From: an uncultured bacterium
GTDB lineage: Bacteria; Verrucomicrobiota; Kiritimatiellia; CAIVKH01
Direction of reading: 5' to 3'
Length of the DNA: 64,000 bases
Assembly: GCA_903906425.1 (NCBI GenBank)
Contig: CAIVKH010000124.1
Coordinates: forward strand, 35,981-99,980
In this document: positions 1 to 64,000 of the stretch, piece after piece
How the letters are laid out: each line of letters starts with the position of its first letter
How positions within the stretch are numbered: the first letter of the stretch is position 1
Translations under genes and position numbers: made by a program
Notes under the pieces: model-generated
What the model saw: the letters and a program-made list of their open reading frames with translations, nothing else
Told to the model about the DNA's origin: nothing
The model's database searches: none

Positions 1-250
1 CGAGCGGCTGCGGCTCGACCGAAACGGTGAGCGGCACCGGAGAGGATTTCCAATCGCGCGCCCAGTCGGCCAGCATCACGGCCTTGTGGCCGGCGGCGAG
101 GTGAACCGACGTGATTCCTTGCGCGCAGAGCCACGCGATCTGCCGCTCGATGAATGGTTGCCCCAAGATTGGGACGAGCGCTTTCGGGCGGTCGGGATAA
201 AGTGTTTTTAATCGGGTGCCGAGGCCGCCGACCAGGATTATCGCTTGCAT
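1..250 (-). CDS. hddC: Sugar-1-phosphate nucleotidyltransferase, N-terminal part (gene runs off the left edge). HddC-like heptose-1-P guanylyltransferase.
   Basis: Hand translation of the minus strand from ATG at 250-248 gives MQAIILVGGLGTRLKTLYPDRPKALVPILGQPFIERQI, which carries the GxGTRL nucleotidyltransferase signature. The start overlaps the TGA of the upstream GT gene (TGATG). An HddA-type kinase lies in the same operon. Confidence 0.7.
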   Translation of the reverse strand, partial: MQAIILVGGLGTRLKTLYPDRPKALVPILGQPFIERQIAWLCAQGITSVHLAAGHKAVMLADWARDWKSSPVPLTVSVEPQPL

Positions 251-1458
251 CAGGGAAGTTCCTCCGTTGCCAGATTGTAAAGCATGTCCGCCGTCTGTTC
301 GGTCACGGTCTTCATATCGAAACATGCTTTCGACTTTTCCAGCGCGGCAGCACCGAGCCGCTTTCGCAACGCGGGATCGCCCGCCAGCCGCGTCAGTTTT
401 TGTTCGAAGATTTCCATCTGGTCGGGCGGGAAGAAAAGGCCGTTTTCATCCTCGGTCACGACTTCGGAAACGCCGCCGAGTCTTGCGGCGAGAATCGGCA
501 GGCCGCAAGCCATGCTGTGGACAAGCGCGCCGGTCATGTGAAAATCGTCCGACTGCTGGCCGATCCGCATGACCAGCCCGATGTCGCCCGCGTTGATCGC
601 CTCGTTGACGTCGCTGAGTTTCGGCAGCCAGCCGGTGAACTGGACGATGTCTTCGATGCCAAGTTCTTTGGCGAGTGATTTCAGATTTCCCAGTTCGGGG
701 CCGTCGCCGACGAGCAGGTAACGAAGTTGCGGGATTTGCGATCTGAGTTTCGCGAGCGAACGCAGGATTCGGTCGTTGCCTTTGTTCGGGTGCAAAATTC
801 CGTGGTGCATCAGCACGACCTGATCATGCGAATAGCCGAATCGTTTTCGCGCGGCGGCGCGATCAACCGGGCGGTAGATCGTCGTGTCGCACGGATCGTA
901 AATGGGAACGACGCGCGACGGATCAACTCCCTGCTTCGCCAGAAAATCCCGCGTCGCCTTCGCGCGGGTCATGATGACCGGCAGCGTTCGCCACGCTTTC
1001 AAATCGAAATCGCGAAGCTTCTGGCCGAGGTTCGCCTTCCAGCCCGGTTCGTTCAGATAAATCTCGACGAACAAATCCGCGACGGTGATCGCGACCCGCG
1101 GGCCGAAAAATTTCTGCGCGATCCAAGGTGTGAGCGGAATAGTTTCGTCAATGTACACGGCATCAATGCCGAGTTTGCGGCAATCGCGCGCGACGAACGG
1201 CAGCGACAAAATCCAGATCGCGGTCTTGACGAACTTGTCGCGCGTGGACGTGCGATCCACAAAGAACGGCAGCTGGTGGACGGTGGCGTTGGATGTGATT
1301 TTTTGCGGCGTGGGGTGCGGGCCGCCCATGCCAAAATAATGAACATCGGCGCGCTTGTTCAGTTCCTCGATGATTCTCGGAATCGCGTGGCAAAGCTCGG
1401 TGTGCTCGGCGGGGCCGTAGCGGAACCAGAACGCAATCTTTGGGCGCTTCGGTGTCAT
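250..1458 (-). CDS. Glycosyltransferase, GT1/GT4 family (GT-B fold).
   Basis: 402-aa ORF. The C-terminal half reads LLVGDGPELGNLKSLAKELGIEDIVQFTGWLP...ADIGLVMR...GLPILAARLGGVSEVV, typical of the Glycos_transf_1 domain. Confidence 0.8.
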   Translation of the reverse strand: MTPKRPKIAFWFRYGPAEHTELCHAIPRIIEELNKRADVHYFGMGGPHPTPQKITSNATVHQLPFFVDRTSTRDKFVKTAIWILSLPFVARDCRKLGIDAVYIDETIPLTPWIAQKFFGPRVAITVADLFVEIYLNEPGWKANLGQKLRDFDLKAWRTLPVIMTRAKATRDFLAKQGVDPSRVVPIYDPCDTTIYRPVDRAAARKRFGYSHDQVVLMHHGILHPNKGNDRILRSLAKLRSQIPQLRYLLVGDGPELGNLKSLAKELGIEDIVQFTGWLPKLSDVNEAINAGDIGLVMRIGQQSDDFHMTGALVHSMACGLPILAARLGGVSEVVTEDENGLFFPPDQMEIFEQKLTRLAGDPALRKRLGAAALEKSKACFDMKTVTEQTADMLYNLATEELP

Positions 1459-2444
1459 CCTTCGGGCGTCTGGAAGATGATCCGGCTGCCCTCGGGACAG
1501 AATCCGAACGGAATTTCTTTGAGCGCTTTCAGCTTCTCGCGTATCGCCGCGTGGCGCTCGGGTTCGGCGTACAGCAAGAGGAAGCCGCGGCCGCCGGCGC
1601 CGAGGAGTTTTCCGCCGGCCGCGCCGGCCGCGCGCGCGGCGGAGTAGGCTTCATCAATCTGCGTGTTGGAGATTCCCGACGAGAGCGATCGCTTGCGCAT
1701 CCACGATTCGTGAAGCAGCGCGCCGAATTCGCGGAGGTCGTCGTTGCCGAGCAAAATGTTTTCCGCGCGGTCAACCATCTGGAGCATTTCGAGCAGCGCG
1801 GGCGTGTTGTCGCCGGTTTTCTTTTTCTGTTCCTGCAAAATCATCTCGGCGGAAAGTTCGGTGCCGGTGAAAAACATCAGCAGGTTCGCGTTGAGTTCGA
1901 GCTTCCGCTGCGGCCGGATCGCGATCTTCTTTGCCGTCACGCCTTCGCCGGGGCCGAACTGGAAGCGATGGAAGCCTCCGAACGCCGCGGCATATTGGTC
2001 CTGAAGTCCGCCGGCATCATTCACGCGGACGCGTTCGACGTGGATCGCCTCCTGCGCGAGCGTGTCGGCATCGACCGTTTCGCCGCGCAGCGTGTGCAGC
2101 GCGTGAAGCAGGGCGACGCAGAATGACGACGACGATCCGATGCCGGTGCGGCCCGGCAGGTCGGACACGTGCGTGATTTCGAGGCCCTCGTTCACGCCGA
2201 GGTGCAGCAGGCATTCGCGGATGAGCGGGTGCTTGAATTCGCTCGCGTCGTTCACCAGTTCGGTCTGCGCGTAGCTCGCGCGCATCTTGTATTTGAAAAC
2301 GAGGCCGAGGCGGTGGACAGAGACGTAGCAAAATTTGTCAATGGCGGTGGCGAGCGTTGCGCCACCGTGGCCGCGGTAGAATTCCGCGAAGTCGGTCCCG
2401 CCGCCGAAAAAACTGACGCGAAAAGGCGTGCGGGCGATGATCAT
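1455..2444 (-). CDS. hddA: GHMP-family sugar kinase, D-glycero-D-manno-heptose-7-phosphate kinase-like.
   Basis: MIIARTPFRVSFFGGGTD start, the GHMP motif PGRTGIGSSSSF, and GGLQDQY. The ORF-track start at 2507 runs through a REP pair (SNDWK artefact), so I placed the start at ATG 2444. Confidence 0.8.
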   Translation of the reverse strand: MIIARTPFRVSFFGGGTDFAEFYRGHGGATLATAIDKFCYVSVHRLGLVFKYKMRASYAQTELVNDASEFKHPLIRECLLHLGVNEGLEITHVSDLPGRTGIGSSSSFCVALLHALHTLRGETVDADTLAQEAIHVERVRVNDAGGLQDQYAAAFGGFHRFQFGPGEGVTAKKIAIRPQRKLELNANLLMFFTGTELSAEMILQEQKKKTGDNTPALLEMLQMVDRAENILLGNDDLREFGALLHESWMRKRSLSSGISNTQIDEAYSAARAAGAAGGKLLGAGGRGFLLLYAEPERHAAIREKLKALKEIPFGFCPEGSRIIFQTPEG

Positions 2445-2469
2445 GATGCACCTCTGGACGCTTCGTGAT

Positions 2470-2516
2470 TTCCAATCATTGGAAGTTTGCGCGGCCGGAT
2501 TTTCCAATCATTGGAA
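2470..2516. repeat. REP cluster 1: two copies of the TTCCAATCATTGGAA palindrome.
   Basis: Exact copies at 2470-2484 and 2502-2516, 32-bp pitch. Lies between two same-strand genes. Confidence 0.95.
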
Positions 2517-2526
2517 GTTTTCGCTT

Positions 2527-3339
2527 TCACGCGAGCGCCTCCTGGCCGGCGAGCACGCGGGCGATGAAATTTGCGACGGTGTCGCGCGTGCGCGGGACGG
2601 CGATCAACGCTTTGAGTTTTTCGATGTTCGCCTCGTAGCGTTCGGGTGCGCCGGCGGGCGCATCGGGCAATTTGCTCCCGGGAATCAGCGCGGCGATTTC
2701 GCGAATGGTGATCAGGCCGTCGCCGCAGCAGTTGACGATTTCGTTGCGGCAGTTTTTCGCGAGCAGTTCGAAGGCGAGCGCGGCAAGGAAGCGGCTGTCG
2801 AGATATTGATAGGCGGAGTCGGGATGAACGCGCAGCGGCGTGCCTTTGAGCAAATCATAGATCGAATTTTTCCGCAGGCCGGGGCCGACGAAGCCGCCCA
2901 TGCGCAGGACGAGCCATTGCGGTGCGAAGTGCCGGACGAGTTGCTCGGCGAGAAGTTTGTGGAAGCCGTACGGCGAAAGCTTCGCGGTTTCGATGACGCA
3001 ATCCTCGCGGTTGTTCGCGGGATTCTTCACGTCGCTGTACACGTCAATCGTGGAAAGGTGGACGTGCATGACCGCCTTGAAGTCGTGGAGCGATGCGTGG
3101 ACGGAGCGGACGGACAGGTCGAAATCGAGCGGCGGATTTTCGCGCGCGAGAAACTTTTTCGAGTTGCCGTTGGCGTTGACGAGCAGGTCGCAGGACATGC
3201 CGCGATGCTGGTCGTAATTCTGGCGCGTGATGCCCGTGGTTTCGAAGCCGCGTCGCTGCGCCTCGGCGACGACGGCCGAGCCGATGAAACCGCCCGCACC
3301 AATCACGATACAAACGGGCCGCTGCGGGTTCGCGGCCAT
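2527..3339 (-). CDS. NAD(P)-dependent epimerase/dehydratase (SDR family).
   Basis: 270-aa ORF with an N-terminal Rossmann motif, CIVIGAGGFIGSAVV. Sits in the sugar-nucleotide operon. Confidence 0.7.
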   Translation of the reverse strand: MAANPQRPVCIVIGAGGFIGSAVVAEAQRRGFETTGITRQNYDQHRGMSCDLLVNANGNSKKFLARENPPLDFDLSVRSVHASLHDFKAVMHVHLSTIDVYSDVKNPANNREDCVIETAKLSPYGFHKLLAEQLVRHFAPQWLVLRMGGFVGPGLRKNSIYDLLKGTPLRVHPDSAYQYLDSRFLAALAFELLAKNCRNEIVNCCGDGLITIREIAALIPGSKLPDAPAGAPERYEANIEKLKALIAVPRTRDTVANFIARVLAGQEALA

Positions 3340-4292
3340 CAGAGGCGCGCCTCACCGCGCGCGCGCGCTGCAACGAACCATTCGGCGGTGCGCTTGAGCC
3401 CGGCCTCGAGCGTCGTGTCGCATGAGAGGCCGAGCGAGTGAAGCCGGCGCACGTCGAAAATCTTGTCGATCTGCCCGTCGGGCTTCGTGGTGTCCCAGAC
3501 TATTTCGCCGGGGAACCCGGTGACTTTCTTCACGGTGTCCGCAAGCTCGCGGATCGAAATGCGGCGGCCGGCGGAGATGTTCACCGGATCGCTGGAATCG
3601 TAGTTGGCGAGGAACCACGGGATCGTCGCGGCGACGTCGCCTGCGTATACGAAATCGCGCGTGGGACGGCCGGTGCCGAAGGCGGTCATTTCTTTGCGAC
3701 CGGCTTCCTTCGCCTCGATATATTTGCGGATCATCGCGGGGATGACGTGCGCCTGCTCAAGATTGAAGTTGTCCCATTCGCCGTAGAGGTTGCCGGGGAT
3801 CAGCGTGACGGCGTTGAAACCGTATTGCTTGCGATACGCCCACGATTGGATGAGCAGCATCTTCTTCGCGATCGAGTAGCCGAGGCTGTCGACCTGCGGA
3901 AGTCCATTCCACATCTGGTCCTCGTCGATCGGCGAGGTGGCCGTTCCGGGGTAGGAACAGCCGCCCATCAGCGCGAGGAATTTCTTCGCGCCGCCGCGCC
4001 ACGCCTCGTGCATGACGTGGGTGCAAAAAACGATGTTGTCGTAGTAGTACTGCGCCGGCCGGTTGCGATTGTCCACGATTCCGCCGGATTTCGCCGCGAG
4101 ATGCACGACGCAGTCGGGCTGGACATCTCGGATCATCTTTTCCGGCGTGCCGGGTTTGAGCAGGTCGTAGTCCTTGCTGCTCACGCAGACGAATTCGGCT
4201 TCGAACGTTTCGCGGAGCCTCGGCAAAATGTGGTGGCCGAGGAAACCGGTTGCGCCGGTTACCAGAATCCGTTTGAACCGCTTGTCTTTCAT
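3339..4292 (-). CDS. GDP-L-fucose synthase-like extended SDR (GDP-4-keto-6-deoxy sugar epimerase/reductase).
   Basis: ILVTGATGFLGHHI Rossmann motif, YSIAKK (YxxxK) catalytic motif, and the GNLYGEWDNF...HVIPAMIRK block typical of Fcl/WcaG-type enzymes. Confidence 0.7.
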   Translation of the reverse strand: MKDKRFKRILVTGATGFLGHHILPRLRETFEAEFVCVSSKDYDLLKPGTPEKMIRDVQPDCVVHLAAKSGGIVDNRNRPAQYYYDNIVFCTHVMHEAWRGGAKKFLALMGGCSYPGTATSPIDEDQMWNGLPQVDSLGYSIAKKMLLIQSWAYRKQYGFNAVTLIPGNLYGEWDNFNLEQAHVIPAMIRKYIEAKEAGRKEMTAFGTGRPTRDFVYAGDVAATIPWFLANYDSSDPVNISAGRRISIRELADTVKKVTGFPGEIVWDTTKPDGQIDKIFDVRRLHSLGLSCDTTLEAGLKRTAEWFVAARARGEARL

Positions 4293-4546
4293 GACGAGAC
4301 CGAATCACGGTAGCCCACATCCGATGGTGAGCAAGGACGGGTGATGATTAGCGGCGACGTGGCTGTTTTTGCGAATATTTTCATTTGCGATGCGTGCGCG
4401 CTTGTAGCATCCCGTCATTTTCCATGTCAATCGGGCGGCTGTGACAGACGCACGCGAGGGCTGCGAATGACGCCCGGAGGCGTTTAGTCTTGCGCTGGTT
4501 TTGCAGGGACTATTAACTGCGCCGCCTATCGACAGGATGAAACTGC

Positions 4547-6157
4547 ATGGTGAAGATCGCGAAGAAGAACAACAGGAATGAGCCTGCCGCGCTCGCGGAC
4601 GGGGCACCCGACAGCGAACGCCGGAAAGGCGTCGTCCGTTCTGTGCTGGCCGAATATCGCAGACTGTCGGGAGGGGCGAAGCTTCTTGTGTGGATTCTGC
4701 TGGCATCGCATTTGCCGCTGATCGCCCTGGTGCTGAATTCGCTGCCGCTGAGTTTCGATGTCTCGACGCCGCCGTATCAGCACATGGGCATGATCGCGCG
4801 GATCGTGGACGGGCTTCCGCTCTACACGGGGCCGTCGTCGGAACATTCGGTCGTGACCTACACTCCTCTTTACTGGGTGATCGTCGCAGGGCTATCGAAG
4901 CTCTTCGGCCTCACCTTCACCCTCGCGCGCCTTGTCAGCCTGAGCGCGTCGATCGCGATGTGGTTCACGGTGGCGGCGTTCGTGTGGACGAACACGGCGA
5001 AGAATCTGGTGCTCTCCATCGCGGCGCCGGCGGTCCTGTTCGCGTCGTCGGTGCTGATCGGGAACTGGGCGCTGGACATTCACGTCAACGCGCTGCACTA
5101 CGCGCTGGCGGCCGCCGGCTTCTTCTGCCTGCGCGCCCCGCTGACGAACCGCCGCGTGATTGCGGGCGCGGTCGTGCTGGCGCTGTGCACGCTGACGAAG
5201 CAGACGGGGCTGGCGTATGTGGCAGCCGCGGGCTTCATGGTGCTGCTGTCCGCGCCGAAACGCGCGCCGCTGTTTGCGATCATCGCGGGCGGAATCATCG
5301 CGGGCGCGTTTGTCATCCTACAGCAGACCTCGCACGGCGAGTTCTACAACCAGATCGGCCCGGCCAACGCGAAGCTGCCGTGGATGGGCAAGCGCATCAT
5401 CGACGAAATCCTCCTGCAATCGTTCTGCGGCTATGCGGGCATTCTCTTCGCCATGACGATCGTCTGCCTCGCGCTGGACTGGAAGCCGAACATCTTCCTG
5501 CTGGCGAAGCAGCCGCACTACATGCTGCTCGCCTCGGGCGTGCTGGTCGCGATCATCGCGCATCCGAAATATGGCAGCGGCAACACCCACGACGTCATCG
5601 CGCTGGCCGGCATCTGCATCTGCGGCTGCATCGGGATTCACCGTTTCGTCGCGCTGGCCGGCGATGGCAGCAGGCGATTCCTCGCGGTCCTGCCGCTGGC
5701 GCAGCTCGCGCTTGTGCTGCTGGCCGCGCAGGGCAAGTGGGCGACCTACACGGCCAGCGATGCGGACAAGGCGAAGTACGCGCACATCGCGCAATATTTT
5801 CAATCAGGCCGCGCGGTGCTCTTCGGCGTGCCCTACATCCAGCACGCGTTCAACCAGCCGTCGCTGGGCATCCCCGACGACGAGTTTTCGAAGTGGCGCA
5901 ATGGGCGGCTCGACTACAGCGCGCTGCCGGACTTCTACGTGAAGCCCTACCGCGACGAGGTGTTCGACTACGTCATCATCGCCGACTACTTCGACCCCTC
6001 GCATCCGGCCTGCAAGGCGATCATGGAGCACTACCCGACCGTCGTCGAAAAGATCCCCGGCAATCCCCCCTTCGAGACCTACCTGCGCCACGAGATGTAC
6101 GTCTTGAAACCCAAGCACGCATCGGGAAACCCGCCCTACGCCCACCCCGCCCGCTGA
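4547..6157 (+). CDS. Polytopic membrane protein, GT-C / GT39 (ArnT/PMT-like) glycosyltransferase candidate.
   Basis: 536 aa with more than 10 hydrophobic segments and a soluble C-terminal domain. A polyprenyl-phosphate GT2 gene lies nearby. The family assignment is from overall appearance only. Confidence 0.5.
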   Translation: MVKIAKKNNRNEPAALADGAPDSERRKGVVRSVLAEYRRLSGGAKLLVWILLASHLPLIALVLNSLPLSFDVSTPPYQHMGMIARIVDGLPLYTGPSSEHSVVTYTPLYWVIVAGLSKLFGLTFTLARLVSLSASIAMWFTVAAFVWTNTAKNLVLSIAAPAVLFASSVLIGNWALDIHVNALHYALAAAGFFCLRAPLTNRRVIAGAVVLALCTLTKQTGLAYVAAAGFMVLLSAPKRAPLFAIIAGGIIAGAFVILQQTSHGEFYNQIGPANAKLPWMGKRIIDEILLQSFCGYAGILFAMTIVCLALDWKPNIFLLAKQPHYMLLASGVLVAIIAHPKYGSGNTHDVIALAGICICGCIGIHRFVALAGDGSRRFLAVLPLAQLALVLLAAQGKWATYTASDADKAKYAHIAQYFQSGRAVLFGVPYIQHAFNQPSLGIPDDEFSKWRNGRLDYSALPDFYVKPYRDEVFDYVIIADYFDPSHPACKAIMEHYPTVVEKIPGNPPFETYLRHEMYVLKPKHASGNPPYAHPAR

Positions 6158-6173
6158 GCCCGCCCACCGCGGC

Positions 6174-6220
6174 TTCCAATGATTGGGAAAAGCGGCAGGG
6201 CAAACTTCCAATCATTGGAA
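6174..6220. repeat. REP cluster 2: two copies, the first with a 1-nt insertion.
   Basis: ttccaatgattgggaa at 6174-6189 and ttccaatcattggaa at 6206-6220. Confidence 0.9.
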
Positions 6221-6321
6221 CTTCTTTCAAGAACCCTGCGACGCAGGGCGGGGGTTCGGGAGGCCCGAAGGGCTGGCAAGCAGATAGCCCGGGCCAACGG
6301 CCTGGGGGGCCTGAAAACCAC

Positions 6322-6460
6322 GCCGGAGGCTTCTGTTTTTCAAGAAGCGGCCTTCGGTTGCGCGGAAGCGGATGCCGGGTCCGCGCAGACGGCCTCACGC
6401 TCCATGCCGGAGGCGTCCGTTTTTCAAAAAGCGGCCTTCGTTTCTATGGAAGCGGATGCC
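6322..6460. repeat. Two copies of a 55-nt direct repeat, 84-bp pitch.
   Basis: gccggaggcttctgtttttcaagaagcggccttcggttgcgcggaagcggatgcc (6322-6376) against gccggaggcgtccgtttttcaaaaagcggccttcgtttctatggaagcggatgcc (6406-6460). Confidence 0.85.
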
Positions 6461-6461
6461 T

Positions 6462-6650
6462 TGTGCGCATAACATGAATCTGTGTGCGCATAATAATCAT
6501 CGTTATCATCATAATAACGATCTGTGTGGCCGTAATATGAACTTGTGTATGCTGATGAAGACATGGTATGAGAATAATAACAATCTGTGTAAGCATAAGT
6601 AGAATCCGTATAAGCATAATCAGAATCCAATTGTGCGCGCACGGCGTCCT
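6462..6650. repeat. AT-rich array of nine degenerate 21-bp units (TGTGCGCATAA-type core).
   Basis: Unit starts at 6462, 6483, 6504, 6525, 6546, 6567, 6588, 6609 and 6630, all exactly 21 bp apart. The first two cores are identical. The minus-strand frame is open across the array and reads as Tyr-rich heptads (YAYTDST/YAYTDCY/.../YAHTDSC). Confidence 0.85.
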
Positions 6651-6728
6651 CTTTTGCGGCGCTAAAGGCCAGTTTATCGAAGGAAAAGCCGTATTTTTGA
6701 AATCTCAGGTGAAAGGACAAGCAAACCC

Positions 6729-7046
6729 ATGAACGATGCGAAAAGCGTGAAGCCTCCGGTGCTGGACGATAACGCAGTTTTCTCCGCACTGGCGAATCCC
6801 ACGCGGCGGATGATGCTGGCGATGATCTGCGATGGCGAACTTCCGACCACATCAGATTTCGCCGCGGCGCTGAAGATCACGCCGGGACAGGCCAGCAAGA
6901 ACGGCACCGCGCTGGTGGCGGCGGGAATTTGCCGCCGGCGCGGCACCATCCTGCAAATCGTCCCCGGCCTCCAGCCCGTCCCCGGCAAACGCGAACTGGA
7001 ACTCGGCCACTGCCTGCTGCGGCTGGATTACAAGCCGCCGGCGTGA
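6729..7046 (+). CDS. Winged-helix transcriptional regulator, ArsR-like.
   Basis: 105 aa. The segment FSALANPTRRMMLAMICDGELPTTSDFAAALKITPGQASKNGTALVAAG resembles the ArsR/SmtB HTH (xLADPTRxxIL...). Confidence 0.55.
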   Translation: MNDAKSVKPPVLDDNAVFSALANPTRRMMLAMICDGELPTTSDFAAALKITPGQASKNGTALVAAGICRRRGTILQIVPGLQPVPGKRELELGHCLLRLDYKPPA

Positions 7047-7056
7047 GGCGCACGGC

Positions 7057-7998
7057 TCAACTGAAGCCGTAGGTGTCTTTGACGATGAAGTTGGGGCGGC
7101 CCTTGATGTCGCGGTGGATCTTGCCGACGTAGATGCCGAGGATGCCGATGGTGAATAGAATCGTGCCGCCCAGGAAGATCATCGCGAGCGCCAGCCAGGA
7201 GACGCGCGAGCCGAAACCGAGGACGCTGGCGATGACGGCGAAGAACAGATAGATGAACGACAGGATCGAAACGATCATGCCGGCGAAGAGCGCGAAGTAC
7301 AGCGGCAGCGAGGAGAAGAGTGTGAGGCCGCGGATGAATTCCTTGTAGGGATTCGCGCTGCGCCACAGCGAAAACTTCGTCTCGCCGGCGAAGCGCGCCT
7401 CGCGTTCGTAGAACACCTGCACCTGCTTGAAGCCGACCCACGAGACCAGCCCGCGCATGAAAGGATCGAATTCGCCGAGCTTCAGAAGCTCAGACATGGC
7501 GCGGCGCGAGATGAGTTTGAAATCGCCGGTGTTTTCCAGAAGCGTGATGTCGGACATGGAGTTGATGGCGCGGTAGGCGGCCTTCGTGAGCGCCATCTTG
7601 AAGGCGTTCTCGCCGTGGCGGGCGGTGCGGGTGGTGTGAACGACATCGGCGCCCTTCTGCCATTCCGCGACGAGTTGCGGAATCAGTTCGGGCGGGTCCT
7701 GCAAGTCGCAATCCATGTACACGACCGCGTCGCCGGTGGCGTGATGGAATCCGGCGAGCACGCCGGGGGTGACGCCGAAGCGGCGGGACAGATTGACGAT
7801 CTTGACCTCGGGTGCGGTGGTTTCGTGCAGCTTGACGAGGATGTCGAGCGAGGCGTCGGTGGAGTTGTCGTTGACGAAGATGAATTCGCGGCGCAGCGGC
7901 AGCGGCGCGAGCGCGTCCTGCAGGCGCTTCACCAGTTCAGGAATGTTGTCGGCTTCGTTGCGGAACGAGAAGACGACGGACAGCAGCGGATTTTCCAT
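7057..7998 (-). CDS. Polyprenyl-phosphate glycosyltransferase, GT2 (GtrB/ArnC-like).
   Basis: MENPLLSVVFSFRNEADNIPELV...FVNDNSTD...YMDCDLQDPPE (DxD) plus two C-terminal TM helices. The ORF-track N-terminus (7999-8181) is REP read-through, so I placed the start at ATG 7998. Confidence 0.8.
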   Translation of the reverse strand: MENPLLSVVFSFRNEADNIPELVKRLQDALAPLPLRREFIFVNDNSTDASLDILVKLHETTAPEVKIVNLSRRFGVTPGVLAGFHHATGDAVVYMDCDLQDPPELIPQLVAEWQKGADVVHTTRTARHGENAFKMALTKAAYRAINSMSDITLLENTGDFKLISRRAMSELLKLGEFDPFMRGLVSWVGFKQVQVFYEREARFAGETKFSLWRSANPYKEFIRGLTLFSSLPLYFALFAGMIVSILSFIYLFFAVIASVLGFGSRVSWLALAMIFLGGTILFTIGILGIYVGKIHRDIKGRPNFIVKDTYGFS

Positions 7999-8088
7999 GA
8001 CAAACGGCCTCTCAAAATCGGCGGCAACTATGTTGATCCGCGAATCGATTGCAAGTCCCGATGCCAGCGCCGGCGCCGGGCCGATGGT

Positions 8089-8135
8089 TTCCAATGATTG
8101 GAAACTGCGGCAGCGCAGACTTCCAATGATTGGAA
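8089..8135. repeat. REP cluster 3: two copies of TTCCAATGATTGGAA.
   Basis: 8089-8103 and 8121-8135, in a divergent intergenic region. Confidence 0.95.
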
Positions 8136-8262
8136 ATTGCGATGTTTTGCGGCCGCTCGATCGCGCGGGGCGCAGGCGCATAATCGGGCCGGAAACCGGG
8201 GCGTTGGGGGCGGCTTGAGGATTGACAGGGGCGAAGGCGGACGTGTATGTACCGCGCCCTTT

Positions 8263-9501
8263 ATGACACCTTTTCCGGCCTCAAATTCTGTCGAAGATCC
8301 GGCCCTGACCGGCAAGACTTTCCGCAGCCAGCGTTACGATCTGGCGGTGGACACGATTTCGCGCGAGGAGATCGACGAGGTCATCAAGTGGCTGCAGGGT
8401 TATCCGCGCCTGACGATGGCCGACGAGACGAAGCGCTTCGAGGAGATGTGGTCGAAGTGGCTGGGCGTGAAGTACAGCGTGATGTGCAACTCGGGTTCGT
8501 CCGCGAATCTGCTGATGTACGCCGCCGCCGAGTCGTCGGGCCGCGCAAAGAAAAAGAAGATCATCGTGCCGGCGACGGGCTGGGCCACGACGATTGCGCC
8601 GGCCGTGCAATTCAACTGGCAGTCGGCGATGTGCGAGTCGTCGCGCAAGACGTTCGGCATGGATCCCGATCAGCTCGCTAAACTTTGCGAGCAGCACAGG
8701 CCGGAGGCGGTGATCGTTGTTCCGGTGCTCGGCGTGCCGTACGACGTGGACGCGATTCTGGAACTGAAGAAGAAATATGGTTTCATGCTTTTCGAGGATT
8801 GCTGCGCGAGCCACGGCGCGTTGCACAAGGGCCAAAAGATCGGAACGTTTGGCGACATGTCGTCGTTCTCGTTTTACTACGGCCACCACATGTCCACAAT
8901 CGAAGGCGGCGTCGTCAGCACGAATGACGAGGAGCTTTATCACCACCTGCTGATGCTCCGCAGCCACGGCTGGCTGAAGGATCTTCCGCAGGAGCTCGCC
9001 GACGCGACGAGGGCGAAATACGGGATCGATAATTTCCGGCAGCCTTTCACGTTCGTGATCCCCGGCTACAACCTGCGCCCGACCGATCTGAACGCGATCA
9101 TCGGCATGCTTCAGCTCAAGAAGCTCGACGCCACGGTGCAGCGCCGCGCTTCGAATCATCTCGTTTATCAGAAGGAACTCGCCGGCGTCGTCGAATTCGC
9201 GCCCGGGCTTCCCGGCGATACGATCAGCAGCATCTCGTTCTGCGCGGTGGCGCGCAGTTCGGCGGAGCGGAAGAAGATCGTCACCGAGCTCGACAAGAAC
9301 AAGATCGATACGCGGATTTTCACAGCTGGCAATCTCGGCTGTCATCCGTTTTGGTTTGAACGCTTCGGCAAGTTCTCGGCACCCGTCGCCGACTGGCTGA
9401 ACCAGGGTGGCTTCTTCCTGCCGAACAACCAGACGCTGGACCGCCCTGAAATCGAGTGGATTTGTGGTATCGTCCGCGATGCTGCAAAACGGAGCGGTTA
9501 A
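8263..9501 (+). CDS. DegT/DnrJ/EryC1/StrS-family PLP/PMP enzyme, RfbH (sugar 3-dehydrase)-like.
   Basis: LTMADETKRFEEMWSKWLGVKYSVMCNSGSSANLL...FSFYYGHHMSTIEGG. The NSGSSANL and xGHHxxxxEGG blocks are the RfbH/DegT pattern. Start moved to ATG 8263, downstream of the REP pair. Confidence 0.7.
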   Translation: MTPFPASNSVEDPALTGKTFRSQRYDLAVDTISREEIDEVIKWLQGYPRLTMADETKRFEEMWSKWLGVKYSVMCNSGSSANLLMYAAAESSGRAKKKKIIVPATGWATTIAPAVQFNWQSAMCESSRKTFGMDPDQLAKLCEQHRPEAVIVVPVLGVPYDVDAILELKKKYGFMLFEDCCASHGALHKGQKIGTFGDMSSFSFYYGHHMSTIEGGVVSTNDEELYHHLLMLRSHGWLKDLPQELADATRAKYGIDNFRQPFTFVIPGYNLRPTDLNAIIGMLQLKKLDATVQRRASNHLVYQKELAGVVEFAPGLPGDTISSISFCAVARSSAERKKIVTELDKNKIDTRIFTAGNLGCHPFWFERFGKFSAPVADWLNQGGFFLPNNQTLDRPEIEWICGIVRDAAKRSG

Positions 9502-9504
9502 TTG

Positions 9505-11007
9505 ATGTCTGCCAAGACTGACCTCGTCGTCATCTATCCCAACAACCGCGTCATCGCCTATGGCGACTTGATGCACGAAATCGCCGCGGTCACGCCGCCG
9601 GTCGATGCCGGCCTGATGGTCGCCTCGGTCCGCCACGCGGGACACAGCGTGATCATGCTCGATGCCGAGCAGAAGAATCTTTCCGCGCGCGAGGCCGCCG
9701 CCGAGGCGATCAAAGTTCATCCGCGCCTGATCTGCATCTGCACCGATTTCGTGAACTCCGGCGACGTGACCAAGATGGCCGCGGCGGTCGCCACGCTTCG
9801 CGAAATCAAGGCGGTCAACCGCGGGATTCCCGTGATCATGCAGGGCGTCGTGCCTTCCGCGTATCCCGAAAAGATGCTGAACGAGGAAGGTTGCGACCTC
9901 ATCTGCCAGGGCGAGCCGTACGAAGTGCTGCCCGACCTTCTCCAGTGGATGAAGGATCACGAAGGCGAGACGTGCCCGCCGCAAGACATGGTCGATGGAG
10001 TGTGGGGTTTCCGCGACGGCAAGCTCGTCACGAGCCGACGCCGGCCGATGATCGATCCGAATAAGATGCAGGATATGCCGTGGGACCTGATGCCGCCGAC
10101 GCTCTATCGCGCGCACCACTGGCACTGCTTCGACACGCTCGACCGCCGTACGCCTTACGCAGCCCTGTACACGAACCTCGGCTGCCCGTTCGGCTGCACG
10201 TTCTGCAGCGTCAACGTCGTCGCCGGCCAGTCGAACTTCCGCCAGCGCTCGGTCGATAACGTCATGTCGGAGATTGATCTGCTCGTGACGAAGTACGGCG
10301 TGCGCAACATCCGGCTTCTCGACAACGTCTTCACTATCCGCCTCGATCTCGTCGAGGAGCTTTGCGACAGGATCATCGACCGCGGCTACGACCTGAACTT
10401 CTGGGCCTACGCCCGCGTCGAAACGATCCGCAACATCGACATCCTCCACAAGATGAAGAAGGCCGGCGTCAACTGGCTGGCCTACGGCATCGAGGCCGCG
10501 AGCGAGCGCGTCCGCAAGGCCGTGGACAAGAACACGAATCCGAAATTCATCGAGCGCGCCATCGAGATGACGCAGCAGGCGGACATCGCCATCGTCGGCA
10601 ATTTCATCTTTGGCCTGCCGGAAGACGACATGGAATCCATCCAGATGTCGTTCGACATGGCCAAGCACTACAACTTCGAGTGGGCGAATTTCTACTGCGC
10701 GATGGCGTATCCCGGAACGATCCTCTACGACCAAATGATCAAGGAGGGTGTCGAACTGCCCAAGACATGGTCGGGCTTCGGCCAGTACTCCGCCGACGCG
10801 CTGCCCCTTTCGACGAAATATCTGAAGTCTGCCGAGATCCTGAAATTCCGCGACGAAGCGTTCGTCGAGTACTACACGAATCCGGCTTACTACAAGATGC
10901 TCGAAGCGAAGTTCGGCCCGGCCGCCGTGGACTTCGTGAAGAAGATTCTTTCGATCAAACTTCCCAAACGCAAACACGTCCAGGCCGAGACCCTCGCGGA
11001 GTCCTGA
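9505..11007 (+). CDS. B12-binding radical SAM enzyme (class B).
   Basis: The N-terminal roughly 150 aa look like a cobalamin-binding domain. The CPFGCTFC cluster (CxxxCxxC) follows YTNLG. The ATG lies 3 nt after the DegT stop. Confidence 0.75.
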   Translation: MSAKTDLVVIYPNNRVIAYGDLMHEIAAVTPPVDAGLMVASVRHAGHSVIMLDAEQKNLSAREAAAEAIKVHPRLICICTDFVNSGDVTKMAAAVATLREIKAVNRGIPVIMQGVVPSAYPEKMLNEEGCDLICQGEPYEVLPDLLQWMKDHEGETCPPQDMVDGVWGFRDGKLVTSRRRPMIDPNKMQDMPWDLMPPTLYRAHHWHCFDTLDRRTPYAALYTNLGCPFGCTFCSVNVVAGQSNFRQRSVDNVMSEIDLLVTKYGVRNIRLLDNVFTIRLDLVEELCDRIIDRGYDLNFWAYARVETIRNIDILHKMKKAGVNWLAYGIEAASERVRKAVDKNTNPKFIERAIEMTQQADIAIVGNFIFGLPEDDMESIQMSFDMAKHYNFEWANFYCAMAYPGTILYDQMIKEGVELPKTWSGFGQYSADALPLSTKYLKSAEILKFRDEAFVEYYTNPAYYKMLEAKFGPAAVDFVKKILSIKLPKRKHVQAETLAES

Positions 11008-11022
11008 CGGCGCACGAATCGC

Positions 11023-11634
11023 ATGATCACGAAACTAACCAAACAGGACCTGCTCGATTTCGAAACCGAAATCGCCGACATCTTCAACGCCGCGAAAATC
11101 CGCGCGCCGGTTCATCTTTATTACGGCAACGAAGACGCGATGCTCGAAATCTTCAAGGACATCCGCGAAGACGACTGGGTGCTTTGCTCTTGGCGCAGCC
11201 ATTACCAATGCCTGCTCAAGGGCGTGCCGCGCGAGGAACTCAAAACCGAAATTCTCGCGGGCCGTTCGATTTCACTTTGCTTTCCAAAGCAGCGCGTCTT
11301 CTCGTCGGCCATCGTGACCGGATCGCTGCCGATCGCCACCGGCATCGCGCTGGCGATCAAGCGCACCGGCGGCACGAACAAAGTCTGGTGCTTTGCCGGT
11401 GATATGACTTCGGAGACCGGGCAGTTCTATGAGTGCCTCAAGTACGCCACGAACTTCGACCTGCCGATCCACTTCATCGTCGAGGACAATGGCAAATCCG
11501 TCTGCACCGACACGCGCGAAACGTGGAACCAGCCGGTCCTGACCTATGAAGGCATGAAGCATCCGCGCGTGACCTACTACAAATATCAAACCAAATATCC
11601 GCACGCCGGCGCAGGCCAGCGGGTGCAATTCTGA
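11023..11634 (+). CDS. ThDP-dependent dehydrogenase E1 alpha-like subunit, short form (203 aa).
   Basis: GSLPIATGIALAIKRTGGTNKVWCFAGDMTSETGQFYECLKYATNFDLPIHFIVEDNG is the GDG-x24-NN-type ThDP-binding motif region. Confidence 0.65.
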   Translation: MITKLTKQDLLDFETEIADIFNAAKIRAPVHLYYGNEDAMLEIFKDIREDDWVLCSWRSHYQCLLKGVPREELKTEILAGRSISLCFPKQRVFSSAIVTGSLPIATGIALAIKRTGGTNKVWCFAGDMTSETGQFYECLKYATNFDLPIHFIVEDNGKSVCTDTRETWNQPVLTYEGMKHPRVTYYKYQTKYPHAGAGQRVQF

Positions 11635-11636
11635 CC

Positions 11637-12173
11637 ATGAAATATTTCGATGAACTGAAACGCAGCATGGACTTCCTCGCGCAGGATTCGCGCGTGATGT
11701 TTCTCGGCCAGGCCGTCGCGTGCGCCGGCACCGCGATGTCGAACACGCTCAAGGACGTTTCGAAAACGAAGCTGCTCGAACTTCCCGTCTGCGAAGAACT
11801 GCAAATGGGAATGACCAACGGCCTCGCGCTCGCCGGCCTCGTCCCCGTCACCATTTTTCCCCGCTGGAATTTTTTGGTGCTCGCCGTCAATCAGATTGTC
11901 AACCACCTCGACAAAATGAAAATCATGTCGAATGGCGGCTATCAGCCCAAGGTGATCATCCGGACCGGCATCGGCTCCGAGCGCCCGCTGCACCCGCAGC
12001 ACCAGCACGTCGGCGACTTCACCGCCGCCTTCCGCCTCATGTGCCAGAACATCGAAATCATCCGCCTCGACGAAGCCGACCAGATTTTTCCCGCCTACAA
12101 AAAAGCCCTCGACCGCACCGACGGCAAAAGCACGATCATCGTCGAATACGGCGACTACTATAACGAGAAGTGA
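11637..12173 (+). CDS. ThDP-dependent dehydrogenase E1 beta-like (pyrimidine-binding) subunit, short form (178 aa).
   Basis: VMFLGQAV...LELPVCEELQMGMTNGLALAGLVPVTIFPRWNF resembles the transketolase Pyr domain. Starts 2 nt after the alpha-like gene. Confidence 0.65.
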   Translation: MKYFDELKRSMDFLAQDSRVMFLGQAVACAGTAMSNTLKDVSKTKLLELPVCEELQMGMTNGLALAGLVPVTIFPRWNFLVLAVNQIVNHLDKMKIMSNGGYQPKVIIRTGIGSERPLHPQHQHVGDFTAAFRLMCQNIEIIRLDEADQIFPAYKKALDRTDGKSTIIVEYGDYYNEK

Positions 12174-12188
12174 TCGCGGCCCGATTTC

Positions 12189-12235
12189 TTCCAATCATTG
12201 GAACTTGCCCGCCCGATAACTTCCAATCATTGGAA
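12189..12235. repeat. REP cluster 4: two copies.
   Basis: 12189-12203 and 12221-12235, between convergent genes. Confidence 0.95.
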
Positions 12236-12254
12236 AATTCCGCCCTCGTCGCGG

Positions 12255-15200
12255 TCATGCCCATTCGCAAAGCGATTCGACATGCGCGGCGGAGCCGTCG
12301 CGGAGCCAGCCGTCGAGTTGCGACTGCTCCTTGAGCTGCTGGCCGCGCGAGCGCGGGACCACGATGTAGCGGCAATCCAGTTCGGGCAGCGCGGTCATGT
12401 CGCTCCACAATTTCTCGAATTGCGAAACCGGATAGATGTCTTCCTGTCCGTGACCCCAGCGCTTCTTCACGTCCTTGAGCGTGATGTACGTCGGAATCCG
12501 CGCGCCGACATCGCGGATCGCGGCCATGACGCGCGTTTCGTCTTTCAAATCACCGCGCGTAAGTTTGAAAAGCGCGAGCAGTTTGTCGATGTGGATCCAC
12601 GTGTCCATCGTGTTGTAATACGACAGCGCAAATTCAACCTCTTCGCGCGGCATCGCGAGGCCTTCGACGAGCCGCACGCGGCCGTTGACGCGCGCGAGTC
12701 CGCCGCCGCGGTCCTCCATTCGGCGCGCGATGACTTCGAACGTCAACGCCGCGCCGGATTCGATGTGCAGGCCGAGCAGCGCGGGATCAATGTCCGCGCC
12801 GACGGTGTCAATGTTGTGCAAAAACAAATGCTGCAGATTCGGATTTTCATCGAGCAGCCGCGCGAGAACTCCGTTGCGTAGCAGGTTCGGAATTTCAAAC
12901 CAGTGACCGACAGGATGCAGACATTGGCCGGGAAGATTGTCCGTGTAGTCGTTTCCTTCGCCCGCGCTCTTTGCCCAGCCAATCAGCGCGGTGTGCAAAC
13001 TCTCGCGGACTTTTTGCGCCTGCGCGTCGAGCATCTGCTGCGGCATTTCTTCCCACGCAAAACGGAGATCGCGTTCCATCGGAACCATGCGGACGCCGAC
13101 GGCTCGGCCCGGCGAAAGAACCAGCGGACCGGGATAACCGTAATTGTTTTCGCGCTTCAAATATTCCGCGATGGGATCGTGCGTCAGATAACTCGTCGTG
13201 AAAATATGCGGCAGTGCGTGACCCGCGAGACGTCCGATGCGACGGCTCTTCGCGAGATGAACTTCGACAAACGAACGGTGTTTTCCGCCGAGGCGGCAGA
13301 ATGGATGCAGCGCTTTGACGACGCCCGCACCCTGCGTCCATCGGCTGCCGACACCGGCGGCGAGCGAAACGACGGCAACTGCGCCGCGCGACAAAGCTTC
13401 AAGTCCAATTTTTTTTCCGCGCTCAGGAATGCCACTCGCACAGTTGATTACGTCGGACGGTTTCACGTCTTCGATAAGCGTGCTCGACGACAAGCGATTT
13501 TGCGCGAGGCCGAGACGGCCATCGCGAAGATCGCCGCGGATTTGCTCGTGAAGCTGCGGATCGAAACCGCTTTCTTCGAGCATCCGCGCGAGCGTCGTGC
13601 CGGAATCTCTTTCGCGGCGCGAGCGCGGGAATAGTTTATCGAAAAGCGTTTCAACCATTCCGTTGAACGATTGCGCGTGGCGGCTCGCGGAGCCGAAGCG
13701 TTCGAGTTCCGTTCGAATCGTCGGCGCGAGCGAACGCGGATCGGCGTGAAGCCACTGCGGGACTTTGATCGCGTAATAACCGGGCGGCAGCAGCGCGTCA
13801 TCGTCGCGAAGCAGCGCGGCGTGCGTTCCGTTTTCGTTGATCGCAAAATCATATACGACGGGGTCCATCGCGAACGGCAGCGCGTTTTCGAGTTCGCGTT
13901 TTGTCGAGCGCATCATCGTGCCGAGATAATCCTGCGCGGCGCCGCGAATCGTCGGATCGAAAATAAATCCCATGCCACCGCCGGACATTCCGCCGAGCAT
14001 CCAGAAGCCCCAGAACTTTTCGCCGAAATGTTCTCGGACGCGTTCGATCAACGTCTCCGTGTAATAATTGCTGGCCCACGGAATGATGGTTTGAATCGGG
14101 CCCTCGAAATTGAACGTCGTCGTTTTTCCGATCGCGCGGATGTCGCCATCGCGAAGATTTGCGAGAATTCGGTCGAGCACGCCGATGGCTTCCTTGCGGC
14201 CTTTCCATTCCGCTTCGGAACGCAGCAGATATTTCTCCGTCACCATTTCCAAAATCGGCCCGACGTTCTGCGCCATGCCGCCATGAACGAGCACGAGGCT
14301 TTGCTGCAATTTTTCGCGCGTCGCCTGCGATGCGTCGTTTTGATCGAGGATGCGATGTTGTGGCAGCAATCGCCCGCGGCTGATTCCGAATTCGGGATCG
14401 TCGGGACCGGCCCGAACGCCGCAGATGAGCTTCATCGCGGGCCACAAACCGCCGGAGTCCTGCCAGCCGCCGCCGGAGCCGGCGAGCCATTCTCCGAGAA
14501 TTGCGCGCGCGGCGGCGAGCCGCCGGTCGCTCTCTGCCAGCGGGCCGGTCAGCGCGGAGGCCTGGCTCGTCGCCCTCATGCAAACGGAAATCAAACCGGC
14601 GAGAAGATTCGTCGAGACGGCAAGCCGCGAACCTTTCGGAATGTTGTTCACGCTGCTGACGAGTTCGAGGCCAAGTCCCTTGCCAACCATCCGCGCGAGC
14701 AGATCGGAAAGCTGCTGGCCGGAACCTTCCATGCCGGGCGGCACGAGGCCGGACGCGATGACGGCGGCTTTCAGCAGGCCGAGATAATCCTTCGCGAAAT
14801 CAAAAACATCGGCGAGCTGCGTGATGTCAGCGCTCGCGCCGAGATCAACGCTCGTGAGCCGCAGCACCGGCTCGTCAATGACGCGGAGATATACTTCGAT
14901 CGGCGGTTTCGGCGCGGCATCGCGACCGCGAACGCCGAGATCAATCGAGACGTTGAGCACGCGCGCGCCTTCGGGAAAATCCATGCCGAGGAAAAAGATG
15001 TCGCTCCACGCGCTGTGCGAAAGATCCATCCGCACCGGCGTCAGTTCGCGCAAAACCGGGAACGGTCCATTTTCAGAACTGCGTTTCAAAAGCTCTGGAC
15101 GAATTCGCAACGGCTGGTCGGCGGGATGTCCGATACGAAACATCCACTGATTTCCGCGAACAGATTTCACGCTGCGGCGGACTTGGTTTACGAGTGTTTG

Positions 15201-15584
15201 AAACGCGAGCCGCTGATAGGCCGTCGAAAGCGCGCTGGCGATGGAATCGCTTGGACCCTGCTCGTTTTGCGCTCGAAGAAAGGAGCCGATGGCCTCCTCG
15301 AAACGCCGCATTAGCAAATGATGATAGCCTTCGAACGGCACGACGCCTTCGGGTTTCAGCTCAGCGCGGAGCGGAATGTGGAAACGATAAATTGCATAGA
15401 GGAAAAATAACGCGCGAACTTTTTCGTAGAGGTTTGTGCTGGTGCGGCTGAACGCGTCCAGTTCCGCGCACATCTTCAGCAAATCGTCGAGCAATGCGCC
15501 GCGACAAATCGCGTCGAGCGATTGATCGCGCACGGCGGGGTCGGCGCTGGTGATGATCTCGATCAGTTTTCCATTTGTGGTCAC
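12255..15584 (-). CDS. 1109-aa fusion protein: N-terminal/central fucokinase-like (degenerate GHMP) region plus a C-terminal UDPGP-family sugar-1-phosphate uridylyltransferase domain.
   Basis: GHMP-like blocks: [31 protein letters not shown] and [19 protein letters not shown]-like blocks: [22 protein letters not shown]...[11 protein letters not shown] placed the start at GTG 15584, which is preceded by GGAGAA and lies 23 nt after the upstream stop. The ORF-track ATG at 15716 would overlap the upstream gene by 110 nt. Confidence 0.6.
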
Positions 15585-15606
15585 GGCGTTCTCCGTTTGC
15601 TGCGGT

Positions 15607-16461
15607 TCACGCCGCGGATTTTTCGCGGGCGATGAGGAGTTGCGCGATTTGTTCGAGGACCTCGGCGCGGTCCGCGCCGCTGAGCGCGAGCGCCATCTGG
15701 GCGAGCAGCAGTCCATACTTCACGCCCATGTTGAACCGCTGTCCGGAAATTTCGATGGCGAGGTATCGCTCGCGCGTGGCCAGTTCCGCGAGCGCGGACG
15801 AAAGCTGGATGGACTGATTGGCGGGCGCGTCGCGAAGCTGCCGTTCGAGGATGTCGAGCACGGTTCCGTTGAGCACATGCATTCCGAAGAAGCAGAGGTA
15901 ATGACCGGCGCGCAATCCGGGCACGATCAACTCCTGTTCCGCCTGCGTCGGCGTCGGTTTTTCGCGAACAGTTTCGACGAGATACAGGTTCGAACTTTTT
16001 GGCACGCGGCGTCCGCCGACGGTCCCGTAAAGCGGCAGCATATTTTCGCGCGTTGCCTGCACGGCGCACACGGCACAGTTTTCCGCGGTCGCGGCTTCGA
16101 CGAGTTGCTGAGCGCAGCGGCGCGAGTCGGCACTGATGTAAAGGTGATCGCTGATGAGATGCAGAAACGGCTCGTTGTCGACGAGCGGGCGCGCGCACGT
16201 GAGCGCGTGGCCGTAGCCGCGCGGCTGGTTTTGCTCGACGAATTTCAAGCGGCCCGCGTGGCTGCCGGCGGCCTTCGCGTAGGCCTCGCGGTCGCCGGGG
16301 CAAATCACGACGCCGATTTCCTCGACGCCGGCGGCGAGCGCCTCTTCGATGATGACGCGAAATGCCGATTTCTGTTCGCCGTCGCGATCCACGAGCATGT
16401 GGAGTGGCAACATGCGCTGTTCGCGTCCCGCCGCGGTGATGACTGCCTTCGAAATTTTCAT
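15607..16461 (-). CDS. Sugar-1-phosphate nucleotidyltransferase, GalU (UTP-glucose-1-P uridylyltransferase)-like.
   Basis: [20 protein letters not shown]...QPRGYGHAL, a GalU-type N-terminal signature. Confidence 0.7.
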
Positions 16462-16578
16462 GTGTTCACCTATGGCTGCAACGCGGTCCCCGAGCCGGAA
16501 TGCATTGGACGCGGACTATAGCGGACCGCTTTCGCAAAACCAGTGGATTTTCCCCGCGTGCGGAATAGTCTTGCCGGC

Positions 16579-17658
16579 ATGTTGCGGCATTGGTTCACAA
16601 TCTGTTTGATTTCTGTTTTCACCGCCGGCGCGGAGGAGGTTCCGGTCTGGACGACCGGAACGGGCACGACAACGATTGTCTTTCAGCAGGGACTTTTGCG
16701 GATACTGGATTTCACTGTGCGTGGCGACTCGAACGGAGCCTATTCGGCAAATTTTTCCATGACGGCGGATTCGGCGATCAAATTCGTATCGCCGTGGGGA
16801 TCGCCGGATTCGTTTCTGGGCGGCTCGCTGAAATGCGATCACGGATTTGCGCTGACGGCGGCAAACGATGGCAGGACGAACAGCGTCGCGATTTCGCCGC
16901 TCGAACTTTTTGCGCTGAAGGACACGGATGTTTTCGAATTGCGCGACGAAGACGGCGAGCCCGTATTCACCATGGACGGGCTGGATGTTCATTTTGATCC
17001 GGGCCTGCACGCCATTTTTCTACGGCGCGGAAACCTGCGGATCTCGAAAGATTTTGCGCAGGCCATCGGGCGCGCCGAGTTGGCGGGCTTCGTCGTCGGC
17101 GTGGTGGATTGCGAAATCGAGGTCCGCGAACTGGACGCGCGGATTGCGCGCAAGCCCCGACCGTTGCCGGCGGCGTGCGGCCTGCCGGCGGGAACAAACG
17201 CGACATTGAAGCTCCGCGGCGTCGGAGAGGTACAGATGATCGACGAGCCGTCGCACGGGCTGTGTCCGGTGGCGGCGGACGTGGCGCTGGAGAATTCCGG
17301 GCCCGACGCGCTGGAGCTGGCGGCGCTGGAAAATACGCGCCTGGGTTTGAGTTTGCTGGTCGTCAAAGGCGGCGCGACCTCGGAGCTGGTTCGCGTCGAA
17401 CAGCCGATGCGCGTGGATCCGGCGGAGCGCTGTCCGTGCCCCCGACGAAACAAAATTTTATCCCGGTTTCGTCGCGCGCCGCTCGCTGGCCGACGTGATC
17501 GCGCAGAGCGCGTGGCTGCCCGTGCCGGTCGAAACGCTCGACGCGGCGGCGCGCGGCGATGCGCTTCTTTTTTTCGAGGCCCGGCTCGGCAGCGCCTCCG
17601 CCCGCCGCCCGGTGAAACCCGAACGCCGCGGCCCGGGGTGGATCTTCCGCTGAAGTGA
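16579..17658 (+). CDS. Secreted hypothetical protein; the 3' end is probably frameshifted.
   Basis: Signal-like start MLRHWFTICLISVFTAGA. After about 17430 the annotated frame turns Arg-rich, while frame +2 reads protein-like (DETKFYPGFVARRSLADVIAQSAWLPVPVETLDAAARGDALLFFEARLG...) down to TGA 17651-17653. Confidence 0.45.
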   Translation: MLRHWFTICLISVFTAGAEEVPVWTTGTGTTTIVFQQGLLRILDFTVRGDSNGAYSANFSMTADSAIKFVSPWGSPDSFLGGSLKCDHGFALTAANDGRTNSVAISPLELFALKDTDVFELRDEDGEPVFTMDGLDVHFDPGLHAIFLRRGNLRISKDFAQAIGRAELAGFVVGVVDCEIEVRELDARIARKPRPLPAACGLPAGTNATLKLRGVGEVQMIDEPSHGLCPVAADVALENSGPDALELAALENTRLGLSLLVVKGGATSELVRVEQPMRVDPAERCPCPRRNKILSRFRRAPLAGRRDRAERVAARAGRNARRGGARRCASFFRGPARQRLRPPPGETRTPRPGVDLPLK

Positions 17659-17677
17659 TTCGGCAGACTTGCGGAAC

Positions 17678-17789
17678 TTCCAATCATTGGAAAAACCCGA
17701 CGTCGAAATCTTCCAACCATTGGAAAACCCGCGGCGGCAATTTTCCAATCATTGGAAATGCGGCAGCCGGAATCTTCCAATCATTGGAA
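17678..17789. repeat. REP cluster 5: four copies.
   Basis: 17678-17692, 17711-17725 (ttccaaccattggaa, one mismatch), 17743-17757 and 17775-17789. Pitch 33/32/32 bp. Confidence 0.95.
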
Positions 17790-17802
17790 CTGCGCGCCCC
17801 GC

Positions 17803-18489
17803 CTATCCCGCCGCCGCCCGCGGCCGCCGGGTGGTTCTCTCCGTGGTGATCTGGCCGAGCGCCGCGGCGAGGACGGAGTCGGTGCGCGCTTCGGCGCTGA
17901 GCGCTTTGTAGAACCTTTTGTTGAGCCGGTCCACGTCCCGGGTCGCCAGGCGCAACGTTCTGCAGGCGGCCCTTTCGTCGCCTTCCACATCCGCGAGGTC
18001 CTGTTCCAGTTTGGGCAAGGACGCGATCAATGCCACCAGTTCCGCGCGACCCTTGCCGAAGACGGAAATCGCCGGGCGCTGCGGCGTGAGCGTGGCGAGA
18101 TACGCGTCGATCTTCGCGAGCGCGGCCACCAGCTTCCGCGCGCGGGCGGTGGCGTTGTTCGGCGTCCGCGGTTTGATCGCATACATGGCCGGGAGCAGTT
18201 CGAGCAGCATCGCCTCCGCCGGAATTTCGCCGCGAAGCTGCTTCTCCGCAACGTGCGGCAGACGCAAATCCAGATCCCGCACGCCGAGAAAGACCGTTTT
18301 CATCGCGTCCTTTGCCTGACGGGTGTTCGAACTGGTTTCTATGCAATTCTGAACCAATGCATCGAGTCCGTCGGCCGATGCCAGTAGGTCGGAAGCGGAT
18401 AGATTCGCAATGGTCAGCGTCGGAACATGGTTGTGAACGACTGCGGCCGTCTGCTGACTCCTGCTTTGTACCTTCTGAACGGCTTTCAT
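17803..18489 (-). CDS. Hypothetical protein (helical appearance).
   Basis: 228-aa ORF with ordinary composition. The overlapping 281-aa ORF in another frame is Arg/Gly-rich. No motif recognised. Confidence 0.45.
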   Translation of the reverse strand: MKAVQKVQSRSQQTAAVVHNHVPTLTIANLSASDLLASADGLDALVQNCIETSSNTRQAKDAMKTVFLGVRDLDLRLPHVAEKQLRGEIPAEAMLLELLPAMYAIKPRTPNNATARARKLVAALAKIDAYLATLTPQRPAISVFGKGRAELVALIASLPKLEQDLADVEGDERAACRTLRLATRDVDRLNKRFYKALSAEARTDSVLAAALGQITTERTTRRPRAAAG

Positions 18490-18815
18490 TGCTCTCGATT
18501 CGCCCGCTTTCTGTCAAAATATGGCTCAAATGCTATCGGGAATGATTCCCGATGTCAATTGAGCCATTCCCGAGGCGGAACAGGACGAGTCACAGGCCCG
18601 TCCATTGGCGTACGACCCCCAGCAAGGCAAGTCACGGCCACAAAAAGACGTTCCCAGATGGCGGCAAGTCATATCGGGGGCGCAGCAGGGCAAGTCCGAG
18701 ATGCATCAAGCCAAGTCGAAATGGCGACAAGACGGGTACAGATGGCAAAACATGGAATCGCTCTGGGAAACAGCCGGTCCGCAATGGCCCCACATCGCGC
18801 CGGGGCTTCTTCCAT

Positions 18816-18893
18816 TTTGGACTGCGGCAGTCCCCTGCCGCTATCGCCCGCGACCCGGCATTCCAAAGCGCCAGAGGACTGGCGCAGTCCAAA
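18816..18893. other. Structured element: twin GGACTG-NNN-CAGTCC hairpins with alternative pairings.
   Basis: GGACTG-CGG-CAGTCC at 18819-18833 and GGACTG-GCG-CAGTCC at 18876-18890. An overlapping alternative GCGCCAG-AGGA-CTGGCGC spans 18868-18885. An 11-nt long-range complement pairs TTTGGACTGCG (18816-18826) with CGCAGTCCAAA (18883-18893). Confidence 0.6.
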
Positions 18894-18994
18894 GCCCGTT
18901 TGCCCTCCGGCCCCATGCAGGCCCGCATCGCACGAGTTGCGCGAATGCACCGGCGCGTGATGGATGCCCGGGCGCGGCGAATCTGCTGGCAACC

Positions 18995-21181
18995 ATGAAA
19001 CAAACCCCGCTGATCAAACACCTATATATAGGAAAAGCGCTTTCCTTGATTCTGCTCGCCGCCGCCGCCCGCGCCGGCGACGCGCCCGCAATCTTCTGGG
19101 CCTCCGACCCCGTGCGCCCCGGCGAAACCGTCGTCCTGCAAGGCGCGAATTTCGGGACGAATGCGCGAGTGGAAATCATGGGACTGGCGGAAGGCGTTTC
19201 GACATTTGCCAAAGTTCTGCAACAGGACGATTCCAATCTGAAGTTCACGATTCCAGCCAGTTTCGCGATGGGAAATTTTATTTGCCGCGTCCTGGCTTCC
19301 GATCACGACGAGTGCAAAACAGTTTTGAATTTGCCGGACGTCTGGTGGCTTCAGGGCGACGGCGGCGACTTTGCGACGCCGGGCGGATGGATTCGCGCTT
19401 TTGGCAAATCCCTGAATTTTGGCGGAAAGAACAAGGTCGGTCTGGACGGACCATCCTCTCCGGCGGGATGTGTGTTGTCGGCCACCGGGGACTGCCATTC
19501 ACTTTTGGTCGAGGTGCCCTCAATTCTTAAGCCGGGTGAGTACCATTTTGAATTGGGCGACGGTTTTGGTGGTAAAGAAACATGGAAGACCGCTGGTTTG
19601 ATCCGCATCACAGTGCCGCCCGCGTGGCCGACGAACGTCTTCAGCGTGGTCGAGGCGCTGGGCAAGGACGCGGAAAAGGAGATGCGGAAGTCGCTGGTTA
19701 AATATCGCGAGGTGAAGGATGGCACGGCGGGAATTCTGGCGGCGCTGAAGAAGGCGAAGGATAACGGCGGCGGTGTCGTTTATTTTCCGGCGGGCCGTTA
19801 CGGCATCACGAACGAAATGGCGGTGCCGCCAAAAACGATTGTGCGCGGCGAGGGCGAGGGACTGGTCGTTTTGTGGTGGGGCAAGGGCCGCTTCAATCTC
19901 GATGGCGGTTCGGACTTCGGCTACGCGCGGAAGGAAAATGAGGCGAAGCCATCGGCAAGCCTGATTTCCGGCCGCGACTTCACGGTCGAGAACATGAGCA
20001 TCTACGTTCCGCCGGATTATCAGACGGTGATCGACGGTCAGGAGAACGTCCGCGTGCGTCACGTGCGGATGCGGATCGATCACTACTGGACGCTGCACAC
20101 GCAGCGCTACGAGGGATGGTTCGCGCGGCTCGGAAAAAACTGCGAGGTGACGGACTGCGACATTCAGGCGAAGGGCGGAGGAATTTCGCCGGGTTCGTAT
20201 TGCTGGATCGCGCGCAACAAAGTCACCGCGGGGAAAACTCCCTGCCCGCTCGGCGGCGCGCGGCAGGTGATCGTCGAGGACAACGAGTTCATCAGCACGC
20301 ATCCGACCGCGTACCAGAACATCGCGGGCCACGGGAAAAACATTTACTACGCGCGCAACACGCACACCGCGCTGAACACGCATCAGGCCGATTATTCGTT
20401 CACGTTCGACACCGGAATGTCCGCGTATGTCGGAAAAATCGCCGAGGCCGGCGGGACGAATCTCGTCCTCGCCGCCGATCCGGTTTTCCCGCCGTGGGCA
20501 AAGGAGGACAGCCGGTACTGGAAGGAAGCGGTCGTCTGCATCCTCGACGGGAAGGGCGCGGGGCAGTATCGCGATGTCACGTCGAATCACGGCCGCGCGT
20601 GGACGATCGACCGTCCGTTCGATGTCGCGCCGGACCAGACTTCGGCTGTGACGACCGTGCCGTTCAACGGACGCGTGCTCGTCATCGGCAACCGCTTCGA
20701 GGACGCGAACTGGGTGAACGCCGGCTTCGGAACCTCGATCGATGTGATCTACGCGAACAACAAGCTCGTCCGCTGCGCGCAGCTTCTGAACCACGGCCTC
20801 GAAACGAAGGGCCACATCCAGCCGTCGTGGTACGTGCAATATCTCGACAACGAAATGTCCGAAGGCCAGACCTCGCTCGACATCGGAGGCGACCAGCGCG
20901 GCCGCGACATCTACGCCGGCCCCATCACTCGCTGCGTCGTCGCCCGCCGCAATTCCTTTTCGTCCGACAACAGCGGCAGCATCAGCGTCGCCGGCAACGC
21001 GCGCGACGTGCTCGTGGAAGACAGCGTGTTTCGCCGCCCCGAATGCTTCATCAAGGCGGATGGTGACGCAACGGGCCTCGTATTCCGGAATAACAAGTTC
21101 GAAGCCGGCCCGCCGCGCTACGAAGGAAATCAAATCTCGAATGCGGTCGTCGTGCCCGCGCCGGTGATGGGGACGAAGTAA
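18995..21181 (+). CDS. Secreted right-handed beta-helix (pectate-lyase superfamily) protein.
   Basis: Signal peptide MKQTPLIKHLYIGKALSLILLAAAARAGDA. The GGGVVYFPAGRYGITNEMAVPPKTIVRGEG block is typical of Pectate_lyase_3 / tailspike-like domains. The ORF-track N-terminus (18605-18994) is noncoding-looking. Confidence 0.65.
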   Translation: MKQTPLIKHLYIGKALSLILLAAAARAGDAPAIFWASDPVRPGETVVLQGANFGTNARVEIMGLAEGVSTFAKVLQQDDSNLKFTIPASFAMGNFICRVLASDHDECKTVLNLPDVWWLQGDGGDFATPGGWIRAFGKSLNFGGKNKVGLDGPSSPAGCVLSATGDCHSLLVEVPSILKPGEYHFELGDGFGGKETWKTAGLIRITVPPAWPTNVFSVVEALGKDAEKEMRKSLVKYREVKDGTAGILAALKKAKDNGGGVVYFPAGRYGITNEMAVPPKTIVRGEGEGLVVLWWGKGRFNLDGGSDFGYARKENEAKPSASLISGRDFTVENMSIYVPPDYQTVIDGQENVRVRHVRMRIDHYWTLHTQRYEGWFARLGKNCEVTDCDIQAKGGGISPGSYCWIARNKVTAGKTPCPLGGARQVIVEDNEFISTHPTAYQNIAGHGKNIYYARNTHTALNTHQADYSFTFDTGMSAYVGKIAEAGGTNLVLAADPVFPPWAKEDSRYWKEAVVCILDGKGAGQYRDVTSNHGRAWTIDRPFDVAPDQTSAVTTVPFNGRVLVIGNRFEDANWVNAGFGTSIDVIYANNKLVRCAQLLNHGLETKGHIQPSWYVQYLDNEMSEGQTSLDIGGDQRGRDIYAGPITRCVVARRNSFSSDNSGSISVAGNARDVLVEDSVFRRPECFIKADGDATGLVFRNNKFEAGPPRYEGNQISNAVVVPAPVMGTK

Positions 21182-21235
21182 TCCGGCCAATTCCAGGCTT
21201 GTCGCGCCAGCGGTCTCAACGCCATTCTGCGCGCC

Positions 21236-22105
21236 ATGAAACGCATCCTTCTTTTTCTGGTTTTGTGGGTCCCGGCGCTCTGCGGTTTTGCCGTGCCCGA
21301 TGAGCAGACGCTGGTCAACGACACGAAGCAGAAGGTCCTTCCACCCGCGCAGCAGTTGCTCGACGAGGTCATCCGCGCGCTGCCGGCCATACCTCTGCAA
21401 ATCAACGGAACATTGCAATCGAAGACGACGGACGGAAAAACCGACCGCAAGATGCAGCTCGAAATGCTGCTGGACTGGCAGGCGCAGCCGCCGCAGGCGC
21501 GCTACACGATCCGCGACAATTTCGGCCGGCCGCTGAAATTTCTCAGCGTCACCTGGCCCGCCGGCGCGGAACCGGAATATCACTTCATGCAGGGCGATCC
21601 GCTCGTCGGCGCGCCGCTGCCGCCGCTCGGCGAACAGATCGAGGAAACGGACATCACGTGGATTGATTTGAGTCTGTCGTTCCTGCGCTGGAAGAACGGC
21701 CGCACGAGCGGCGGCGAGGAAGTCCGCGGCCGCGATTGCTACGTGGTGGACATTGACGCGCCGAAAGGCACGCCCGGCTATTCCGGCGTCCGCCTGTGGC
21801 TCGAACCGAAAATTCACATTTTGTTGCGCGCCGAGTCGTATAACGAAAAGGTCGAACTGATGCGCCGGCTCGACGTGAAGAGCTTCAAGAAAATCAACGA
21901 CCGCTGGTTCGTCGGCGAGATCGAGCTGCAAAGTTTTCCATCGAAGCACCGCACGTACCTGCGCGTGCAGTCGGTCTATGACCGCGAGCGCAAACAATAT
22001 CTCTCTCGCGATACCGCCGCGGGCGACGAACAGGCGCAACCGACAAATCAGGTCATGGACAAAATCGAAATCCCGGCGACCACGACTCCGCCGCCGGTGA
22101 AATGA
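21236..22105 (+). CDS. Secreted LolA-fold 'outer membrane lipoprotein-sorting' family protein (tentative).
   Basis: Signal peptide MKRILLFLVLWVPALCGFA. The block RGRDCYVVDI...LWLEPKIHILLRAESYNEKVELMRRLDVKSFKKINDRWF resembles that family. Confidence 0.45.
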   Translation: MKRILLFLVLWVPALCGFAVPDEQTLVNDTKQKVLPPAQQLLDEVIRALPAIPLQINGTLQSKTTDGKTDRKMQLEMLLDWQAQPPQARYTIRDNFGRPLKFLSVTWPAGAEPEYHFMQGDPLVGAPLPPLGEQIEETDITWIDLSLSFLRWKNGRTSGGEEVRGRDCYVVDIDAPKGTPGYSGVRLWLEPKIHILLRAESYNEKVELMRRLDVKSFKKINDRWFVGEIELQSFPSKHRTYLRVQSVYDRERKQYLSRDTAAGDEQAQPTNQVMDKIEIPATTTPPPVK

Positions 22106-22133
22106 GCGCTTGGATTTCGGAGAGGATCGGAAA

Positions 22134-23666
22134 ATGAAACGTTCTTGTTTGCTTGTCGCGCTGGTCGCCGTCGCGGCCTTGTCATCGCAGTCGCTGCTCC
22201 GGGCCGGCGATGCGCCGTCCATGCGGCCCAATATCATTTTCATTCTCACCGACGATCTCGGCTATGGCGACATCGGGCCCTTCGGCCAGAAGATCATTCA
22301 CACGCCGACGCTCGACAAGCTCGCCGCCGGCGGGATGAAATTCACGCAGCATTACGCCGGTACCGCCGTCTGTGCGCCGTCACGTTGCGTATTGATGACA
22401 GGCAAACATCCGGGCCACGCGTTCATCCGCGACAACAAGGAGGTTGGCACATGGTATTCCGGCGGCGGGCAGTTTCCGATTCCCGAAACCGAAACGACCA
22501 TCGCGACGGTTTTGAAAGCGGTCGGCTATGCGACCGGCGCGTTCGGCAAGTGGGGACTCGGCGGAGTCGGCTCGTCGGGCGATCCGCTCAAGCACGGTTT
22601 CGATCATTTCTTCGGCTTCAACGACCAGCGACAGGCTCACAATTATTTTCCACAGTACCTGAATGACGACGAAGAACAATTCCCGCTGCCCGGAAATTCG
22701 GGCGTCGTCACGACGGAGGGCTTGTCGCTGGCGAAAGGTTCCGACGCGAACGATCCGGCGAGCTACGCCAGCTTCATCGGCAAGCAGTACGCTCCCGATT
22801 TGTGCTGCGAGCGCGCGACGAAGTTCATCCGCGAAAACAAGGACAAGCCGTTCTTCCTTTATTATCCGACGACCGTGCCGCATCTCGCATTGCAGGTGCC
22901 GGAGGATTCGCTCGCCGAATACAAAGGCAAGCTCGATGACAAGCCGTACACCGGCGGCAACGGTTATCTGCCCCAGCAATATCCGCACGCCGCGTACGCC
23001 GCGATGATCACGCGGATGGACCGCGACATCGGCCGCATGATCGAACTCGTCCGTGAACTCGGCATCGAGGACCGGACGATCATCGTTTTCACGTCCGACA
23101 ACGGCGCGGTGTATCCGCTCTCCGGCTTCGATCCTGAATATTTCAAATCCAACGGCGATTTGCGCGGCTTCAAAGGTTCCTGCTACGAAGGCGGAATCCG
23201 CGAGCCGCTCATCGTCGCGTGGAAAGGCCACGTCGCGGCCGGAAAAGTTTCGGACCGCGTGACCGGCTTCGAGGACTGGCTGCCTACGCTGGCCGAGCTT
23301 TGCGATGAGAAGCACTCCGAACCAAAGAGCATTGACGGAATCAGCTTCGCGCCGACGCTGCTCGGCAGGGAACAGCCGCCGCGCGAATTCCTGTACCGCG
23401 AGCACCACGGCTACGGCGGCCAGCAATATGTCCGCTCCGGCGACTGGGTGGCCCTCCGCGAAAAGCTGCTACCGGCCGGAAAAAAGAAAACGCCCGCCCC
23501 GGTTTCGGTGCCGAAGACGATGCTCTTCGATCTCGCGAAAGATCCGCAGCAAAAAACCGACGTGGCCGCGGAACATCCCGACATCGTCGCGCGGCTCGAA
23601 AAAATCATGGCCGAACAGCACACGCCGTCACCGGAATTCCCGATTCCGGTGTTGGACGGGAAATAG
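22134..23666 (+). CDS. Arylsulfatase (formylglycine-dependent sulfatase family).
   Basis: PNIIFILTDDLGYGD...CAPSRCVLMTGK carries the CxPxR sulfatase signature. Signal peptide present. ATG 22134 is preceded by GGAGAGGA. Confidence 0.9.
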   Translation: MKRSCLLVALVAVAALSSQSLLRAGDAPSMRPNIIFILTDDLGYGDIGPFGQKIIHTPTLDKLAAGGMKFTQHYAGTAVCAPSRCVLMTGKHPGHAFIRDNKEVGTWYSGGGQFPIPETETTIATVLKAVGYATGAFGKWGLGGVGSSGDPLKHGFDHFFGFNDQRQAHNYFPQYLNDDEEQFPLPGNSGVVTTEGLSLAKGSDANDPASYASFIGKQYAPDLCCERATKFIRENKDKPFFLYYPTTVPHLALQVPEDSLAEYKGKLDDKPYTGGNGYLPQQYPHAAYAAMITRMDRDIGRMIELVRELGIEDRTIIVFTSDNGAVYPLSGFDPEYFKSNGDLRGFKGSCYEGGIREPLIVAWKGHVAAGKVSDRVTGFEDWLPTLAELCDEKHSEPKSIDGISFAPTLLGREQPPREFLYREHHGYGGQQYVRSGDWVALREKLLPAGKKKTPAPVSVPKTMLFDLAKDPQQKTDVAAEHPDIVARLEKIMAEQHTPSPEFPIPVLDGK

Positions 23667-23671
23667 AGAAG

Positions 23672-23719
23672 TTCCAATGATTGGAAAAGTCCGGTGGCGT
23701 AATCTTCCAATGATTGGAA
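23672..23719. repeat. REP cluster 6: two copies.
   Basis: 23672-23686 and 23705-23719. Together they fill almost the whole 61-bp intergenic gap. Confidence 0.95.
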
Positions 23720-23727
23720 ATTGACGC

Positions 23728-24957
23728 ATGAACAAAAACTCCGGCGAAACTTCTCCTGCGGGCCGCGCACGCTGGCTGAACCGCACCGTGCTGGGCATCG
23801 GGCTGGCATCGCTGCTGAGCGACTGGTCGCACGAAATGGCGACGACGGTCATGCCGGCGTTTCTCGCGACGATGGGCGTCGCCGCGGCGTGGCTCGGTTT
23901 GATCGAAGGCGTTTCGGACGGGCTTTCCAGCTTCGCGAAAATGGCGTCGGGCTATTACACCGACAAACTCCAGCGGCGAAAACCGATCGCGGTCGCCGGT
24001 TATTTCGTCACCGCGCTCGGCACCGCGTCGTTCGCGCTGGCGACGTCGGCGTGGCACGTCCTGCTGTCGCGCGCCTGCGCGTGGCTCGGGCGCGGGGTGC
24101 GCACGCCGATCCGCAAGGCGCTGCTGGCCGCGGCCGTCACGCGCGAAACTTACGGGCGCGCGTTCGGCTTCGAGCGGATGATGGACACGTGCGGCGCGAT
24201 CGTCGGGCCCGCGACGGCGTTCCTGCTTTTGCAGGCGTTTCATCATCATTACTCGAAGCTGTTCGCGGTCACGCTCATTCCCGGTCTCGCCGCCGCGGGC
24301 CTGATGGCATTTGTCGTGAAGGAAAAAGAGCGGCGGCCGGTCAAACATATTTCATTTGGCAAACGGCTGCGGATGCTGCCGGCGGCCTACCGCAAATTTC
24401 TCGTCGCGGTCGGACTTTTTGGCGCGGGCGATTTCGCGCACACGATGTTGATTTTGCTGGCGGCTCAAAAACTCGCGCCGGTGCTCGGCGCGACGAAGGC
24501 GGCCAGCATCGCGGTCGGACTTTATGTGCTGCACAATATTTTTTACGCGACGTTCGCGGGCGTCGCCGGCTGTCTGGCCGACCGCTTTCCCAAGCCGCGC
24601 GTTCTCGCCTGCGGCTACGCGCTCGGCGCCGCGATGGCGCTGACGATCATCGTCGCGCCGGCGGCGGTCTGGACGTTCGTGCTGATTTTTCTGCTCGGCG
24701 GAATTTATGTCGCGATCGAGGAGACGCTCGAAGATTCGATGTGCGCGGAACTCGTCGGCGAGGAACATCACGGCATGGCGTTCGGCGTGCTGGCGACGGT
24801 CAACGGGGCCGGCGATTTTCTGTCGAGCATCATTGTCGGCGCGCTCTGGAGCGGCATCGGGATCGGGGCGGCCTTCGGCTACAGTGCCGTGCTATTCGTC
24901 GCGGGCGCGGTGCTGGTGCTCGGAATCCGCGCGCCGGTTGCCCGCGCGGCTGCGTGA
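23728..24957 (+). CDS. MFS transporter.
   Basis: 409 aa with about 12 hydrophobic segments and a YYTDKLQRRKP loop between TM2 and TM3. Confidence 0.75.
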   Translation: MNKNSGETSPAGRARWLNRTVLGIGLASLLSDWSHEMATTVMPAFLATMGVAAAWLGLIEGVSDGLSSFAKMASGYYTDKLQRRKPIAVAGYFVTALGTASFALATSAWHVLLSRACAWLGRGVRTPIRKALLAAAVTRETYGRAFGFERMMDTCGAIVGPATAFLLLQAFHHHYSKLFAVTLIPGLAAAGLMAFVVKEKERRPVKHISFGKRLRMLPAAYRKFLVAVGLFGAGDFAHTMLILLAAQKLAPVLGATKAASIAVGLYVLHNIFYATFAGVAGCLADRFPKPRVLACGYALGAAMALTIIVAPAAVWTFVLIFLLGGIYVAIEETLEDSMCAELVGEEHHGMAFGVLATVNGAGDFLSSIIVGALWSGIGIGAAFGYSAVLFVAGAVLVLGIRAPVARAAA

Positions 24958-25003
24958 TTGACGCCGCGCGGCCCGGCGTGGTTTGCTACCCGCGACAAAT
25001 CTC

Positions 25004-25393
25004 GTGAGCAAACTCGTTCCATTTATTTTCGTCGGACTGGGCGGCGCGGCCGGCTCGCTGCTGCGCTACGGTTTCACGCTCATGCTCCAGCGCTGGACCG
25101 TCACGATGCCGTTCGGCACGCTTGCGTCGAATCTCATCGGCTGCTTCGTCATCGGCCTGATCACCGAAACCGCGGCGCGCGGCGGGCTGATCACGCCGAA
25201 CACGCGTCTGCTGCTGGCGACGGGTTTTTGCGGCGGGCTGACGACGATGTCGTCGTTCATTTATGAATCCGGAAAATTCTCGCAGGAATCCGAGTGGTTC
25301 CTCGGCCTCCTTTATTTCGGCGGCACGCTGATCGGCTGCATGGCCGCCTACCTCGCCGCCATCGCGGTGATCCGGACGCTTCTTCCACAATAG
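25004..25393 (+). CDS. crcB: Fluoride ion channel CrcB/FluC.
   Basis: FVGLGGAAGSLLRYG...FGTLASNLIGCFVIG...TGFCGGLTTMSSF. Start ambiguous: GTG 25004 gives a typical 129 aa, TTG 24983 is also possible. Confidence 0.85.
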   Translation: MSKLVPFIFVGLGGAAGSLLRYGFTLMLQRWTVTMPFGTLASNLIGCFVIGLITETAARGGLITPNTRLLLATGFCGGLTTMSSFIYESGKFSQESEWFLGLLYFGGTLIGCMAAYLAAIAVIRTLLPQ

Positions 25394-25401
25394 GTGAAAT
25401 C

Positions 25402-25755
25402 ATGGAACTCCAAGGCGAAGCCAAACTCCTGCGCATCTTCATCGGCGAGGCCGACAAGCTGCACCACACCGCGCTGCACGAGGTGATCGTGAAGGCCGCG
25501 CGCGCCGAACATCTGGCCGGCGCGACCGTCTGGCGCGGCATTCTCGGCTACGGCCCCACCAGCAAAATCCGCTCCGCAAAAATTCTCGACCTGTCCAGCG
25601 ACCTGCCGGTCATCATCGAGATCGTGGACGAGGAAAAAAAGATCGAGGCCTTCCTGCCGAAGCTGCACGAAATTTTTGAGCAGGCAGGCTCCGGCGGCCT
25701 GGTCACCGTCGAAAAAGTCCACATCATCCGCTACGTCCACGGCGACAACGCCTGA
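25402..25755 (+). CDS. DUF190 (PII-like) protein commonly linked to crcB.
   Basis: MELQGEAKLLRIFIGEADKLHHTALHEVIV...GATVWRGILGYG. Starts 8 nt after crcB. Confidence 0.7.
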   Translation: MELQGEAKLLRIFIGEADKLHHTALHEVIVKAARAEHLAGATVWRGILGYGPTSKIRSAKILDLSSDLPVIIEIVDEEKKIEAFLPKLHEIFEQAGSGGLVTVEKVHIIRYVHGDNA

Positions 25756-25774
25756 TCCCGCCGCGCACCGATTT

Positions 25775-25821
25775 TTCCAATGATTGGAAATTGCGGCGGC
25801 GGTTTTTTCCAATCATTGGAA
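25775..25821. repeat. REP cluster 7: two copies.
   Basis: 25775-25789 (G centre) and 25807-25821 (C centre), between convergent genes. Confidence 0.95.
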
Positions 25822-25854
25822 AACCCGCAGACGTCTGCCGGCCGGCGCTGAAAT

Positions 25855-26892
25855 TTATCGCGGCGGAGCGCCGGCGGGGCGCTCGCTGAGATCCTTGTCC
25901 GGGCGGAATAATTCGATCCAGCTTCCAATGCCGTAGGCCAGGTGCATGACGGGCACGACGAAAAGGAGCAGGGCGGTTTCGGCGCGTTTTGTTTGCGCGA
26001 GCATCGTCAGCGTCACGTAGAGATCAACGACGAGATACAGCGCCATGTCGAGGCCGAGAAGCGACCGCGCGAGTGGGAAGAAAAATGCGAGCGGGACGAG
26101 CGCTGCGAGCGACGCGATCCACGCCATCGGCGCGAGCGTCGAGATTTCATTTTCGACACCGGCGCGCACGAGGCGGATGCGGGTGGCGCCGTAGCCGTGC
26201 ATCTGTTTCCAGAATTTTTGCGGCGACTGGCGCGGATAGTGATAGACCCAGGCGTCGGGGTGAAACATCAGCTTGTGGCCTGCCTGCTGTGCGCGGAACG
26301 CGGCGATCATTTCCTCGCCGGGCCAGAAGTCGGCGGGAAAGCCCTTGATTTCTTCCCAGACTTTTTTGCGGTAGGCGGAATTGCAGCCGATGATTTTCGA
26401 CCACTTGATCGCCAGCGGCTGCGTCTTGCCGGCGGTGTAGCGGAAGGCGACGTAGCCGGCGGCGGGCGATGAAAGCGCCGTGCCCGCGAGCCGCGCAAAA
26501 AGTCCGACGTCCGGCGGCACGAGGCTCGGCCCGCTGCAAATGCCTACCGACGGATCGGAAAATACCGCCGTGATTTTTTCGGGCCAGTCCGGCGCGACGA
26601 CGACGTCGTCGTCGAGGAAAACAACGAGATCCGTTTTCGCCTCGCGCGCCCCGGCATTCTTCTTTTCGCTCGAATCGCCGGCGGGGAAGGAGACGGAAAG
26701 ATGTTTGATGTTCGGGAATTTCGCGACCAGCGCCCGGACTTCGCGCAGGACATTCGGCTCGTGAATTTCACCGCAGACATAAATATCGAGGCGGTCAAAG
26801 CCGATGCAGCGCGAAAGGGAATTCAACGTCTGGACCAAAATCGGACGGCCCAGCGTCGGGATGACGACGGAGATTCGCGGCTGAGTTTCCAT
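25855..26892 (-). CDS. GT2 glycosyltransferase with a C-terminal membrane domain.
   Basis: METQPRISVVIPTLGRP...VVFLDDDVVV (DxD), then 3-4 TM helices. Start ATG 26892 lies 1 nt after the upstream stop. Confidence 0.75.
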   Translation of the reverse strand: METQPRISVVIPTLGRPILVQTLNSLSRCIGFDRLDIYVCGEIHEPNVLREVRALVAKFPNIKHLSVSFPAGDSSEKKNAGAREAKTDLVVFLDDDVVVAPDWPEKITAVFSDPSVGICSGPSLVPPDVGLFARLAGTALSSPAAGYVAFRYTAGKTQPLAIKWSKIIGCNSAYRKKVWEEIKGFPADFWPGEEMIAAFRAQQAGHKLMFHPDAWVYHYPRQSPQKFWKQMHGYGATRIRLVRAGVENEISTLAPMAWIASLAALVPLAFFFPLARSLLGLDMALYLVVDLYVTLTMLAQTKRAETALLLFVVPVMHLAYGIGSWIELFRPDKDLSERPAGAPPR

Positions 26893-26893
26893 G

Positions 26894-29422
26894 TCAGGCG
26901 GCAGCGGCCGGTTCCGGTTTACGGGCGATGAACAGTTCGAGGAGCAGTGCGATGAGGGCAATGAGGCAGAGCGCGGTGCCTGCGACCTGGAGCCACAGCG
27001 TCGCGAGCGGCGGGGCGTATTTCAACGAGACTTCATGGTTTCCCGCGGGCACAAAGACGCCTTGGAAGAGGTAATCGCATCGCATGAGCGGCACGGGCTG
27101 GTTGTCGAGGGTGGCTTTCCAGTACGGCATGAACTTTTCGCAGGCGCGGAGGATCGAGGGCTTGTCGGAGGCGGTCTTGAGCGTGACCGCGCCGGTGCGG
27201 TACGAGGCGACATCGACCTTGCCGGCGATTCCGCTGCCGCTGCTCTCGGGGACGTTCGCGTCGGCGGGGACGTAGGCCTTTTCGAAGAGCGGCTTGTTCG
27301 GATCGGCGAGCGCGGCGAGGGTCTTATCGTCGTCGGATTTCTGCCAGGCGGCGAAGAGCGCGTAGCGCGGGGCGGGCGCGGTGATCTTCGCGAGCGTGTG
27401 CTGGCCGGGCGATGCACCGGTCGGGCTCACGATCGCTTCAACGCCGCGCTGCTGGACGTTGAACGACATCACCGGCTGGATTGTTCCCTTGAGAGCCGGG
27501 AGGGTTTCCAACTGCTTCTCGAACGGTGTCGGGAAAATCATCTGGCCAATTCCGCACAGCCGCCACATGCGGTCGGGGGTCGGGCCAAGTGCCGTGAGAA
27601 ATCGCTGGTAGTCATCCGGCATGCGAATCTGCGTGACGTTGAATGTGGAAATGTTGTGGTAGGGGAAAAGATAGGTAAGCCAGTGATTGTAAGTGATGGA
27701 GGCTTCCTGAAGTTCGCGGTAACGACCGGATTCCTGCATGAACAGGTATGCGCGCTGACCACCGCGGGTTGACTGGAGCGCATCGGTGACTTCGTTCCTG
27801 CCGATGATGTGCGATGCATCGACGGCCTCGACATAGTGCTGGCTGACGAGAAGTTGATCGACCGCCGCCAACGCGACGGCGATCCATGCGATGCGATTGC
27901 GCCACGCGGTCCATCCGGTTTTGTCGCGCGGCAAGAGCAGCATCAGGCCCCACGCGAGAAACATCATCCCCGCGCCTCGCAGAAGCGCACCGATCTGGAG
28001 CGAGACGATGACGGACGAGAAATTTCCCCAGCCGCGCGCCGCAAATTCCTGTGCACGAGCCGACTCGCCGGAGGCCGCGCCGAATCCCGCAAGCAGCAAG
28101 ATGACGGCAACGCCAAGCGCCGCCCATCGGAAGTTCTTGAACAGTTTGTTCCGCGCATCGGCCACGCTGACGTTGATGAGCCAGTCAAAGCCGACGGCCG
28201 CAAGAATGCCGAGCGCGAGCTGCGTGACTTGCATGAATTTCACCGGCGCGCGGATGGATGAGATGCCGGGAAGTGCGAAGAAGATTCGGTAGATCGGGCA
28301 GTATTTGCCGAGGCCGAGGATGAACGTCGCGAGCGCGACGGCTGACCAGAATAGAATTTCGCCGCGCGTGAACTTCATCTTCCTGCGTCCGAGGCCGAGC
28401 GCGATGGCGAGGAACGCGAACGCGACAGGAATCGCGCCGATGTAGAAATTTTCGAGTTTGAAGTTGTTTCCCGCCTGATGTTGATCCTCGGTTCCCGGCT
28501 GGCAGCCGAGCCTGCCCCAATACGGCCCTTCCTGCTCACCGGAGCGCCAGCCGTAGTAGCCGGGCGCGATCCACTCGATGGTTTCCTCGGGCGGCCAGCT
28601 CCATTGGGTGCAGTAATCCCACTGAGCTTTGTCATTGCCGCCAGCCGCGCCGGGCACGGCCGACGCAAAAAGTGATTTGCCCATCCATACCGGATGAAGT
28701 GCTAGCAAGGCGCCGACGATCATGGCGGGCGCGAAAACGCGAACCGCCATCTTCATGCGCCCTTCACCGGCGACGATGACACGATAGAGCGCGTAGCATC
28801 CGAACGGTAACGCGAAGAAGAGCGCGACGTCGGCCTGCTCGAGAAACATCCCTCCAAGTCCGCCGCCCGCGAGAACCGCGTTCGCCCATGACTTTCGACG
28901 GAATGCGGCTTCAATCTGCCAGAGATAGAACGCGGCGAAGACGAGCACACCGAATTTTCCGATGTGACCGGCGTAGGTCAGAAAGAACGAACTGCCGAGC
29001 CAGAACGCGGCCAGCACCGCGATCATCGCGGCGGCAGGATGGATCTTCCGCTCGCGGAAGAAGAGGATAAGGAAGATCGAGGCCGCGCAAAGATCGATGG
29101 CATGAATCCAATTTGCGAAGAAATTCACCGGCAACAGGCAGAGCAGGATGTTCGTCCACGTAATGTTCATGAACTCCGGCACGCCGCACAGGACGCTGTC
29201 GTTCCACCAACCCAAGAGCGAATACGGCATCGCCGCCTTGCGGAGCGCGAGCGCGCCGATGTTGTCGTCCGTGGTGAGGATGATGTGGCCGGGAACCAGT
29301 CCCGGCCGATAGACGAGCAGCCCGAAGACGATCGTCGCAACGATGGCCAGCGGCGTCGCCCACCAGGCAGGCGATGACGCGGGCGCTGCCGGCTGACCCG
29401 CGGAAGCGTTCTTGGATTTCAT
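26894..29422 (-). CDS. Large polytopic membrane protein, YfhO-like (GT-C type) candidate.
   Basis: 842 aa with many TM segments in the N-terminal two thirds and a single C-terminal TM. Tightly coupled to the GT2 gene. Family call is by appearance only. Confidence 0.45.
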   Translation of the reverse strand: MKSKNASAGQPAAPASSPAWWATPLAIVATIVFGLLVYRPGLVPGHIILTTDDNIGALALRKAAMPYSLLGWWNDSVLCGVPEFMNITWTNILLCLLPVNFFANWIHAIDLCAASIFLILFFRERKIHPAAAMIAVLAAFWLGSSFFLTYAGHIGKFGVLVFAAFYLWQIEAAFRRKSWANAVLAGGGLGGMFLEQADVALFFALPFGCYALYRVIVAGEGRMKMAVRVFAPAMIVGALLALHPVWMGKSLFASAVPGAAGGNDKAQWDYCTQWSWPPEETIEWIAPGYYGWRSGEQEGPYWGRLGCQPGTEDQHQAGNNFKLENFYIGAIPVAFAFLAIALGLGRRKMKFTRGEILFWSAVALATFILGLGKYCPIYRIFFALPGISSIRAPVKFMQVTQLALGILAAVGFDWLINVSVADARNKLFKNFRWAALGVAVILLLAGFGAASGESARAQEFAARGWGNFSSVIVSLQIGALLRGAGMMFLAWGLMLLLPRDKTGWTAWRNRIAWIAVALAAVDQLLVSQHYVEAVDASHIIGRNEVTDALQSTRGGQRAYLFMQESGRYRELQEASITYNHWLTYLFPYHNISTFNVTQIRMPDDYQRFLTALGPTPDRMWRLCGIGQMIFPTPFEKQLETLPALKGTIQPVMSFNVQQRGVEAIVSPTGASPGQHTLAKITAPAPRYALFAAWQKSDDDKTLAALADPNKPLFEKAYVPADANVPESSGSGIAGKVDVASYRTGAVTLKTASDKPSILRACEKFMPYWKATLDNQPVPLMRCDYLFQGVFVPAGNHEVSLKYAPPLATLWLQVAGTALCLIALIALLLELFIARKPEPAAAA

Positions 29423-29485
29423 GAGGGGCAGAAGATTGTCGGAGACGCACCGGCGATCAACCACGAAATGCTGTAATTCATCCGA

Positions 29486-30925
29486 TCATTTCGCGAGCTT
29501 CGTTTTGCCGGGCGTGTAGATTTCGTATGTGTCCATGCCGGTAGTTCCATCATCGCCTCCGAAAACCGCGATCCGGCCATCGGGCAACACGACGGTCGCA
29601 GAGCATACGCATCGCGCGCGATTCATCTTCGGCCAGGCGATCCATTCGTTCTTTTGCGCGTCGTAGGACTCGACACGATTCAAGGGCGCTCCGTAGGCGG
29701 CGACCGACGATCCACCGAGAACAACAAGATTGCCGTTTCCGATGGGAATACCAGCGTGATAAATGCTGCCCACGCTAATCTCGGGCCCCGGCCGCCATGT
29801 CTTCGTGCCCAAGTCGCCGAGCGTCGTCTCGATCATCGTCCCGGAAGAACTGTCGCCGCAGGCGAACATGATGCGCTGGTCTGGCAGCAGGACGGCAGAA
29901 TGATTTGCTCTTGCGGCGGGCATGTTGTCGGTGTCCAGAATCGAATCCGTCACCGGGTCATATCGAATCACGGTTGTAACCGGCTCTGTCGCGTTCGCAC
30001 CACCCGCGATTATGATCTGGCCATTTTCCAGTTCAGTGGCCGAGTGAGAAGATCGCGGCTCGAAATGCTGACGCGATGGCGTCCACTTGTCGGTGCCGGG
30101 ATTGAAAAACTCGGCGCTGCTCGAAATCTGCTGACTACCGATTGATCCGCCCATGAGGAAAATCCTGCCGTCATGAAGCGGTGTGGCAGAATGCAGGAGG
30201 CCATGCTTGAATACCGGACGAGTCGCGGTCCACTGCCCGATGGCCGGATCATATATGTCGGCGTCAGCAAGCCACTGCTGCGATGCGTTGTATCCTCCGA
30301 CAACAAGCACCCGCCCGTCATTCAGCAGCGTCGCGGAATGCAAATGCCGCCGTGCATGCATGGAATCGGTCTGACGAAATGTCTCCGTTGATGGATCGAA
30401 GATGCAACAAGTGGCCGTCTGATCATCGCGGCCTGCGTGCCCGCCTGCGATCAGCACCGTCCCGTCTTTCAAGACCGTTGCGGTGGCCCAACCGCGCGCG
30501 CCGGCGTCCATTTTCGCGATGCGCCACGATCCGTTTGTGGAGAGCGCGGGAAGACCGACGCACTTTGCCGGAACAGCAGCGATCCCGATGCGGGTGATAT
30601 TTGTCAGCAAAATGTCGATGGAGCCGATCATCGAAGCGATTGTGATTCGCTTTGCATCCCAGGTTCCGCTCAGGCTGTCGCCGTTCCGGAAAAGGAGCTT
30701 TGCATTTTTCTTCGCATCGAGCTGAACCTCGCGCAGCGATGACATCTTGATGGCGACATCGCCAAACTCCGCGGCGATTTTTATTTTTGCCGAGTCCGGC
30801 GTTCCGATGATCGTCGAGCCGTCGCGAAGACTGACCGTGAGCCGCAACGGCGGGTCACTCTCGGCGCGCATGCTCGCGCACGACGTGGCCAGAACGATCA
30901 ACATGCAACGAATGATCTTCGTCAT
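29486..30925 (-). CDS. Secreted Kelch-repeat beta-propeller protein.
   Basis: Signal MTKIIRCMLIVLATSCASMRA. Repeated motifs such as LKDGTVLIAGG, LNDGRVLVVGGY, LHDGRIFLMGG, LENGQIIIAGG and LPDGRIAVFGG. Confidence 0.8.
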   Translation of the reverse strand: MTKIIRCMLIVLATSCASMRAESDPPLRLTVSLRDGSTIIGTPDSAKIKIAAEFGDVAIKMSSLREVQLDAKKNAKLLFRNGDSLSGTWDAKRITIASMIGSIDILLTNITRIGIAAVPAKCVGLPALSTNGSWRIAKMDAGARGWATATVLKDGTVLIAGGHAGRDDQTATCCIFDPSTETFRQTDSMHARRHLHSATLLNDGRVLVVGGYNASQQWLADADIYDPAIGQWTATRPVFKHGLLHSATPLHDGRIFLMGGSIGSQQISSSAEFFNPGTDKWTPSRQHFEPRSSHSATELENGQIIIAGGANATEPVTTVIRYDPVTDSILDTDNMPAARANHSAVLLPDQRIMFACGDSSSGTMIETTLGDLGTKTWRPGPEISVGSIYHAGIPIGNGNLVVLGGSSVAAYGAPLNRVESYDAQKNEWIAWPKMNRARCVCSATVVLPDGRIAVFGGDDGTTGMDTYEIYTPGKTKLAK

Positions 30926-30972
30926 TTGAAACCCCGCTTCGTGAAACCGCACACCAAACTACACCCGCCGTC

Positions 30973-31416
30973 GTGGATGTCGATACCGGCGGGGAGCGGT
31001 TTCTTTACATGCATCCCAAGTGGGGCCACCCGGCCTGGCAGTCCGATTCGCGCACCATCGTCGAGGCGGGCAATCTGCTTTTCGACAGCGACACCGGCAG
31101 GAGCCGGAAGATCCCCGAACTGCCGTATTTCGGTTCCGGTCATCCCTCCGCCAGTCCGGACAGCACGCTTCTGGTCACCGACACGACGATGGATCGCGTC
31201 GGCGGGAATCCGAAGGAGTGGGGAATCGTCGTCGCCGACATGCGCGGGACAAACTTCGTCGTGGTTCATCACTTCGACAATTCACGCGGCGCACACTCAT
31301 GGCGCTCGTCGCATCCGCATCCCGTGTTCAGCGCCGACGGACGCCGCATCTATTTCAACGTGAGCAGCGGCCCCTGGACGCAATTGTTCGTCGCCGCCCA
31401 AGAGAAGTTCCAATGA
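30973..31416 (+). pseudogene. C-terminal remnant of a TolB-like / oligogalacturonate-lyase-like beta-propeller gene.
   Basis: The 147-aa ORF opens with GTG only 47 nt from the divergent Kelch start. It reads like the last blades only (SHPHPVFSADGRRIYFNVSSGPWTQLFV) and has no N-terminal domain or signal peptide. Confidence 0.4.
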
Positions 31417-31487
31417 TTGGAAACAAGCGATGACGGAAACTTCCAATCATTGGAACTCCACGCTGCGACAGCTTCCAAAGACTGGAA
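31408..31487. repeat. REP cluster 8: two canonical copies plus one variant.
   Basis: 31408-31422, 31441-31455, and the variant ttccaaagactggaa at 31473-31487. Confidence 0.9.
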
Positions 31488-31508
31488 GAAATGCACAGGC
31501 ATTCGCGG

Positions 31509-31646
31509 TCACGCGCCCGGCCGGTTGCGGCGGATCGTTTCGCCGTTGGTCGCGTTGCCCGCCACGACGTGATCCTTGAGCGGGAAGATGCGCTCGTGCA
31601 TCGCGCCGGAAATCCGCGCGGGCCCCGGGGGAAACGCGGCATTCAT
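31509..31646 (-). pseudogene. Relic copy C of the E1 gene 3' end (last 45 codons plus stop).
   Basis: Hand translation gives MNAAFPPGPARISGAMHERIFPLKDHVVAGNATNGETIRRNRPGA*. The intact E1 end reads [46 protein letters not shown] counted 30 mismatches over 138 aligned nt. Confidence 0.8.
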
Positions 31647-31712
31647 CGCGGCCCGGGGATATAAATTGGCGCATCCCTTGCATCTTCGCTCAAGTGGCGT
31701 ACCTCTTCGCCC

Positions 31713-32201
31713 ATGAATAAACTACTCGTCACAGCCATCGCCGTTGTCGCGCTTGCCATCGGTGCCACCGCCAAAACCTACAGCCTGCCCAAGGAGGACT
31801 CGATCGCCTCCGTCACCATCCCGGATGGATGGAAGGTGGAAGCCGAGGACGAAAGCCTCACGATTACGAGCAAGGATGAAACCATCGAGATCACGATGGA
31901 GATCCTCGGCGAAGACCAGCTCGAAGGCGCCATCATCGAAAACGTGGGCTACCTGAAGAAGCACAAGGTCAACATCGACGAGAAGTCCGAGAAGAAGACC
32001 TCCGGCGAGATCAACGGCCTGAAGGCCACCTTCTATGCCAAGACCGGCAAGGACGAAGACGGCCCGTGCAACATCAGCGAGATCTTCGTGCGCCTGTCCG
32101 ACAAGAAGCTCATTTCGATGCTCTACTGGGCCCCGGGCAAAATCGAGCAGGCCCAGCTCGATGACATCAAAACCATATTGAACAGCATCAAGAAGAAATA
32201 G
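31713..32201 (+). CDS. Small secreted hypothetical protein.
   Basis: 162 aa with signal peptide MNKLLVTAIAVVALAIGATA and Lys/Glu-rich mature composition. No motif recognised. Confidence 0.6.
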   Translation: MNKLLVTAIAVVALAIGATAKTYSLPKEDSIASVTIPDGWKVEAEDESLTITSKDETIEITMEILGEDQLEGAIIENVGYLKKHKVNIDEKSEKKTSGEINGLKATFYAKTGKDEDGPCNISEIFVRLSDKKLISMLYWAPGKIEQAQLDDIKTILNSIKKK

Positions 32202-32308
32202 CCCCCGCCCGAAGAATGGATGAAAGAGCCGGCCCTCGTGGACCGGCTCTTTGCTTTTGCCCCGCACGGCACCCCGGTCGGGGTTGCGCCAGACACTCAG
32301 ACCGCCGA

Positions 32309-32680
32309 CGCGCCCAAGTCCGCCGCCAACTTGCCCAAGTCCGTGACGAACTTGATCAAGGGCGTCGCCGCCGTGATCCGGACACGGCAAACTTGCCCAA
32401 GGACGCCGCAGTTTTGCCCACGCTCGCGATGTCCTCGACCGAGGACGCCACGAACTCGCCCAATGGAACGATGGACATGCCCTGGTTCGTCACCACCTTG
32501 CCCAAGGAAGCGGCGAACTCGCCTAAGGCCGTCGCCAGCTCGCCCAAAGAAACGGTGAACTTGCCCAAGGACGCGACAGACTTGCCCAAGGTGCTCGTGA
32601 ACTTGCCCAAGAAAACGATGGACTTGCTCAAGGACGCGGCAAACTTGCCTAAGTTCACGACGAACTTGCCCAAGTTTATC
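32309..32680. repeat. Array of about 18 tandem 21-bp units with core CTTGCCCAAG. It may encode a heptad-repeat protein.
   Basis: Core starts at 32309, 32330 and 32351, then 14 cores from 32392 to 32665 spaced every 21 bp. The 32351-to-32392 step is 41 bp, that is 2x21 minus 1. Seven cores are exact. Open frames exist on both strands (NLPKxxx on plus, LGKFxxS on minus). Confidence 0.9.
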
Positions 32681-32887
32681 GCGTCCGGAAGCTAAATCTT
32701 CGTCCGATTAGTCACGCAGACGGCTTAATTGCAGCGCCTTGCGTCACAAGTGGCAAAATCATCAAAAAATGCCGCCTGTCGGCTGGCAACCCGGCATCCT
32801 TCCTCGCCCCGGTTCGCCGGGACGCTCCCTTCAAAGATTTGTTCGATTTGTGTACTGGCTGAATTCATGAACCTCCGTGCGGAGCAC

Positions 32888-32934
32888 TTCCAATCATTGG
32901 AAATCACCGCCGCGACAACTTCCAAAGATTGGAA
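32888..32934. repeat. REP cluster 9: one canonical copy plus one variant.
   Basis: 32888-32902, and the variant ttccaaagattggaa at 32920-32934. Confidence 0.9.
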
Positions 32935-32994
32935 AAAATCAGGCGCGGGCATTTCTGCCCGCGCCGGTTCGCGTCCATTCGCGTTGATTCGCGC

Positions 32995-33180
32995 TTACAC
33001 GCCAAGTCTGTTGCGGCGGATCGCTTCGCCGTTGGTCGCGTTGCTGGTCACGCCGTGATCATTGAGCGGGATGATGCGCTCGTGGATGGCGTCGAGGATC
33101 CATGCGGGCTGCGGGAAGAAGTCGTTTTCCATTTCGGCGCAGGGCGTGATCCAGTTGCGCGAGCCGACGACGACGGGCGG
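32995..33180 (-). pseudogene. Relic copy B of the E1 gene 3' end (last 61 codons plus stop).
   Basis: Aligns without gaps to 34219-34404 with 12 mismatches over 186 nt (hand count). Ten of the 12 are synonymous. Homology stops abruptly after ...gacgacgacgggcgg. Confidence 0.9.
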
Positions 33181-33197
33181 CGAGTACAAAAGATCGA

Positions 33198-33887
33198 CTA
33201 TTTGCTCTTTATCAGCCACGCAAGTACCGCGCCGAGAACGGCACTGAAAGTTGCCAGCAGAACTTTGCTTTTAGTGTCTCTTGAAGCACGTTCAGTCTCG
33301 GTTTTGCGGCTGCGCTGTGTCCATTCCTGAAGTGCAGGAATTGCGGCGGCAATTCGAGACATGGCATCTGCCAATTCGGTCACGATTTTCCGGTATTCGC
33401 GGATAAGATCTAATGTCTCGTGTTTTGTAATGTCCTTGTTCGTGCGAATCGTGGCGACTTGCTGTGCGATTTGTTCCAGACGAGGGCGGATCGTGTGATA
33501 ATAGTCTGGAAACACCGCGGTGATGCATTCGTTTGAGTAGCCAGCAAGCATCTGAAGCGTCTTTTCGCGGAGCGAAATTTGCAGCCAGTCCGCCGCATCA
33601 AAGAACGCGCGAAATTCATGGCCTATGGCTTTGCGAAGCGACTGCTCGATATATTCAGAATCCGCCGGATTCCGCTGTTCGAGCATTCCCAATTCACAGG
33701 CCATGGCTCGCATGATGTGTTCGAGCGCGTGCCGCTGTTCCATCGCGGGCTGGAGAAAATCCAGCAATTCGGGATCTGTTTCTTCGGCGAGAATAAAAAG
33801 CGACTTGCAATGATTATGGATTTCAACCAATTCGCGCCAGAGTCGCTCGCAGGGCTTTGCGGAATTGCCCGGCTCCGCGCCGCTCAT
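33198..33887 (-). CDS. Hypothetical helical protein with a C-terminal transmembrane anchor (cargo gene 2).
   Basis: 229 aa with C-terminal VLLATFSAVLGAVLAWLI. Contains QRHALEH, which fits an Rx4H pattern. About 47% GC in the one 60-nt line I counted. Its ATG overlaps the stop of the upstream small ORF (ATGA). Confidence 0.6.
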   Translation of the reverse strand: MSGAEPGNSAKPCERLWRELVEIHNHCKSLFILAEETDPELLDFLQPAMEQRHALEHIMRAMACELGMLEQRNPADSEYIEQSLRKAIGHEFRAFFDAADWLQISLREKTLQMLAGYSNECITAVFPDYYHTIRPRLEQIAQQVATIRTNKDITKHETLDLIREYRKIVTELADAMSRIAAAIPALQEWTQRSRKTETERASRDTKSKVLLATFSAVLGAVLAWLIKSK

Positions 33888-34084
33888 GGGAGGCTGCGCG
33901 CCATCACGTCGCGCCGCTTAGTTTCAAACCTCTCCGTCGTGTAGATGCGGGATGATGAAATCCTCACACTACCGCGAAATCGTCCGCTTTCGTTCGTGGT
34001 CACCTGAACCGTACGTTCCGAGACCGGACGATCCGAAGGAAAGTCACGCGTCAGAACGGCTCGCCATTCCAAGAGTTTCGTCAT
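33884..34084 (-). CDS. Small basic hypothetical protein (66 aa, cargo gene 1).
   Basis: ATG 34084 is preceded by GGAGGA with a 6-nt spacer. Translationally coupled to the 229-aa gene. No motif recognised. Confidence 0.5.
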   Translation of the reverse strand: MTKLLEWRAVLTRDFPSDRPVSERTVQVTTNESGRFRGSVRISSSRIYTTERFETKRRDVMARSLP

Positions 34085-34218
34085 CACATTTCCTCCGCTG
34101 CTCATTGGCGGTGCAGTCTATTCAAGACATCACAACGATGTCCACCCGTAATTTGTAGTCTTCTAAACTCGATTGCAAGTTGGCACTCATTTCGTCTGCG
34201 CAGTGAAGTTTTGTCAAT

Positions 34219-36672
34219 CTATACGCCGAGCCGGTTGCGGCGGATCGCCTCGCCGTTCGTCGCGTTGCTGGTCACGACGTGATCCTTGAGCGGGATGATG
34301 CGCTCGTGGATGGCGTCGAGGATCCACGCGGGCTGCGGGAAGAAGTCGTTCTCCATTTCGGCGCAGGGCGTGATCCAGTTGCGGGAGCCGACGACGACGG
34401 GCGGGGCGTCGAGGTGGTCGAATGCAAGCTGGCCGAGGTTGGCGGCGATAGTTTGCATGATCGAACCGCGTTCGCTGGCGTCGCCGGCGACAAGCACGCG
34501 TCCGGTCTTCTTCACCGATTCGACGAGCGGTGTGTAGTCGAGCGGGTTGAGCGTGCGGCAGTCCCAGATGTCGGCGGTCATGCCGTATTTCTTTTCGAGA
34601 ATGTCGGCGGCTTCGATCGCGCGATAGAGCGTCGCGCCGATCGTGACGAGCGTGATGTCCTTTCCAACGCGGCGTTGCGCGGGCAGGCCGAACGGGATTT
34701 CGTAGTAGCCGGCGGGCACGGTCGGCTCGAACATTTCGCCGATGTCGTAGGTGCGCTGGCTCTCGAAGAACACGACGGGATCGCTTCCGGCGAGCGCGGT
34801 GTTGAGCAGGCCCTTGGCGTCGTACGGCGTGTTCGGGAACACGACCTTGAGGCCGGGGATGTGGTTGCAGATTGCGGTCCAGTCCTGCGAGTGCTGCGCG
34901 CCGTATTTCGAGCCGACGGACACGCGGAGCACGACGGGCATTTCGAGGACGCCCGCGCTCATGCTCTGCCACTTGGAAAGCTGGTTGAAGATTTCGTCGC
35001 CCGCGCGGCCCATGAAATCGCAGTACATCAGCTCGACGAGCGCACGCCCGCCGTCGAGCGCGTAGCCGACGGCCGTGCCGACGATCGCGCCCTCGGAGAT
35101 CGGCGAGTTGAAGAGGCGGTGATACGGCAGCGCCTCGGTGAGTCCGCGATAGCACGCGAACGCCCCGCCCCAGTCGCGATTTTCTTCGCCGTAGATCACG
35201 AGCGTCGGGTCGATCTTCGCGCGGTGGAGGATCGCTTCGAAGATGCCGTCGCGAAGCTGATAGACCTTGTTCTTCGGCGTCGGCTTGCCCTCGTGCATGC
35301 CGCTGCGGATCTTCTTCGCGATGGCGGCCACGCGCGGATTGTCGTCGCCGGCCTGCAGCAGATCGGGCTTGCGCGTCGTGTCGTACGATTCGACTTTGCG
35401 ATTCGAGAACATGAAGTCCTCGATCTTCGCGCCATCGAGCCGCGGCGAGATCGTCATGTCGCTCGCGAGCTTGAGCGACTTCGTGACGATGCCCTTGACG
35501 TTCGCGATGAGCTTCTGCTGCGCCGCGTCGTCGAGGATTTTGATCTTCTTGAGGTTCTCCGCGAACGTGATGATCGGATCAATCTTCGCCCACAGGTCGA
35601 GCTCCTCCTTCGTGCGGTACGACGACGCATCGGACGGCGAGTGACCGGAGAAGCGGTACGTCAGCGTGTCGAGCAGCACCGGCCCGTTGCCCTCTTCGAG
35701 AATTTTCCGCTTGCGCGCAATCGCGTCGGCGACGGCGAGCGGGTTGTAGCCGTCCACGCGTTCCGCGTGCATGCCGTCCTTGTTCACGCCGAGACCGAAG
35801 CGGGCGACGTAATCGTAGCCCATCGTCTCGCCGGACGTCTGGCCGCCCATGCCGTAGAAATTGTTCATGATGTTGAAAATGATCGGCAGCCCGCCGCGAT
35901 GCCCCTTTTCCCAGAGGTGATAGAGTTGGCCCATCGAGGCGAAGTTCATGCCTTCCCAAACCGGACCGCAGCCCATCGAGGCGTCGCCGACGTTGCAGAT
36001 AACCAGGCCCTTCTTACCGTTCACGCGTTTGAACAGCGCCGCGCCGGCGGAGATGTCGCCGGAGCCGCCGACGATTGCGTTGTTCGGATACACGCCGAAC
36101 GGCGGGAAGAACGCGTGCATCGAGCCGCCGAGGCCGCGATTGAAGCCGGCCTTGCGTCCGAAAATTTCCGCGAGCGCGCCGTACGTCAGAAAATCAACCG
36201 CGAGCTCCTTCACCGAGCCGCTGAAATGTTTTTCGACGATCGCGAGACACTCGCCGCCGAGATATTCCTTCATGATCTTTTGCAGCGACGCGTCGTCGAG
36301 CTTGTGAATCGCCGACAAACCCTTCGCGAGAATTTCGCCGTGCGAGCGGTGCGAGCCGTAGATGTGATCATCAACCGTCAGATGAAATGCCTGCCCGACG
36401 GCGGCCGCTTCCTGGCCCATGGACAGATGCGCCGGACCTTTGTGGTCATACGCGACGCCGTTGTACGAGCCTTCCGTCTTGATCGCGTGCAACATGCTTT
36501 CGAATTCGCGGATGAGGAGCATGTCCTCATAAATGCCGAGCAGCGCCTGTGCGCCGAGTGACTTCAATTCCTTCTCAATCGGCGTCGCATACTGGTTCAG
36601 CGGAATTTCCGGAGCCGTCAGCTTCGCGGGTTTACGTTCTTTTGCGGGATCTACAATTAGTGCCTTTGGCAT
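34219..36672 (-). CDS. 2-oxoacid dehydrogenase E1 component, fused alpha-beta subunits (ThDP-dependent).
   Basis: 817 aa. The alpha part carries [17 protein letters not shown]...[13 protein letters not shown]. The beta part carries [17 protein letters not shown]...[12 protein letters not shown]3 and E2 genes lie upstream on the same strand. Confidence 0.9.
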
Positions 36673-36722
36673 TTTCTATTTTCCTTTCAAACTATGTTTC
36701 AAAACTTCGTTCACTCTAAAAT

Positions 36723-36769
36723 TTCCAATCATTGGAAAACTCCGCCGCGCAAACTTCCAATCGTTGGAA
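36723..36769. repeat. REP cluster 10: two copies.
   Basis: 36723-36737 and 36755-36769 (ttccaatcgttggaa, one mismatch). Confidence 0.9.
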
Positions 36770-36824
36770 AGTCTTAATCAGAATCCTCGGCTACCAGATA
36801 TACTCAATTGTTTCGCTCTTTAGA

Positions 36825-39596
36825 CTATGTGATTCCATCCGCCGTCGTGTTGTTTTCTGCAAGTGGTAAGTGCATGTAGAAAACCGACCCAACTCCGGGC
36901 ACACTTTCCACATCTATGATTCCTTTGTGCTCATACACGATGCCGTGCGTGACGCTGAGACCAAGTCCAGTTCCGGTATTCTTTGTTGTAAAGAATGGAT
37001 CGAATATGTGGGGAAGATGATTGGGACCAATGCCCACTCCTTGGTCACGAATTGCAACTGTTAGGAATCTGCCTTTGTTAGCGGTCGTAATAGTAAGGCA
37101 CCCTCCGTTTTCCATAGCTTCCACACCATTGAGCATAAGATTAAGAAATGCCTGCTGTAACAAATCCGAGTCTCCAAGAACAAAATCATCGGGCGCACGC
37201 CAATCAGTTGACAAACGCACTTTCTTTTTCTCAAGATGACCACGAAAAAGACCAAGAGTCTGCTCAAGGATTGCGTGAACAGACACAGGCTTAAATATTG
37301 GCTGACGCGGACGAGCAAATCTGAGAAGACTATTCACCATTGAATCGATCCGCGAGATTTCTTGAGACATCAATGGCATGCCAGTCGCACGGAACTCTTC
37401 GTCATTATATCGTTCCGGGAGTAATTGGCAGAACGTCTTGAGAACTTGTAATGGGTTCTTGATTTCATGCGCCATGCCGGCTGCAAGCGTACCCACGCTA
37501 GCAAGCCGCTCCGTTCTTCTTGTCGCGCGTACTGATTCAGTCTTTTCGCGAGATGCAGAAATATATTCAATCAATTCTTTTTTGAGGTACTCCGCGTTCG
37601 CTTTGACCATGTCCTCGGCTTCATCAAGAAGACGGCCTTCTGGAATCAGAAGATCGTCCGGTTTGCGCTCAGCTTGCCATCGCGCCGCGTTCTCCGTTAC
37701 CCTTGCGCGTGTCTGTATGAACAGACGATTGTCACTAATCCATCTGGCCAATCGTGGCCACTTATCCAATAACACTTCGTGCGTAACATATACGATGGAC
37801 GCACCCGTGGTATCACGCTGGGTTGCCAATAGCCTACCATCGATGAGCTTCTCCACGACAGCTCGCATCTCTGTGTCACGGCAGATGTCTTCGGTTCGAG
37901 CATAAGTTCTGGATACGGTCTCCCGGTCTCCGGGGCCGGTACTAACAAGAGCATGGAATACGGCGGGCAGTTTCTGTCTAGCTTTGTCTGAAAGAGCCGC
38001 GACAATCTTTTCAGCGTGCGCGCAAACGGCTCCTTCCACACCACCTATTTCATCGTATGCCGCATTGGTGAGCACGCCTAATGAAGCACAACGCGCGTAA
38101 AGTTCAGTCAAGGTGAACTCAAGGAGGGGGAGACTCCCGGGGTTGTTAACAGCGGCATCTCTGAGCCGATCATCCAGAGGTTCTCCTGTGACGGGATGTC
38201 TTTCATAATGCAAGCCTGCCGCCGCCGCTGGCATTCTTACAGCGACACCGATGTCGGCCGGGGTCGGTGGTCCAAGATGATACTGTCCAAGTCCTTTCAT
38301 CAGCAACTGTAAGTCCGGAACTTCCTCGCAGCGATGGTAGAAATCGCTACGAAGCGTGGCCAATACCCAAATAACACCCGACTTCGATAACAGAGAGAGG
38401 ATTCGCGCAAAGACACGCCTTTCATCAGCACTGATTGTATCAAGAGTGAACATTTCTTCCATTTGGTCAATGACGAGTGCGATCCGCCAAGAGCTCCTGC
38501 TGATGCCAGTGTTTGGGACCGGCTCCCGAGACGACGGTGAAGCCAAGATCCGTGCGACGATCTCGCACGCAGCTTCAGGGCGTTCTCGCAGCGTACGATC
38601 AAAGTCCTCTGCGTCCATTCCGAGGCGGAGCATATTGTTCCGTAGAGGTATTGTGTTTAAGAGACAAGTGGCAAGTCCATCAATTAGGCTGCGCGGCGAG
38701 TCACTTGGGCGAAATATGCAATGCGCCCATGCTGTTGTTCCGTCGACAACGCCAGGTCTGACGAGTAGCGGTAAGACTCCTGCGCGGATCAAGGATGACT
38801 TACCGCAACCACTCATGCCCAGAACAGTCACGAACAAGGCTTCGCCGCGAGTAAGACTTCGCCGCCGAAGATTGCTGACAATGTCGGCTATTGCTTGAGT
38901 ACGACCAAAGAATATTTGCGAATGCTCGAACTCGAATACCTCGAGGCCACGAAATGGGCATCCATTCGTCCAAGACTTTGCGATGCTCCCAATTCTGGCC
39001 TGTTGTTCTCGGGCAGGAATTGCACGCTCTAACAACCTTCTGAGATGCATCTCGACCAACTTTTCAAACTCATCCGCGGTTGCGAAGCGATGAAGTGTAG
39101 CTGTGGGCAATCGGGTCTCTTCATGCTTAAACCAAGAATCGATGAAAGCATCGAGATTCTTCCTCTGTGACAGGCGTTGCAGGACCTCGACTTCTTCCGC
39201 GAGGCTCACTACGGGAATCTCCATCTTTCGATACACAAGCAAGTCCGGTTTCCCTCTCGCGGCGAAACCACGCGCAGCATCTTCGAACTCGAACGCGGTC
39301 CCGGACTCGTAAGCACTGCCGTCGGGGCGTCGGAAATGTGGTGGTAGTCGCGTTCCTAGACGGGACCATAAAATGCAGATCACGGCATCGCATTGAGATG
39401 GCAGCGTCAATTGATCCTGTGGATGCTCAACAGCGCTTAAGGGTTCCTGTTCCCAGAATATTGGCTCAATAGGCAAACCAGCAGCGAATTCTGCACGAAG
39501 ACGGAGCAAGACTCGCTCAACGAGGAGGCGTTCATGCTCTACGTCTCCGGGCGATGATACGAAAACCCGAAACATCGATTGGCCATTTTTCGTCAT
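36825..39596 (-). CDS. TIR-like/DUF4062 domain - nSTAND-type P-loop NTPase - histidine kinase (HisKA plus HATPase_c) fusion, 923 aa.
   Basis: N-terminus: FRVFVSSPGDVEHERLL...CDAVICILWSRLGT. NTPase: Walker A VLGMSGCGKSSLIRAGVLP (nt about 38793-38819), Walker B LVIDQMEEMFT, then LRSDFY, PGSLPLLEFTLTELY, YDEIGGVEGAV and THEVLLDKWPRLARWI. Kinase: H-box AAGMAHEIKNPL (His710, nt 37467-37469), N-box LNLMLNGVEAM, G-boxes DQGVGI and GTGLGLS. Start has RBS GAGGAG. About 47-48% GC in two hand-counted lines. Confidence 0.8.
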   Translation of the reverse strand: MTKNGQSMFRVFVSSPGDVEHERLLVERVLLRLRAEFAAGLPIEPIFWEQEPLSAVEHPQDQLTLPSQCDAVICILWSRLGTRLPPHFRRPDGSAYESGTAFEFEDAARGFAARGKPDLLVYRKMEIPVVSLAEEVEVLQRLSQRKNLDAFIDSWFKHEETRLPTATLHRFATADEFEKLVEMHLRRLLERAIPAREQQARIGSIAKSWTNGCPFRGLEVFEFEHSQIFFGRTQAIADIVSNLRRRSLTRGEALFVTVLGMSGCGKSSLIRAGVLPLLVRPGVVDGTTAWAHCIFRPSDSPRSLIDGLATCLLNTIPLRNNMLRLGMDAEDFDRTLRERPEAACEIVARILASPSSREPVPNTGISRSSWRIALVIDQMEEMFTLDTISADERRVFARILSLLSKSGVIWVLATLRSDFYHRCEEVPDLQLLMKGLGQYHLGPPTPADIGVAVRMPAAAAGLHYERHPVTGEPLDDRLRDAAVNNPGSLPLLEFTLTELYARCASLGVLTNAAYDEIGGVEGAVCAHAEKIVAALSDKARQKLPAVFHALVSTGPGDRETVSRTYARTEDICRDTEMRAVVEKLIDGRLLATQRDTTGASIVYVTHEVLLDKWPRLARWISDNRLFIQTRARVTENAARWQAERKPDDLLIPEGRLLDEAEDMVKANAEYLKKELIEYISASREKTESVRATRRTERLASVGTLAAGMAHEIKNPLQVLKTFCQLLPERYNDEEFRATGMPLMSQEISRIDSMVNSLLRFARPRQPIFKPVSVHAILEQTLGLFRGHLEKKKVRLSTDWRAPDDFVLGDSDLLQQAFLNLMLNGVEAMENGGCLTITTANKGRFLTVAIRDQGVGIGPNHLPHIFDPFFTTKNTGTGLGLSVTHGIVYEHKGIIDVESVPGVGSVFYMHLPLAENNTTADGIT

Positions 39597-39817
39597 GTAT
39601 CCCGCTCCTCTATTTCTTTGTGCCGATTCGCCTAACCGGGCCTATTTGACAATTCATTGGTGATTTTCTGCAGCCACAAACTTCCGTTTTCGGTTTTCCA
39701 TCCGTCTCGATCTTGTTTCTCCAATCATCAAAATGTGCGTGTCCCGAAGTTTCTATTGGTGGCTGTATCTTTTTCATGCTTGGGCTTCTTGCTTGTTTCG
39801 CATTTCGTGCTTCGGAT

Positions 39818-41158
39818 TTAATGCAGCGTAAAAATCGAGTCCCTGATCAACTCGCTCACCGTCGGATGCGGAAAAACAATCTCCTCGATTTCCTTCGCGC
39901 GGAATTCCGCTTCGATCAGCGCCGCCGCGCCCCAGATCATCTCCGAGCACGAATGGCCGATCATGTGGACGCCGAGCAAAACGTTCGTTTCGGCGTGCAG
40001 CACGACCTTGACCTGACCGCGCTCGCCATCGGTCTCCGCGAGGTAACGGCCGCTCGCGCCCATCGGCATCTTCGCGACCTTTACGGGAACGCCCGCCTTC
40101 TTTGCGTCGTCTTCGTTCATGCCCACCGTCGCCACTTCAGGCGACGTGTACACAACACCGGGAATCGCGTTCGCACGGTAGCGGTCGCTGCGGCCCGTCA
40201 TGTTGTTCACGGCCACTTCGCCCATGCGCGTCGCGGTATGCGCGAGCCACGCCTTGCCGGTGCAATCGCCCGCGGCCCAGACGCCGGGAATGTTCGTCGC
40301 GCAACGGTCATCAACTTTGATTCCGCGCCTGTCGAAATCTACACGCAGGTCTTCGAGGCCGAGGCCGCTGACATTCGGCACGCGGCCCGTCGAAACGAGT
40401 ACGATGTCGCGCTCGACGGATTCCTGTTTGCCGTCTTTTTCGAATCGCACGGCGTCCTTCGTAATTTCCAAAACCTTCGCGCCTGTGTGGAACGTGATGT
40501 TCTTTTTCGCAAGCTCGCTGCGCAACATCTTCGCGATGTCCCCGTCAATTTGCGGACAAATCTCCGGCAGCATTTCGATCACGGTGACGGGCACGCCGAC
40601 GGAACCGAAGAAGCACGCGAACTCGCAGCCGATCACGCCGCCGCCGATGATGACGATGCTCTTCGGCAGCTTATCCAGATTCAACACGCCCGTCGAATCC
40701 ACCACGCCCGGCAGATCGTGGCCGGGAATCGGCGGCTTCGCGGGCGACGAGCCTGTGCTGATCAAAATGTTTTTCGCCTCGTAAACCTGGCCGTTCACCT
40801 CGACCTTGCGATCCGCGCGCAGTTTCGCCGCACCGGTCACGACCTCGACCTTGAACTTCTTCATCAGCCCCGCGATGCCGCCGCGCAGCGTTTCGATAAT
40901 CTTCTGTTTACGCGCCATCACCTTCGAGAAATCGAACGCGACATTTTGCGCGGTGACGCCGAACGCCTCGCCGTGCAGCGCGTGGCTGTAGTACTTCGCC
41001 GAATTCAGCAGCGTCTTCGACGGCACGCAGCCGACGTTCAGACACACGCCGCCGAGCTGGCTCTTCTCGACGAGCAGAACTTTGAGTCCCTTTGCCGCCG
41101 CCCGCTCTGCCGGCACATAACCGCCCGGCCCGCCGCCGATGATGATCAAATCGTACAT
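39818..41158 (-). CDS. lpdA: Dihydrolipoyl dehydrogenase (E3).
   Basis: MYDLIIIGGGPGGY...GGVCLNVGCVPSK redox-active disulfide motif, 446 aa. Confidence 0.92.
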   Translation of the reverse strand: MYDLIIIGGGPGGYVPAERAAAKGLKVLLVEKSQLGGVCLNVGCVPSKTLLNSAKYYSHALHGEAFGVTAQNVAFDFSKVMARKQKIIETLRGGIAGLMKKFKVEVVTGAAKLRADRKVEVNGQVYEAKNILISTGSSPAKPPIPGHDLPGVVDSTGVLNLDKLPKSIVIIGGGVIGCEFACFFGSVGVPVTVIEMLPEICPQIDGDIAKMLRSELAKKNITFHTGAKVLEITKDAVRFEKDGKQESVERDIVLVSTGRVPNVSGLGLEDLRVDFDRRGIKVDDRCATNIPGVWAAGDCTGKAWLAHTATRMGEVAVNNMTGRSDRYRANAIPGVVYTSPEVATVGMNEDDAKKAGVPVKVAKMPMGASGRYLAETDGERGQVKVVLHAETNVLLGVHMIGHSCSEMIWGAAALIEAEFRAKEIEEIVFPHPTVSELIRDSIFTLH

Positions 41159-41178
41159 GGATGATTTTCCTTTCGAGT

Positions 41179-41225
41179 TTCCAATGATTGGAAGTTTGCG
41201 GGCCGCATTTTTCCAATCATTGGAA
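41179..41225. repeat. REP cluster 11: two copies.
   Basis: 41179-41193 (G centre) and 41211-41225 (C centre), between the E2 stop and the E3 start. Confidence 0.95.
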
Positions 41226-41232
41226 GTTTCAA

Positions 41233-42582
41233 TTATGCGCTCAGCAGAAGATCACAATTCTCCAGCGAGGTGCAGAGATCCTTCAGGAACCGCGCGGCGG
41301 GCGCGCCGTCAACGACCTGGTGATCGATTGTCAGGCTCAATGTGATCGCCTCGACGAATTCGACTTTGCCGTCTTTTTTCACCGGCTTCAGTTGAATGCC
41401 GCCGACACCGAGAATCGCGACTTCGGGAACGTTCAGCACGGGCGTGAACGTCTCGACGCCGGACGCGCCAAGGTTCGTGATCGTGAACGTGCCGCCGCTC
41501 AAATGATCGGGGCTGATTGAGCCCTTCTGGCACTGGTCGGCCAGCGAACGGACCGCCGAGCTCAGCTCGCGAATAGGCATCGCGTGCGCATTGCGGACGA
41601 CGGGAACCATCAGGCCGCGCGGCGTATCCACCGCGATGCCGAGATGAACCGCGCCGAATTTCACAATCTTGTCGGCGAGGAAATGCGCGTTCAAATCGCG
41701 ATGCTTCGGCAGCACGCGGCAGATCGCGTAGCAGAGCAGATCGTTGATCGTGACCTTCGGAGTACCGAACGTCTCGCCGTGAATTTTTGCGCGGGCGCGG
41801 TACGACTGAATCACCGACGCATCGAAACTCATCGTCATTGTCAACTGCGCCGTCGTCGCAATCGAAGCCTTCATGCGGTCCGCGATAATTTTTCTGATGC
41901 CTTTGACGGCGACGGTCTCGTCGGCGGCCGTGACAACGACAGGCTTCGCGGCAACGGCCGAGTCCTTTGTCATTTGTCCTTTGTCATTTGAAAGAACCAT
42001 TCCGCCGAGGCCGGTGCCGGTTGAACCGACGGTTGCGCCGGCCGCTTTCGCAGCCGCGCTAAGTTTGGGAGCGCCCGCTGCCGCGGCTTGAACATCGCGC
42101 TCGATGACGCGACCGCCTGGGCCGCTGCCCGCGAGTTGCGAGGCATCGACGCCTTGTTTGGCGGCGAGATTTTTCGCGCGAGGCGAGACGCCCGCGGTTT
42201 CTGCCGCGTCCGTCGTCAAATGTCCTTTGTCACTTGTCGGAGCAACTGCCAGCGTTGGTTCGGCGCCTTTCTGACTGACCTCCAACTTCTGACCGCCAAC
42301 CTCTGCGCCTGCGCCCGCAGGGCGAAGTGCCGACACATCCTCACCCGCCGCGCCAATCGCGGCGATGTTTGTGAGCACCGGAATGTCCGCGCCTTCGTCG
42401 AAGAAGAGTTCGAGCACGGTTCCCGCGGCGGGGGCTTCGATGTCGAACGACGACTTGTCGGTTTCGATACTGCCGACAGGCTGGCCTTGTGTGACGGTGT
42501 CGCCCTTCTTCACCTTCCACGAAACGAGAATGCAGCTTTCAACGGACTGGCCCAAACGGGGCATCAATACTGGGGTTGCCAT
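41233..42582 (-). CDS. Dihydrolipoamide acyltransferase (E2).
   Basis: Lipoyl domain with IETDKSSFDIEAP, a subunit-binding domain (SPRAKNLAAKQGVD), and a catalytic domain ending DHQVVDGAPAARFL. Confidence 0.9.
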   Translation of the reverse strand: MATPVLMPRLGQSVESCILVSWKVKKGDTVTQGQPVGSIETDKSSFDIEAPAAGTVLELFFDEGADIPVLTNIAAIGAAGEDVSALRPAGAGAEVGGQKLEVSQKGAEPTLAVAPTSDKGHLTTDAAETAGVSPRAKNLAAKQGVDASQLAGSGPGGRVIERDVQAAAAGAPKLSAAAKAAGATVGSTGTGLGGMVLSNDKGQMTKDSAVAAKPVVVTAADETVAVKGIRKIIADRMKASIATTAQLTMTMSFDASVIQSYRARAKIHGETFGTPKVTINDLLCYAICRVLPKHRDLNAHFLADKIVKFGAVHLGIAVDTPRGLMVPVVRNAHAMPIRELSSAVRSLADQCQKGSISPDHLSGGTFTITNLGASGVETFTPVLNVPEVAILGVGGIQLKPVKKDGKVEFVEAITLSLTIDHQVVDGAPAARFLKDLCTSLENCDLLLSA

Positions 42583-42593
42583 GTTGTGTTCTC

Positions 42594-43379
42594 CTAAACT
42601 TTCATCACTTGAAGTTGTTTGTGTGCTTTGCGCAGTTCGCGCTCGAATTTCGATTCGATCCGCGAGTCCGTGATAATCAAATCCACATCATCGAGTTTTC
42701 CGGCCTTCGCGAATGAGGCCTTGCCGAGTTTGCTATTGTCGGCGAGCAAAATGACTTTGTCGGCGTTCGCGGCGACGAGTTCCTTCGTGTAGGCCTCGCT
42801 CGGATCGCTGGTCGTGATGCCTTCGTCGAGGCTCAAGCCCATCGTGCCCATGAATGCTTTCGTGATGTGAACCTGTTCGAGCAAAAGTCGCGTGAACGCG
42901 CCGACAACAGTCTGGCTGCGGCGGCGAAGCTCGCCGCCGACGATGACGAGTTGCGGCCCGCGGCCTGAAAGTTCGATCGCCGCGCGAAGCGAATTGGTGA
43001 CGACGGTGATGTCCTCGCGATCCACGAGCAGCCGCGCGAGTTCGAGGACGGTGCTGCCGCCATCGAGATAAATGGTTTCGCCGGGCTGGATCATTCGCGC
43101 GGCGGCTTTGGCGATCCGCTGCTTTTCTTTTGAGTTGATCGAGGTTTTCGCATCGAACATCGGCTCGTCGAGCCGTGTCTCGATGCTCATCGCGCCGCCG
43201 TGGACGCGCTTGATGCGGCCCGAGGTTTCGAGCGCATCGAGATCGCGCCGCGCGGTTGCGCCGGAGACGCCGAGCTCGCTGATGATTTCGTCCACGCGCG
43301 CGACGCCGCGCTGCCGGATGAATTCCCGCAGCCGTTCCTGCCTTTCAGGCGCCAGATCGTTGTGAGCAGATGTGACCAT
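42594..43379 (-). CDS. DeoR/GlpR-family transcriptional regulator.
   Basis: N-terminal HTH (RLREFIRQRGVARVDEIISELGVSGATARRDLDALE) and a C-terminal sugar-binding DeoRC-like domain. Confidence 0.85.
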   Translation of the reverse strand: MVTSAHNDLAPERQERLREFIRQRGVARVDEIISELGVSGATARRDLDALETSGRIKRVHGGAMSIETRLDEPMFDAKTSINSKEKQRIAKAAARMIQPGETIYLDGGSTVLELARLLVDREDITVVTNSLRAAIELSGRGPQLVIVGGELRRRSQTVVGAFTRLLLEQVHITKAFMGTMGLSLDEGITTSDPSEAYTKELVAANADKVILLADNSKLGKASFAKAGKLDDVDLIITDSRIESKFERELRKAHKQLQVMKV

Positions 43380-43382
43380 TTA

Positions 43383-43430
43383 TGATCGAATCTAATCACA
43401 AATAATCATAGGTCAACAAAATTAATCATC
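43383..43430. promoter_or_regulatory. AT-rich leader with three phased TAATCA repeats directly upstream of the DeoR gene (possible operator/promoter).
   Basis: TAATCA at 43393, 43403 and 43423 (10- and 20-bp spacing), 14-50 nt upstream of the deoR-family start codon. Confidence 0.2.
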
Positions 43431-43589
43431 TTCCCAAGGCGGCGCGTCGCGGGAACGAAAGGCCCGCGCGGTCTTCCGAACTCCACAATCCAAGCCCGCG
43501 CCAGTCACTCATTCATGCTGCGACTAGCTTGGATTTCCCAATTGTGAAACTTGCATCTTGCAGGTGTGATTCGCTATCAACCATCGCTT

Positions 43590-44504
43590 ATGAACAAACC
43601 AACGTTGCTTGTCATGGCCGCCGGTGTCGGCAGCCGCTATGGTGGACTCAAACAGATTGATCCGGTCGGGCCGTGCGGTGAGATCGTGATTGATTATTCG
43701 ATCTATGACGCGATCCGCGCCGGCTTCGGCAAGGTCGTGTTCGTGATCCGCAGGGACATCGAAAAAGATTTTCGAGAGGCCATCGGCGACCGCATCGCGA
43801 AGCGCACGGAGGTCCAGTACGTTTTTCAGCAGCTCTCGAATGTCCCGCCGTGGTTCACCGTTCCCGCGACGCGCAAGAAGCCGTGGGGCACGACGCAGGC
43901 GGTGCTCACCGCGGTGGACGTGATTCATGAGCCGTGCGCGGTGATCAATGCGGACGATTATTATGGCGCGACGGCTTACAAAGTTCTGGCCGAGCACCTG
44001 AACAAATCCGAGGACAAGAACGGCGTCGGCGATTATTCGATGGTCGGCTTCACGATCCGCAACACGCTGTCGGAATTCGGCACCGTCGCGCGCGGCCTGT
44101 GCAAAGTGGATGCGGACGGAATGCTCACGTTCATCGAGGAACTCACCGCGATTGAGAAAGACGGCAGTGGCGCGAAATACAAGGACGCAAGCGGCGCGCT
44201 CATCCGGCTCGCCGGCGACGAGCCGGTCTCGATGAACATGTGGGGCTTCACACCGTCCATCTTCGGCCACTGCCGCCGCGTCTTCGAAGATTTCCTGCGC
44301 GCGCACGGCAACGAGGAAAAGACCGAGACGTTCATTCCGATGACCGTCGGCCAGCTCATCCGCGAAAAGAAGGCGCACGTGAAAGTTCTGCGCAGCCCCG
44401 ATGCGTGGTTCGGCGTGACCTACAAGGAAGATAAGCCGGCCGTCGTCGAGAGCGTTCGCAAGCTGATTGCGAAGGGCGTTTATCCCGAAAAATTGTGGGG
44501 CTGA
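43590..44504 (+). CDS. Sugar-1-phosphate nucleotidyltransferase.
   Basis: MNKPTLLVMAAGVGSRYGGLKQIDPVG carries an N-terminal G-x-G-x-R signature. Start moved to ATG 43590. Confidence 0.7.
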   Translation: MNKPTLLVMAAGVGSRYGGLKQIDPVGPCGEIVIDYSIYDAIRAGFGKVVFVIRRDIEKDFREAIGDRIAKRTEVQYVFQQLSNVPPWFTVPATRKKPWGTTQAVLTAVDVIHEPCAVINADDYYGATAYKVLAEHLNKSEDKNGVGDYSMVGFTIRNTLSEFGTVARGLCKVDADGMLTFIEELTAIEKDGSGAKYKDASGALIRLAGDEPVSMNMWGFTPSIFGHCRRVFEDFLRAHGNEEKTETFIPMTVGQLIREKKAHVKVLRSPDAWFGVTYKEDKPAVVESVRKLIAKGVYPEKLWG

Positions 44505-44508
44505 GAAA

Positions 44509-45660
44509 TTGTCGCGCCAAAATCCAAACCGCCACGACATCCCGGCCATCGCGCGGAATTTTGAAATCTTTGGCGAGTTTCTCGAATTCGAGCCGTTCGG
44601 CAACGGCCACATCAACGACACCTACGCCGCCTCCTACGTGCAGGGCGGCGCGGTCATCCGCTACATCCACCAGCGCGTCAATCACCAGGTTTTCAAGAAT
44701 CCGATCGCGCAGATGGAAAACATCCAGCGCGTCACGGCGCACGTCCGCAAAAAACTACGCCGGACAAACCGCCTCCGTTCGACGCGCGAAATTCTCACCG
44801 TCGTTTCCTCGCGCGCGGGCAAGCCGTACTTCATTGATGAGGACGGAAATTTCTGGCGCACGTACGTCCTGATCGAAGGAGCGCGGTCCTTCGATGTCGC
44901 GAACGATCCGGACCAGGCGTTCGAGGCCGCGCGCGCCTACGGAAAATTCCAGCGGCAGCTCGTGGATTTTCCGCCGCCACGCCTGCACGAAATCATTCCC
45001 GATTTCCACAACACGCCCAAGCGCGTCCACTCGCTTGAAATCGCGATCCGCGAAGACGTCGCCAAGCGCGTCAAAGGCGCGCGCAAGGAAATCGAATTTG
45101 CGCTGAAGCGCAAACCGTCAGCGTCGCGGTTGCTCGAACTGATGCACGCCGGCGCGATGCCGGAGCGCGTCGTCCACAACGACACGAAATTCAACAACGT
45201 TCTGCTCGACGACGAAAACGGCGAGGGCATCTGCGTCGTGGATCTCGACACCGTCATGCCCGGTCTCGCGCTCTACGATTTCGGCGACATGGTGCGCTCG
45301 ACGACAAATTCCGGCGCGGAGGACGAGCGCGATCTGAAAAGGATTTTCATGCGGCCCGACCTTTTCGAGGCGCTGCTGCGCGGATATCTCGACGAGGCCG
45401 GCGCGTTCCTCACCGACGCCGAAAGGAAGAATCTCGCGTTTGCCGGCCGGCTCATCACCTACGAAATCGGCGTGCGCTTCCTCACCGATCACCTCAGCGG
45501 CGATGTCTATTTCAAAACGCATCGCGAAGGCCACAACCTCGACCGCGCCCACACGCAGTTCAAACTCGTCGAGAGCATGGAAGAGCAGGAAGCCGAGATG
45601 GAATCGCTCGTCGCGCGCATCCTGAAGCCGAAGCGCCGGCATGCGCGCGCGAAGAAATAA
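44509..45660 (+). CDS. APH-fold sugar kinase, N-acetylhexosamine 1-kinase (NahK)-like.
   Basis: FGNGHINDTY near the N-terminus and the catalytic block VVHNDTKFNNVLLDD...VVDLDTVMPGLALYDFGD. Start uncertain: TTG 44509, or the ORF-track start at 44467. Confidence 0.6.
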   Translation: MSRQNPNRHDIPAIARNFEIFGEFLEFEPFGNGHINDTYAASYVQGGAVIRYIHQRVNHQVFKNPIAQMENIQRVTAHVRKKLRRTNRLRSTREILTVVSSRAGKPYFIDEDGNFWRTYVLIEGARSFDVANDPDQAFEAARAYGKFQRQLVDFPPPRLHEIIPDFHNTPKRVHSLEIAIREDVAKRVKGARKEIEFALKRKPSASRLLELMHAGAMPERVVHNDTKFNNVLLDDENGEGICVVDLDTVMPGLALYDFGDMVRSTTNSGAEDERDLKRIFMRPDLFEALLRGYLDEAGAFLTDAERKNLAFAGRLITYEIGVRFLTDHLSGDVYFKTHREGHNLDRAHTQFKLVESMEEQEAEMESLVARILKPKRRHARAKK

Positions 45661-45661
45661 T

Positions 45662-45708
45662 TTCCAATCATTGGAAGTTATCGCGCCCTCATTTTCCAAT
45701 CATTGGAA
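45662..45708. repeat. REP cluster 12: two copies.
   Basis: 45662-45676 and 45694-45708, between convergent genes. Confidence 0.95.
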
Positions 45709-45732
45709 AGCGCGAAAGCGCTCGCGAGGAAA

Positions 45733-46800
45733 TCACGCGGCGCCGGAGCCTTTGATATCAATGATGAAGATGTCGGGCTGGCAGTAGATACGAAAGGCCG
45801 GGCCGCTGGCGCCGACGCCGCTGGCGACGAAGAGGTGGGTGTCGCGCACGATGAAGTGGCCGTGATCGAAGCGGCGGCCATAGACGGAGGGCGCGACGAA
45901 CGGGCCGAAGTGCGGAATGCGGAACTGGCCGGCGTGGAGGTGGCCGGAGAAAACGCAGTTGGCGGTGGTGCGGGCGAGGCGATAGATGTTGTCGGGCGTG
46001 TGGGAGAGCACGAGATGGAGCGTGCCGGCGCCCGCGCTCGGGACTTCGAATCCGCGGTCGCCCCACGGGTGGTCGAGGCCGGTGATGAGAATGGAATCGC
46101 CGGCGGTGACCGATTCGCAATTCAATGTTTTGATGCCGGCCTCGCTGACGGTGCGCCGGACGGCGGGTGCGTCGGCGTAGTAGTCGTGGTTGCCGAGCAC
46201 GGCGAAAATGCCGCGGCGGCCAACCCGGCGCAGTATTCTTTTCACGATGGGCAGCGCGGCAGCATCGGAGATGATATCGCCGGTGACGAAAACGAAGTCG
46301 GGGCTGGTTTCCGCGGCGAGGTCGAAGACGTTCCGGAAATAGGATTCGGGAATCTGATCGCTGACGTGTAGGTCGGAGATGTGCGCGATGCACACGGAAC
46401 TGCCGCGCCATCCGGGGACGCGGATCTCGTAACGGTGGGTGACGATGTTGGTGGTGGTGAACGGGCGCGCGAGTTGAAATGGATGCGGCACGCTGTCAAC
46501 GGGCCGACTGCCCGCGTGGATGCGGCGGAGCAGGAGCCGGCGGCATTCGCCGGCGAGCAGCAGGAACAGCGTGCCGACGATCAAGACGCCTCGCGTGGGG
46601 CCGCCAATCACGAGTGCGATGGCAAGAAAGCTGCCGACGGAAAGCACGAAGGCGGTGAGGAGGGCGGCTTTCTTGGCCGGACCGTCGCGCATCAGCGTCA
46701 GGATGCGATTGGCGATGGTGAGAAATATGGCGGTACCCGCAGCGAGCGCGAGCAGCATTGCGACGAGACTTTGGAACGTTTCGGACATCTGGCGAAACAT
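45733..46800 (-). CDS. Membrane-anchored metallophosphoesterase.
   Basis: N-terminal TM helices, then HISDLHVS, VTGDIISD, LGNHDYY and GHLHAGQ calcineurin-like motifs. The ORF-track N-terminus above 46800 is REP read-through. Confidence 0.8.
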   Translation of the reverse strand: MFRQMSETFQSLVAMLLALAAGTAIFLTIANRILTLMRDGPAKKAALLTAFVLSVGSFLAIALVIGGPTRGVLIVGTLFLLLAGECRRLLLRRIHAGSRPVDSVPHPFQLARPFTTTNIVTHRYEIRVPGWRGSSVCIAHISDLHVSDQIPESYFRNVFDLAAETSPDFVFVTGDIISDAAALPIVKRILRRVGRRGIFAVLGNHDYYADAPAVRRTVSEAGIKTLNCESVTAGDSILITGLDHPWGDRGFEVPSAGAGTLHLVLSHTPDNIYRLARTTANCVFSGHLHAGQFRIPHFGPFVAPSVYGRRFDHGHFIVRDTHLFVASGVGASGPAFRIYCQPDIFIIDIKGSGAA

Positions 46801-46814
46801 AATCCCATCGGGCC

Positions 46815-46862
46815 TTCCAATCATTGGAAAACTGCGCGCCCGCTCTTTTCCAATGATTGGAA
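46815..46862. repeat. REP cluster 13: two copies.
   Basis: 46815-46829 and 46848-46862, in a divergent intergenic region. Confidence 0.95.
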
Positions 46863-46969
46863 AAGACCGCGCCGGCAATGCGGGCGGCGGCGCTGGATCG
46901 CCGGCGCGCTTGTGGCACGGGCCGGCGGATGATAGCGTCGCTCTCCGGCAAGTCATGGAGAGGTGGTCA

Positions 46970-49222
46970 ATGAATGTCTGGAAATTGGCGGTGGCGCTGG
47001 CGTGTTTTGCGGCCGCGGAGGCGATGGCGCAGGCGCCGCAGCTCATCAACTATCAGGGCCGCCTGCTGAATGGCACGAACCTGGCGAATGGAAACATCGG
47101 GCTGTCGCTCCGGCTGTTCGACCAGCCGACGAACGGCAACAGGCTCTACGAAGATTCCAACACGGTCGCGGTCGCCGATGGCCTGTATTCGACATTTCTG
47201 GGCGACAACACGACGGCCGGTTCGCTCGCGACGGCGCTCGGCGCGACGAATCTATTTCTCGAAGTGGCGGTGAACGGCGCGGCGCTCTCGCCGCGCGAAC
47301 GCGTCGTTTCGGTCGCGTATTCGTTCAACGCGCAGACGGCGCAGGGCGTTGTTCCGGGCGGCATCACCTCGCAAATGCTCGCCGCCGGCGCGGTCGCATC
47401 GGTGAACATCGCGACGGGTGCCGTGACGTCGTTGAGCATCGCGGCGGGTGCCGTCACCACGGCAAATCTCGGAAGCAACTCGGTGACGACGGCGACGCTC
47501 GCAGACGGCGCGGTGACTGCGGCAAAAGTTTTGCAGGCGGCGGTGAATCTGCCGCTGCTGGCGACCATCACAAATCCCGCACCGGTGCTGAATGGAAATT
47601 TTGGATATGCCGTGACGGTTCTTGGCACGAACCGCTTTCTGGTGACGGCCATCAACGACGGGACAAATTCAGCAGGCCAGGCATTTCTTTACGATCTGAA
47701 TGGCGGCTTCATTCAGGCGATCACGAATCCGATGTCGGCGTCAGGCGATAATTTCGGAACGGCCGTTGCGTGCGTCGGCGGAAACCGGTTCATCGTCGGC
47801 GCGCCGAACAACGACACCGGCGCGGCGAACGCTGGTTGCGCGCATCTCTACGACTTCAACGGAAACCTGCTGGCGACGATAACCAATCCGACGCCGCAGG
47901 CAACGGACAACTTCGGGCAGTCCGCCGCGGCCGTCGGGTCGAATCGTTTTGTGATCGGCGCGCCCGGCGATCGCACCGGCGCGCTGCAGGCCGGCTCGGT
48001 TTATCTCTACAACTCAAACGGCGTTTTGCAGACCACCGTCAACAACCCGTCGCCCTCGGCCACGGACAACTTTGGCCAGAGCGTGGCCGGCGTCGGAACC
48101 AACCGTTTCGTGGTCGGCGAACCGAATTTTGACGTGGGCACCAACGGCAATTGCGGCATCGCGCACCTCTACGATTTCAACGGAAATCTGATTGTCACGA
48201 TCACGAATCCCGCGCCAGCATCGGGCGATAATTTTGGCAGTTCCTTCGCGGCCGTCGGCGCGAACCGGTTTGTCATCGGCGCACCCAACGACAGCGCGGG
48301 CGCTTCCGGCGCGGGCAGCGTTTATCTTTACGACGTCAACGGCGCGCTCATCGCGACCATCACGAATCCGGCGCCCGTTGCGAACGAGAAGTTCGGAGCG
48401 GCCATCGCAGGTGTCGGAAACAACCGCTTCGCTGTCGGCGTTTCGGGTCTCAACGTCGGATCAACGGCGAACGCCGGCGGCATTTATGTTTTCGACTACG
48501 ACGGCAATTTGCTCGCTTCGCTCAAAAATCCCGCGCCGTCGCTCCAGGCCTCGTTCGGCTCTTCGATTGCCTTCGCCGGAAACGATCGCATCGTGATCGG
48601 AACACCGATGGACAACACCGGCGCGACGGGCGCGGGCGTGGCCGGGCTGTATCAGATGTCCGGCTATGCCGCCGGAATCATCGCCGAGGGCGTGCGTGCC
48701 GGCGGCGTCACCGTTGACATGCTCTCGTCGGCCGTCGAAACCCGTTATGTTCACAGCGCCGGCGACACGATGACGGGCAACTTGACGGTTCCATTGCTGA
48801 CGGCCACCGCCGAGATCGTCACGCCCTGGCTCACCACCGCCTCGATCAGCGCGAGCGGTCCGGTCAGCGCGTCGGCGATGGCGCCCGGCAACGCGGGCAC
48901 CAACATCGTTTCGCAGGTGGGCGAACTCACGCGCCGCACGGCCCCGATCGCGTATCTCGTTTCAACCGGCACGACGGCCATCGCAGCCACCAACATGTAC
49001 AACTGCACCGCCGCGCGCTTGGGCGGCGGCACATACCGGATCACATTCGCCGCACAGCCCGCCAGCGCGTTTTATTCGCCGGCCATCACGCCGGTGAGCA
49101 GCGCGCCGTGTTTCGTCAGCGTCACGAACACGACCGTGGCGAATTTCGACTTTGTGATTTTCGGCACGAACGGACTCCCGCAGGACGCGCCGTTTCGCGT
49201 CATCGTCTTCGGCGGCTACTGA
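46970..49222 (+). CDS. Secreted FG-GAP-like repeat (beta-propeller) protein with an N-terminal fibre-like region.
   Basis: Signal MNVWKLAVALACFAAAEAMA, with RBS GGAGAGG. About 8 repeats of ITNPxPxxxDNFGxSxAxVGxNRFVIGAPxD...YLYDxNG. Upstream region holds GAVTxxxIAxGAVT repeats. Confidence 0.7.
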   Translation: MNVWKLAVALACFAAAEAMAQAPQLINYQGRLLNGTNLANGNIGLSLRLFDQPTNGNRLYEDSNTVAVADGLYSTFLGDNTTAGSLATALGATNLFLEVAVNGAALSPRERVVSVAYSFNAQTAQGVVPGGITSQMLAAGAVASVNIATGAVTSLSIAAGAVTTANLGSNSVTTATLADGAVTAAKVLQAAVNLPLLATITNPAPVLNGNFGYAVTVLGTNRFLVTAINDGTNSAGQAFLYDLNGGFIQAITNPMSASGDNFGTAVACVGGNRFIVGAPNNDTGAANAGCAHLYDFNGNLLATITNPTPQATDNFGQSAAAVGSNRFVIGAPGDRTGALQAGSVYLYNSNGVLQTTVNNPSPSATDNFGQSVAGVGTNRFVVGEPNFDVGTNGNCGIAHLYDFNGNLIVTITNPAPASGDNFGSSFAAVGANRFVIGAPNDSAGASGAGSVYLYDVNGALIATITNPAPVANEKFGAAIAGVGNNRFAVGVSGLNVGSTANAGGIYVFDYDGNLLASLKNPAPSLQASFGSSIAFAGNDRIVIGTPMDNTGATGAGVAGLYQMSGYAAGIIAEGVRAGGVTVDMLSSAVETRYVHSAGDTMTGNLTVPLLTATAEIVTPWLTTASISASGPVSASAMAPGNAGTNIVSQVGELTRRTAPIAYLVSTGTTAIAATNMYNCTAARLGGGTYRITFAAQPASAFYSPAITPVSSAPCFVSVTNTTVANFDFVIFGTNGLPQDAPFRVIVFGGY

Positions 49223-49265
49223 GCGGACGCTGCGCAGGCGCGTCGTCCGCGACCCGAACCGCAAC

Positions 49266-49312
49266 TTCCAATGATTGGAAAATTGCGCGACCCAGTTTTC
49301 CAATCATTGGAA
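49266..49312. repeat. REP cluster 14: two copies.
   Basis: 49266-49280 (G centre) and 49298-49312 (C centre). Confidence 0.95.
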
Positions 49313-49341
49313 AACAGCGGGCCGTCCGCTACGGTGCCGCC

Positions 49342-50409
49342 ATGCAATTCAGCGCCGATATTCCTCGCCGCGTGATTGACCTCGACCTGCCGCCGGAGCG
49401 GCGCTGGGGCGAGGTCATCGCCGCCGACCTGGAAGTTGCGCGGGAGCTTCTGAAGACGGGCTGGGACGATGCGCTGCGCGGGGCGCATGAGCAGACTGGA
49501 AAGCCGCTGTGGCTTTTGCGTTCGGCCGCGGCCATCGCGCGCGTGCCTTTTCACGCGGCCTACCGGGCCGCGCGCGGGCGCTGCCTGCCGGAAATTTATG
49601 CGTGGGCCGACGCGCTCGGCGCGGAGCGCGGGCTGCTGGTGATGATGCAGTGCATGTACGAGCTTTCGCATCTCGATCCGGTGAAACCGCCGCCCGCCGG
49701 CTGCAGCGCGGGCGCGCGCTGGAGCGAGGCGCTCGGCGCGATGGTTCAAGTGCGGACGCTCGACTGGAACATGCCGCAGATCGGCCCGGCCACGCGCATC
49801 TTCGAATTTCACCGCGGCGCGCGAAAACATTTCGTTGTCGGGATGCCCGGACTTGTCACCGCGCTTTCGGGCATGGTGCCGGGCGGATTTTCGGTGACGC
49901 TCAACTGGGCGCCGCCGGCCGCGCTGCCGTTCTTTCATCCCGGTCCGATGATCGAAATCCGCGACGTACTCGAAACGTGCGACACGTATTCGCAGGCGGT
50001 GGAGCGGTTCCGGACCGCGCGGCTTTCAACGAGCGCATTCTTCACGGTGGTTGGCGCGCGGCGAGGCGAGGCGTGCGTGATCGAGCACGTGAAAACACGC
50101 ATGACCCGCGGGCATCAGGTCCGCGTTCGCGAAGCCGGCGACGGCGTCATCGCGCAGTCAAATCACTACCAGCATCCCGACTTCGAGCGGTTCAACGGGA
50201 TCGTCGGCACGGACCGGAGCTTGCTGATGCGAACGTCGCGCGAGCGCGCGGAAAAATTGCGCGCGGCGCTGGAAGCCGCGGCGGATTTCTCGACGGCCGA
50301 TGAATTCGCGAACTGCTTGAGTTGCCCACCGGTGGAAAACATCGAGACCCGGCAAAAGATGGTTTTCTGTCCGGCGCGCGGCGGGTTTCGCGTCTGGCGC
50401 GAAGTCTAG
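49342..50409 (+). CDS. Ntn-hydrolase, acid-ceramidase / choloylglycine-hydrolase-like (tentative).
   Basis: 355 aa. PAGCSAGARW...VRTLDWNMP...GLVTALSGMVPGGFSVTLNW resembles the Cys-nucleophile Ntn family. Start ATG 49342 lies downstream of the REP pair. Confidence 0.45.
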   Translation: MQFSADIPRRVIDLDLPPERRWGEVIAADLEVARELLKTGWDDALRGAHEQTGKPLWLLRSAAAIARVPFHAAYRAARGRCLPEIYAWADALGAERGLLVMMQCMYELSHLDPVKPPPAGCSAGARWSEALGAMVQVRTLDWNMPQIGPATRIFEFHRGARKHFVVGMPGLVTALSGMVPGGFSVTLNWAPPAALPFFHPGPMIEIRDVLETCDTYSQAVERFRTARLSTSAFFTVVGARRGEACVIEHVKTRMTRGHQVRVREAGDGVIAQSNHYQHPDFERFNGIVGTDRSLLMRTSRERAEKLRAALEAAADFSTADEFANCLSCPPVENIETRQKMVFCPARGGFRVWREV

Positions 50410-50627
50410 CGCGCGCGTTTGTAGCGGTGCTTGCGGCTGGGATCGCGGCGGGGAACGGTCTTGTCGCGCGATTCGACGTGGTAGATATCGTGGTTGACGT
50501 CCGGCGGCGGCATTTCGTGGGGCTTCTTCACATCAATGTCCCAAAGCTCTTTCAGCACCTCGACCATCGTCGTGTGCTGCTCAGGCTTCGGTTCTTCTTT
50601 CAGAAGTTTCTTGGTCCAGTTCCACAT
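50406..50627 (-). CDS. Small hypothetical protein (73 aa).
   Basis: Ordinary Lys/Glu/Pro-rich composition. Lies in a gap between two confident genes. No motif recognised. Confidence 0.35.
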   Translation of the reverse strand: MWNWTKKLLKEEPKPEQHTTMVEVLKELWDIDVKKPHEMPPPDVNHDIYHVESRDKTVPRRDPSRKHRYKRAR

Positions 50628-50707
50628 AAGTCATCGCCACGCCTGAAAGGCAATACCATGCCAGGCGCGCGCGACGCAATCATGTTCCCTGCCCGATCTT
50701 TTCCCGC

Positions 50708-51610
50708 CTATCGCGGCCGGATTTCGATGGTGATGGTCCGGTTGCGAATCTGGCTGAGCACATCGTCGCCGCGGTACGGCGGATATTTGTCACCGTTGGA
50801 ACGCGCAGAGACGCCGGTCACTGGCCACTTGACGATGCGAACCATCGCATCCACGACGGCCTGCGCGCGGCGCATGCCGAGGTCGTAGTTGTCCTTGTAC
50901 GGCGAGCCGGGCGGCAGCGGTCGGGTCGCGGTGTGGCCGACAATCGTGAGATAACATTCGCCCGCGTGCGGGGCGATCTGCACGAGCAGGTCGCGAAGAA
51001 GCTGGTCCGCCGCCGGCGTCCAGCGGATATCGCTGGCGAAAAACGGTCCGTCAAAAACGACCTTCGCATTCTTGTCCATCCTCTCGACGTGAACGCCGTT
51101 GCGCGCAAGCCCGGCGGTCCAGGCCAGCGGGTCGGCGTTGAGCGCATCGTGCGCGAGCCGCAGCTCCACGGTCGTGTTCTTGAGGTCCGTCTGCGCCTTC
51201 TTCAACTCATCGCGCGTCATCACAAATACGACGACGAGCCCCGCGACAATCAGCGCGAGCAGCCCGACGGCGGCCTTGGCCCACATGGGCAGAAACGGTT
51301 CTTTCACAGTCATGGTGTTCATAGTTTTCTCCTCAATTTGTACGGGCTGGTTGCTGTTCAATTCTTCATCCGACATACGTTCCTCGAAAATCACCGGCTC
51401 GGTGACCGCCGTCGGCGTCTCGTCGCGCGATGCATCGAGCGGGGATTGTGCCGCCTCGATCTTCACCGTCGGGTCCAGCATTTCCGCCGCAGGCTCAGGA
51501 TCTGTCGCCGGCCCGGCATCCGCCGCGGGCTGCGCCGGTACGGCGCGGACATCGGCCACTTCTTGCATCAGGTCGCCGAGGCCGCGGCCCAGGTTTCGTT
51601 TTTCAGGCAT
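50708..51610 (-). CDS. OmpA/MotB-like peptidoglycan-binding membrane protein with a ParB-like N-terminal peptide.
   Basis: N-terminus MPEKRNLGRGLGDLM, one TM helix (AAVGLLALIVAGLVVVFV), and a C-terminal OmpA-like block GHTATRPL...NYDLGMRRAQAVVDAM...RNRTITIEI. RBS GGAG lies upstream. Confidence 0.7.
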   Translation of the reverse strand: MPEKRNLGRGLGDLMQEVADVRAVPAQPAADAGPATDPEPAAEMLDPTVKIEAAQSPLDASRDETPTAVTEPVIFEERMSDEELNSNQPVQIEEKTMNTMTVKEPFLPMWAKAAVGLLALIVAGLVVVFVMTRDELKKAQTDLKNTTVELRLAHDALNADPLAWTAGLARNGVHVERMDKNAKVVFDGPFFASDIRWTPAADQLLRDLLVQIAPHAGECYLTIVGHTATRPLPPGSPYKDNYDLGMRRAQAVVDAMVRIVKWPVTGVSARSNGDKYPPYRGDDVLSQIRNRTITIEIRPR

Positions 51611-51656
51611 GGTGACAAGCTCCGTTCAAATTTCCGCAGCGGTGCGTGATCATAAT

Positions 51657-51703
51657 TTCCAATGATTGGAAGTTCCGGTTCCGGATTTTTCCAATCATTG
51701 GAA
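51657..51703. repeat. REP cluster 15: two copies.
   Basis: 51657-51671 (G centre) and 51689-51703 (C centre), between the parA stop and the OmpA-like start. Confidence 0.95.
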
Positions 51704-51740
51704 ATTTTCTTGAGCTGCTGCGGAAAGTTTTTTTCATGGT

Positions 51741-52601
51741 TCAAATTTTCGACAGAAATCCGATCGCCGGCTGTTCGTGGCGGAAGTTTGTGCCGAGTCC
51801 GCCGACGGCGGATTCCTCGGCTTCGTCGCCGCCACGGCGACGGAGAAATTCGCGGGCGAGCTGGCGGTAGGCGGCGGCACCGGTGGAATACGAGGCGTAG
51901 TGGATGATCGGCAGGCCGTGGCTGGGCGCCTCGCTGAGGCGGATGTTGCGCGGGATCAGCGTTTCGAAAACTTTGTCGGGATAGTGCGCGATGACTTCGG
52001 CAACGACCTGCTGCGAAAGGTTCGTGCGCGAGTCATACATCGTCATGAGAATGCCGTCGATTTCGAGGACGGGATTCGTGCCGCTGGTGCGGAGCTGATC
52101 GATGATGCGCTTCATGACGCTGAGGCCTTCGAGCGCATAATATTCGCACTGGATCGGCATGATGACGCTGTGCGCGGCGGTCAGCACGTTCATCGTGAGG
52201 ATGCCGAGCGACGGCGAGCAGTCGAGGATGATGAAGTCGTAGCGGTCGGAGGCGACGAGGCCGGCGATGGCCTGGCGGAGGCGGTGCAGATAATTTTCCA
52301 TGCGCGCGATTTCGATTTCGCAGCCTGCCAGATCAATTTCGGACGGGATCAAATCGAGGTGCTTGATCGTCGTCGTCTTCACGTGTGACTCCGCCTCGGT
52401 CTGGCCGATGAGCGCGCGATACAGGCTTGCGCCGGCTTCTTTGCGGAAGCCGAGGCCGCTGGTTGCGTTGGCCTGCGGGTCCAGGTCAATCAGAAGCACG
52501 CGCCGGCCGTGCTCGGCCAGGCACGCGGCGAGATTGACGGCCGTGGTCGTTTTGCCCACGCCGCCCTTCTGGTTCGCAATCGCTATGACATCCGTTGCCA
52601 T
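51741..52601 (-). CDS. parA: Chromosome-partitioning ATPase ParA/Soj.
   Basis: IAIANQKGGVGKTTTAVNLAACLA deviant Walker A and LLIDLDPQANAT, 286 aa. Confidence 0.9.
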   Translation of the reverse strand: MATDVIAIANQKGGVGKTTTAVNLAACLAEHGRRVLLIDLDPQANATSGLGFRKEAGASLYRALIGQTEAESHVKTTTIKHLDLIPSEIDLAGCEIEIARMENYLHRLRQAIAGLVASDRYDFIILDCSPSLGILTMNVLTAAHSVIMPIQCEYYALEGLSVMKRIIDQLRTSGTNPVLEIDGILMTMYDSRTNLSQQVVAEVIAHYPDKVFETLIPRNIRLSEAPSHGLPIIHYASYSTGAAAYRQLAREFLRRRGGDEAEESAVGGLGTNFRHEQPAIGFLSKI

Positions 52602-52707
52602 GTGTTTTCCAAAAGGTGTACTGTAGCCCCGCGCCGATTTCAGGAAAGCGGATTCTTGAGATTCATCGCGAGGTCAGATCAAGGTATTAAAACATCCGGG
52701 TGAAAAA

Positions 52708-53151
52708 ATGAAAAACATTCGCAACTTTCTGCTGGGTCTCATTGCCCTTTGTCTTCTCGCGGCCTGTGCCAGCACGCCGACATCGCGCATCAAGAAGAAT
52801 CGGGATTTGTTCAACTCCTATCCGCCGGAGGTGCAGACGAAGATTCAGAAAGGCGAAATTTCGCTGGGTTTCACCCCGGAAATGGTGCTCATGGCCAAAG
52901 GCGATCCGGACCGGAAATACACGCGCCAGACCGCGAAAGGCGCGACCGAAGTCTGGGCCTACACCGGAACCTATTCGACCACCGACCGGCAGCGCGTTCA
53001 GACCCGCGTCCATGCGCCGGATGTCGGCGGAGTCTGGCACGACTATAATGACTGGGTCACGGTGGACGTTCCGCGCCAGCACGAATTCGACCAGTTCCGC
53101 GTCGAATTCGAGGACGGAAAAGTCTCCGCCTTCGAAGCGCAGTCGAAGTAA
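52708..53151 (+). CDS. Lipoprotein, function unknown.
   Basis: Lipobox LLAAC in MKNIRNFLLGLIALCLLAACAST, 147 aa. Confidence 0.65.
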   Translation: MKNIRNFLLGLIALCLLAACASTPTSRIKKNRDLFNSYPPEVQTKIQKGEISLGFTPEMVLMAKGDPDRKYTRQTAKGATEVWAYTGTYSTTDRQRVQTRVHAPDVGGVWHDYNDWVTVDVPRQHEFDQFRVEFEDGKVSAFEAQSK

Positions 53152-53184
53152 GCCTGCCGCCAAATCTCTTCCGCGCGCTCGTCG

Positions 53185-54354
53185 TCAGTCGAATCCGAAT
53201 TGCCGCGCCACATTTTCCGCGCGATGAGTCTGCTTGTCACCGAGCAGCGACAGATTTTCCCAGCGGACAACATCGCCGCGTTCCGTTTTAAGAAAATCGC
53301 TCTTCTCGCCGCCTGAAAATTTGCGAGCCAGGATTTCATAACGGCGGATCAGACCGTCTGCCGCACAGCCGTCGCATTGAACGCGACCCTTCAAATTCAT
53401 CATCGGACTGACGAGCCGCGCGGGTTCCGCGACACTTTCGCCCGGTCCGGGCGCGCAATTTGCGATGGCGACAAAACTGTATTTCAAAAATTGAATCGTG
53501 CGAAACAACCGGCTGTTGAGGCTCTGAAGACTTGCCGGCGGCTTCCACCAGCGGACTTCGTGACAAAAATCTTCACGATGTTTGGCGAGCATCGGACACG
53601 GGCGTTGATGAAGGCACGGCGCAAGGATCGCCATTCTTCCGGCCGCCGAAATTCGATCGCGCAACCGTTCCAGCCGCTCGCTCGTAATTTTCATCGCAGG
53701 CTCGGAAATCAGCAGCAGTCCGCCGTCCGCAAGTTTTGCGGCGACGCGATCAATCCACGGGTCGAATTCCGATTCGGCCTTGCCGTGGAAACTTTCGTTG
53801 AGCGCAAAGCTCGCAAGAATGATGTCGAACTTTTCGTCCGTAGTTTCGTGAAATGTCAGCAAATCGGCGCATCGCGGCTGGTATTTCAATCGCGGCCACA
53901 GCTTGGAATTATCTGCCGCGATTTCTTCAGCGATCCCAAGGCTGGCGGAGGATTTTTCGATGGCGTGAAGTTCGACATCTCGCCCGACGGCGAGGCGGCT
54001 GGCCAGCGCGAAGCCGGCGCTGCCGGTGCCAGCGCCAAGATCGGCGATCCGCAGCGGATGGCTGTCGGGCGCCTTCCAGCCGCACCGTTGAACGATTTCA
54101 TCGAACACGAAAAGTGTCCGGACAAAAGTCTGCGGGAAGAAGAAGATTCCGTAGGCCAGCAGCATCTTTTCGTCCGTCGCGTAATCGCCAAAGCCTGCAT
54201 CGCGATCGGTGGTGAATCCGTCGCTGAGCTTCGCGACATCGGAATCGAGCGCGCGCAGGGCGACGGTGTTGTTGGCGGTGCCGAGCTTGCGTCGCGCCGC
54301 CGCGAGCCACCACTGTTCGAGGACCGCGGGATATTCGGGACGGGAAATCGTCAT
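53185..54354 (-). CDS. SAM-dependent methyltransferase, Rsm22-like.
   Basis: IADLGAGTGSAGFAL SAM motif and the downstream Cys cluster APCLHQRPCPML...FCHEV. Confidence 0.6.
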   Translation of the reverse strand: MTISRPEYPAVLEQWWLAAARRKLGTANNTVALRALDSDVAKLSDGFTTDRDAGFGDYATDEKMLLAYGIFFFPQTFVRTLFVFDEIVQRCGWKAPDSHPLRIADLGAGTGSAGFALASRLAVGRDVELHAIEKSSASLGIAEEIAADNSKLWPRLKYQPRCADLLTFHETTDEKFDIILASFALNESFHGKAESEFDPWIDRVAAKLADGGLLLISEPAMKITSERLERLRDRISAAGRMAILAPCLHQRPCPMLAKHREDFCHEVRWWKPPASLQSLNSRLFRTIQFLKYSFVAIANCAPGPGESVAEPARLVSPMMNLKGRVQCDGCAADGLIRRYEILARKFSGGEKSDFLKTERGDVVRWENLSLLGDKQTHRAENVARQFGFD

Positions 54355-55418
54355 TGGTCGTTCCGTAAAAATTTCATCGCGGCCTCGTAGGCGGGCTTCG
54401 GTTTGTACGGCTGTTTTTCGTCGCCAGTCTTCGCGTGCGAAACCAGGCCGAAATGGTGCTCCGGCTCCTTCGGATCGGTCCCGTCGTCATGCCAGTCGTA
54501 CCAGATCGTGACCGGAATTTTTTCCGCGCGGTTCACCGTGAATTCCTGCGTGACGCGCTCGGCCTGCTTCGCCTCGTCGTAATTTTTCCACGCCGCGGAG
54601 TAGCCCCACTCGCCGGCAAGAATCGGAATGACGCGGCCTGGCGGCGCATATTTCGCGATCATCGCGCGCAGCTTCGTATATTCATTCGTGACGTTCCCCG
54701 GCGCTTGCTGCCGGTAAGGATGAACCGAGACGGCATCCCAAAAATTCAGCAGCCCGGCCTGAAAACACGGCTCGATGAACTTGAAATCAATGAGCGACGT
54801 CGCCGGACCGACGAGCGCCTCGCCCGGCGCAGCCTCGCGGACGGCCTTCGCGGTCGCCAGCGCGAGCGCGGCGTAGTTCGTCACGTTTGGCGTCGGTTTC
54901 CAGAATCCGATATTCGGCTCGTTCCAAGTTTCCCAGATGTAGCCGCGGCCCGCGAAATGGTTCACGCTCGCGGCGGCCCAGCGCGCAAACGCGGCACGGC
55001 CCTCGTCGGTGAACGGCGACTCGCCTTTGTCGTAGTTGTGATTGCCGTAGTCGAAAATGAAATAGGCCTTCAGCCCGTTCTTTTCGAGATCGGCCACGAG
55101 CCCGTCGTAAGCCGAAAAATCATATTTGCCTTTTTCGCGTTCGATCGCGGCCCAATGAAAATCCATGCGGACCCACGTGAACCCCGCGCGCTGGATCATC
55201 GCCAGCTCGCCGGGAATCTGCTTCGTGAAATGAATGTTCACGCCGAATTCCGGCGCGCGCGGCAGCGACGAATGCATCTGTGGCATGGTCGCGCAGGCCG
55301 TGAGCGCGCCGCCGAGGATCAGAATTTCCAATGATTGGAAAATGCGGCGGCGGAAATTTCCAATGATTGGAAACCATCGCAGCGGGAGGATCGGGCCGGC
55401 GGAAACTGGATTTTGCAT
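54351..55418 (-). CDS. Clan GH-A glycoside hydrolase (GH5/GH39-like).
   Basis: FGVNIHF...GFTWVRMDFHW...YIWETWNEPN (acid/base Glu) and ILAGEWGYS (nucleophile Glu). Start uncertain: ATG 55418 includes two REP copies that would encode a lipoprotein-like signal, while ATG 55286 gives no signal. Confidence 0.65.
   Translation of the reverse strand: MQNPVSAGPILPLRWFPIIGNFRRRIFQSLEILILGGALTACATMPQMHSSLPRAPEFGVNIHFTKQIPGELAMIQRAGFTWVRMDFHWAAIEREKGKYDFSAYDGLVADLEKNGLKAYFIFDYGNHNYDKGESPFTDEGRAAFARWAAASVNHFAGRGYIWETWNEPNIGFWKPTPNVTNYAALALATAKAVREAAPGEALVGPATSLIDFKFIEPCFQAGLLNFWDAVSVHPYRQQAPGNVTNEYTKLRAMIAKYAPPGRVIPILAGEWGYSAAWKNYDEAKQAERVTQEFTVNRAEKIPVTIWYDWHDDGTDPKEPEHHFGLVSHAKTGDEKQPYKPKPAYEAAMKFLRNDQ
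55326..55372. repeat. REP cluster 16: two copies.
   Basis: 55326-55340 and 55358-55372 (both G centre). Confidence 0.95.
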
Positions 55419-55537
55419 GGGCGGGGAGGCTGGCACAAAAGGCCGCCCGGCGACAAGCATCGTGTCGCGTTTTGTTGTGTCGCGCTTGACGCCACGGGGC
55501 GGCATCGCGGATAAACGCCGCTCCGAAGGAATTTTTT

Positions 55538-56449
55538 ATGGCTGCAAAACCGACAGGACTCGGGCGCGGGCTGGGCGCGCTCATCAAAGACACGCAGGCG
55601 GGCGAATCCGAAACGCTGGCCGCTGCGCCGACGAAAGGCGGCGTCGCGCGCATCGCGGTCGGGCAGATCCGCCGCAGCCCGTGGCAGCCGCGGCATACGT
55701 TCGAGCAGGAGGCGCTGGGCGAACTCATCGCGTCGGTCCGTGAACGCGGCGTTTTGCAGCCGCTGCTCGTGCGCCGCAGCGGCGAAAAATTCGAGCTGAT
55801 CGCCGGCGAACGCCGGCTGCGCGCCGCGATGGACGCCGGGTTGATTGACGTGCCGGCCATCGTCATGGAGGTGACCGACCGCGAGGCGCTCGAAATTGCG
55901 CTGGTCGAAAATTTGCAGCGGGCCGATTTGAACCTGATCGAGGAGGCCGAGGGCTATCGCGCACTCTCCGAAAAATTCCAGATGACGCAGGAGCAGATCG
56001 CCACGCGCGTCGGCAAGGCCCGGCCGACCGTCGCAAACGTGATGCGGCTGCTCGAACTTCCCGACGCGGTGAAACAGTTCGTGGCCGAAAAACGGCTTAC
56101 GCCCGGCCACGCGAAGGCGCTGCTCGGCCTGGAAAACCGCAAGGAAATGGAGCTGCTCGCCGCGCGCGCCGTCAACGAGGACCTGTCGGTCCGCACGTTG
56201 GAACACATCGTCGCGCGGACGAAACGCGAGCCGTCGAAACCGCGCGAGGAAAAGTCCGACATTCCCGATCAGCACATAAAATATCTGGTCGAACGCCTGC
56301 ACCAGCATTTCGGAACGCACGTCCGCCTGACGCCGTGCCGCACGTTCGCGAACGGAAAGAAGGTCAAGGGCGTCATCGAACTGGATTACCATTCCAGCGA
56401 CGAACTCGATCGGCTCCTGGTGATTCTCGGGATCACGGAGTCGTTTTGA
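55538..56449 (+). CDS. parB: Chromosome-partitioning protein ParB/Spo0J.
   Basis: MAAKPTGLGRGLGALI N-terminus, the GERRLRAA ParB box, and an HTH (QEQIATRVGKARPTVANVMRLLEL). Confidence 0.92.
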   Translation: MAAKPTGLGRGLGALIKDTQAGESETLAAAPTKGGVARIAVGQIRRSPWQPRHTFEQEALGELIASVRERGVLQPLLVRRSGEKFELIAGERRLRAAMDAGLIDVPAIVMEVTDREALEIALVENLQRADLNLIEEAEGYRALSEKFQMTQEQIATRVGKARPTVANVMRLLELPDAVKQFVAEKRLTPGHAKALLGLENRKEMELLAARAVNEDLSVRTLEHIVARTKREPSKPREEKSDIPDQHIKYLVERLHQHFGTHVRLTPCRTFANGKKVKGVIELDYHSSDELDRLLVILGITESF

Positions 56450-57555
56450 GTTCCGATGAAAATACCGCCGACACCCGCGCGCAGGCCGCCGACACCGCAC
56501 GGGCACGGGTTTTTCTCCTGCGCGCCGCCGCCTCGTTCGTCGCGCTGGTCGCCTACCAGCTTTCCGGCGCGTCGGCACACCTGATCGCCGGGCTCGGCGC
56601 GCGCTTCAGCGGCTCGTGGTTTCCGGTTCACGCGATCTACATCGTCATTTCGCTCTTTGGCCTCGGCGTGCTGATGCTGCCGTTCAGCCTCTACGAAGAC
56701 TTCATCCTCGAAGCCCGCGAGACCGGCGAGGAAACGGATTTCGAGGAATGGACCATCGAAATCCTCAAGGTCATCGGCATGGATCTTCTGGCCGGATCGG
56801 CATTCTTCCTCGCGATCTACGGTCTGCTCGAATGGCTGCCGCGCGCGTGGTGGATCGTCGCCGCCGCGATCTACGGCGTCATCAATTGCGTCACGACAAT
56901 CCTTCCGATGCTGCAAGGCCCGGCCGAGGATGAACTGGCTGAACTGCGCGAGCCGGTCCTGCGCGAGCGTTTCTCCGCCATTTTGAAGCAATGCGGGCAG
57001 CGCGATTTCGAAGTGCTGCGCTGGCAGGGCGAGGGTTCGAACCAGCAATCCATGCTCGCGCTGCAAGGCATCGGCAAGCGCCGCCGGATCGTCATCAGCG
57101 AAGCGATGCTCCGCGATTTCACCGCCGATGAAATCGCCGCCCTGCTTGCACACGAAGCCTCGCATCTGCGCAGCTTCGACACGATGCGGCTGAACATTCT
57201 GAGTTTTATCGCCGCACTGCTCGGCTTTGCCGCCACGAACGCGCTGATGAAGATTTTCGGCGCGTGGTTCGATTGCCCGCCGAGCGGCGACCTCGCCGCG
57301 TTTCCGATTTTCACCGGCACGTTGCTCGCCGTCTCCTTTGCCGGCCTTCCGCTGCTCAATGCTTTTTCCCGCCGTCGCGAATATGTCGCCGACATTGTCG
57401 CCGCCCGGATCGCCGGCGAGATTCCGCTTCGCGAAGCGCTCGAAAAATTGAACGACGGCGGTCCCGCCGCGACGCCCGGCACCGTGCTCGACCTGTTTCT
57501 CGAAAGCCACCCCGGCCTGCATCAACGCCTCTGGCGGTTGAACAACAAGCGGTGA
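56446..57555 (+). CDS. M48-family zinc metalloprotease (membrane).
   Basis: HEASH (HExxH) zinc-binding motif, several TM helices, and C-terminal ESHPGLHQR. TTG 56446 overlaps the parB stop (TTGA), with GGAG 5 nt upstream. Confidence 0.7.
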   Translation: MSSDENTADTRAQAADTARARVFLLRAAASFVALVAYQLSGASAHLIAGLGARFSGSWFPVHAIYIVISLFGLGVLMLPFSLYEDFILEARETGEETDFEEWTIEILKVIGMDLLAGSAFFLAIYGLLEWLPRAWWIVAAAIYGVINCVTTILPMLQGPAEDELAELREPVLRERFSAILKQCGQRDFEVLRWQGEGSNQQSMLALQGIGKRRRIVISEAMLRDFTADEIAALLAHEASHLRSFDTMRLNILSFIAALLGFAATNALMKIFGAWFDCPPSGDLAAFPIFTGTLLAVSFAGLPLLNAFSRRREYVADIVAARIAGEIPLREALEKLNDGGPAATPGTVLDLFLESHPGLHQRLWRLNNKR

Positions 57556-57576
57556 GAGCGGCAGCAGAGGCGGCGG

Positions 57577-58410
57577 TTATTTCGCCGTCTGCCCGCAACG
57601 TGGCTGGAGAATTTTCTTCACGGCCGCGCCGGCATCCTTGCTGCGATAGATTTGCTGCTCGACCCAGTTGGCGGCCTTTTCGAAAACATCCGCCGGCGCC
57701 CATTCGTGTCCGCCATCGAACATGAACGTCTCGAAATGCCCGCTGCCGATCGCGGCTTTCATTCTCGGAACCTCGCTCTTGTTTTTGTCCTTTTCGCCCA
57801 TCGTCATCGCAACGAAGACGGCGTGGGACCCCTTGAGTTTGGCCACGTCATAAATTCCGCGCGAATCGGACGCGCCGCCCGCGCTCTGCATGATCAGGCC
57901 CGCGAAGCCGGGCCGGAGTTGTTCGAAAACGCTGCTGGCGCGCGCGCCGCCGGACTGGCCGGTCGCAAGTTTGAGCCCCTCCTGGATGCGCACGCGTTTG
58001 ACGACATCATCGTGCGCCGCGAGAAAATTTCCGATGATCGGCGGCCACGGCCCGTTCTTGGATTCGACGAGCATGACGACGACATAGCCGTTGACCTTCA
58101 GCCACGACGCCATGTTGCCCATGTTTGCGTTGCCGCCGGCCGACGCGATGAACATGCACGGCCACGCCTGCTTCGCATCAGCGTTGTAGCCTTTCGGCAA
58201 CCAGAGCTTGTAGTGGTAGGCGCCCTTCGCCGCGTCATAATCCTTCGCCGTGAACACCGGCACCTCGTTCTTCTTCGGCGCCTGCGTCAGTTCGCAGGCG
58301 ATCGTGATTTCCTTTTGCTCCTGCAATGCCTGATCGGGCGGCGTCGTTTCAGCGCGAACAGCGGGAGCGGAGCAAAGGCACAACAAGATGAACCATCGAA
58401 GAATTTTCAT
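57577..58410 (-). CDS. Secreted alpha/beta-hydrolase (esterase).
   Basis: Signal MKILRWFILLCLCSAPAVRA and a GQSGG nucleophile-elbow motif. Confidence 0.6.
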   Translation of the reverse strand: MKILRWFILLCLCSAPAVRAETTPPDQALQEQKEITIACELTQAPKKNEVPVFTAKDYDAAKGAYHYKLWLPKGYNADAKQAWPCMFIASAGGNANMGNMASWLKVNGYVVVMLVESKNGPWPPIIGNFLAAHDDVVKRVRIQEGLKLATGQSGGARASSVFEQLRPGFAGLIMQSAGGASDSRGIYDVAKLKGSHAVFVAMTMGEKDKNKSEVPRMKAAIGSGHFETFMFDGGHEWAPADVFEKAANWVEQQIYRSKDAGAAVKKILQPRCGQTAK

Positions 58411-58452
58411 GCGTGAAGAATTACCGGCCGGCCCCGCCAGGGGCAACATTCA

Positions 58453-58734
58453 TCAACGCGCGCCAGCGAGGCGTTTTTCCTTCCGCTTCTTCTTTTTGTT
58501 GTGCGCCGCGGGCCCGCCGACCGCCGTCTCGTGATACCACTCCCGGTGCGGCGAAAACTGGCCGCACTTCAGGCACTGCGTCTCCGCCCACGCGTGGCCG
58601 CACGCCGGACAAATTCCGCCCGTCTCAAACGTGTTCCAAGAATTCCCGCACTCCGGCTTGCAGAACCATCGCGACGCCGGATTCGGCCGCCACCTGCACT
58701 TCGGACAAAAGATTTCGATGCGCCGCGCGCTCAT
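58453..58734 (-). CDS. Small zinc-ribbon protein with a Lys-rich tail.
   Basis: CPKC...C..EC and CPAC...CLKC cysteine pairs, 93 aa. Confidence 0.45.
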   Translation of the reverse strand: MSARRIEIFCPKCRWRPNPASRWFCKPECGNSWNTFETGGICPACGHAWAETQCLKCGQFSPHREWYHETAVGGPAAHNKKKKRKEKRLAGAR

Positions 58735-58800
58735 TGTTTCGCCTCGTCAACGCGTGAATCTGTACACGATCCGCCCGCCGGGGCAAGCGGCCGCGATAAG

Positions 58801-58879
58801 TTCCAATGATTGGAAATTCCGCCGCCGCAAACTTCCAATCATTGGAAAAACACGGTTCGGAAATTTCCAATCATTGGAA
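58801..58879. repeat. REP cluster 17: three copies.
   Basis: 58801-58815, 58833-58847 and 58865-58879, exact 32-bp pitch. Confidence 0.95.
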
Positions 58880-58939
58880 CTCACGAAGCGAAACAGAAAA
58901 ATCGACATCGCGGCAGGCGTCGCATTTAATCGCGCGCCG

Positions 58940-59893
58940 ATGAAGAAAACCTGTCTTGTCATTTGTTCGCTTCTCGTTTTCGGCTGCACGGTGGAGAAGA
59001 AACCCGCTCCGCCGCCGCGGCAATTTGATCCGGCGCAGTTCGACGGGAAGAAGGCGCTGTTCGAGGCGGTCGGGCTCGTCGGCCAGGGCGCGCGCGATGG
59101 CGGAACGCCGGGCGCGGAGAAGGCGGCGAATTATCTGGCGAAGCGGTTGCAGGCCGCAGGCGTCGCCGCAGAAATTGACGCGTTCACGAACATGACGCCG
59201 CGCGGGCCGCGAATTTTCCGAAACGTCATCGGGAAATTGCCGGGCGATAGCACGAATCTGATTCTCGTCTGCTCGCATTTCGACACGAAGCCCGGCATCT
59301 GCGAAAATTTTCAGGGCGCGAACGATTCGGGTTCGTCTAGCGGCGTGCTGCTCGAACTGGCGCGCGTGCTCGCGAAACGCGAAAAGCGCGGACCGGAAAT
59401 TCAGCTCGTGTTCTTCGACGGCGAGGAATCTTTACACGAATATTCCGAAATTGATGGCTTTCATGGCAGCCGTTTCTACGCGCAGAAACTCGTCGAGCAG
59501 GGCCGCGCGAAAAACACGCAGATGATCCTACTGGACATGATCGGCGATCAGAATCTCACCGTCACCTTGTCGAACAACAACGATCCGAAACTGGCGACAA
59601 TGTTCCTGCAGGCGGCCGAAGCCGATGGCTCGCGGGCGCATTTTCAGTTGTGGCCATATCAGATCGGCGATGACCACTCGGCGTTTCTCGAACGCGGAAT
59701 TCCGGCGGTGGACATCATTGATTTCGACTACGGCAGCGCGCCGGGACGAAACGATTACTGGCACACGCTGGCCGACACGACCGACAAGCTTTCCGCCGAC
59801 AGCCTGCAAATCATCGGGCGCTGCACGATCCGCGTCTTGAACGCGCTGGTCGCCGAGGATGCGGTCAAAACCGCTTCAGCAAATTCAAAATAA
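58940..59893 (+). CDS. M28-family metallopeptidase / glutaminyl-cyclase-like lipoprotein.
   Basis: Lipobox LVFGC, then [27 protein letters not shown] and VFFDGEE metal-ligand blocks. Confidence 0.75.
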
Positions 59894-60074
59894 GCGTCAG
59901 CACGACGCTGACGATGATCATCGAGGTGATCGGAATGAAGATGAGGCCGTTTCCCTTTTCGATGCGGATGTCGCCGGGAAGTTTTCCGAACCACGACAGC
60001 GCGCCCGGCGCGAAAACCAGCAGCGCTCCGACCGCGGCGACGGCGAGACCGACAATGATCAGAAATTTTCCCAT
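59865..60074 (-). CDS. DUF2905-family small membrane protein.
   Basis: 69 aa with two TM helices flanking [14 protein letters not shown]. Confidence 0.65.
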
Positions 60075-60113
60075 CGGCTTTTCTTTGCGATGAATGACGG
60101 CTATTGTTCCCGC

Positions 60114-60425
60114 ATGAGCCTACTTGTTGTCCACGTTCAGGTGCATGTCAAACCGGAGTGCGTCGAGGCGTTCAAGGCCGCGACGATGGAGAACGCGCAG
60201 AACAGCGTCCGCGAGGCGGGCATCGCGCGGTTCGACGTCGTGCAGCAGGCGGACGATCCAACACGCTTCGTGCTCGTCGAGGCGTACAAGACGCTCGACG
60301 CTCCCGCGAAACACAAGGAAACCGCGCACTACACGAAGTGGCGCGATGCCGTTGTGCCGATGATGGCCGAGTCACGAACCAGCGTAAAATTCGCAAACGT
60401 TTTCCCAGTCGACGGCGGTTGGTGA
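60114..60425 (+). CDS. Antibiotic-biosynthesis-monooxygenase (ABM) domain protein.
   Basis: 103 aa, [21 protein letters not shown]...[21 protein letters not shown]...HKETAHY. Confidence 0.7.
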
Positions 60426-61594
60426 TGAACTTCGAATTCGCCACAGCCACTCGGATTGTTTTCGGGCCGGGTTCGATCCAGCAGCTCGAAGCGATTTCGA
60501 AATCGCTCGGCGCAAAGCCGCTTCTGGTCATCGGAATCGCCCCGGCGCGCGTGCCGAAATCGGCGGCGTTTATTTCAGCGGCGACGATGAGCGTCGCGGG
60601 AGAGCCGACGTTCGATCTGGTCCGCGCGGGCGTCGCGAAGGCGCGCGAGGCGGGTTGCGATTCGGTGATTTCAATCGGCGGCGGCAGCGCGATTGATACG
60701 GGCAAAGCCATCGCAGCGCTGCTGACGAACGGCGGCGATCCGCTCGATTATGCGGAAGTTATCGGCGAAGGAAAGCCGATCACGAAGCCGTCGCTGCCGC
60801 TGATCGCGGTGCCGACGACGGCGGGCGCGGGCGCGGAGGTGACGCGCAACGCGGTGCTGTGTTCGACAGAACACAAATTCAAAGTGAGCTTGAGAAGTCC
60901 GACGATGCTTCCGACCGTCGCGCTCGTTGATCCCGAACTGACGCTCGATCTTCCGCCGGCGATTACGGCGGCGACGGGAATGGACGCGCTTTCGCAAGTG
61001 ATCGAGCCGTTCGTTTCGATTCGTTCGAATCCGATGGTGGACGCGATCTGCCGCGAGGGAATCATCCGAATCGCGCGATCAATTCGTGTCGCGTTCGAGG
61101 ACGGAAAAAATCTTGAGGCGCGGACCGACATGTCGCTGGGCGCGCTTTTCGGCGGGATGGCGCTGGCGAATGCGGGCCTCGGCGCGGTTCACGGTTTTGC
61201 CGCGCCGATCGGCGGGATGTTTCCCGCACCGCACGGCGCGGTTTGCGCGGCGCTGCTGGCGCCGGTGATGGAAATGAACATGGCGGCGCTGGCGGTTCGC
61301 GGAGCGGGTTCGCCGGTTTTGAAAATGTGGGAACACGGCGGTGCAAAATTGAACCGCTACGAAGTGCTCGCGTGTCTGCTGACGCATCGCACGGACGCGT
61401 CGGTGGCCGACGGCGTGGAATGGCTGCGGCTGCTTTCGCGTGATTTAAAAATTCCGGCGCTGCGAAACTTCGGCATCGGCGAGGCGGATGTCGCGACGAT
61501 CTGCGAGAAGGCAGCGGCGGCCAGCAGCATGAAGGCGAATCCGATTGTGCTGACGAAGGACGAGCTGACGGCGATTCTGCGCGCGGCGCTTTGA
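60425..61594 (+). CDS. Iron-containing (group III) alcohol dehydrogenase.
   Basis: VISIGGGSAIDTGKA, AVPTTAGAGAEVT and GAVHGFAAP blocks. The ATG overlaps the upstream TGA (TGATG). Confidence 0.85.
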   Translation: MNFEFATATRIVFGPGSIQQLEAISKSLGAKPLLVIGIAPARVPKSAAFISAATMSVAGEPTFDLVRAGVAKAREAGCDSVISIGGGSAIDTGKAIAALLTNGGDPLDYAEVIGEGKPITKPSLPLIAVPTTAGAGAEVTRNAVLCSTEHKFKVSLRSPTMLPTVALVDPELTLDLPPAITAATGMDALSQVIEPFVSIRSNPMVDAICREGIIRIARSIRVAFEDGKNLEARTDMSLGALFGGMALANAGLGAVHGFAAPIGGMFPAPHGAVCAALLAPVMEMNMAALAVRGAGSPVLKMWEHGGAKLNRYEVLACLLTHRTDASVADGVEWLRLLSRDLKIPALRNFGIGEADVATICEKAAAASSMKANPIVLTKDELTAILRAAL

Positions 61595-61649
61595 GGCAAG
61601 CCGTGGCGGGCACGATGTCCGATGCGGGCTGGCGCGGCGCGGCGGTTTT

Positions 61650-61696
61650 TTCCAATGATTGGAAATTGGGGGGCCGCGTTTTTTCAATCATTGGAA
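61650..61696. repeat. REP cluster 18: two copies, the second with one mismatch.
   Basis: 61650-61664 and tttcaatcattggaa at 61682-61696. Confidence 0.9.
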
Positions 61697-61821
61697 ATTT
61701 TGCGGGTCGGGCGCGGGGGCGTGAATAAACGGGGCGGGGCCGCGTCTTAGGGCATAGAAGCCGGCTTGCGATGCCGGGGATTTGCGGGTAATGCTTTCGC
61801 GGTTCAATTGAGAGGAATGAC

Positions 61822-62439
61822 ATGAAAACAATGGTCCGATTTTTGATGATGGCTGCGGCGGCGCCGGCCGCGCTGATGCTCGGCGGGTGCGCGATGTTCC
61901 GCGCGGATGTTTCCGATGTGAACGTGGATCAGACAAAGCACATGGGCGCCCACTATGATTATTCCGACATGCGCGCGATGACGCAGGATTTTGCCGATTC
62001 GATGGTCAGCGAGTTTTTGGCGAAGCAGCCGTCGCCGCCGATCATGGTGACCGCGGGGCTTGAAAACCGGACATCGAAGCATGAGGACACGAAGCTCATC
62101 ACCGACCGCGTTCGCGACCTGATCCTGCCGACGGGCAAGGCGCAGTTCATCAATGAGGCGCGGCGCGCCGATTTGATGAAGGAGCAGGGCTACCAGGCCG
62201 CGAACGCGACGCCGGAAACGCAGGCGAAAATCGGGCGGCAGCTCGGGGCGAAATATATGATCAGCGGATCGCTGGCCGAGATGGAAAGCAAATCGCCGCG
62301 GCAGGTCCGCGTGTCGAGCCAGCAGATCATGTATTACCACATGGTCATCGAGGTGACCGACCTTGAAACCGGGTTGCTGGTCTGGAGCAAGCCTCGCGAC
62401 TTCGCGCGCGAAATCAGCAAGCCGATCATCGGCTGGTGA
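61822..62439 (+). CDS. LpoB-like (COG3417) lipoprotein.
   Basis: Lipobox MLGGC. The ENRTSKHEDTKLITDRVRDLIL and ISGSLAEM blocks resemble the penicillin-binding-protein activator LpoB family. Confidence 0.5.
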   Translation: MKTMVRFLMMAAAAPAALMLGGCAMFRADVSDVNVDQTKHMGAHYDYSDMRAMTQDFADSMVSEFLAKQPSPPIMVTAGLENRTSKHEDTKLITDRVRDLILPTGKAQFINEARRADLMKEQGYQAANATPETQAKIGRQLGAKYMISGSLAEMESKSPRQVRVSSQQIMYYHMVIEVTDLETGLLVWSKPRDFAREISKPIIGW

Positions 62440-62517
62440 AAATTGCGGCGCGGCCGCAAGGGCGCCGGCGATGACCGCCCCCGGCGGCGGCGCCGAAATC
62501 CGGCGGAGAAAGCGGCG

Positions 62518-63705
62518 ATGATTTGCGCAGCAAAAAGAATCTGGCGTCCGCGCGCGGCGATCGGCGGCGCGCTCCTGATTGCCGCGTCTCTCATTTCTGG
62601 ATGCGGAACGGCGTCGCTGAATTCGGCGCGCGCGCTTTTCTATGCGGGCCGGTTCAACGCGGCCGATGAAAAACTTTCGAAGGACGGGGACCGCGGCACC
62701 GACCGGGCTTTGGTGCTGCTGGAACGCGGCACGATCCGTCAGGCTGCCGGAAAATATGAGCCGAGCGCGCGCGATTTCGACCTCGCCTACGATGAAATCA
62801 ACAGCATGAACGCCATCAGTATTTCGCAGGACACCGGCTCGATGGTCGTGAACGACACCGTCCAGGATTACCGCGGCGAGCCGTTCGAGCGGACGCTCAT
62901 GCACGCGATTGATGCGAATAATTATCTGGGGCTGGGCAAGTGGGACGATGCCGCCGTCGAGGCGCGCCGCATCACGAAATCCCTCGAACCCGACGTGCGC
63001 GGCGATTATCCCGAGGACGCCTATTCGCGTTATGTCGCCGGCTGCTGCTTCGAGCTGGCCAGCGATTCTTCCGCGGCATCCTTTGAATATCGGAAGGCCA
63101 ATGCCGTTGCGAAGGGGCCGCACATTGACGATGCGACCGGGAAGATTTCAGCGAGCAGCAATCAGCCGCCGCCCGCGGCATCCGGCGGTGACACGGGCGA
63201 ACTGATCTGCTTCGTGGCGATGGGCCGGTCGCCAACCGGGGAAGATTTGCTGAACGGCCACCGGGCCTATGGCAGCGCGCCCTTCGCCGAAATTGTCGCG
63301 AACGGCCGCGTGCTCGGCCGGAGCATCAACCTGGCCGACACGGCGCACCTCGCGTTTGTCACCGCGCAAAAAGAGGCATTCAGGAAGGCGGCAAAAACGG
63401 TGGCCCGCGTTGCAGCGAAGGAGACCATTGCGCATCAGCTCGAAAAGCAGGACGAACTTCTGGGCGCGGTCGCGCGGCTGATTCTGATCGGCCTTCTCGA
63501 ACGGCCAGACACGCGCCGGTGGGAAACACTTCCGCGGTGGTTGCAGGTCGCCCGGCTGCCTTGCCCGCGCGACCTGCGGGAATACGATGTGATCTTCCGC
63601 AATTCCAACGGCACCGAATTTGGCCGCCAGCACATCATCGGGCCGCTCCAGCGCAACGGGCAGGTTTTCGTTTCGTTTTGCCGCGACATCACTCAGCGGC
63701 CCTGA
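62518..63705 (+). CDS. Hypothetical lipoprotein (COG3014-like).
   Basis: Lipobox LISGC. Often found next to LpoB-like genes; that statement is from memory, not verified. Confidence 0.45.
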   Translation: MICAAKRIWRPRAAIGGALLIAASLISGCGTASLNSARALFYAGRFNAADEKLSKDGDRGTDRALVLLERGTIRQAAGKYEPSARDFDLAYDEINSMNAISISQDTGSMVVNDTVQDYRGEPFERTLMHAIDANNYLGLGKWDDAAVEARRITKSLEPDVRGDYPEDAYSRYVAGCCFELASDSSAASFEYRKANAVAKGPHIDDATGKISASSNQPPPAASGGDTGELICFVAMGRSPTGEDLLNGHRAYGSAPFAEIVANGRVLGRSINLADTAHLAFVTAQKEAFRKAAKTVARVAAKETIAHQLEKQDELLGAVARLILIGLLERPDTRRWETLPRWLQVARLPCPRDLREYDVIFRNSNGTEFGRQHIIGPLQRNGQVFVSFCRDITQRP

Positions 63706-63786
63706 TGCCCGCTTTATGACCTGAATTTTTTTGAGTTATATTGACGGGTGATCTTTGCTAGCGTGCCGTTGCCTTTTATTGAGCCA

Positions 63787-64000
63787 ATGAACGGATCGAA
63801 ACCACAGGTGGGAGGCGTAGATGCGGCGTTGGGAAACGCGGGCGTCAGTGACGAGGTGTTTTCCTATACGGGCCGGATGGCGCTGAATGCAGTCTGCCTT
63901 TTCGTGGCAGAGTGCTCGATGCTGCTGTTGTCACTGCTTGCCGGCGGGCTGCTGCGCTGGTGGTGGAAGGGCGATCCGATGTTTTCATCATGGATGCCCC
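63787..64000 (+). CDS. Membrane protein, N-terminal fragment (gene runs off the right edge).
   Basis: Hand translation gives MNGSKPQVGGVDAALGNAGVSDEVFSYTGRMALNAVCLFVAECSMLLLSLLAGGLLRWWW... It could be the start of a polyprenyl-phosphate sugar transferase, but that is only a guess. Confidence 0.35.
   Translation, partial: MNGSKPQVGGVDAALGNAGVSDEVFSYTGRMALNAVCLFVAECSMLLLSLLAGGLLRWWWKGDPMFSSWMP

Follow-up and report, generated by a model that had tools for sequence, protein, structure and literature searches.

Helically phased palindrome arrays in the intergenic DNA of Kiritimatiellia, putative binding sites of a cooperative dimeric protein

The best explanation of our data is that palindromic sites have reached most intergenic gaps of this Kiritimatiellia genome, with two to four copies in nearly all of the larger ones. 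We read the arrays that they form, with a probability of about 0.5, as putative binding sites at which a dimeric protein acts cooperatively; their plan is that of Lrp/AsnC operators, and they would have spread by copy and paste in the way of REP/BIME elements. The anatomy, phasing, selection pattern, distribution and turnover of the arrays were observed in the window (the whole stretch analysed, 64,000 nucleotides of contig CAIVKH010000124.1) and in metagenome loci.

Palindrome arrays in the window

The motif TTCCAATSATTGGAA has 34 exact matches in the window against none in 100 dinucleotide shuffles, and all of them are intergenic, as an earlier, sequence-only reading of this DNA had said. 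When up to three mismatches are allowed, the number of copies rises to 40, where 1.5 would be expected. The earlier figures of 42 copies and of 14 doublets, three triplets and one quadruplet (that is, 41 copies) need correction, as our recount gives 40 copies in 15 doublets, two triplets (31408 and 58801) and one quadruplet (17678). Other parts of that description hold: 18 clusters between 2470 and 61696 contain 40/40 copies, with no singletons; the start-to-start pitch is 32 bp (n=18) or occasionally 33 bp (n=4); and the central base is C (n=23) or G (n=17), never A or T. The palindrome is longer than 15 bp, its symmetry extending to about 21 bp (A-W-Y...R-W-T). Neither decayed copies nor extra degenerate copies at phased distances from the cluster ends were found in the window. 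Array density is about 1 per 3.5 kb and is kept up in the 12 kb flanking the window, where five further doublets lie. The clusters, none of which is assigned a strand, are listed with their central bases in order:

2470..2516, doublet C,C, pitch 32 bp, in the 82-bp gap between GHMP kinase and epimerase-like genes, both minus strand
6174..6220, doublet G,C, copy 1 with 1 mismatch, 16 nt past the stop of the 4547-6157 gene
8089..8135, doublet G,G, divergent gap between GT2 (start 7998, minus) and DegT (start 8263, plus)
12189..12235, doublet C,C, convergent gap of 81 bp
17678..17789, quadruplet C,C,C,C, pitch 33, 32 and 32 bp, copy 2 with 1 mismatch, convergent gap of 144 bp
23672..23719, doublet G,G, pitch 33 bp, filling the gap between sulfatase and MFS transporter genes
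25775..25821, doublet G,C, convergent gap of 99 bp between DUF190 and glycosyltransferase genes
31408..31487, triplet G,C,G, pitch 33 and 32 bp, copy 3 with 2 mismatches, copy 1 reaching into ORF 30973-31416
32888..32934, doublet C,G, copy 2 with 1 mismatch, between two small convergent genes
36723..36769, doublet C,C, copy 2 with 1 mismatch, between an inserted nSTAND1-histidine-kinase gene and the E1 dehydrogenase gene
41179..41225, doublet G,C, 74-bp E2/E3 gap of a 2-oxoacid dehydrogenase operon
45662..45708, doublet C,C, convergent gap of 72 bp between APH kinase and Metallophos genes
46815..46862, doublet C,G, pitch 33 bp, divergent, Metallophos start codon at 14 nt and start of the FG-GAP gene at 107 nt
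49266..49312, doublet G,C, same-strand gap of 119 bp
51657..51703, doublet G,C, between parA and an OmpA-family gene, both minus strand
55326..55372, doublet G,G, divergent gap between a glycoside hydrolase gene (start codon uncertain) and parB
58801..58879, triplet G,C,C, pitch 32 and 32 bp, divergent, M28 peptidase start (58940) 61 nt downstream
61650..61696, doublet G,C, copy 2 with 1 mismatch, 55 nt past the Fe-ADH stop

By curated gene calls no gene of the window has a copy inside it, and a single copy runs into the end of a gene, where its TGA serves as the stop codon of ORF 30973-31416; the claim that copies are intergenic only is thus borne out for 40/40. Convergent, same-strand and divergent gaps are all used, as the sequence-only reading had said, with occupancies of 5/5, 9/15 and 4/10, and so are gaps inside operons (E2/E3, inserted gene/E1, parA/OmpA-like); the gap around 23672-23719 does measure 61 bp. 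In long same-strand gaps of the window the array lies right behind the stop codon of the preceding gene.

Some copies are absorbed into genes by public automated annotation: the GT2 call starting at 8181 engulfs the doublet 8089..8135, and the glycoside hydrolase call from 55505 behaves likewise. These are instances of the inflated ORF N-termini of which the earlier reading had warned.

Half-sites, spacers and turnover

Substitutions affect 8/560 palindrome positions of the window (about 1.4%), whereas the mean pairwise distance between spacers is 7.5/17, from which we estimate a divergence of about 35-45%, some 25 times that of the palindromes. Spacer length is nevertheless constant (17-18 nt). 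The earlier description of the spacers as not conserved is right as to this divergence but misses their common consensus, ATTSCGGCCGCGCAAAC, and their kinship: 25 pairs differ at four positions or fewer, against 8.6 in a column-preserving shuffle (P<0.0005). Since the spacers are related, a copy-paste origin is indicated, although the kinship could partly reflect constraint instead of descent. The pattern is one of purifying selection on the half-sites and not on pairing.

Presence of the arrays varies between relatives. At the L007 junction orthologous to 2470..2516 there is no element and the genes overlap by 4 nt, and orthologous sites are empty in L007, L010 and L011. The ParB-centred loci of close relatives carry no arrays, and a relative with 80% ParB identity has 0 elements in 17 kb. 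L018, on the other hand, has a doublet upstream of M28 as well, comparable to the window triplet 58801..58879. Array abundance thus differs by lineage. Strict intergenic placement, related spacers and empty orthologous sites support a REP-like genomic behaviour.

A class-wide family phased by helical turns

The window motif belongs, as one dialect, to a family found throughout Kiritimatiellia, TTCCA-N5-TGGAA with G:C centre and A/T flanks, so the phylogenetic check proposed earlier gives a family that spans the class. In 120 metagenome loci we found arrays that number 2-9 copies and vary in their central bases, and the exact doublet recurs in several Verrucomicrobiota/Kiritimatiellia MAGs and one Pontiellaceae genome, with GC from 0.50 to 0.66. 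ParB and KARI homologues assign both the window and one TTCCAC-dialect locus to Kiritimatiellia.

Distances between successive copies in the 120 loci fall into three classes, 22 bp (n=12), 30-33 bp (n=200) and 41-42 bp (n=8), with zero cases at 17-21, 23-29, 34-40 or 43-61 bp. The loci were chosen by one pair at 32-33 bp, and therefore the other distances alone are unbiased. Viral contigs show the same classes, which correspond to two, three and four helical turns. The sites therefore all lie on one face of the helix.

Across the class, 190/199 pairs have S at the centre of both copies, and the transcribed strand carries G (n=99) or C (n=84) there, without strand bias. Read in direct register, adjacent copies resemble each other (335 vs 227±11), and tandem duplication is therefore indicated. 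In contrast, variable positions of neighbouring copies show no excess of Watson-Crick matches (234 vs 230±11 permuted), and direct pairs outnumber inverted ones (120 vs 70). The arrays have unrelated genes as neighbours, drawn from 217 gene families and from many contigs per MAG, and no recurring family was found among 150 array-flanking genes. In the literature searched we found no description of phased palindrome arrays of this kind.

Arrays as putative protein-binding sites

These features lead us to infer a binding protein, its cooperativity, a wrapping of the DNA and a biological role. The mechanism would most likely operate on double-stranded DNA. Its unit is a dyad-symmetric site, TTCCA-N5-TGGAA, of about 21 bp with its A/T flanks and with a G:C pair on the dyad axis, and each such site would be taken by a dimeric sequence-specific protein. 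Neighbouring dimers would be cooperative, or would make up a single oligomer, and the DNA would bend or wrap around them, which would give two dimers per doublet and four per quadruplet. Sites would spread by copy and paste into intergenic gaps, REP/BIME fashion, and arrays would grow by tandem duplication of a 31-32-bp unit. They may serve as markers or insulators at the boundaries of genes, or help to organise the nucleoid.

We favour this reading because the pitch is quantised in turns, the G:C pair on the dyad is indifferent to strand and selection acts on half-sites. Paired sites for a dimeric protein had been the alternative offered by the sequence-only reading; helical phasing and the G:C dyad now set it, at even odds, above REP/REPIN membership. 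The window encodes no Lrp/AsnC-family gene. This speaks against binding sites, as does the density of the arrays which, with every convergent gap filled, is far above any ordinary regulon. The lack of a recurring family among the 150 flanking genes, the stable hairpins of the doublets, the slight G·U excess on the transcribed strand and the closeness of window arrays to stop codons in long same-strand gaps also count against them.

Alternative explanations

The doublet might instead be a single-stranded DNA hairpin, recognised and copied by a domesticated HUH/Y1 transposase (RAYT) encoded elsewhere, with any host effect secondary. Intergenic confinement, spacer kinship indicating replication from master copies, empty orthologous sites, lineage-dependent abundance and the stable hairpins of doublets would all agree with this, as would an excess of G-then-C over C-then-G doublets (10 vs 2, window and flanks). 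Furthermore, Opitutus terrae, of the Verrucomicrobia, has REP families with GTAG tags, and untagged REP-like families are an open class (PMC3733652). However, the copies lack a GTAG or CGTC tag, inverted pairs are the rarer kind class-wide, covariation between copies is absent, and steps of 22, 32 and 42 bp have no rationale in a single-strand hairpin. REP sequences are normally species-specific, differing between species, whereas these half-sites are common to a whole class. The transposase search suggested earlier found no Y1_Tnp among window genes or the 150 array-flanking genes, and the sole Y1_Tnp fragment found (L013) adjoins a different repeat. We consider this explanation unlikely. Of the REP/BIME-like behaviour proposed earlier, the intergenic, copy-paste and empty-site aspects stand. 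REP/REPIN membership is unsupported by tag, inverted-pair preference, covariation or a Y1 transposase in the genes examined.

Slightly less likely again is a role in RNA, in which transcribed doublets would form long hairpins that end transcription or shield upstream mRNA from 3′ exonucleases, punctuating operons in a genome without canonical terminators. REP protects mRNA in the E. coli malEFG operon. Eight clusters begin with a G-centre and then a C-centre copy, as the earlier reading had counted, and the 15-bp RNA stem that it derived from such doublets does fold (stems of at least 15 bp, -26 to -31 kcal/mol, z-scores -4 to -7); hairpins are stable on either strand (-18 to -31 kcal/mol). 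The occupancy gradient of the window, from convergent through same-strand to divergent gaps, and the closeness of arrays to stop codons in its long same-strand gaps fit a 3′-end role, and canonical terminator-like sites are not enriched in the region (32 vs 28.5±5.5). Moreover, G·U pairs are slightly more numerous than A·C pairs on the transcribed strand (43 vs 25, counts that are not independent). But four window clusters lie in divergent gaps, U-tracts are absent and zero clusters are called as terminators. Class-wide, the 3′-end bias disappears (median distances: upstream stop 37 nt, downstream start 46 nt; 38/70 arrays nearer the stop) and occupancy differs little between gap types. The stem is not a conserved feature of the family: it shows no covariation between copies, and the centre base of the palindrome shows no strand bias. 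Helical-turn spacing is left unexplained. The RNA and DNA hairpins of the arrays are probably a by-product.

That the arrays serve chromosome maintenance, as a lineage-specific parS/Noc-type ParB site near the origin, or as a DNA-uptake sequence, appears very unlikely. The window carries parA and parB, canonical parS is absent from it at up to three mismatches and from five ParB-centred loci at up to two, and a scan of the window and all loci gave just two 3-mismatch hits, a chance level. The half-site TTCCA(C) resembles the parS core, and dialects and pairing are shared with uptake sequences. Yet parS has its half-sites 3 bp closer together, the arrays have unrelated neighbours (217 gene families, many contigs per MAG), ParB-centred loci of close relatives have none, and neither parS nor uptake sequences resemble phased arrays that are totally absent from coding DNA.

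Bidirectional promoters, with TTGGAA of one copy as -35 and TCCAAT of the next as -10, are scarcely credible: the 18-bp gap between these elements fits roughly and several doublets have a start codon 8-25 nt downstream, but arrays occupy 5/5 convergent gaps, the downstream start codon is 8 to more than 500 nt away, no -35/-10 spacing is compatible with pitches of 22 and 42 bp, and a sigma-70 scan finds nothing at the clusters.

Comparison with known systems

The STAR elements of Staphylococcus aureus are intergenic, G+C-rich direct repeats about 40 bp apart. They resemble our arrays in their short conserved repeats at regular intervals, with variable spacers and repeat number, but are not dyads, and we know of no report of phasing classes among them. 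ParS and Noc-binding sites (NBS) are palindromes, and the uptake sequences of Neisseria and Pasteurellaceae are often paired after genes; all, like our arrays, are short, highly over-represented, lineage-wide motifs with dialects. ParS and NBS, however, are single sites, tens per genome, and uptake sequences often fall within genes, at no fixed pitch.

In enterobacteria and pseudomonads, the REP/BIME elements (REP325-type clusters among them) are likewise short intergenic palindromes at hundreds of sites with fixed-length linkers; they too occur inside operons and convergent gaps, vary between relatives, and allow for both protein binding and RNA hairpins. They differ in being imperfect stem-loops with head and tail, whereas the Kiritimatiellia units are perfect dyads without a GTAG/CGTC tag, whose linkers are not defined motifs, whose orientation does not alternate (direct pairs being commoner), whose spacing is quantised and whose half-sites are common to a bacterial class. 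With the REPIN-RAYT system of Bertels and Rainey (PMC3116915) the Kiritimatiellia arrays share what looks, in the window, like a spread unit of palindrome pair plus spacer, with conserved arms and a looser spacer, apparently vertical inheritance within a lineage, and copy numbers very different between lineages. Inverted arms define a REPIN, though, and our arrays show no such preference, reach 9 units and have neither covariation nor, in the sequences examined, a RAYT.

The Lrp-type proteins BarR, AsnC and FL11 bind 15-bp semi-palindromic sites with spacers of 15-17 bp or 27-29 bp, and the DNA wraps an octamer (PMC10201364). Operators of this Lrp/AsnC (feast/famine) family have the same 30-32-bp pitch and an alternative spacing one turn longer, with one dimer per site and 2-4 or more sites around the oligomer (PMC10201364), an arrangement whose Kiritimatiellia counterpart we infer by analogy. 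They belong to a few promoters and have A/T-rich centres, whereas the Kiritimatiellia arrays number in the hundreds, occupy intergenic gaps of every kind and have G:C at the centre. The ComK K-boxes of Bacillus subtilis are pairs of dyad boxes (AAAA-N5-TTTT) that Hamoen et al. (1998) reportedly found at distances of 2, 3 or 4 helical turns, with a dimer of dimers as the bound form. They are promoter-specific, with a small regulon and another sequence and lineage, but they show the same three spacing classes as the Kiritimatiellia arrays.

Palindrome clusters and their gene context

We counted 34 exact copies of TTCCAATSATTGGAA in the window, against no matches in 100 dinucleotide-preserving shuffles. 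Allowing up to three mismatches raised the number to 40, with 1.5 expected, and all 40 copies lay inside 18 clusters between positions 2470 and 61696. These are 15 doublets, two triplets (31408 and 58801) and one quadruplet (17678), a slight correction to the sequence-only reading, which had given 42 copies in 14 doublets, three triplets and one quadruplet. The start-to-start pitch is 32 bp in 18 cases and 33 bp in four, and every copy has G or C at its centre. Dyad symmetry reaches three bases further on each side (A-W-Y-TTCCAATSATTGGAA-R-W-T), and the site of the window is therefore about 21 bp long. No extra degenerate copies were found at any phased distance from the cluster ends, and no target-site duplications are visible at the doublet borders.

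Gene contexts in the window were taken from a curated list of 56 genes, built from Pfam annotation together with public gene calls on contigs of this organism. By this list, intergenic DNA amounts to 5.8 kb (9%) and contains 40 of the 40 copies, while genes contain none.

Gaps of at least 47 bp in the window that hold a cluster
Convergent genes: 5 of 5
Same-strand genes: 9 of 15
Divergent genes: 4 of 10

At some sites the doublet takes up most of the gap. Doublets also occur within operons, at the E2/E3, inserted gene/E1, parA/OmpA-like and sulfatase/MFS transporter junctions. The E3 and E1 genes of the 2-oxoacid dehydrogenase operon are separated by a gene for a 923-aa nSTAND1 NTPase-histidine kinase (36825-39596, minus strand); it appears to be foreign DNA inserted into the operon, and the 36-40 kb bin has a GC content of 0.52 compared with about 0.60 elsewhere.

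For at least three genes, the public automated call starts ahead of an array and continues across it.

Gene calls that run through arrays
7057-8181, GT2 gene: public call of 374 aa, likely length 313 aa, start placed upstream of the array
54351-55505, hydrolase gene: public call of 384 aa, array translated
46520-49222, window gene: array translated in the public call/longest ORF
5102-6127 of L018 (locus of a relative), M28 gene: public call of 341 aa, array translated

Since long ORFs and public calls (GT2 from 8181, hydrolase from 55505) read through the arrays, the warning that the copies inflate ORF N-termini was correct. The hydrolase may instead begin at the TTG within a motif copy; its product would then carry a short lipoprotein-like signal peptide, MEILILGGALTAC. 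An 898-aa antisense ORF at 8281-10977 was rejected as false, having neither a Pfam match nor a collection record, with DegT and radical-SAM genes on the opposite strand. In two places the upstream ORF takes its stop codon from the TGA of TTCCAATGATTGGAA (31408-31416 in the window, ending ORF 30973-31416, and 11908-11916 in L016, another locus), so that these genes may have been re-terminated by insertion of the element.

A class-wide family with dialects

ParB homologues named by source placed the window in Kiritimatiellia. Contigs of the same organism from other samples added 7 kb and 5 kb of sequence and five more doublets, with density unchanged. When one genome per species was scanned, the exact doublet at identical pitch was found in several uncultured Verrucomicrobiota MAGs and one Pontiellaceae genome (GC 0.50-0.66), with one cluster only per 8-kb locus. 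Relatives at 66-86% ParB identity carry few, variant or no copies: there are none in 17 kb of L010 or in 13 kb of L011, and the doublets of L012, L013, L017 and L018, at a pitch of 31-32 bp, have other central bases.

A relaxed metagenome query (TTCCA-N5-TGGAA, N17-18, TTCCA-N5-TGGAA) returned at least 120 loci (593 kb). Among the matches listed, arrays hold two to nine copies and the dialects include TTCCAAGSCTTGGAA, TTCCAATGCTTGGAA, TTCCAAGGTTTGGAA and TTCCACACTGTGGAA. A locus of the TTCCAC dialect also belongs to Kiritimatiellia, judging by its ketol-acid reductoisomerase, and true arrays occur on about 15 IMG/VR viral contigs with a GC of 0.53-0.62. Seven viral loci of low GC (L139, L145, L146, L148, L153, L160 and L161) were discarded as coding tandem repeats with a 33-bp/11-codon period, unrelated to the family. 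The phylogenetic distribution, a check proposed by the sequence-only reading, extends across Kiritimatiellia in the form of dialects, with lower numbers or none in some relatives.

Genes in the class-wide loci were called with a codon log-odds model, which recovers 50 of 51 independent reference genes; it replaced a GC-frame caller that recovered only 35 of 56. Among the matches listed, 70 same-strand, 9 convergent and 10 divergent gaps contain arrays (background 161, 29 and 41). These arrays stand at a median of 37 nt from the upstream stop and 46 nt from the downstream start, and are no nearer the stop. The 3'-end preference of the window arrays therefore does not generalise to the class. 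No transposase or regulator recurs as a neighbour: the 150 genes flanking arrays gave 217 Pfam families, each seen at most three times and none of them a transposase family.

Copies are spaced by helical turns

Spacing of successive copies at the metagenome loci, among the matches listed
22 bp: 12 times
30-33 bp: 200 times
41-42 bp: 8 times
17-21, 23-29, 34-40 and 43-61 bp: none

A single further case among these matches lies at 16 bp. Each locus had been selected for one 32-33-bp pair, so that only the remaining distances are unbiased; among the matches listed, these are 31 bp (41 times), 32-33 bp (at least 37 times) and every 22- and 41-42-bp case. The 22- and 41-42-bp classes are seen on many unrelated contigs and recur in viral ones. 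In turns of B-DNA, the three classes amount to two, three and four. We see no reason for the loop of an RNA or single-stranded DNA hairpin to vary in steps of ten, whereas proteins on one face of double-stranded DNA require such steps. The spacing hence points to a cooperative protein that recognises double-stranded DNA.

In the TTCCAC dialect, long arrays (seven to nine copies at 31-32-bp pitch) end in a close pair at 22-bp pitch, which suggests a defined array architecture.

Long TTCCAC arrays
L136 14287-14532, locus with a 22-bp pair at both ends
L124 11589-11812, locus
L113 8719-8911, locus

We rejected the large TTCCAC-N3-GTGGAA arrays as replication origins: their halves resemble the DnaA box TTTTCCACA, but the genes beside them encode CorA, an ABC transporter, a HAD hydrolase, a Fic protein and a radical-SAM protein and include no dnaA or dnaN, and a contig can carry several arrays.

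Arrays appear to grow by tandem duplication and to spread as cassettes

We compared 199 non-redundant neighbouring pairs of the metagenome loci, among the matches listed. In 190 of them both copies have a G or C centre. Within a copy, only about one-third of cases show complementarity between positions 7 and 9. Complementarity between copies at the variable positions is at the permuted level (234, against 230±11). Compared in direct register, neighbours instead show 335 identities where permutation gives 227±11. Direct pairs outnumber inverted ones in this set (120 to 70), and the window with its flanks has 12 inverted and 11 direct pairs. The permuted-level complementarity and the likeness in direct register suggest that a long hairpin between copies is not under selection and that arrays grow by tandem duplication.

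The 17-nt spacers of the window have the consensus ATTSCGGCCGCGCAAAC and range from identical to unrecognisable; the same type is found in a species at 81% ParB identity. Pairs of spacers differing at four positions or fewer number 25, compared with 8.6 under a column-preserving shuffle and 1.4 when the inner bases are shuffled (both P<0.0005). From this excess of near-identical pairs, the doublets of the window appear to be copies of a 47-bp cassette. Palindromes differ by 8 substitutions in 560 positions; spacers are diverged by an estimated 35-45% or so and their length is still 17-18 nt. The copies are old, and purifying selection acts on the sites as well as on their spacing. Locus L007, from a relative, shares the four genes of 250-4292 (54-64% amino-acid identity), and there the two genes flanking the 2470 doublet overlap by 4 nt, which shows gain or loss at operon junctions.

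Interpretation

Our preferred reading, to which we give a probability of about 0.5, is that the arrays are phased sites for a putative cooperative DNA-binding protein and have spread through copy-paste and tandem duplication; the protein, the way of copying and the biological function are our inference. A more speculative extension, which we hold only tentatively, is a so far unrecognised chromosome-marking system, in which an oligomerising putative protein would wrap phased TTCCA-N5-TGGAA arrays in a large share of intergenic regions, the arrays being gene-boundary insulators or nucleoid organisers as well as self-propagating cassettes. In this same tentative scheme, the specificity of the protein would have drifted into lineage dialects along with the sites. 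If true, the arrays would be a bacterial counterpart of eukaryotic transposon-borne insulator sites.

Interspersed intergenic repeats occur in many bacteria and their functions are mostly unsettled. The array family is unusually informative in this respect: it spans a whole, poorly studied class, it occurs about once per 3.5 kb in the genome of the window, and its spacing suggests a cooperative protein that reads double-stranded DNA. The grammar of two, three or four turns makes the putative binding protein findable by pull-down or DAP-seq, and a boundary or nucleoid role is directly testable. In practice, arrays mislead gene callers and supply stop codons, and they are a possible marker for binning or classifying Kiritimatiellia contigs, viral ones included.

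Comparison with known systems and alternative readings

GTAG or CGTC tags define REP families, which are linked to RAYT transposases, and GTAG repeats are present in the verrucomicrobium Opitutus terrae (PMC3733652). REPs are 20-40-bp imperfect palindromes, extragenic and in high copy; the window has 40 copies, intergenic only, and the array-family unit (15-21 bp, perfect dyad) falls at the short end of this size range. On the other side, none of GTAG, CTAC, CGTC or GACG is found at the conserved positions of the A-W-Y-TTCCAATSATTGGAA-R-W-T unit, and no Y1_Tnp is encoded among the window genes or the 150 array-flanking genes. REPIN-RAYT systems replicate two inverted REPs as one long-hairpin unit and have a cognate single-copy Y1/HUH transposase (RAYT) with the repeats on its flanks; here inverted and direct pairs are 12 and 11 in the window with its flanks, and 70 and 120 among the class-wide matches listed. 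The family is hence REP/BIME-like in genomic behaviour, where the sequence-only reading held, yet it is not a member by tags or by the REPIN orientation rule. A REPIN-like hairpin element is the next most likely reading, well behind the preferred one, with no RAYT among the window genes or the 150 flanking genes.

A separate 93-aa Y1_Tnp fragment (PF01797) lies at 1597-2131 of L013, from a related Kiritimatiellia MAG, directly preceded by three tandem TCAATAAGGGGTCGGTCCGCACATAG repeats that differ from the TTCCA family; it may belong to a REP/RAYT-type system of the usual kind that exists in this class independently of that family. The same locus has a perfect 59-bp direct repeat (14302-14360 and 15163-15221, 861 bp apart) over the end of the IMPDH gene, maybe a duplication footprint.

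Slightly less probable than the REPIN-like element is a hairpin function in RNA. G·U-type pairs slightly exceed A·C pairs (43 to 25), weak evidence from non-independent counts. Against it, complementarity between copies is at the permuted level and arrays show no class-wide nearness to the upstream stop. In same-strand contexts the transcribed strand has G at the centre 99 times and C 84 times, without strand bias. Intrinsic terminators were rejected: doublet stems are A/U-rich and followed by A-rich or mixed sequence with no U-tract, four clusters lie between divergent genes, and the 32 terminator-like sites in 40000-59999 all lie away from clusters. This number is at shuffle level (28.5±5.5), and canonical Rho-independent terminators may play little part in this organism. 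Rfam 15 at gathering score gave no match on either strand of the window, and a tRNA scan found nothing.

A promoter, parS or uptake-sequence reading is unlikely: sigma-70-type promoters (-35 and -10 hexamers 16-18 bp apart) match at no cluster and are at shuffle level in 40-60 kb, all five convergent gaps of the window hold a cluster, pitches of 22 and 42 bp are used, and the half-sites lie 3 bp wider apart than in parS (a 16-bp palindrome close to TGTTNCACGTGAAACA, with a few to tens of sites per genome near the origin), in arrays over many contigs and neighbourhoods. Canonical parS is absent from the 64-kb window within three mismatches and from the ParB-centred loci of five relatives within two; the window and all loci together gave only two three-mismatch hits, which is chance level. 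The parA (51741-52601) and parB (55538-56449) genes are parted by three unrelated genes; the other loci concerned are L010-L014, L017 and L018. A CRISPR array, with repeats of about 23 bp or more and unrelated spacers of similar length, usually in many units, was also dismissed (15-bp repeats, related spacers of 17-18 nt, two to four units per site, no cas genes in the window). The Fur-type 7-1-7 box has an AAT-N-ATT core, which the other dialects do not share, and was set aside. The literature searched, on the motif and on Kiritimatiellia repeats, held no relevant description of the array family.

For the preferred reading of phased protein-binding arrays, the architecture matches that of Lrp/AsnC-type operators, in which 15-bp semi-palindromic sites are separated by spacers of 15-17 bp or 27-29 bp and the DNA is wrapped round an octamer (PMC10201364). 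Such operators repeat sites of 13-15 bp on one face of the helix; the array family has 15-bp sites, and among the matches listed its spacers measure 15-18 bp in 200 pairs and 26-27 bp in 8 pairs. No Lrp/AsnC-family gene is present among the window genes. The likeness concerns the way the arrays probably work, not the identity of the binding protein. ComK boxes sit two, three or four helical turns apart, and the spacing of the array family matches these as well.

Follow-up and report, generated by a model that had tools for sequence, protein, structure and literature searches.

Relic copies of an E1 gene end suggest two stacked insertions at its 3′ end in an uncultured PVC-group bacterium

A close known counterpart of the locus reported here is icd of E. 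coli, where e14 and phage 21 integrate by replacing the last ~55–60 codons of a central-metabolism gene, so that the resident end becomes a pseudogene beyond the inserted DNA (the attachment of e14 at icd is described in PMC6379469). We measured 12 mismatches in 165 nt between icd of E. coli K-12 and its e14-displaced relic icdC, 10 of them synonymous and two non-synonymous, and the icd end is present in up to four copies per E. coli genome, which shows that one gene end can gather several relics. Stacking has an established route: an integrated element decays to a CIME, in which attL and attR persist, and another element is then added by accretion (PMC5704250), as for ICESt1/ICESt3 at the fda 3′ end (Pavlovic 2004; PMC5704250). 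In Rhs/CdiA and T6SS arrays, too, displaced 3′ ends follow one another behind a single full-length gene (Jackson 2009; Kirchberger 2017, PMC5361080), an incoming module having shifted each end back.

We compare with these systems an array of E1 gene ends found in a 64,000-nt stretch of DNA (hereafter the window; Table 1). The intact E1 gene has the Pfam domains E1_dh, Transket_pyr and Transketolase_C, while its NCBIfam matches to PDH E1 alpha and beta fall under the cut-off, and gene context makes it the final gene of a DeoR-E2-E3-(insert)-E1 cluster. It stays intact despite the inserts. Its live end, copy A, starts at a 13-residue motif that all 45 listed relatives share in full or nearly in full; in an alignment of 26 sequences its residues P, V, G, R, N, W, I and P do not vary.

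Table 1. Features of the E1 gene-end array, in window coordinates
Feature	Position	Strand	Description
Intact E1 gene	34219–36672	−	817-aa fused E1 alpha/beta subunit, 2-oxoacid dehydrogenase
Copy A	34219–34404	−	Live last 61 E1 codons and stop TAG
Cargo 1	33181–34218	−	1038 nt, GC 52%; ORF73 and ORF229
Promoter-like site	34144–34115	−	In cargo 1; promoter scan
ORF73	33884–34105	−	In cargo 1; 4-nt overlap with ORF229
ORF229	33198–33887	−	In cargo 1
Relic B	32995–33180	−	Displaced E1 end, 61 codons and stop TAA
Intrinsic-terminator-like hairpin	32942–32965	−	10 pairs, 9 G-C, then T run; 30 nt past relic B stop
REP doublet of B block	32886–32939		Homologous to doublet after relic C
Cargo 2	31647–32885	+	ORF162 and 21-nt tandem array
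21-nt tandem array	32307–32687		Open on both strands; ORF159 on plus strand
ORF162	31713–32201	+	Signal-peptide-like N-terminus
Relic C	31509–31646	−	Older, decayed E1 end, 45 codons and stop TGA
REP triplet after relic C	31402–31492		Two nearest the relic (31439–31492) homologous to B-block doublet

A first-pass annotation of this DNA had claimed that the last 186 nt of E1 recur without gaps and with 12 mismatches, 10 of them synonymous. Computed alignment of copy A with relic B agrees on each point (93.5% identity; the stop codons, TAG and TAA, counted among the synonymous differences), the two non-synonymous changes being K to N and V to G, and gives a dN/dS of 0.058 (dS 0.25, dN 0.014); in protein, the relic B tail is 97% identical to the live E1 tail. 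When an in-place duplication with a neutrally decaying relic was simulated, two or fewer non-synonymous differences arose in 0.08–0.26% of runs, and that history is therefore rejected for A and B (P 0.0008–0.0026), as expected from the earlier claim that random decay after duplication would not yield such a pattern. The substitutions indicate that the A and B ends diverged as working alleles under purifying selection.

Homology between A and B ends at the stop codon, and the inner edge of relic B is sharp, protein-level extension past it being gapped and spurious. At this inner edge sits a 20-nt block identical in A and B, at the start of the conserved 13-residue motif, a position of the kind often used as an att core; identical blocks of more than 20 nt are also present elsewhere in the A/B repeat, and the C repeat has other limits. 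The A/B mismatches are concentrated in the outer 67 nt, near the stop (p = 0.009), a clustering that a simple crossover does not predict. A diversity-generating retroelement was considered for these differences and rejected, with no RT domain found, half of the mismatches (6/12) at an A of copy B and the great majority synonymous.

Relic C is a real copy as well, with 31 mismatches against A in its 138 nt, one more than first counted, and 32 against B; BLAST supports 116–129 nt of the homology (E 5e-30). Its dN/dS is 0.72–0.79 and it is ~63% identical in protein to the live E1 tail. The earlier description of homology as abrupt at both inner edges stands for B and fails for C, whose inner edge fades, because the inner 48 nt are far less identical than the outer 90 nt (62% vs 86%; Fisher p = 0.003). 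On the other side, B–C homology runs past the stop codon through a short stretch, the terminator region and a REP doublet. The two doublets are 87% identical to each other, vs at most 70% between either and any other doublet in the window, and share an AGA centre variant absent elsewhere in the window. Relative to the stop, the duplicated segments span −186 to 0 in A/B and about −138 to +110 in B/C (about 130 nt plus flank), and since they differ in extent no single fixed att is evident. All three ends are direct, in-register repeats spaced 1224 and 1486 nt.

As first described, each relic keeps its own stop codon and is followed by a cluster of palindromic REP-like elements (TTCCAATSATTGGAA). 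In the window TTCCAANNNTTGGAA occurs 40 times, grouped into 18 clusters with a 32–33 nt period, where 0.1 copies would be expected by chance, and these flanking repeats are dispersed palindromic elements of the REP/BIME type. The relics themselves might have belonged to a dispersed repeat family, an outcome that whole-window self-comparison does not bear out: the dispersed repeats it finds are the E1-end copies, the REPs and one internally repetitive gene. The hairpin downstream of relic B, the only terminator-like hairpin of its kind in the window, is probably the former E1 terminator.

The DNA between the copies had been called cargo, and its content agrees with that description. Cargo 1 has markedly lower GC than E1 (52% vs 62%), and ORF229 belongs to a family with 35 other proteins (37–51% identity) from Kiritimatiellia, Syntrophales and Lentisphaerae MAGs, in variable, defence-like contexts; where examined, a 65-aa homologue of ORF73 precedes the ORF229 homologues. 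The same module occurs in two contigs of IMG/VR and in one record that was submitted as a Monoglobus plasmid. The cargo 1 ORFs have no match in Pfam, PADLOC or NCBIfam, and the AlphaFold model of ORF229 (pLDDT 91), which predicts a helical bundle whose C-terminal helix is long, has no significant match in the PDB. Cargo 1 is thus a foreign, low-GC pair of genes that is conserved as a module and recurs within variable regions of other phyla. Cargo status is supported for ORF162 of cargo 2 by its homologues (two, at 60–63% identity), one of which lies in a different context, between unrelated genes with no E1 near. The inserts measure only 1.0 and 1.2 kb.

We give about even weight to the reading that the array records two consecutive insertions in the E1 3′ end by site-specific elements, now reduced to integrase-less, CIME-like remnants. 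Its core, already proposed in the first-pass annotation, is that incoming DNA with its own E1 end displaced the resident end outward, twice, and this is sustained by the A/B dN/dS and the simulation. The DNA of each insertion would have been a circle, or have acted as one, that included a copy of the gene end. A single reciprocal crossover inside this copy would have joined the incoming end to the live gene and moved the resident end, along with its terminator and REPs, to a downstream position where it became a relic; the cargo would thereby have come to lie between two end copies that would represent attL and attR. The genome would initially have read E1(C end)-REPs; the B end would then have come, bringing its terminator, its REP doublet and cargo 2, and after it the A end with cargo 1, copy A being proposed as the gene end that the younger insertion brought in. 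By analogy, the most likely agents would be elements with site-specific integration into the gene end, on the model of e14 and phage 21 at icd or of ICEs and IMEs at other gene ends. Such elements would later have lost a putative recombinase and most of their content, and what remains would be two integrase-less remnants stacked by accretion. Several observations speak for insertion: direct gene-end repeats flank each insert, relic B has kept its terminator and REPs as expected of a former true gene end, cargo 1 is a low-GC module of wide distribution, and a site preference would account for two events both falling within the final 190 nt of E1, which by random illegitimate joining would have to be coincidental.

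The E1 array resembles icd in the length of gene end replaced, in the displacement of the resident end beyond the insert as a pseudogene, in several relic copies per genome and in some similarity past the stop codon, and the counts for icd/icdC and A/B are the same, over 165 and 186 nt, respectively. The earlier statement that elements integrating in the 3′ end of a gene act in this way holds as far as these equal numbers go; what would complete it, namely a recombinase, an att core, an empty site, alternative cargo or an E1 end carried by an element, was looked for and not found. Whereas e14 is 15 kb long and encodes an integrase and an excisionase (intE, xisE), the E1 inserts of 1.0–1.2 kb have no recombinase, and mismatches that are evenly spread in icd/icdC are clustered near the stop in E1. 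The array presents one hallmark of a site-specific element, gene-end direct repeats with a live gene apparently completed by element-borne sequence, and lacks another, a recombinase within the element. It agrees with CIMEs as defined in PMC5704250 in that attL/attR-like repeats are kept, integration and transfer genes are absent and an internal att is common to neighbours, relic B being shared by both inserts. Its stacked inserts are split by copies of the target gene end, as in tandem accretions, and the proposed succession of integration, decay and further integration is that of the CIME model (PMC5704250). Unlike CIMEs, the E1 inserts have no related intact ICE or IME that we could find, their repeats are long (138–186 nt or more) and unequal in extent, and the newer insert adjoins the live gene end, the review (PMC5704250) describing attR.

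Searches for a mobilising function and for other states of the locus gave negative results. No tyrosine or serine recombinase was detected at Pfam sensitivity among the ORFs examined across the 64-kb window, which upholds the earlier claim that no integrase is present, and the insert ORFs (ORF73, ORF229, ORF162 and the repeat ORF) have no recombinase domain, nor do the inserts hold transfer genes. A relic beside E1 was seen in 0 of 84 other E1 loci, the closest of which are only ~83–84% identical in DNA, and the array is therefore an insertion state rather than a family feature. Relatives yielded no empty site and no other cargo, one metagenome pattern scan giving only a chance match, and E1-end sequence was not found in IMG/VR. 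The missing recombinase and IMG/VR counterpart, together with small inserts and unequal repeat extents, speak against a site-specific element, as do the REP doublet common to B and C, the clustered A/B mismatches and the lack of a relative with an empty site or other cargo in the metagenome scan.

A less probable but live rival account is displacement by recombination without a dedicated recombinase, in which chromosomal DNA of related strains, each differing downstream of E1, was added through homology-facilitated illegitimate recombination anchored in E1 or through RecA-mediated single crossover of a circularised fragment. Either route would shift the resident end downstream; similar displacement has been proposed for Rhs C-termini and T6SS effector-immunity arrays, and PMC5361080 offers a precedent and a proposed mechanism. 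The tail motif NATNGE is on all three ends of the window and elsewhere only in some of the closest (~90% identical) relatives, which points to close relatives as donors (dS 0.25), and because a chromosomal-type REP doublet and the short post-stop stretch are common to the B and C blocks, the incoming copy resembles an orthologous chromosomal segment of a related strain rather than an element's mimic. The variable boundaries and lack of a recombinase in the window also fit, as does variation at both E1 flanks among relatives, with a STAND gene, a GH28 gene or nothing upstream and other genes downstream (in L082, L084 and L085). Moreover, A–B identity drops toward the junction with non-homologous DNA, as expected for alleles tied to alternative accessory regions in a recombining population. 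However, at 94% identity a heteroduplex anchored in E1 should reach the stop codon, with the join falling downstream and no relic left; two rare illegitimate joins would both be needed within the last 190 nt; and recombination of this type is reported to be orders of magnitude rarer than ordinary homologous replacement (PMC5361080). The serial displaced 3′ ends are common to both systems, but the known arrays consist of polymorphic, non-homologous toxin domains, each kept with its immunity gene, whereas the E1 ends match the conserved tail of a TPP-dependent dehydrogenase and show no functional polymorphism.

We consider it improbable that the E1 region was duplicated locally in tandem, with downstream copies that were long functional until deletions and unrelated insertions removed their 5′ parts. 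Direct, in-register repeats at regular spacing would suit such an origin, and functional tandem paralogues could also diverge under purifying selection; yet simple duplication with decay is rejected, no second copy exists in the 84 related E1 loci, paralogues 94% identical would be unstable, several independent deletions would each have to spare the gene end only, and a foreign low-GC module exactly between copies would be left unexplained.

Four contigs from ENA and Logan assemblies (L081, L088, L086 and L087) are 99.8–100% identical to the window and jointly span all three junctions, with relic B/cargo 1 on the independently assembled L088 and relic C/cargo 2 on L086 and L087; at the level of gene order, the whole array also recurs on a 14,152-nt contig of ERZ1426631. 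Because several assemblies carry the junctions, it is very unlikely that an assembler stitched strain variants of the E1 end in series, an artefact named as a risk at the outset: one sample does have the region in three contigs, broken at 33785/33791 and 32132/32137 (the second at the same base in two assemblers), hinting at uneven coverage or population heterogeneity, but the junctions join non-homologous sequence (cargo to E1 −186) with no shared k-mer for a false join, each is internal to a contig in at least two assemblies (the window contig and L081, L088, L086 or L087), and the 14-kb contig has the same gene order.

Under the preferred reading of stacked insertions, the target and host differ from those of e14 and icd, being an E1 gene and an uncultured PVC-group bacterium. 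The footprint and its tandem form are already well known, and we regard the array as a clean new example of a known process.

The gene for the fused E1 alpha/beta dehydrogenase is the last of a DeoR-E2-E3-...-E1 cluster, and its end sequence, CCGCCCGTCGTCGTCGGCTC..., recurs twice as relics, B and C, separated from the live end (copy A) and from each other by cargo 1 (between A and B) and cargo 2 (between B and C). This recurrence, first noticed by eye, is borne out by computed alignment, in which B matches A without gaps at all but 12 of 186 positions; the homology of C is backed by BLAST over 116–129 nt. Ten of the 12 A–B mismatches are synonymous, including the stop codon (TAG/TAA), and two are not (K->N and V->G). 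Self-comparison of the window found no other dispersed repeats than REP elements (short palindromic repeats) and one internally repetitive gene; the relics match the E1 end only and have no further copies in the window, which rules out a dispersed repeat family unrelated to E1. A diversity-generating retroelement was also ruled out, as there is no reverse transcriptase and the mismatches extend beyond adenines and are mostly synonymous. Diverged internal tandem repeats (66–71% identity, period about 160–320 nt) at 47718–48440 sit within a gene for a 900-aa FG-GAP repeat protein (46520–49222). An E1-like gene at 11023–11634 (25% identity) was rejected as a 5′ relic: with an ORF in another frame that starts MKYFDELKRS..., this 203-aa E1_dh-like ORF forms a plus-strand pair (11023–12194) within a glycosyltransferase/epimerase polysaccharide cluster, probably a separate, split TPP-dependent enzyme.

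Features of the E1 locus and its surroundings (window positions)
Feature	Position	Strand	Description
E1 gene	34219-36672	minus	817-aa fused E1 alpha/beta subunit, 2-oxoacid dehydrogenase; Pfam E1_dh, Transket_pyr, Transketolase_C
Copy A	34219-34404	minus	last 186 nt of E1
Copy B	32995-33180	minus	ungapped against A, 12 mismatches
Copy C	31509-31646	minus	138 nt; 31 mismatches against A, 32 against B
B-C duplication	C 31439-31646, B 32886-33132		from sequence comparison
Strong terminator hairpin	32942-32965		kept by B
Cargo 1	33181-34218		ORF73 + ORF229, overlapping by 4 nt; promoter-like site upstream
ORF73-ORF229	33198-34105	minus	conserved two-gene module
21-nt-period tandem array	32307-32687		in cargo 2; RACTTGCCCAAG + 9 variable bases, about 17 units
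923-aa gene between E3 and E1	36825-39596	minus	DUF4062 + nSTAND1 NTPase + HisKA + HATPase_c; GC 52%
TTCCAATSATTGGAA clusters (examples)	2470-2516, 17678-17789, 36723-36769, 41179-41225, 58801-58879		

Copies A and B have diverged with a dS of 0.248 and a dN of 0.014 (dN/dS 0.058). In a simulated in-place duplication, where the live copy takes synonymous changes only and decay of the relic is neutral, 0.08–0.26% of runs gave at most two non-synonymous changes among 12 differences. It follows from the rarity of this outcome that A and B did most of their diverging as working alleles of separate lineages, which upholds the proposal in the first-pass annotation that the ends diverged under purifying selection and not by decay after duplication. 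Both non-synonymous changes are derived in B, which fits a brief decay after displacement. Copy C has a dN/dS of 0.72–0.79 and is a decayed pseudogene. It retains the tail motif NATNGE, found only in the window and in some of the closest (~90% identical) relatives, and so derives from the same narrow lineage.

The abrupt inner edge described earlier for each relic holds for B, where it is sharp, but not for C, where identity fades to 62% in the inner 48 nt compared to 86% in the outer 90 nt (Fisher p=0.003). Protein-level homology of B past 33180 is spurious, since the alignment is gapped there. Mismatches between A and B are uneven, with 3 falling within the inner 119 nt and 9 within the outer 67 nt (p=0.009), and those of C are skewed the opposite way (18/48 inner vs. 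13/90 outer; p=0.003). Possible causes of this spread are gene conversion, a linkage of the ends to alternative flanks, and a vestigial attachment-site arm.

The palindrome TTCCAATSATTGGAA is a genome-wide REP family with 40 copies in 18 clusters in the window (0.1 expected by chance), mostly doublets or triplets with a period of 32–33 nt, some of which separate genes within the E2-E3-E1 cluster. Of all doublets in the window, those that follow B and C resemble one another most (87% identity, compared to at most 70% for either against any other doublet) and alone have an AGA centre, indicating that the B–C duplication spans gene interior, stop codon, and 3′ flank. A–B homology goes no further than the stop codon, and the limits of the two duplicated segments thus differ.

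Cargo 1 has a GC content of 52% (E1 62%, window 60%) and ends just 17 nt past the ORF229 stop codon. The ORF229 family includes 35 other proteins (37–51% identity) from Kiritimatiellia, Syntrophales, and Lentisphaerae MAGs, and more distant relatives are encoded by two contigs in IMG/VR and by an entry deposited as a Monoglobus plasmid. A 65-aa ORF73 homologue precedes the ORF229 homologue in all three contexts examined, and the surroundings are variable, with defence-type genes (type III restriction-modification, Fic, SocA_Panacea). In ORF229 the motif DKAIGHxYRAFFDAADW is invariant, and the protein ends in a hydrophobic helix; the ORF73 motif is KLKDWRDVLT..RFRGSMRVSTGRIWT. Neither protein matches a family in Pfam, PADLOC, or NCBIfam, and the AlphaFold model of ORF229 (pLDDT 91), a helical bundle with a long C-terminal helix, has no significant match in the PDB. 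An identity as a HEPN-type toxin, raised by an Rx4H-like motif, is therefore unsupported. Family spread, contexts, and model together indicate that cargo 1 is a real, horizontally scattered two-gene module and not a recombinase, and we regard ORF73-ORF229 as a candidate new accessory or defence pair. A terminal inverted repeat read by eye at the cargo 1 ends (GTACAAAA / TTTTGTC) is too short to serve as evidence. On a contig from another genome (L089), an ORF65-ORF229 module (7794–8690) lies between two diverged direct copies (7055–7469 and about 9085–9373) of one unit, made up of a DNA-methylase 3′ fragment and a small paralogous ORF (56 and 68 aa), and is a possible further instance of the module between displaced gene-end copies.

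In cargo 2, ORF162 has a signal-peptide-like start and two homologues (60–63% identity), one of them flanked by unrelated genes with no E1 nearby. The 21-nt array is open on both strands, as plus-strand ORF159 (NLPK heptads) and a minus-strand 105-aa ORF, and gene callers differ on its coding strand; it is either a repeat protein or a non-coding array. Contig L102 has a REP doublet and GC hairpin block (4629–4707) 136 nt upstream of an ORF162 homologue (4843–5331; 60% identity), and this block is 72.5% identical to window 32886–32965, the block after relic B. Near that homologue there is neither an E1 gene nor a detectable E1 tail, and alignments for an E1-tail remnant upstream of it scored no better than shuffled sequence.

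We surveyed E1 in 80 species-representative loci (62–83% protein identity) and in four contigs of its 90% protein cluster (~83–84% DNA identity), and in none of the 84 does the E1 end recur. Empty sites or alternative cargo did not turn up among these relatives, and a metagenome scan for the tail pattern returned one chance match; IMG/VR viral contigs gave no E1-end sequence in two protein-based scans and one DNA-motif scan. Downstream genes in the relatives are unlike those of the window and unlike one another, and E3 lies directly 5′ of E1 in most of them, while two (L082 and L083) have a GH28 gene at the E3–E1 position held in the window by the nSTAND1-histidine-kinase gene. Both flanks of E1 are therefore variable, and the differing E3–E1 occupants make the upstream flank an insertion site too, although no relic or repeat was seen at the 923-aa gene insertion. 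A tRNA or other RNA gene as the true target was ruled out, as none is present at the site. Searches of the inserts revealed no recombinase domain, nor did thirty further ORFs searched against Pfam or the precomputed Pfam annotation of ~23.7–46.7 kb show one; several ORFs lack any Pfam match. The reported absence of an integrase is borne out at this level for the ORFs examined.

Two single-crossover insertions are the best-supported account of the array. In each, the resident gene end would have undergone one reciprocal crossover with its counterpart on incoming, effectively circular DNA, a topology that would leave an intact gene, then cargo, then the displaced end with its own terminator. Alignment, divergence, and the character of cargo 1 support the original idea of serial displacement by DNA carrying its own gene end. 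In E. coli K-12, the e14 prophage brings the last 165 nt of icd and pushes the resident end out as the pseudogene icdC (PMC6379469). Compared directly, icd and icdC show 12 differences, 10 synonymous and 2 not, equal to the A–B counts. The icd end reaches up to four copies per genome across the 5,414 E. coli genomes carrying it, so that multiple relics at a single gene end have a precedent. For ICEs and IMEs, a tandem route has been described in which integration is followed by decay to an integrase-less cis-mobilisable element (CIME) with attL and attR, which a further element then joins (PMC5704250). The E1 array adds a new gene and a new lineage to the cases of this known footprint (e14/icd, CIME accretion). 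We know of no report of the E1 gene as an attachment site.

A site-specific agent is favoured by the occurrence of two events within the last 190 nt of one gene, by the start of relic B on a conserved motif with a 20-nt identical block, and by a divergence pattern equal to the e14 benchmark, while the lack of a recombinase, the very small inserts, the unequal repeat limits, and the chromosomal-type REP doublet borne by the incoming B copy count against it. We consider such an agent about as likely as not, and likelier than any rival; the integrating element first suggested as the cause is plausible. In the main rival account, which we regard as somewhat unlikely, chromosomal DNA from related strains displaced the resident end, either by homology-facilitated illegitimate recombination or in a RecA-mediated single crossover, as proposed for Rhs and T6SS arrays (PMC5361080). 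Such displacement agrees with the close kinship of all three ends and with the drop in A–B identity towards the non-homologous junction, but requires two rare joins inside the gene end, and 94% homology should have extended heteroduplex through the stop codon. Local tandem duplication of the E1 region is graded very unlikely.

That an assembly artefact lies behind the array is exceedingly improbable, as its junctions are present in several assemblies and join non-homologous sequence, so that no shared k-mer could have made them. Among ENA and Logan contigs, L081 (99.98% identical to the window) contains the E1–cargo 1 junction, L088 (100% identical) runs from cargo 1 through relic B and the REPs into the beginning of cargo 2, and L086 and L087, from one ENA and one Logan assembly, contain cargo 2, relic C, and downstream genes, though matching assemblies may share samples. 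In another ENA analysis (ERZ1426631), the gene listing of a 14-kb contig gives the same order over the whole array. In sample BUCK21-1 the region falls into three contigs abutting at 33785/33791 and 32132/32137 with overlaps of 6–7 nt, and an ENA assembly and a Logan assembly agree to the base on the latter break; these breaks may reflect coverage dips or population heterogeneity in the array.

Returning to the two insertions, it is conceivable, if improbable, that the inserts are not decayed islands but complete minimal cassettes of ~1.0–1.3 kb. Each would consist of a single small operon and bring a replacement gene end along, and a trans-acting recombinase or host recombination would have stacked them at the 3′ end of E1. 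Hints in this direction are the end of cargo 1 so close to the ORF229 stop codon, the L089 module, flanked by diverged direct copies of a 3′ fragment from a different gene, and the STAND-type gene inserted at the other side of E1. If true, the locus would be an integron-like accretion site that lacks IntI and attC and supplies accessory or defence-type genes to a hotspot beside a housekeeping operon in PVC bacteria. The relics form a natural time series, with B at dS 0.25 plus two decay substitutions and C fully decayed, and yield testable predictions on intermediate haplotypes in source populations. For an uncultured bacterium of the PVC group, the locus is a clean, datable record of how accessory genes accumulate where a housekeeping operon ends and, if the cassettes move without a recombinase of their own, would bear on how small defence or accessory islets enter hotspots without mobile-element genes.

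Follow-up and report, generated by a model that had tools for sequence, protein, structure and literature searches.

The window, by which we mean the whole stretch of DNA analyzed here (64,000 nucleotides), carries a tandem array of 21-bp units built around a core of 11 to 12 nt with the palindromic arms CTTG and CAAG, ACTTGCCCAAG. The array lies inside a cargo islet, follows the terminator of a gene for a 162-aa protein, and ends in a tail that is the element's own part (tail sequence, TTTATCGYGWCCGGAAGCTAA). The features of the islet are collected in Table 1.

Table 1. Features of the cargo islet and of the 21-bp array in the window
Feature	Position	Strand	Remarks
Islet left border	31439..31699	-	REP doublet 31439-31492; older E1 3'-end relic 31510-31699
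162-aa protein with N-terminal signal-peptide-like segment	31713..32201	+	From the ORF list; outside the repeat element
Intrinsic terminator of the 162-aa gene	32223..32260	+	Hairpin GAGCCGG to CCGGCUC, then UUUGCUUUUG
Array, register A	32298..32360	+	Three 21-bp units; read QTADAPK, SAANLPK, SVTNLIK
Degenerate 20-nt unit with 1-bp loss (-1 phase slip)	32361..32380	+	41-bp step; second copy without slip
Array, register B	32381..32674	+	Fourteen 21-bp units; six exact cores; decayed ones concentrated at 32413-32539
Conserved tail TTTATCGCGTCCGGAAGCTAA	32675..32695	+	21 nt; FIASGS, stop; last stretch alike in both copies
Terminator-like hairpin	32771..32790	-	Separated from the tail by 75 nt; would block transcription into the array from its right side
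Islet right border	32886..33185	-	REP doublet 32886-32939; old E1 terminator 32942-32965; E1 3'-end relic 32996-33185

Seventeen cores stand in strict 21-bp phase, three in register A (starting at 32309, 32330, and 32351) and fourteen in register B (from 32392 to 32665, spaced exactly 21 bp apart). The exact 10-mer CTTGCCCAAG occupies seven of them (32330, 32392, 32497, 32560, 32581, 32602, and 32665), and the remaining 10 carry one to three changes each. From 32351 to 32392 the core-to-core step is 41 bp, and the unit in between (GGCGTCGCCGCCGTGATCCG) has 20 nt, not 21. Tandem Repeats Finder detects the array over 32312-32675 with periods of 21, 42, and 63. A preliminary description of this DNA had proposed an array of about 18 units with seven exact cores and a single slip; the sequence and the unit table agree with it on the cores and their phase, the count comes to 17 cores in phase plus one 20-nt unit, and the 41-bp step is where it had been placed. 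The genome (6.66 Mb) contains 23 exact matches to the 10-mer, 13 of them in the window array and one other array, and a profile search of the whole genome found nothing beyond these two arrays; the array is far beyond chance.

The position inside a cargo islet, likewise proposed at the outset, is confirmed by relic copies of the E1 3' end on both sides; the intact E1 3' end lies at 34220-34409, and each relic has a REP doublet alongside. Between the right-hand E1 relic and the array lie two minus-strand terminator-like hairpins (32771-32790 and 32942-32965), the second of which is carried with the relic. The 162-aa protein matches no family in Pfam, NCBIfam, PHROGs, or PADLOC and has only two homologues (60 to 63% identity) among 5.8 billion proteins; its gene is itself a mobile orphan. 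In both homologues, each in a different context, a strong hairpin and a T-run come after the stop codon and there is no array beyond, so a link of the array to the upstream gene was rejected. In the window, the terminator of this gene folds at -21.5 kcal/mol (z = -4.0), and the array extends right up to it.

The same genome holds a second array on contig C275 (C275:28005-28301), which has eight units, all with intact cores, and no slip. On its plus strand, an uninterrupted ATG-to-TAA ORF of 98 codons consists of a 37-codon nonrepeat leader, eight heptads x-x-x-(N/D)-L-P-(K/N), and FIVTGS followed by the stop; the heptads have the form x-(A/T/V/M)-(A/T/V/M)-(N/D)-L-P-K. DATNLPK is found twice among them, and TATDLPK and TAADLPK are present as well. 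Similarity between the two copies is confined to the array and the 21-nt tail and stops at the TAA; the leader is not conserved between them. The tails (32675-32695 in the window and C275:28281-28301) are identical at 19 of 21 nt, with the two differences at codon positions 2 and 1 and none at the six third positions. In the last unit of each copy, the core reads AACTTGCCCAAGTT. The ORF on C275 is called identically in two further assemblies, in one of which the contig is 99.96% identical over 2767 nt. Its surroundings showed neither a promoter-like site nor a terminator nor an obvious ribosome-binding site.

The surroundings of the intact copy are also a cargo hotspot. Paralogous GH29 fucosidase genes at C275:26114-27944 and C39:2336-4170 match at 89% identity along 1837 nt, 133 nt of which lie past the stop; the homology ends abruptly at C275:27944, beyond which the two contigs carry different low-G+C cargo. 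The C275 cargo consists of the 98-codon repeat ORF followed by an orphan of 226 aa that is encoded on the other strand. An AlphaFold model of the repeat product is poor (mean pLDDT, 57) and shows the repeats mostly as coil. Since there is a proline in every heptad, the peptide is probably extended or disordered. A coiled-coil heptad protein was rejected because of the fixed proline, a first spacer residue that is mostly D or E, and the predominance of coil in the model.

Which strand is translated, if either is, cannot be read from periodicity. The plus (NLPK) and minus (LGKF) frames share their third codon positions and are for that reason both GC3-rich; the preliminary description had noted this GC3 richness and had chosen no strand by eye. 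The genome is also depleted of TA (observed/expected, 0.37), so that open frames alone mean little. Codon usage does separate the strands. Scored with a codon table from 671 long ORFs that have a closed antisense frame, the plus strand is favored over its antisense by 27 bits in the window spacers, 14 bits in the C275 spacers, and 9 bits in the leader; it is ahead by ∼0.5 bit per codon, and the spacer codons are gene-like (+0.2 to +0.4 bit per codon). With the trinucleotide background of the genome as reference, real genes average +7.6 bits (standard deviation, 7.3); the leader reaches +5.5 bits when read in the ORF frame, and the remaining five frames give -9 to -40 bits. The leader's score is matched by 0.5% of Markov-2 random frames, 0.9% of uncovered intergenic frames (from DNA without any long ORF), and 3.6% of open intergenic frames, giving P values of 0.01 to 0.04 against real intergenic DNA. 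The leader could nevertheless be the relic of another gene that happens to sit in frame.

The substitutions among the units have a codon-like pattern as well. At positions 1 and 2 of spacer codons 2 and 3, we counted 32 transitions and 1 transversion from the majority base, a pattern that keeps A, T, V, or M, versus 8 transitions and 13 transversions at the third positions (Fisher P = 2e-6). Only one indel has occurred in 25 units, and the spacer third positions are near saturation (diversity, 0.51 to 0.64); the near-absence of indels despite such saturation points to a constraint on the frame, as had been argued earlier from the conserved phase of diverged units. Taken as evidence from sequence, these patterns suggest that the plus strand of the intact copy is probably translated.

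In the window, the copy lacks a leader, and no start follows the upstream terminator. Among its mutated cores, Leu has become Ser four times, Pro has become Thr, Leu, or Ile, and Lys has become Asn, Thr, Glu, or Trp. The lack of a leader and start, the one lost base, and the 10 of 17 mutated cores together mark this copy as a relic; it begins directly after the terminator, which leaves it without a usable start. Two ORFs had initially been read across it. The start of ORF 32220 is not real, its first 14 codons being the upstream terminator hairpin and T-tract, which are kept in the homologues that lack the array, and ORF 32216 owes its N terminus to the first units read out of frame. If the copy is dead, the -1 slip is ordinary pseudogene decay, and the intact copy, which needs no frameshift, leaves a programmed shift unsupported. 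Of the coding interpretation first offered, then, plus-strand xxx(N/D)LPK heptads and a pseudogene frameshift are supported by the intact one-frame paralogue, the codon usage, and the codon-position pattern of the spacers, and the programmed shift is not.

We consider that the window array is most likely a broken duplicate of a small orphan gene, of which the genome has an intact version elsewhere; we give this reading about an even chance. On this reading, the array derives from a small repeat-gene cassette that is confined to this lineage and has decayed in the window. The intact version on C275 would make a 98-residue peptide with no signal peptide, which may act as a multivalent string of (N/D)LPK motifs. 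The window copy, lying after a terminator, with no leader, one base lost, and 10 of 17 cores changed, would be dead. The core ACTTGCCCAAG may have a second role as nucleic acid, serving, by analogy with phage lambda, as a binding site phased every two helical turns.

Several results weigh against this reading, among them the lack of homologues, of expression signals at the intact ORF, and of a confident structural model. The array is absent from 40 relatives and from 400 genomes of the phylum, in which single matches are no commoner than those of a reversed-pattern control. No homologue of the leader or tail was found in 5.8 billion proteins or 1.8 billion representatives, and word-based searches were empty. 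An exhaustive phmmer search gave 200 matches; the 22 inspected are translations of unrelated 21-bp heptad minisatellites, several of them eukaryotic-looking, and none aligns to the leader. A search of relatives for heptad NLPK or LGKF repeat proteins had been proposed at the outset; the one intact version found is the paralogue in the same genome. A literature search by sequence returned human primer sequences only. Two of the phmmer matches were inspected as DNA and read AAT/AAC CTG CCC AAG, with CTG and not TTG for leucine; the nucleotide core is thus not a general property of NLPK repeats.

The core is conserved more strictly than a peptide would need. With AAC/GAC, TTG, CCC, and AAG as the reference codons, synonymous departures affect 5 of 82 core codons versus 31 of 75 spacer third positions (P = 1e-7). 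Pairwise diversity at third positions across the 25 units is 0.08, 0.00, 0.28, and 0.23 in the core and 0.60, 0.51, and 0.64 in the spacer; every spacer value exceeds every core value (exact permutation P = 1/35, a test unaffected by the shared ancestry of the units). The genome uses TTG for 12% of Leu, CCG for 54% of Pro, and AAT, GAT, and AAA at 41 to 46%, and since this usage differs from that of the core, free synonymous drift should have yielded those other codons. The core is thus constrained also as nucleic acid, beyond what the peptide requires, and the tail is probably constrained in the same way. The frozen synonymous sites are left unexplained by the peptide and are the only feature that could raise the element above an ordinary orphan repeat. 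Two constraints are superimposed here, a codon-position pattern typical of translation and a letter-by-letter conservation of the core that includes synonymous sites. Our guess is that the core is a phased protein-binding site that recurs every two helical turns.

Frozen synonymous sites are unexpected in a peptide gene and are a better fit to an element that acts purely as DNA. Such an element would never be translated; it would consist of partly palindromic 11- to 12-bp binding sites every 21 bp plus a 21-bp end and would travel as iteron-, centromere-, or titration-site-like cargo, with the open frames as by-products in a TA-poor genome. We regard this as unlikely but as the alternative to be taken most seriously. 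It accounts for a core and tail kept at synonymous sites while the spacers are saturated, for the palindromic arms and the AACTTGCCCAAGTT that closes each copy, for a phase kept without indels, and for a window copy that has no start and sits behind a terminator; open frames come cheaply under TA depletion. It leaves unaccounted for the three-periodicity of the spacers (R-Y-N; 32:1 versus 8:13) and the gene-like codon usage of leader and spacer, and neither copy has a rep, par, integrase, or DNA-binding gene beside it.

Partners and a mobile-element identity were sought at several levels. Pfam scans of sizeable ORFs within ∼8 kb of either copy found no Rep, Par, integrase, or DNA-binding gene; the domains and genes near the copies are MFS, CrcB, GT2, YfhO-like, Kelch, E1, nSTAND-kinase, E3, E2, and GH29. 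For plasmid or phage replication iterons, the 21-bp phasing is present (17 plus 8 units), but an initiator gene and an A+T-rich region are absent, and the candidate was rejected; the lowest G+C content of any 500-nt bin in 31000-34000 is 0.546, and no A+T-rich unwinding region was found there. A partition centromere was rejected in the absence of a ParA- or ParM-type NTPase operon within ∼8 kb of either copy. A plasmid or phage origin was rejected too, there being no blastn match in 72,556 plasmids or 50,697 phages, and the repeat ORF and its neighbors have no PHROGs or PADLOC matches. A regulon operator was rejected as well, because AACTTG..CAAGTT occurs 0 times and ACTTG..CAAGT 2 times outside the arrays, within the range of control palindromes. 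The DNA-level reading first offered for the array thus keeps a core conserved at synonymous sites, and it loses support in the lack of a rep or par gene, an A+T-rich region, or isolated sites.

Several known systems resemble the array in part. The origin repeats of phage lambda, which lie in gene O, and the iterons of the R6K gamma origin and pPS10 are direct repeats of ∼19 to 22 bp with two-turn phasing; the lambda repeats also show internal dyad symmetry and are embedded in frame in an ORF. Repeat length, two-turn phasing, a conserved core, and a less conserved spacer are alike in our arrays, which differ in having 9 to 18 units of candidate sites in chromosomal cargo islets, with no initiator domain or rep gene and no A+T-rich region. 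The sopC centromere of plasmid F consists of 12 units of 43 bp, each with an inverted repeat, and parC of R1 is likewise a tandem-repeat centromere. These also have many tandem units with a short palindromic core, and in them the units form a multivalent protein-binding platform; unlike them, the arrays described here have another unit length, no parA/parB or parM/parR operon alongside, and a gene-like ORF signal. Borrelia plasmids of the cp32 type carry the rep+ and rep- ORFs of 21-bp repeats, open on both strands. They share with our arrays the 21-bp repeat, heptad ORFs on both strands, small size, and the lack of an assigned function; the organism and sequence are unrelated, and in our case codon usage favors one strand.

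Exact-pattern scans of public genomes and metagenomes returned many unrelated arrays and a few diverged ones with the same core, mostly from Verrucomicrobiota metagenome-assembled genomes (MAGs). Because the search pattern was selected for this core, we treat these look-alikes as leads, not as relatives; their loci share no neighbors with this genome. Five of them (L025, L140, L075, L035, and L046) are 21-bp arrays with the core AA(C/G)TTG-NN-CAAGT, often with the identical 12-mer AACTTGCCCAAG. In a Verrucomicrobiae MAG, two paralogous arrays of ∼27 units (L025, G420:C10 ∼122100-122700, and L140, G420:C9 ∼198000-198650) have only GT, AC, GG, and CC as core centers, a set closed under reverse complement. 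A left flank of ∼90 nt and a central separator are conserved in the two, and the arrays lie upstream of an HtrA-like gene and of giant secreted-protein genes of the autotransporter-associated beta-strand-repeat type; an orthologous locus on a metagenome contig has only 5 units. Two arrays of a Spartobacteria MAG (L035 and L046, on G421:C17 and C58) contain both CTTGCCCAAG and CTTGGGCAA(A/G) units, with a 41-bp step in one of the arrays. Each array is found upstream of a giant secreted-protein gene, with a LacI-family regulator close by; the two secreted-protein genes are paralogues, as are the two regulators, which are 43% identical to each other (Pfam LacI, 2.3e-11). It is possible that L035 and L046 are operator arrays.

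Some look-alike arrays carry stops on either strand, and their centers flip between CC and GG and between GT and AC, which, along with the 41-bp step, speaks for a DNA element. They share with the window and C275 arrays the 21-bp period, the CTTG..CAAG arms, the presence of two arrays per genome, and one 41-bp step. They differ in lying upstream of giant secreted-protein genes, two of them beside LacI-family regulators, and in having variable centers and other flanks. A separate family of freshwater metagenome contigs (L058, L063, L064, L079, L089, L091, L098, L114, and L116) shares a stretch of two units, GACTTGCCCAAG-N9-GACTTGCCCAAG; two contigs of this family are also found in a viral collection under other locus ids.

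We think it unlikely, though worth considering, that the core is a true binding site and the cassette a mobile, independent platform that offers 9 to 18 sites in phase within a real or apparent ORF. Were this so, the platform could serve titration, silencing, or segregation, and it may join a wider, undescribed class of CTTG-NN-CAAG 21-bp arrays found in Verrucomicrobiota upstream of giant surface-protein genes. If the constraint on the core reflects protein binding, the cassette would be a portable array of phased sites without linked rep or par genes and might connect to arrays of this kind in further PVC-group genomes. Taken alone, a small orphan repeat gene with a dead copy in cargo islets is no major discovery.

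It is improbable that the array is a neutral, functionless minisatellite produced by replication slippage. Such periods are common in public data, and no partner gene or homologue was found; in a neutral minisatellite, however, a core of 11 nt and a tail of 21 nt would not stay intact as the spacers become saturated, and one would expect neither the avoidance of indels nor types of substitution specific to codon position. A mutational cause of the variable spacers, CpG decay or hypermutation, was excluded, since the genome is CpG rich (observed/expected, 1.41), TG and CA are not in excess (0.99), and many of the spacer changes are transversions.

Products at the RNA level and other peptide classes fared no better. 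The window has no Rfam match and folds no better than shuffled sequences (z = -1.74 on the plus strand and +0.76 on the minus strand), so a structured RNA or known RNA family was rejected. A CsrB-like GGA sponge was set aside because GGA is found, by eye, in a minority of units, and a multicore RiPP precursor was set aside because there are no maturation enzyme genes beside either copy and the leader is not conserved between them.

Coding by the minus strand, which would give LGKFxxS heptads from an ORF at 32356-32673, seems to us very improbable. This frame is open in both copies, and because it shares third positions with the plus frame, the GC3 and R-Y-N patterns fit it equally well. Codon usage, however, runs against it by the margins given above, with a negative antisense score in the spacers; the one start available to it is a TTG within the first repeat, immediately preceded by a stop; the C275 version of the frame is closed in the leader; and the N/D exchange that is frequent on the plus strand would read as F/S on the minus strand. 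Codon usage, a missing start, and the closure in the C275 leader were the reasons for rejecting the LGKF ORF.

We find it scarcely credible that the window copy is functional, through a programmed -1 or +1 ribosomal shift or as two products. Both of its halves are open, each in its own frame, but the intact paralogue is read in a single frame without a shift, the degenerate unit GGCGTCGCCGCCGTGATCCG has no slippery X XXY YYZ heptamer, the only start of the upstream half is an ATG ahead of the terminator hairpin, and the cores near the slip have decayed. An assembly artefact in the slip or in the array length is equally hard to credit: short-read MAGs are error-prone at tandem repeats, but a contig from a JGI metagenome matches 31755-32840 (1086 nt) at 100% identity, slip included, and gene calls in an ENA assembly have identical spacing, with the same 494 nt from the stop of the 162-aa gene to the end of the array (the JGI and ENA copies are possibly not independent samples of the window sequence), and the units are divergent enough for unique assembly.

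The two arrays also bear on how strands are assigned in TA-poor genomes, where neither open frames nor GC3, seen on both strands, are enough to tell which one is coding. It can help to compare the diversity of synonymous sites within units and to count transitions and transversions by codon position. With the strong dinucleotide bias of this genome (TA, 0.37; CpG, 1.41), off-frame stops are rare and long shadow ORFs are the rule; a 760-aa ORF at 34279-36561, for example, lies opposite the real E1 gene.

Follow-up and report, generated by a model that had tools for sequence, protein, structure and literature searches.

What are the two small genes that follow E1 in this genome, how did they come to lie there, and what might their products do? 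Within the window (the whole stretch of DNA analysed here, 64,000 nucleotides), they form a low-GC islet, bounded on one side by the stop of the live E1 and on the other by a 185-nt duplicate of the E1 3′ end. Both genes are on the minus strand, are translationally coupled, and make up the entire gene content of the islet. The genes and their signals are as follows.

34115..34144, minus strand: sigma-70-like promoter match TGGACA-18-TAGACT, a consensus match only
34091..34096, minus strand: Shine-Dalgarno-like GGAGGA, separated by 6 nt (AATGTG) from the ATG at 34084
33884..34084, minus strand: small gene, encoding a 66-aa basic protein (ORF and homologue family)
33198..33887, minus strand: large gene, encoding a 229-aa tail-anchored protein (ORF, homologue family and AlphaFold model)
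32942..32965, minus strand: strong intrinsic terminator just 3′ of the E1 copy (relic B, below), with a 10-bp stem containing 9 GC pairs and then a T-run

The small gene starts with the ATG at 34084..34082 and ends in a TGA that overlaps the start codon of the large gene, in the ATGA at 33887..33884. An earlier note on this DNA had called both this overlap and the start of the small gene, with its GGAGGA and 6-nt spacer, and both calls are confirmed in the sequence. An in-frame ATG upstream at 34105 would lengthen the small protein to 73 aa, but the N-terminus of its homologues matches the 66-aa start position and not the 73-aa start. The spacer between the E1 stop and the small gene is 134 nt long and contains the sigma-70-like match; in shuffled sequence, the mean number of matches of this kind is 0.9. 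The terminator probably belonged to E1 originally and now ends the transcript of E1 and the pair. Rfam and tRNA scans of the region gave no RNA features.

The islet is compositionally foreign. Its GC content (33186-34218) is 52.1%, versus 60.3% for the window and 62.2% for E1, and several of its 60-nt lines are at 43-47%, in agreement with the low GC content relative to the flanks that had been read earlier from a line of about 47%. The GC3 is 57% for the large gene and 62% for the small gene, versus 84.6% for E1.

The site of the pair is marked by duplicated E1 3′ ends, which bears out its proposed location in an insertion hotspot. The copies are listed here.

34220..34404, minus strand: 3′ end of the live E1, which is the upstream one of the two repeat copies around the islet (sequence comparison)
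32996..33180, minus strand: relic B, which repeats the final 61 codons of E1 together with its stop, at 94% identity to the live sequence
~31510..31699, minus strand: relic A, also a copy of the E1 3′ end but older and more decayed (sequence comparison)

Relic B begins 18 nt past the stop of the 229-aa gene and shares 185 nt with the live E1 3′ end. Ten of the 12 nucleotide differences between them are synonymous, which indicates that the two E1 3′-end copies diverged as functional genes in different lineages. Relic A is 63% identical to the E1 3′ end over 190 nt in one comparison and 86% identical over 108 nt in another, and it bounds an earlier cargo at 31700-32885. Two relatives with an E1 of ≥90% identity lack the pair behind this gene. 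In another genome (locus L015), the pair is flanked on both sides by perfect 45-bp repeats that correspond to the 3′ half of a tRNA-Arg gene.

Exact and degenerate metagenome scans for the E1 3′ end as a recurrent insertion site gave no match. The different genomes carrying the pair have no conserved DNA ends, terminal inverted repeats or upstream element in common, and a 38-nt inverted repeat is present at L008 alone. There is no integrase or recombinase inside the islet and no integrase among the called genes around E1, and no phage context surrounds this islet of ~1 kb. The window islet is either a remnant, or it moved in trans or by homologous recombination. The synonymous-biased divergence of the E1 3′-end copies makes it a clean example of tiny, integrase-less cargo islets stacking behind a core gene.

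Both ORFs are real genes rather than chance ORFs, with hundreds of homologues and residues that are invariant across phyla. The large-protein family comprises 914 clusters at 50% identity, and the small-protein family at least 91 clusters at 90% identity. A single-sequence word search with the small protein gave no matches; its homologues were found only with an alignment built from the ORFs neighbouring the large gene. The small ORF is missed by gene callers.

The two genes also constitute one conserved operon. In 17 of the 18 independent GTDB loci with upstream DNA present, loci that span ~ten bacterial phyla and one archaeon, the large gene is directly preceded by the small one on the same strand, and this order is also found in all metagenome loci examined. 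The genes are separated by 0-40 nt or overlap. The co-occurrence in other genomes, which the earlier note proposed as a check, is borne out. Carriers belong to the PVC group (Planctomycetota-Verrucomicrobiota-Chlamydiota), Desulfobacterota, Nitrospirota, Firmicutes and some archaea, and the distribution is patchy, with 19 matches among 185,579 species representatives in a scan restricted by the patterns that it used. Nearly all of the carriers are MAGs of uncultured organisms; a single cultured carrier was found, Monoglobus pectinilyticus, which has a three-gene variant.

The AlphaFold model of the large protein is all-helical (pLDDT 91.5), and in it a helical-bundle head (~residues 12-149) is followed by a long stalk helix and, at the C-terminus, by the membrane helix. 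The final continuous helix covers residues 158-228, and the protein ends in VLLATFSAVLGAVLAWLI-KSK. The model and the hydrophobic C-terminal tail agree with the description in the earlier note of an all-helical protein ending in one TM helix. Three segments of the large gene are relevant here.

33705..33740, minus strand: motif 1, E50..R52....H57..R60 (ME.RHALEHIMRA), which contains QRHALEH at residues 51-57
33585..33632, minus strand: motif 2, KAIGHEFRAFFDAADW, with K86, G89, H90, R93, D97, D100 and W101 (from conservation)
33210..33263, minus strand: C-terminal TM helix VLLATFSAVLGAVLAWLI, residues 209-226 (from sequence, with the hydrophobic tail kept among loci)

Across 103 diverse members, the invariant polar residues of the large protein are H57, H90, R93, D97, R148 and K151. 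In motif 1, R60 is kept at ≥90% and R52 at <90% in these members. Motif 2, which supplies the invariant H90, R93 and D97, is a second HxxRA unit located on the next helix of the AlphaFold model.

The small protein has a pI of 11.3, with 14 K+R versus 8 D+E, and a conserved core of RFRGSxRxSTGRxWT...R..vL.TPLP. Its AlphaFold model (pLDDT 83.6) contains three short helices. The central segment is modelled as coil, and the fold that this protein would have when alone is uncertain.

The membrane helix moves between the two proteins across lineages. A hydrophobic tail, defined by a Kyte-Doolittle 17-residue mean of ≥2.0, is found on the large protein in 22 loci, and it is absent exactly where the small protein has an N-terminal membrane helix. 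The latter variants are Firmicutes-type (L026, L034, L035, L037 and L038), and in these loci the helix on the N-terminus of the small protein is accompanied by an added 4-TM gene. Since the membrane helix is mutually exclusive between the two proteins, this argues for one membrane-bound complex, and the movement of the helix between subunits provides a clear, testable prediction of that complex.

The earlier note recognised neither protein, and this holds against the libraries searched here. Both proteins gave nothing significant in Pfam, NCBIfam, PADLOC or PHROGs, with no defence or toxin-antitoxin model in PADLOC-DB v2 for either at E ≤ 10. A Pfam scan of the 103 large-family members at E ≤ 1 found no recurrent family, only coiled-coil and membrane-helix noise. 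Profile searches against PDB sequences reached a best E of about 0.06; VAMP2, spike S2 and BipD, which were matched at this level at best, were rejected as stalk or membrane-helix noise. Using Foldseek, the large model had no match at E ≤ 0.001 in PDB and BFVD, and the best 50 of its ~400 weak matches are generic helical bundles. These weak matches include Sso1/Sso2 and a viral t-SNARE, with probabilities of 0.2-0.35, TM-scores of ~0.25 and E > 0.1, and the resemblances to syntaxin/SNARE proteins, AhlC and ESCRT-III were set aside as too weak. The small model had no relative in PDB. Literature word searches returned no described system matching the pair.

The neighbourhoods of the pair in other genomes show a recurrent proximity to known defence genes that is real but partial. 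In L004 and L017 the pair directly follows a co-oriented type III restriction-modification (RM) system, and in L007 and L012 it directly follows a co-oriented methylase-Mrr fusion. The methylases of the latter two loci are 69% identical, and the methylase-Mrr gene and the pair co-travel in both genomes. In L019, a Gabija-like OLD+UvrD pair directly precedes the module. Methylase genes or fragments also lie within ~6 kb of the pair in L001, L022, L024 and L043, with fragments on both sides of it in L001. In total, 8 of ~31 independent loci (about a quarter, a count that carries no formal background statistics) have methylase or RM genes within ~6 kb. Integrases, recombinases and transposases are found near the pair in other loci, AAA_21+RloB and a reverse transcriptase on viral-contig loci, and several loci sit in integrated or mobile elements. 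About half of the loci are solitary inserts between core genes (TGT, DAHP synthase, mutS, hisF, dnaE, tilS and E1), so a defence role is something that we infer rather than observe.

Based on these results, we favour the reading that the islet is a horizontally acquired, membrane-tethered two-gene module of the abortive-infection or toxin-antitoxin type, drawn from a mobile defence or addiction pool, and we assign this a probability of roughly 0.5. A new defence-island or addiction-type module is a reasonable candidate function for the pair. Both products would form one membrane-tethered complex, with the 229-aa protein anchored by its C-terminal helix and its helical-bundle head in the cytoplasm. 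The head would carry a pocket of invariant His, Arg, Asp and Lys residues, among them those of the two HxxRA units, which sit on neighbouring helices, and those of an R..KD loop. The role of the 66-aa basic protein would be to bind this head and keep it under control. As part of a mobile defence or addiction gene pool, the module would most likely be an abortive-infection-type or toxin-antitoxin-type unit in which the small protein restrains the membrane-anchored effector until a trigger, for example phage infection, frees it. Once free, the effector would work either at the inner membrane or on a substrate that bears phosphate. A role outside conflict is just as compatible with the conserved polar pocket.

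The resemblance to toxin-antitoxin or abortive-infection modules that had been drawn earlier stands in part: the pair is conserved, coupled and foreign, but it matches no PADLOC model of either kind. Counting against a defence reading are the lack of homology to known defence, toxin, antitoxin or effector families and the lack of a structural relative. More tentatively, and at less than even odds, the pair may be the founding example of an undescribed, widespread anti-phage or addiction system, with a novel-fold tail-anchored effector whose new His/Arg (double-HxxRA) site, catalytic or ligand-binding, is under the gating control of a 65-aa basic partner. Such a system would spread by mini-islets that lack an integrase and bring along a copy of the 3′ end of their target gene. 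Should the pair serve in defence or addiction, two protein families that no curated library describes would join that repertoire. The module is also small and easy to handle (two genes, <1 kb), and its effector is membrane-anchored and without a match among the solved or predicted structures of the two libraries searched.

The alternative that survives best, though we consider it unlikely, is a non-conflict membrane or envelope-stress complex, that is, a sub-membrane assembly with a SHOCT-like small subunit that is mobile by chance. Weak SHOCT matches are present in 9 of 54 small-protein members (Pfam, E ≤ 1), the best at E 0.0078, but all are below the Pfam threshold, and the window small protein itself gives no match to SHOCT (PF09851). 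SHOCT-like domains have been proposed as anchors at the inner leaflet of the membrane (PMC11237479), and the function of SHOCT itself is unknown (PMC3581485). Although the tail-anchored architecture and the many loci among housekeeping genes would suit such a complex, the patchy distribution, the foreign composition, the att-like repeats flanking the islet and the absence of the pair from close relatives do not. The methylase and RM neighbours are likewise far above an expectation of ~1%, a figure that is a rough guess rather than computed. Were the pair a non-conflict membrane complex, a large family of unknown function would still gain annotation.

It is very unlikely that the pair is an accessory to the adjacent N6/N4 methylase or restriction genes, serving for instance in their membrane tethering or regulation, and not an independent system. 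This would account for its position immediately downstream of the type III RM and methylase-Mrr genes, for the co-travelling in two genomes and for the methylase fragments around the pair in L001. However, most loci, the window included, are free of methylase and restriction genes up to 5 kb away, and the adjoining RM systems are of different types. L019 follows the Gabija-like pair instead, so shared defence-island residence fits better than a dedicated RM partnership.

We give just as little credence to a prophage or mobile-element moron that acts at the membrane in superinfection exclusion or lysis control. The module occurs on five IMG/VR contigs, close to recombinases, Cro/C1 repressors and tail genes, L028 adjoins an AntA antirepressor, and one Mu-type portal gene was found in the same 5-kb neighbourhood scan. 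A few members also have weak holin-like matches, which arise from the membrane helix. Against this, neither 50,697 GenBank phage genomes nor PHROGs contain a match to the module, most loci have no nearby phage genes, and the window islet is only ~1 kb long. A search of plasmids gave one match.

The least probable reading is the HEPN-type RNase toxin with a small antitoxin that the earlier note had raised from QRHALEH, in which the large protein would cleave RNA once released, using R52-x4-H57 as its active site: the Rx4H string of the window protein (with the Arg kept in 19 of 20 aligned homologues), the invariant H57, the all-helical structure and the toxin-antitoxin-like operon, small gene first and then the ATGA overlap, are consistent with it, but there is no HEPN Pfam match for the window protein at E ≤ 10 or for the 103 diverse members at E ≤ 1, PADLOC is blank, no HEPN structure is among the best 50 of the ~400 weak Foldseek matches, R52 is outside the ≥90% columns while the invariant residues instead belong to the HxxR pairs H57/R60 and H90/R93, and the motif is on the second helix of a ~150-residue bundle rather than near the end of a compact HEPN domain.

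The pair and its islet can be compared with several known systems. Syntaxin-type SNAREs are like the large protein in architecture only, in that a helical bundle leads into a long helix and then into a membrane anchor at the C-terminus; the sequences are not similar, and the likeness is not evidence of relationship. HEPN RNases such as HEPN-MNT, of which Abi-associated families were reportedly described by Anantharaman et al. in 2013, share with the large protein an all-alpha structure, an Rx4H string, conserved His and Arg residues and a defence-island setting. The large protein differs from them in the missing profile or fold match, in the weaker conservation of the motif Arg, in its two HxxRA units, D97/D100 and R148..K151-D152 loop, and in its membrane anchor. 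SHOCT and SHOCT-like bihelical modules weakly resemble the C-terminal half of the small protein (GRIWTdeEYe..R.kvL, in the 9 of 54 members), whereas its invariant RFRGSxRxSTG segment and TPLP terminus are not SHOCT features.

As a mobile unit, the window islet resembles islands that target gene 3′ ends, with tRNA-type att duplication, in that the target 3′ end is duplicated and E1 is left intact. The tRNA-Arg repeats around the pair in L015 show the same likeness. The window islet differs in being only ~1 kb long and without an integrase, and in having a long repeat (185 nt) whose copies differ mainly at synonymous sites.

Type II toxin-antitoxin and small Abi operons resemble the pair in their two short, co-oriented genes with a stop/start overlap and the small basic one first, in a patchy distribution that indicates horizontal transfer, and in occurring both as solitary core-gene inserts and within defence islands and mobile elements. 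The pair differs from them in matching no toxin, antitoxin or Abi family in Pfam, NCBIfam or PADLOC, and its small protein shows no RHH, AbrB or HTH fold. Its large partner differs as well, being anchored in the membrane by its tail and having a new kind of helical head.

The islet beside the gene for 2-oxoisovalerate dehydrogenase E1 carries two ORFs read from the same strand, and the features that define them and their surroundings are as follows.

Two ORFs, minus strand, seen in the sequence that separates the 817-aa E1 gene's stop from a duplicated E1 3' end
34096..34091, minus strand: GGAGGA, with a 6-nt spacer to the small-gene ATG at 34084
34084 (ATG) to the TGA within the ATGA at 33887..33884, minus strand: small gene, 66 aa, pI 11.3
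33887..33884, minus strand: ATGA junction, where the small-gene TGA overlaps the ATG of the 229-aa gene
32965..32942, minus strand: strong intrinsic terminator after relic B (a duplicate E1 3' end); probably the terminator that E1 originally had
31439-31492, 32886-32939 and 36721-36774: 54-nt repeated element, two TTCCAATCATTGGAA-type palindromes in each copy

An alternative in-frame ATG at 34105 would give a 73-aa small protein, and we prefer the 66-aa start because homologues begin at that position. The 229-aa protein ends in VLLATFSAVLGAVLAWLI-KSK, and the 134-nt spacer before the small gene holds a weak sigma-70-like promoter match. GC content is 52.1% in the islet against 60.3% in the window and 62.2% in E1, with several 60-nt lines at 43-47%, and GC3 is 57-62% in the islet genes against 84.6% in E1; this composition marks the islet as foreign in origin. 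The earlier note had described coupled ORFs, the GGAGGA with its spacer, the ATGA overlap and low GC, and it was correct in every checkable detail.

On one side of the islet is the live E1 3' end (34220-34404) and on the other is relic B (32996-33180); these two copies are 94% identical over 185 nt. The right junction of the islet is exactly the E1 stop codon. The copies differ at 12 nucleotides, ten synonymously and two with an amino-acid change (against neutral decay, P is about 4e-5), so they diverged within working E1 genes of different lineages. This synonymous bias does not match a local duplication that then decayed in place. Insertion of a putative circle with its own E1 3' end is indicated; the E1 3' end and the pair would have arrived from a related genome by Campbell-type insertion at E1, site-specific or homologous. 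The pair had been proposed as the youngest cargo here, an order supported by relic A (~31510-31699), an older, more decayed E1 copy that bounds earlier cargo. Two genomes with E1 at least 90% identical lack the cassette after E1, the islet encodes no integrase, and no DNA ends are common to different loci. In a Syntrophus MAG (L015), perfect 45-bp repeats (8659-8703 and 10905-10949) bracket the pair in a 2.2-kb segment. These repeats are the 3' half of tRNA-Arg(CCT), a classic att signature. By eye, L015 ~9120-9400 (minus strand) looks like a transposase C-terminal remnant.

Other features of the E1 site were also recorded. The older cargo (31700-32885, between relics A and B) includes a 162-aa lipoprotein-like ORF (31713-32201, plus strand) and a 21-nt (7-aa) tandem repeat array (~32297-32685) readable on both strands. 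The 54-nt element, which translates as 'FQSLE', lies once after each E1 relic and once upstream of E1, and is probably a genome-wide intergenic repeat or terminator-associated element. A 923-aa protein is encoded at 36825-39596 (minus strand), inside the 2-oxoisovalerate dehydrogenase operon with E3 on one side and E1 on the other. Precomputed Pfam assigns it nSTAND1/AAA_16 NTPase, HisKA and HATPase_c domains, and the region is 51.6% GC against 60.3% for the window; the protein's N-terminal ~120 aa appear by eye to be TIR-like or DUF4062-like. A GH28 gene occupies this position in relatives L032 and L045, and the 923-aa gene could be another foreign insertion of conflict type next to E1.

For the large protein, a word-indexed search returned 35 homologues (37-51% identity), all lacking Pfam domains. 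An exhaustive profile search extended the family to 914 clusters at 50% identity, including 737 at E<=1e-10. No small-protein homologues were found by single-sequence search; an alignment of ORFs upstream of the large gene elsewhere recovered 91 clusters, mostly of 65 aa. Using hmmsearch on the six-frame ORFs of every fetched locus, we found the small gene directly upstream on the same strand wherever upstream DNA was present, the sole exception being a degraded copy (L027). The co-occurrence that the earlier note had asked to be checked is seen in 17 of the 18 independent GTDB species representatives with upstream DNA present; a nineteenth, L021, begins at a contig edge and falls outside this count. 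The two ORFs are genuine genes and a conserved pair, the small one often overlooked by gene callers, even on contigs identical to the window. Carriers belong to Verrucomicrobiota, Kiritimatiellia, Lentisphaerae, Planctomycetota, Omnitrophota, Sumerlaeota, Nitrospirota, Syntrophales, Thermodesulfobacteriota, Oscillospiraceae and, in one archaeon, Methanobacteriota.

The AlphaFold model of the large protein is confident (pLDDT 91.5, pTM 0.79), with bundle helices at 12-37, 45-65, 75-114 and 129-149 followed by one long helix of 71 residues (158-228) that terminates in the membrane segment. Across 103 diverse members, H57, H90, R93, D97, R148 and K151 are invariant, and K28, E35, E36, R60, Y79, F96, D100, R107, P127, Y129, Y130, D152 and Y165 are at least 90% conserved. 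Read from the sequence, adjacent helices carry two similar units, LEH57IMR60A and IGH90EFR93A, and to these are added D97/D100 and a loop with R148-x-x-K151-D152. Such a number of invariant polar positions within ~150 residues suggests a putative catalytic or ligand-binding pocket. Versions of 321 aa (P0002-P0005, L007 3364-4329 and L016) contain an internal duplication of about residues 105-190 that supplies an additional stalk unit; the small protein is not fused to them. The small protein is modeled as three short helices (pLDDT 83.6), with its invariant RFRGSxRxSTGR segment as coil. Nine of 54 members show weak SHOCT matches on the C-terminal half, the best at E 0.0078, a resemblance we treat as a lead only. 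SHOCT function is unknown (PMC3581485), and SHOCT-like modules are proposed to localize proteins to the inner membrane face (PMC11237479).

In an Oscillospiraceae MAG (L026), a Monoglobus pectinilyticus record (L038) and IMG/VR contigs L034-L037, the C-terminal membrane helix is missing from the large protein, and the small protein, ~100 aa long, has a membrane helix at its N-terminus. This Firmicutes-type order begins with a third gene, for a ~165-aa protein with four membrane helices, followed by the small gene and then the large. Three-gene variants were placed as follows.

L026 9117-10549
L034 4668-6063
L035 9243-10513
L037 9153-10501
L038 7016-8537

A hydrophobicity scan, supplemented by eye for L035 and L038, assigned the membrane helix to the large protein in 22 loci and to the small protein in 5, and no intact locus combined the two arrangements. 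An anchor that shifts between partners is a feature to be expected if both are subunits of a single membrane-tethered complex. A membrane complex serving no conflict is rather unlikely.

The earlier note had suggested looking for known defence genes near the pair, and these occur at some loci. The pair lies directly downstream of type III restriction-modification (RM) genes on the same strand at L004 (with its duplicates) and L017, of a methylase-Mrr-type endonuclease fusion at L007 and L012, and of a Gabija-like OLD-family ATPase/TOPRIM plus UvrD helicase at L019. The two fusions are 69% identical, so the fusion cassette moves together with the pair. At L001, L022, L024 and L043, methylase genes or parts of them are present within ~6 kb. 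Since methylase genes are rare, such neighbours at 8 of ~31 loci are far above the ~1% expected by chance, itself our rough guess. A dedicated RM accessory, which these positions would favor, is distinctly unlikely. At about half of the loci the pair is a solitary two-gene insert between core genes (TGT, DAHP synthase, mutS, hisF, dnaE, tilS or argB).

Mobile-element genes are also found nearby: an integrase at L007, an IS3 transposase at L043, an adjoining AntA antirepressor at L028, and one Mu-type portal gene in a pooled scan of loci L019-L030. IMG/VR contigs with the pair carry serine recombinases, Cro/C1 repressors, tail genes, AAA_21+RloB and reverse transcriptase. A phage moron would fit such contigs and is likewise doubtful, with no module in 50,697 GenBank phage genomes; one of 72,556 plasmid records has it. 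Such settings are those of a small mobile module that resides in defence islands and at hot spots of integration.

At L001, repeated units (5055-5469 and 7076-7373) flank the pair, each a methylase C-terminal fragment with a 56- or 68-aa ORF (GEKLFRFL...VTHVE..ETRR; ORFs 57% identical), which suggests possible serial insertion there too. At L008 alone, a 38-nt inverted repeat (2077-2114 and 3263-3300, 79% complementary) flanks the pair exactly, and the window has no equivalent.

Pfam, NCBIfam, PADLOC and PHROGs gave no significant match to either protein, nor to family members scanned individually. PDB profile searches returned nothing beyond stalk or membrane-helix noise, and Foldseek against PDB and BFVD gave no hit at E<=0.001, only generic bundles; these searches yielded no described relative for either protein. 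The HEPN lead drawn from an Rx4H motif gained no support: there was no HEPN profile match and no HEPN fold among the best structure matches, and the motif's Arg lies outside the well-conserved columns, though the His is invariant; a true HEPN toxin-antitoxin is very improbable.

Because of the conserved operon, foreign origin, integration signatures, defence and mobile neighbourhoods and membrane-helix shift, we interpret the pair as a two-subunit membrane-tethered module drawn from the gene pool of defence or addiction systems; its small basic protein would most likely control the tail-anchored large protein. We give a conflict-related role, in defence or addiction, a probability of roughly 0.5. 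Small two-gene accessory modules of defence islands are a familiar kind; the protein families and the fold here are absent from every library queried.
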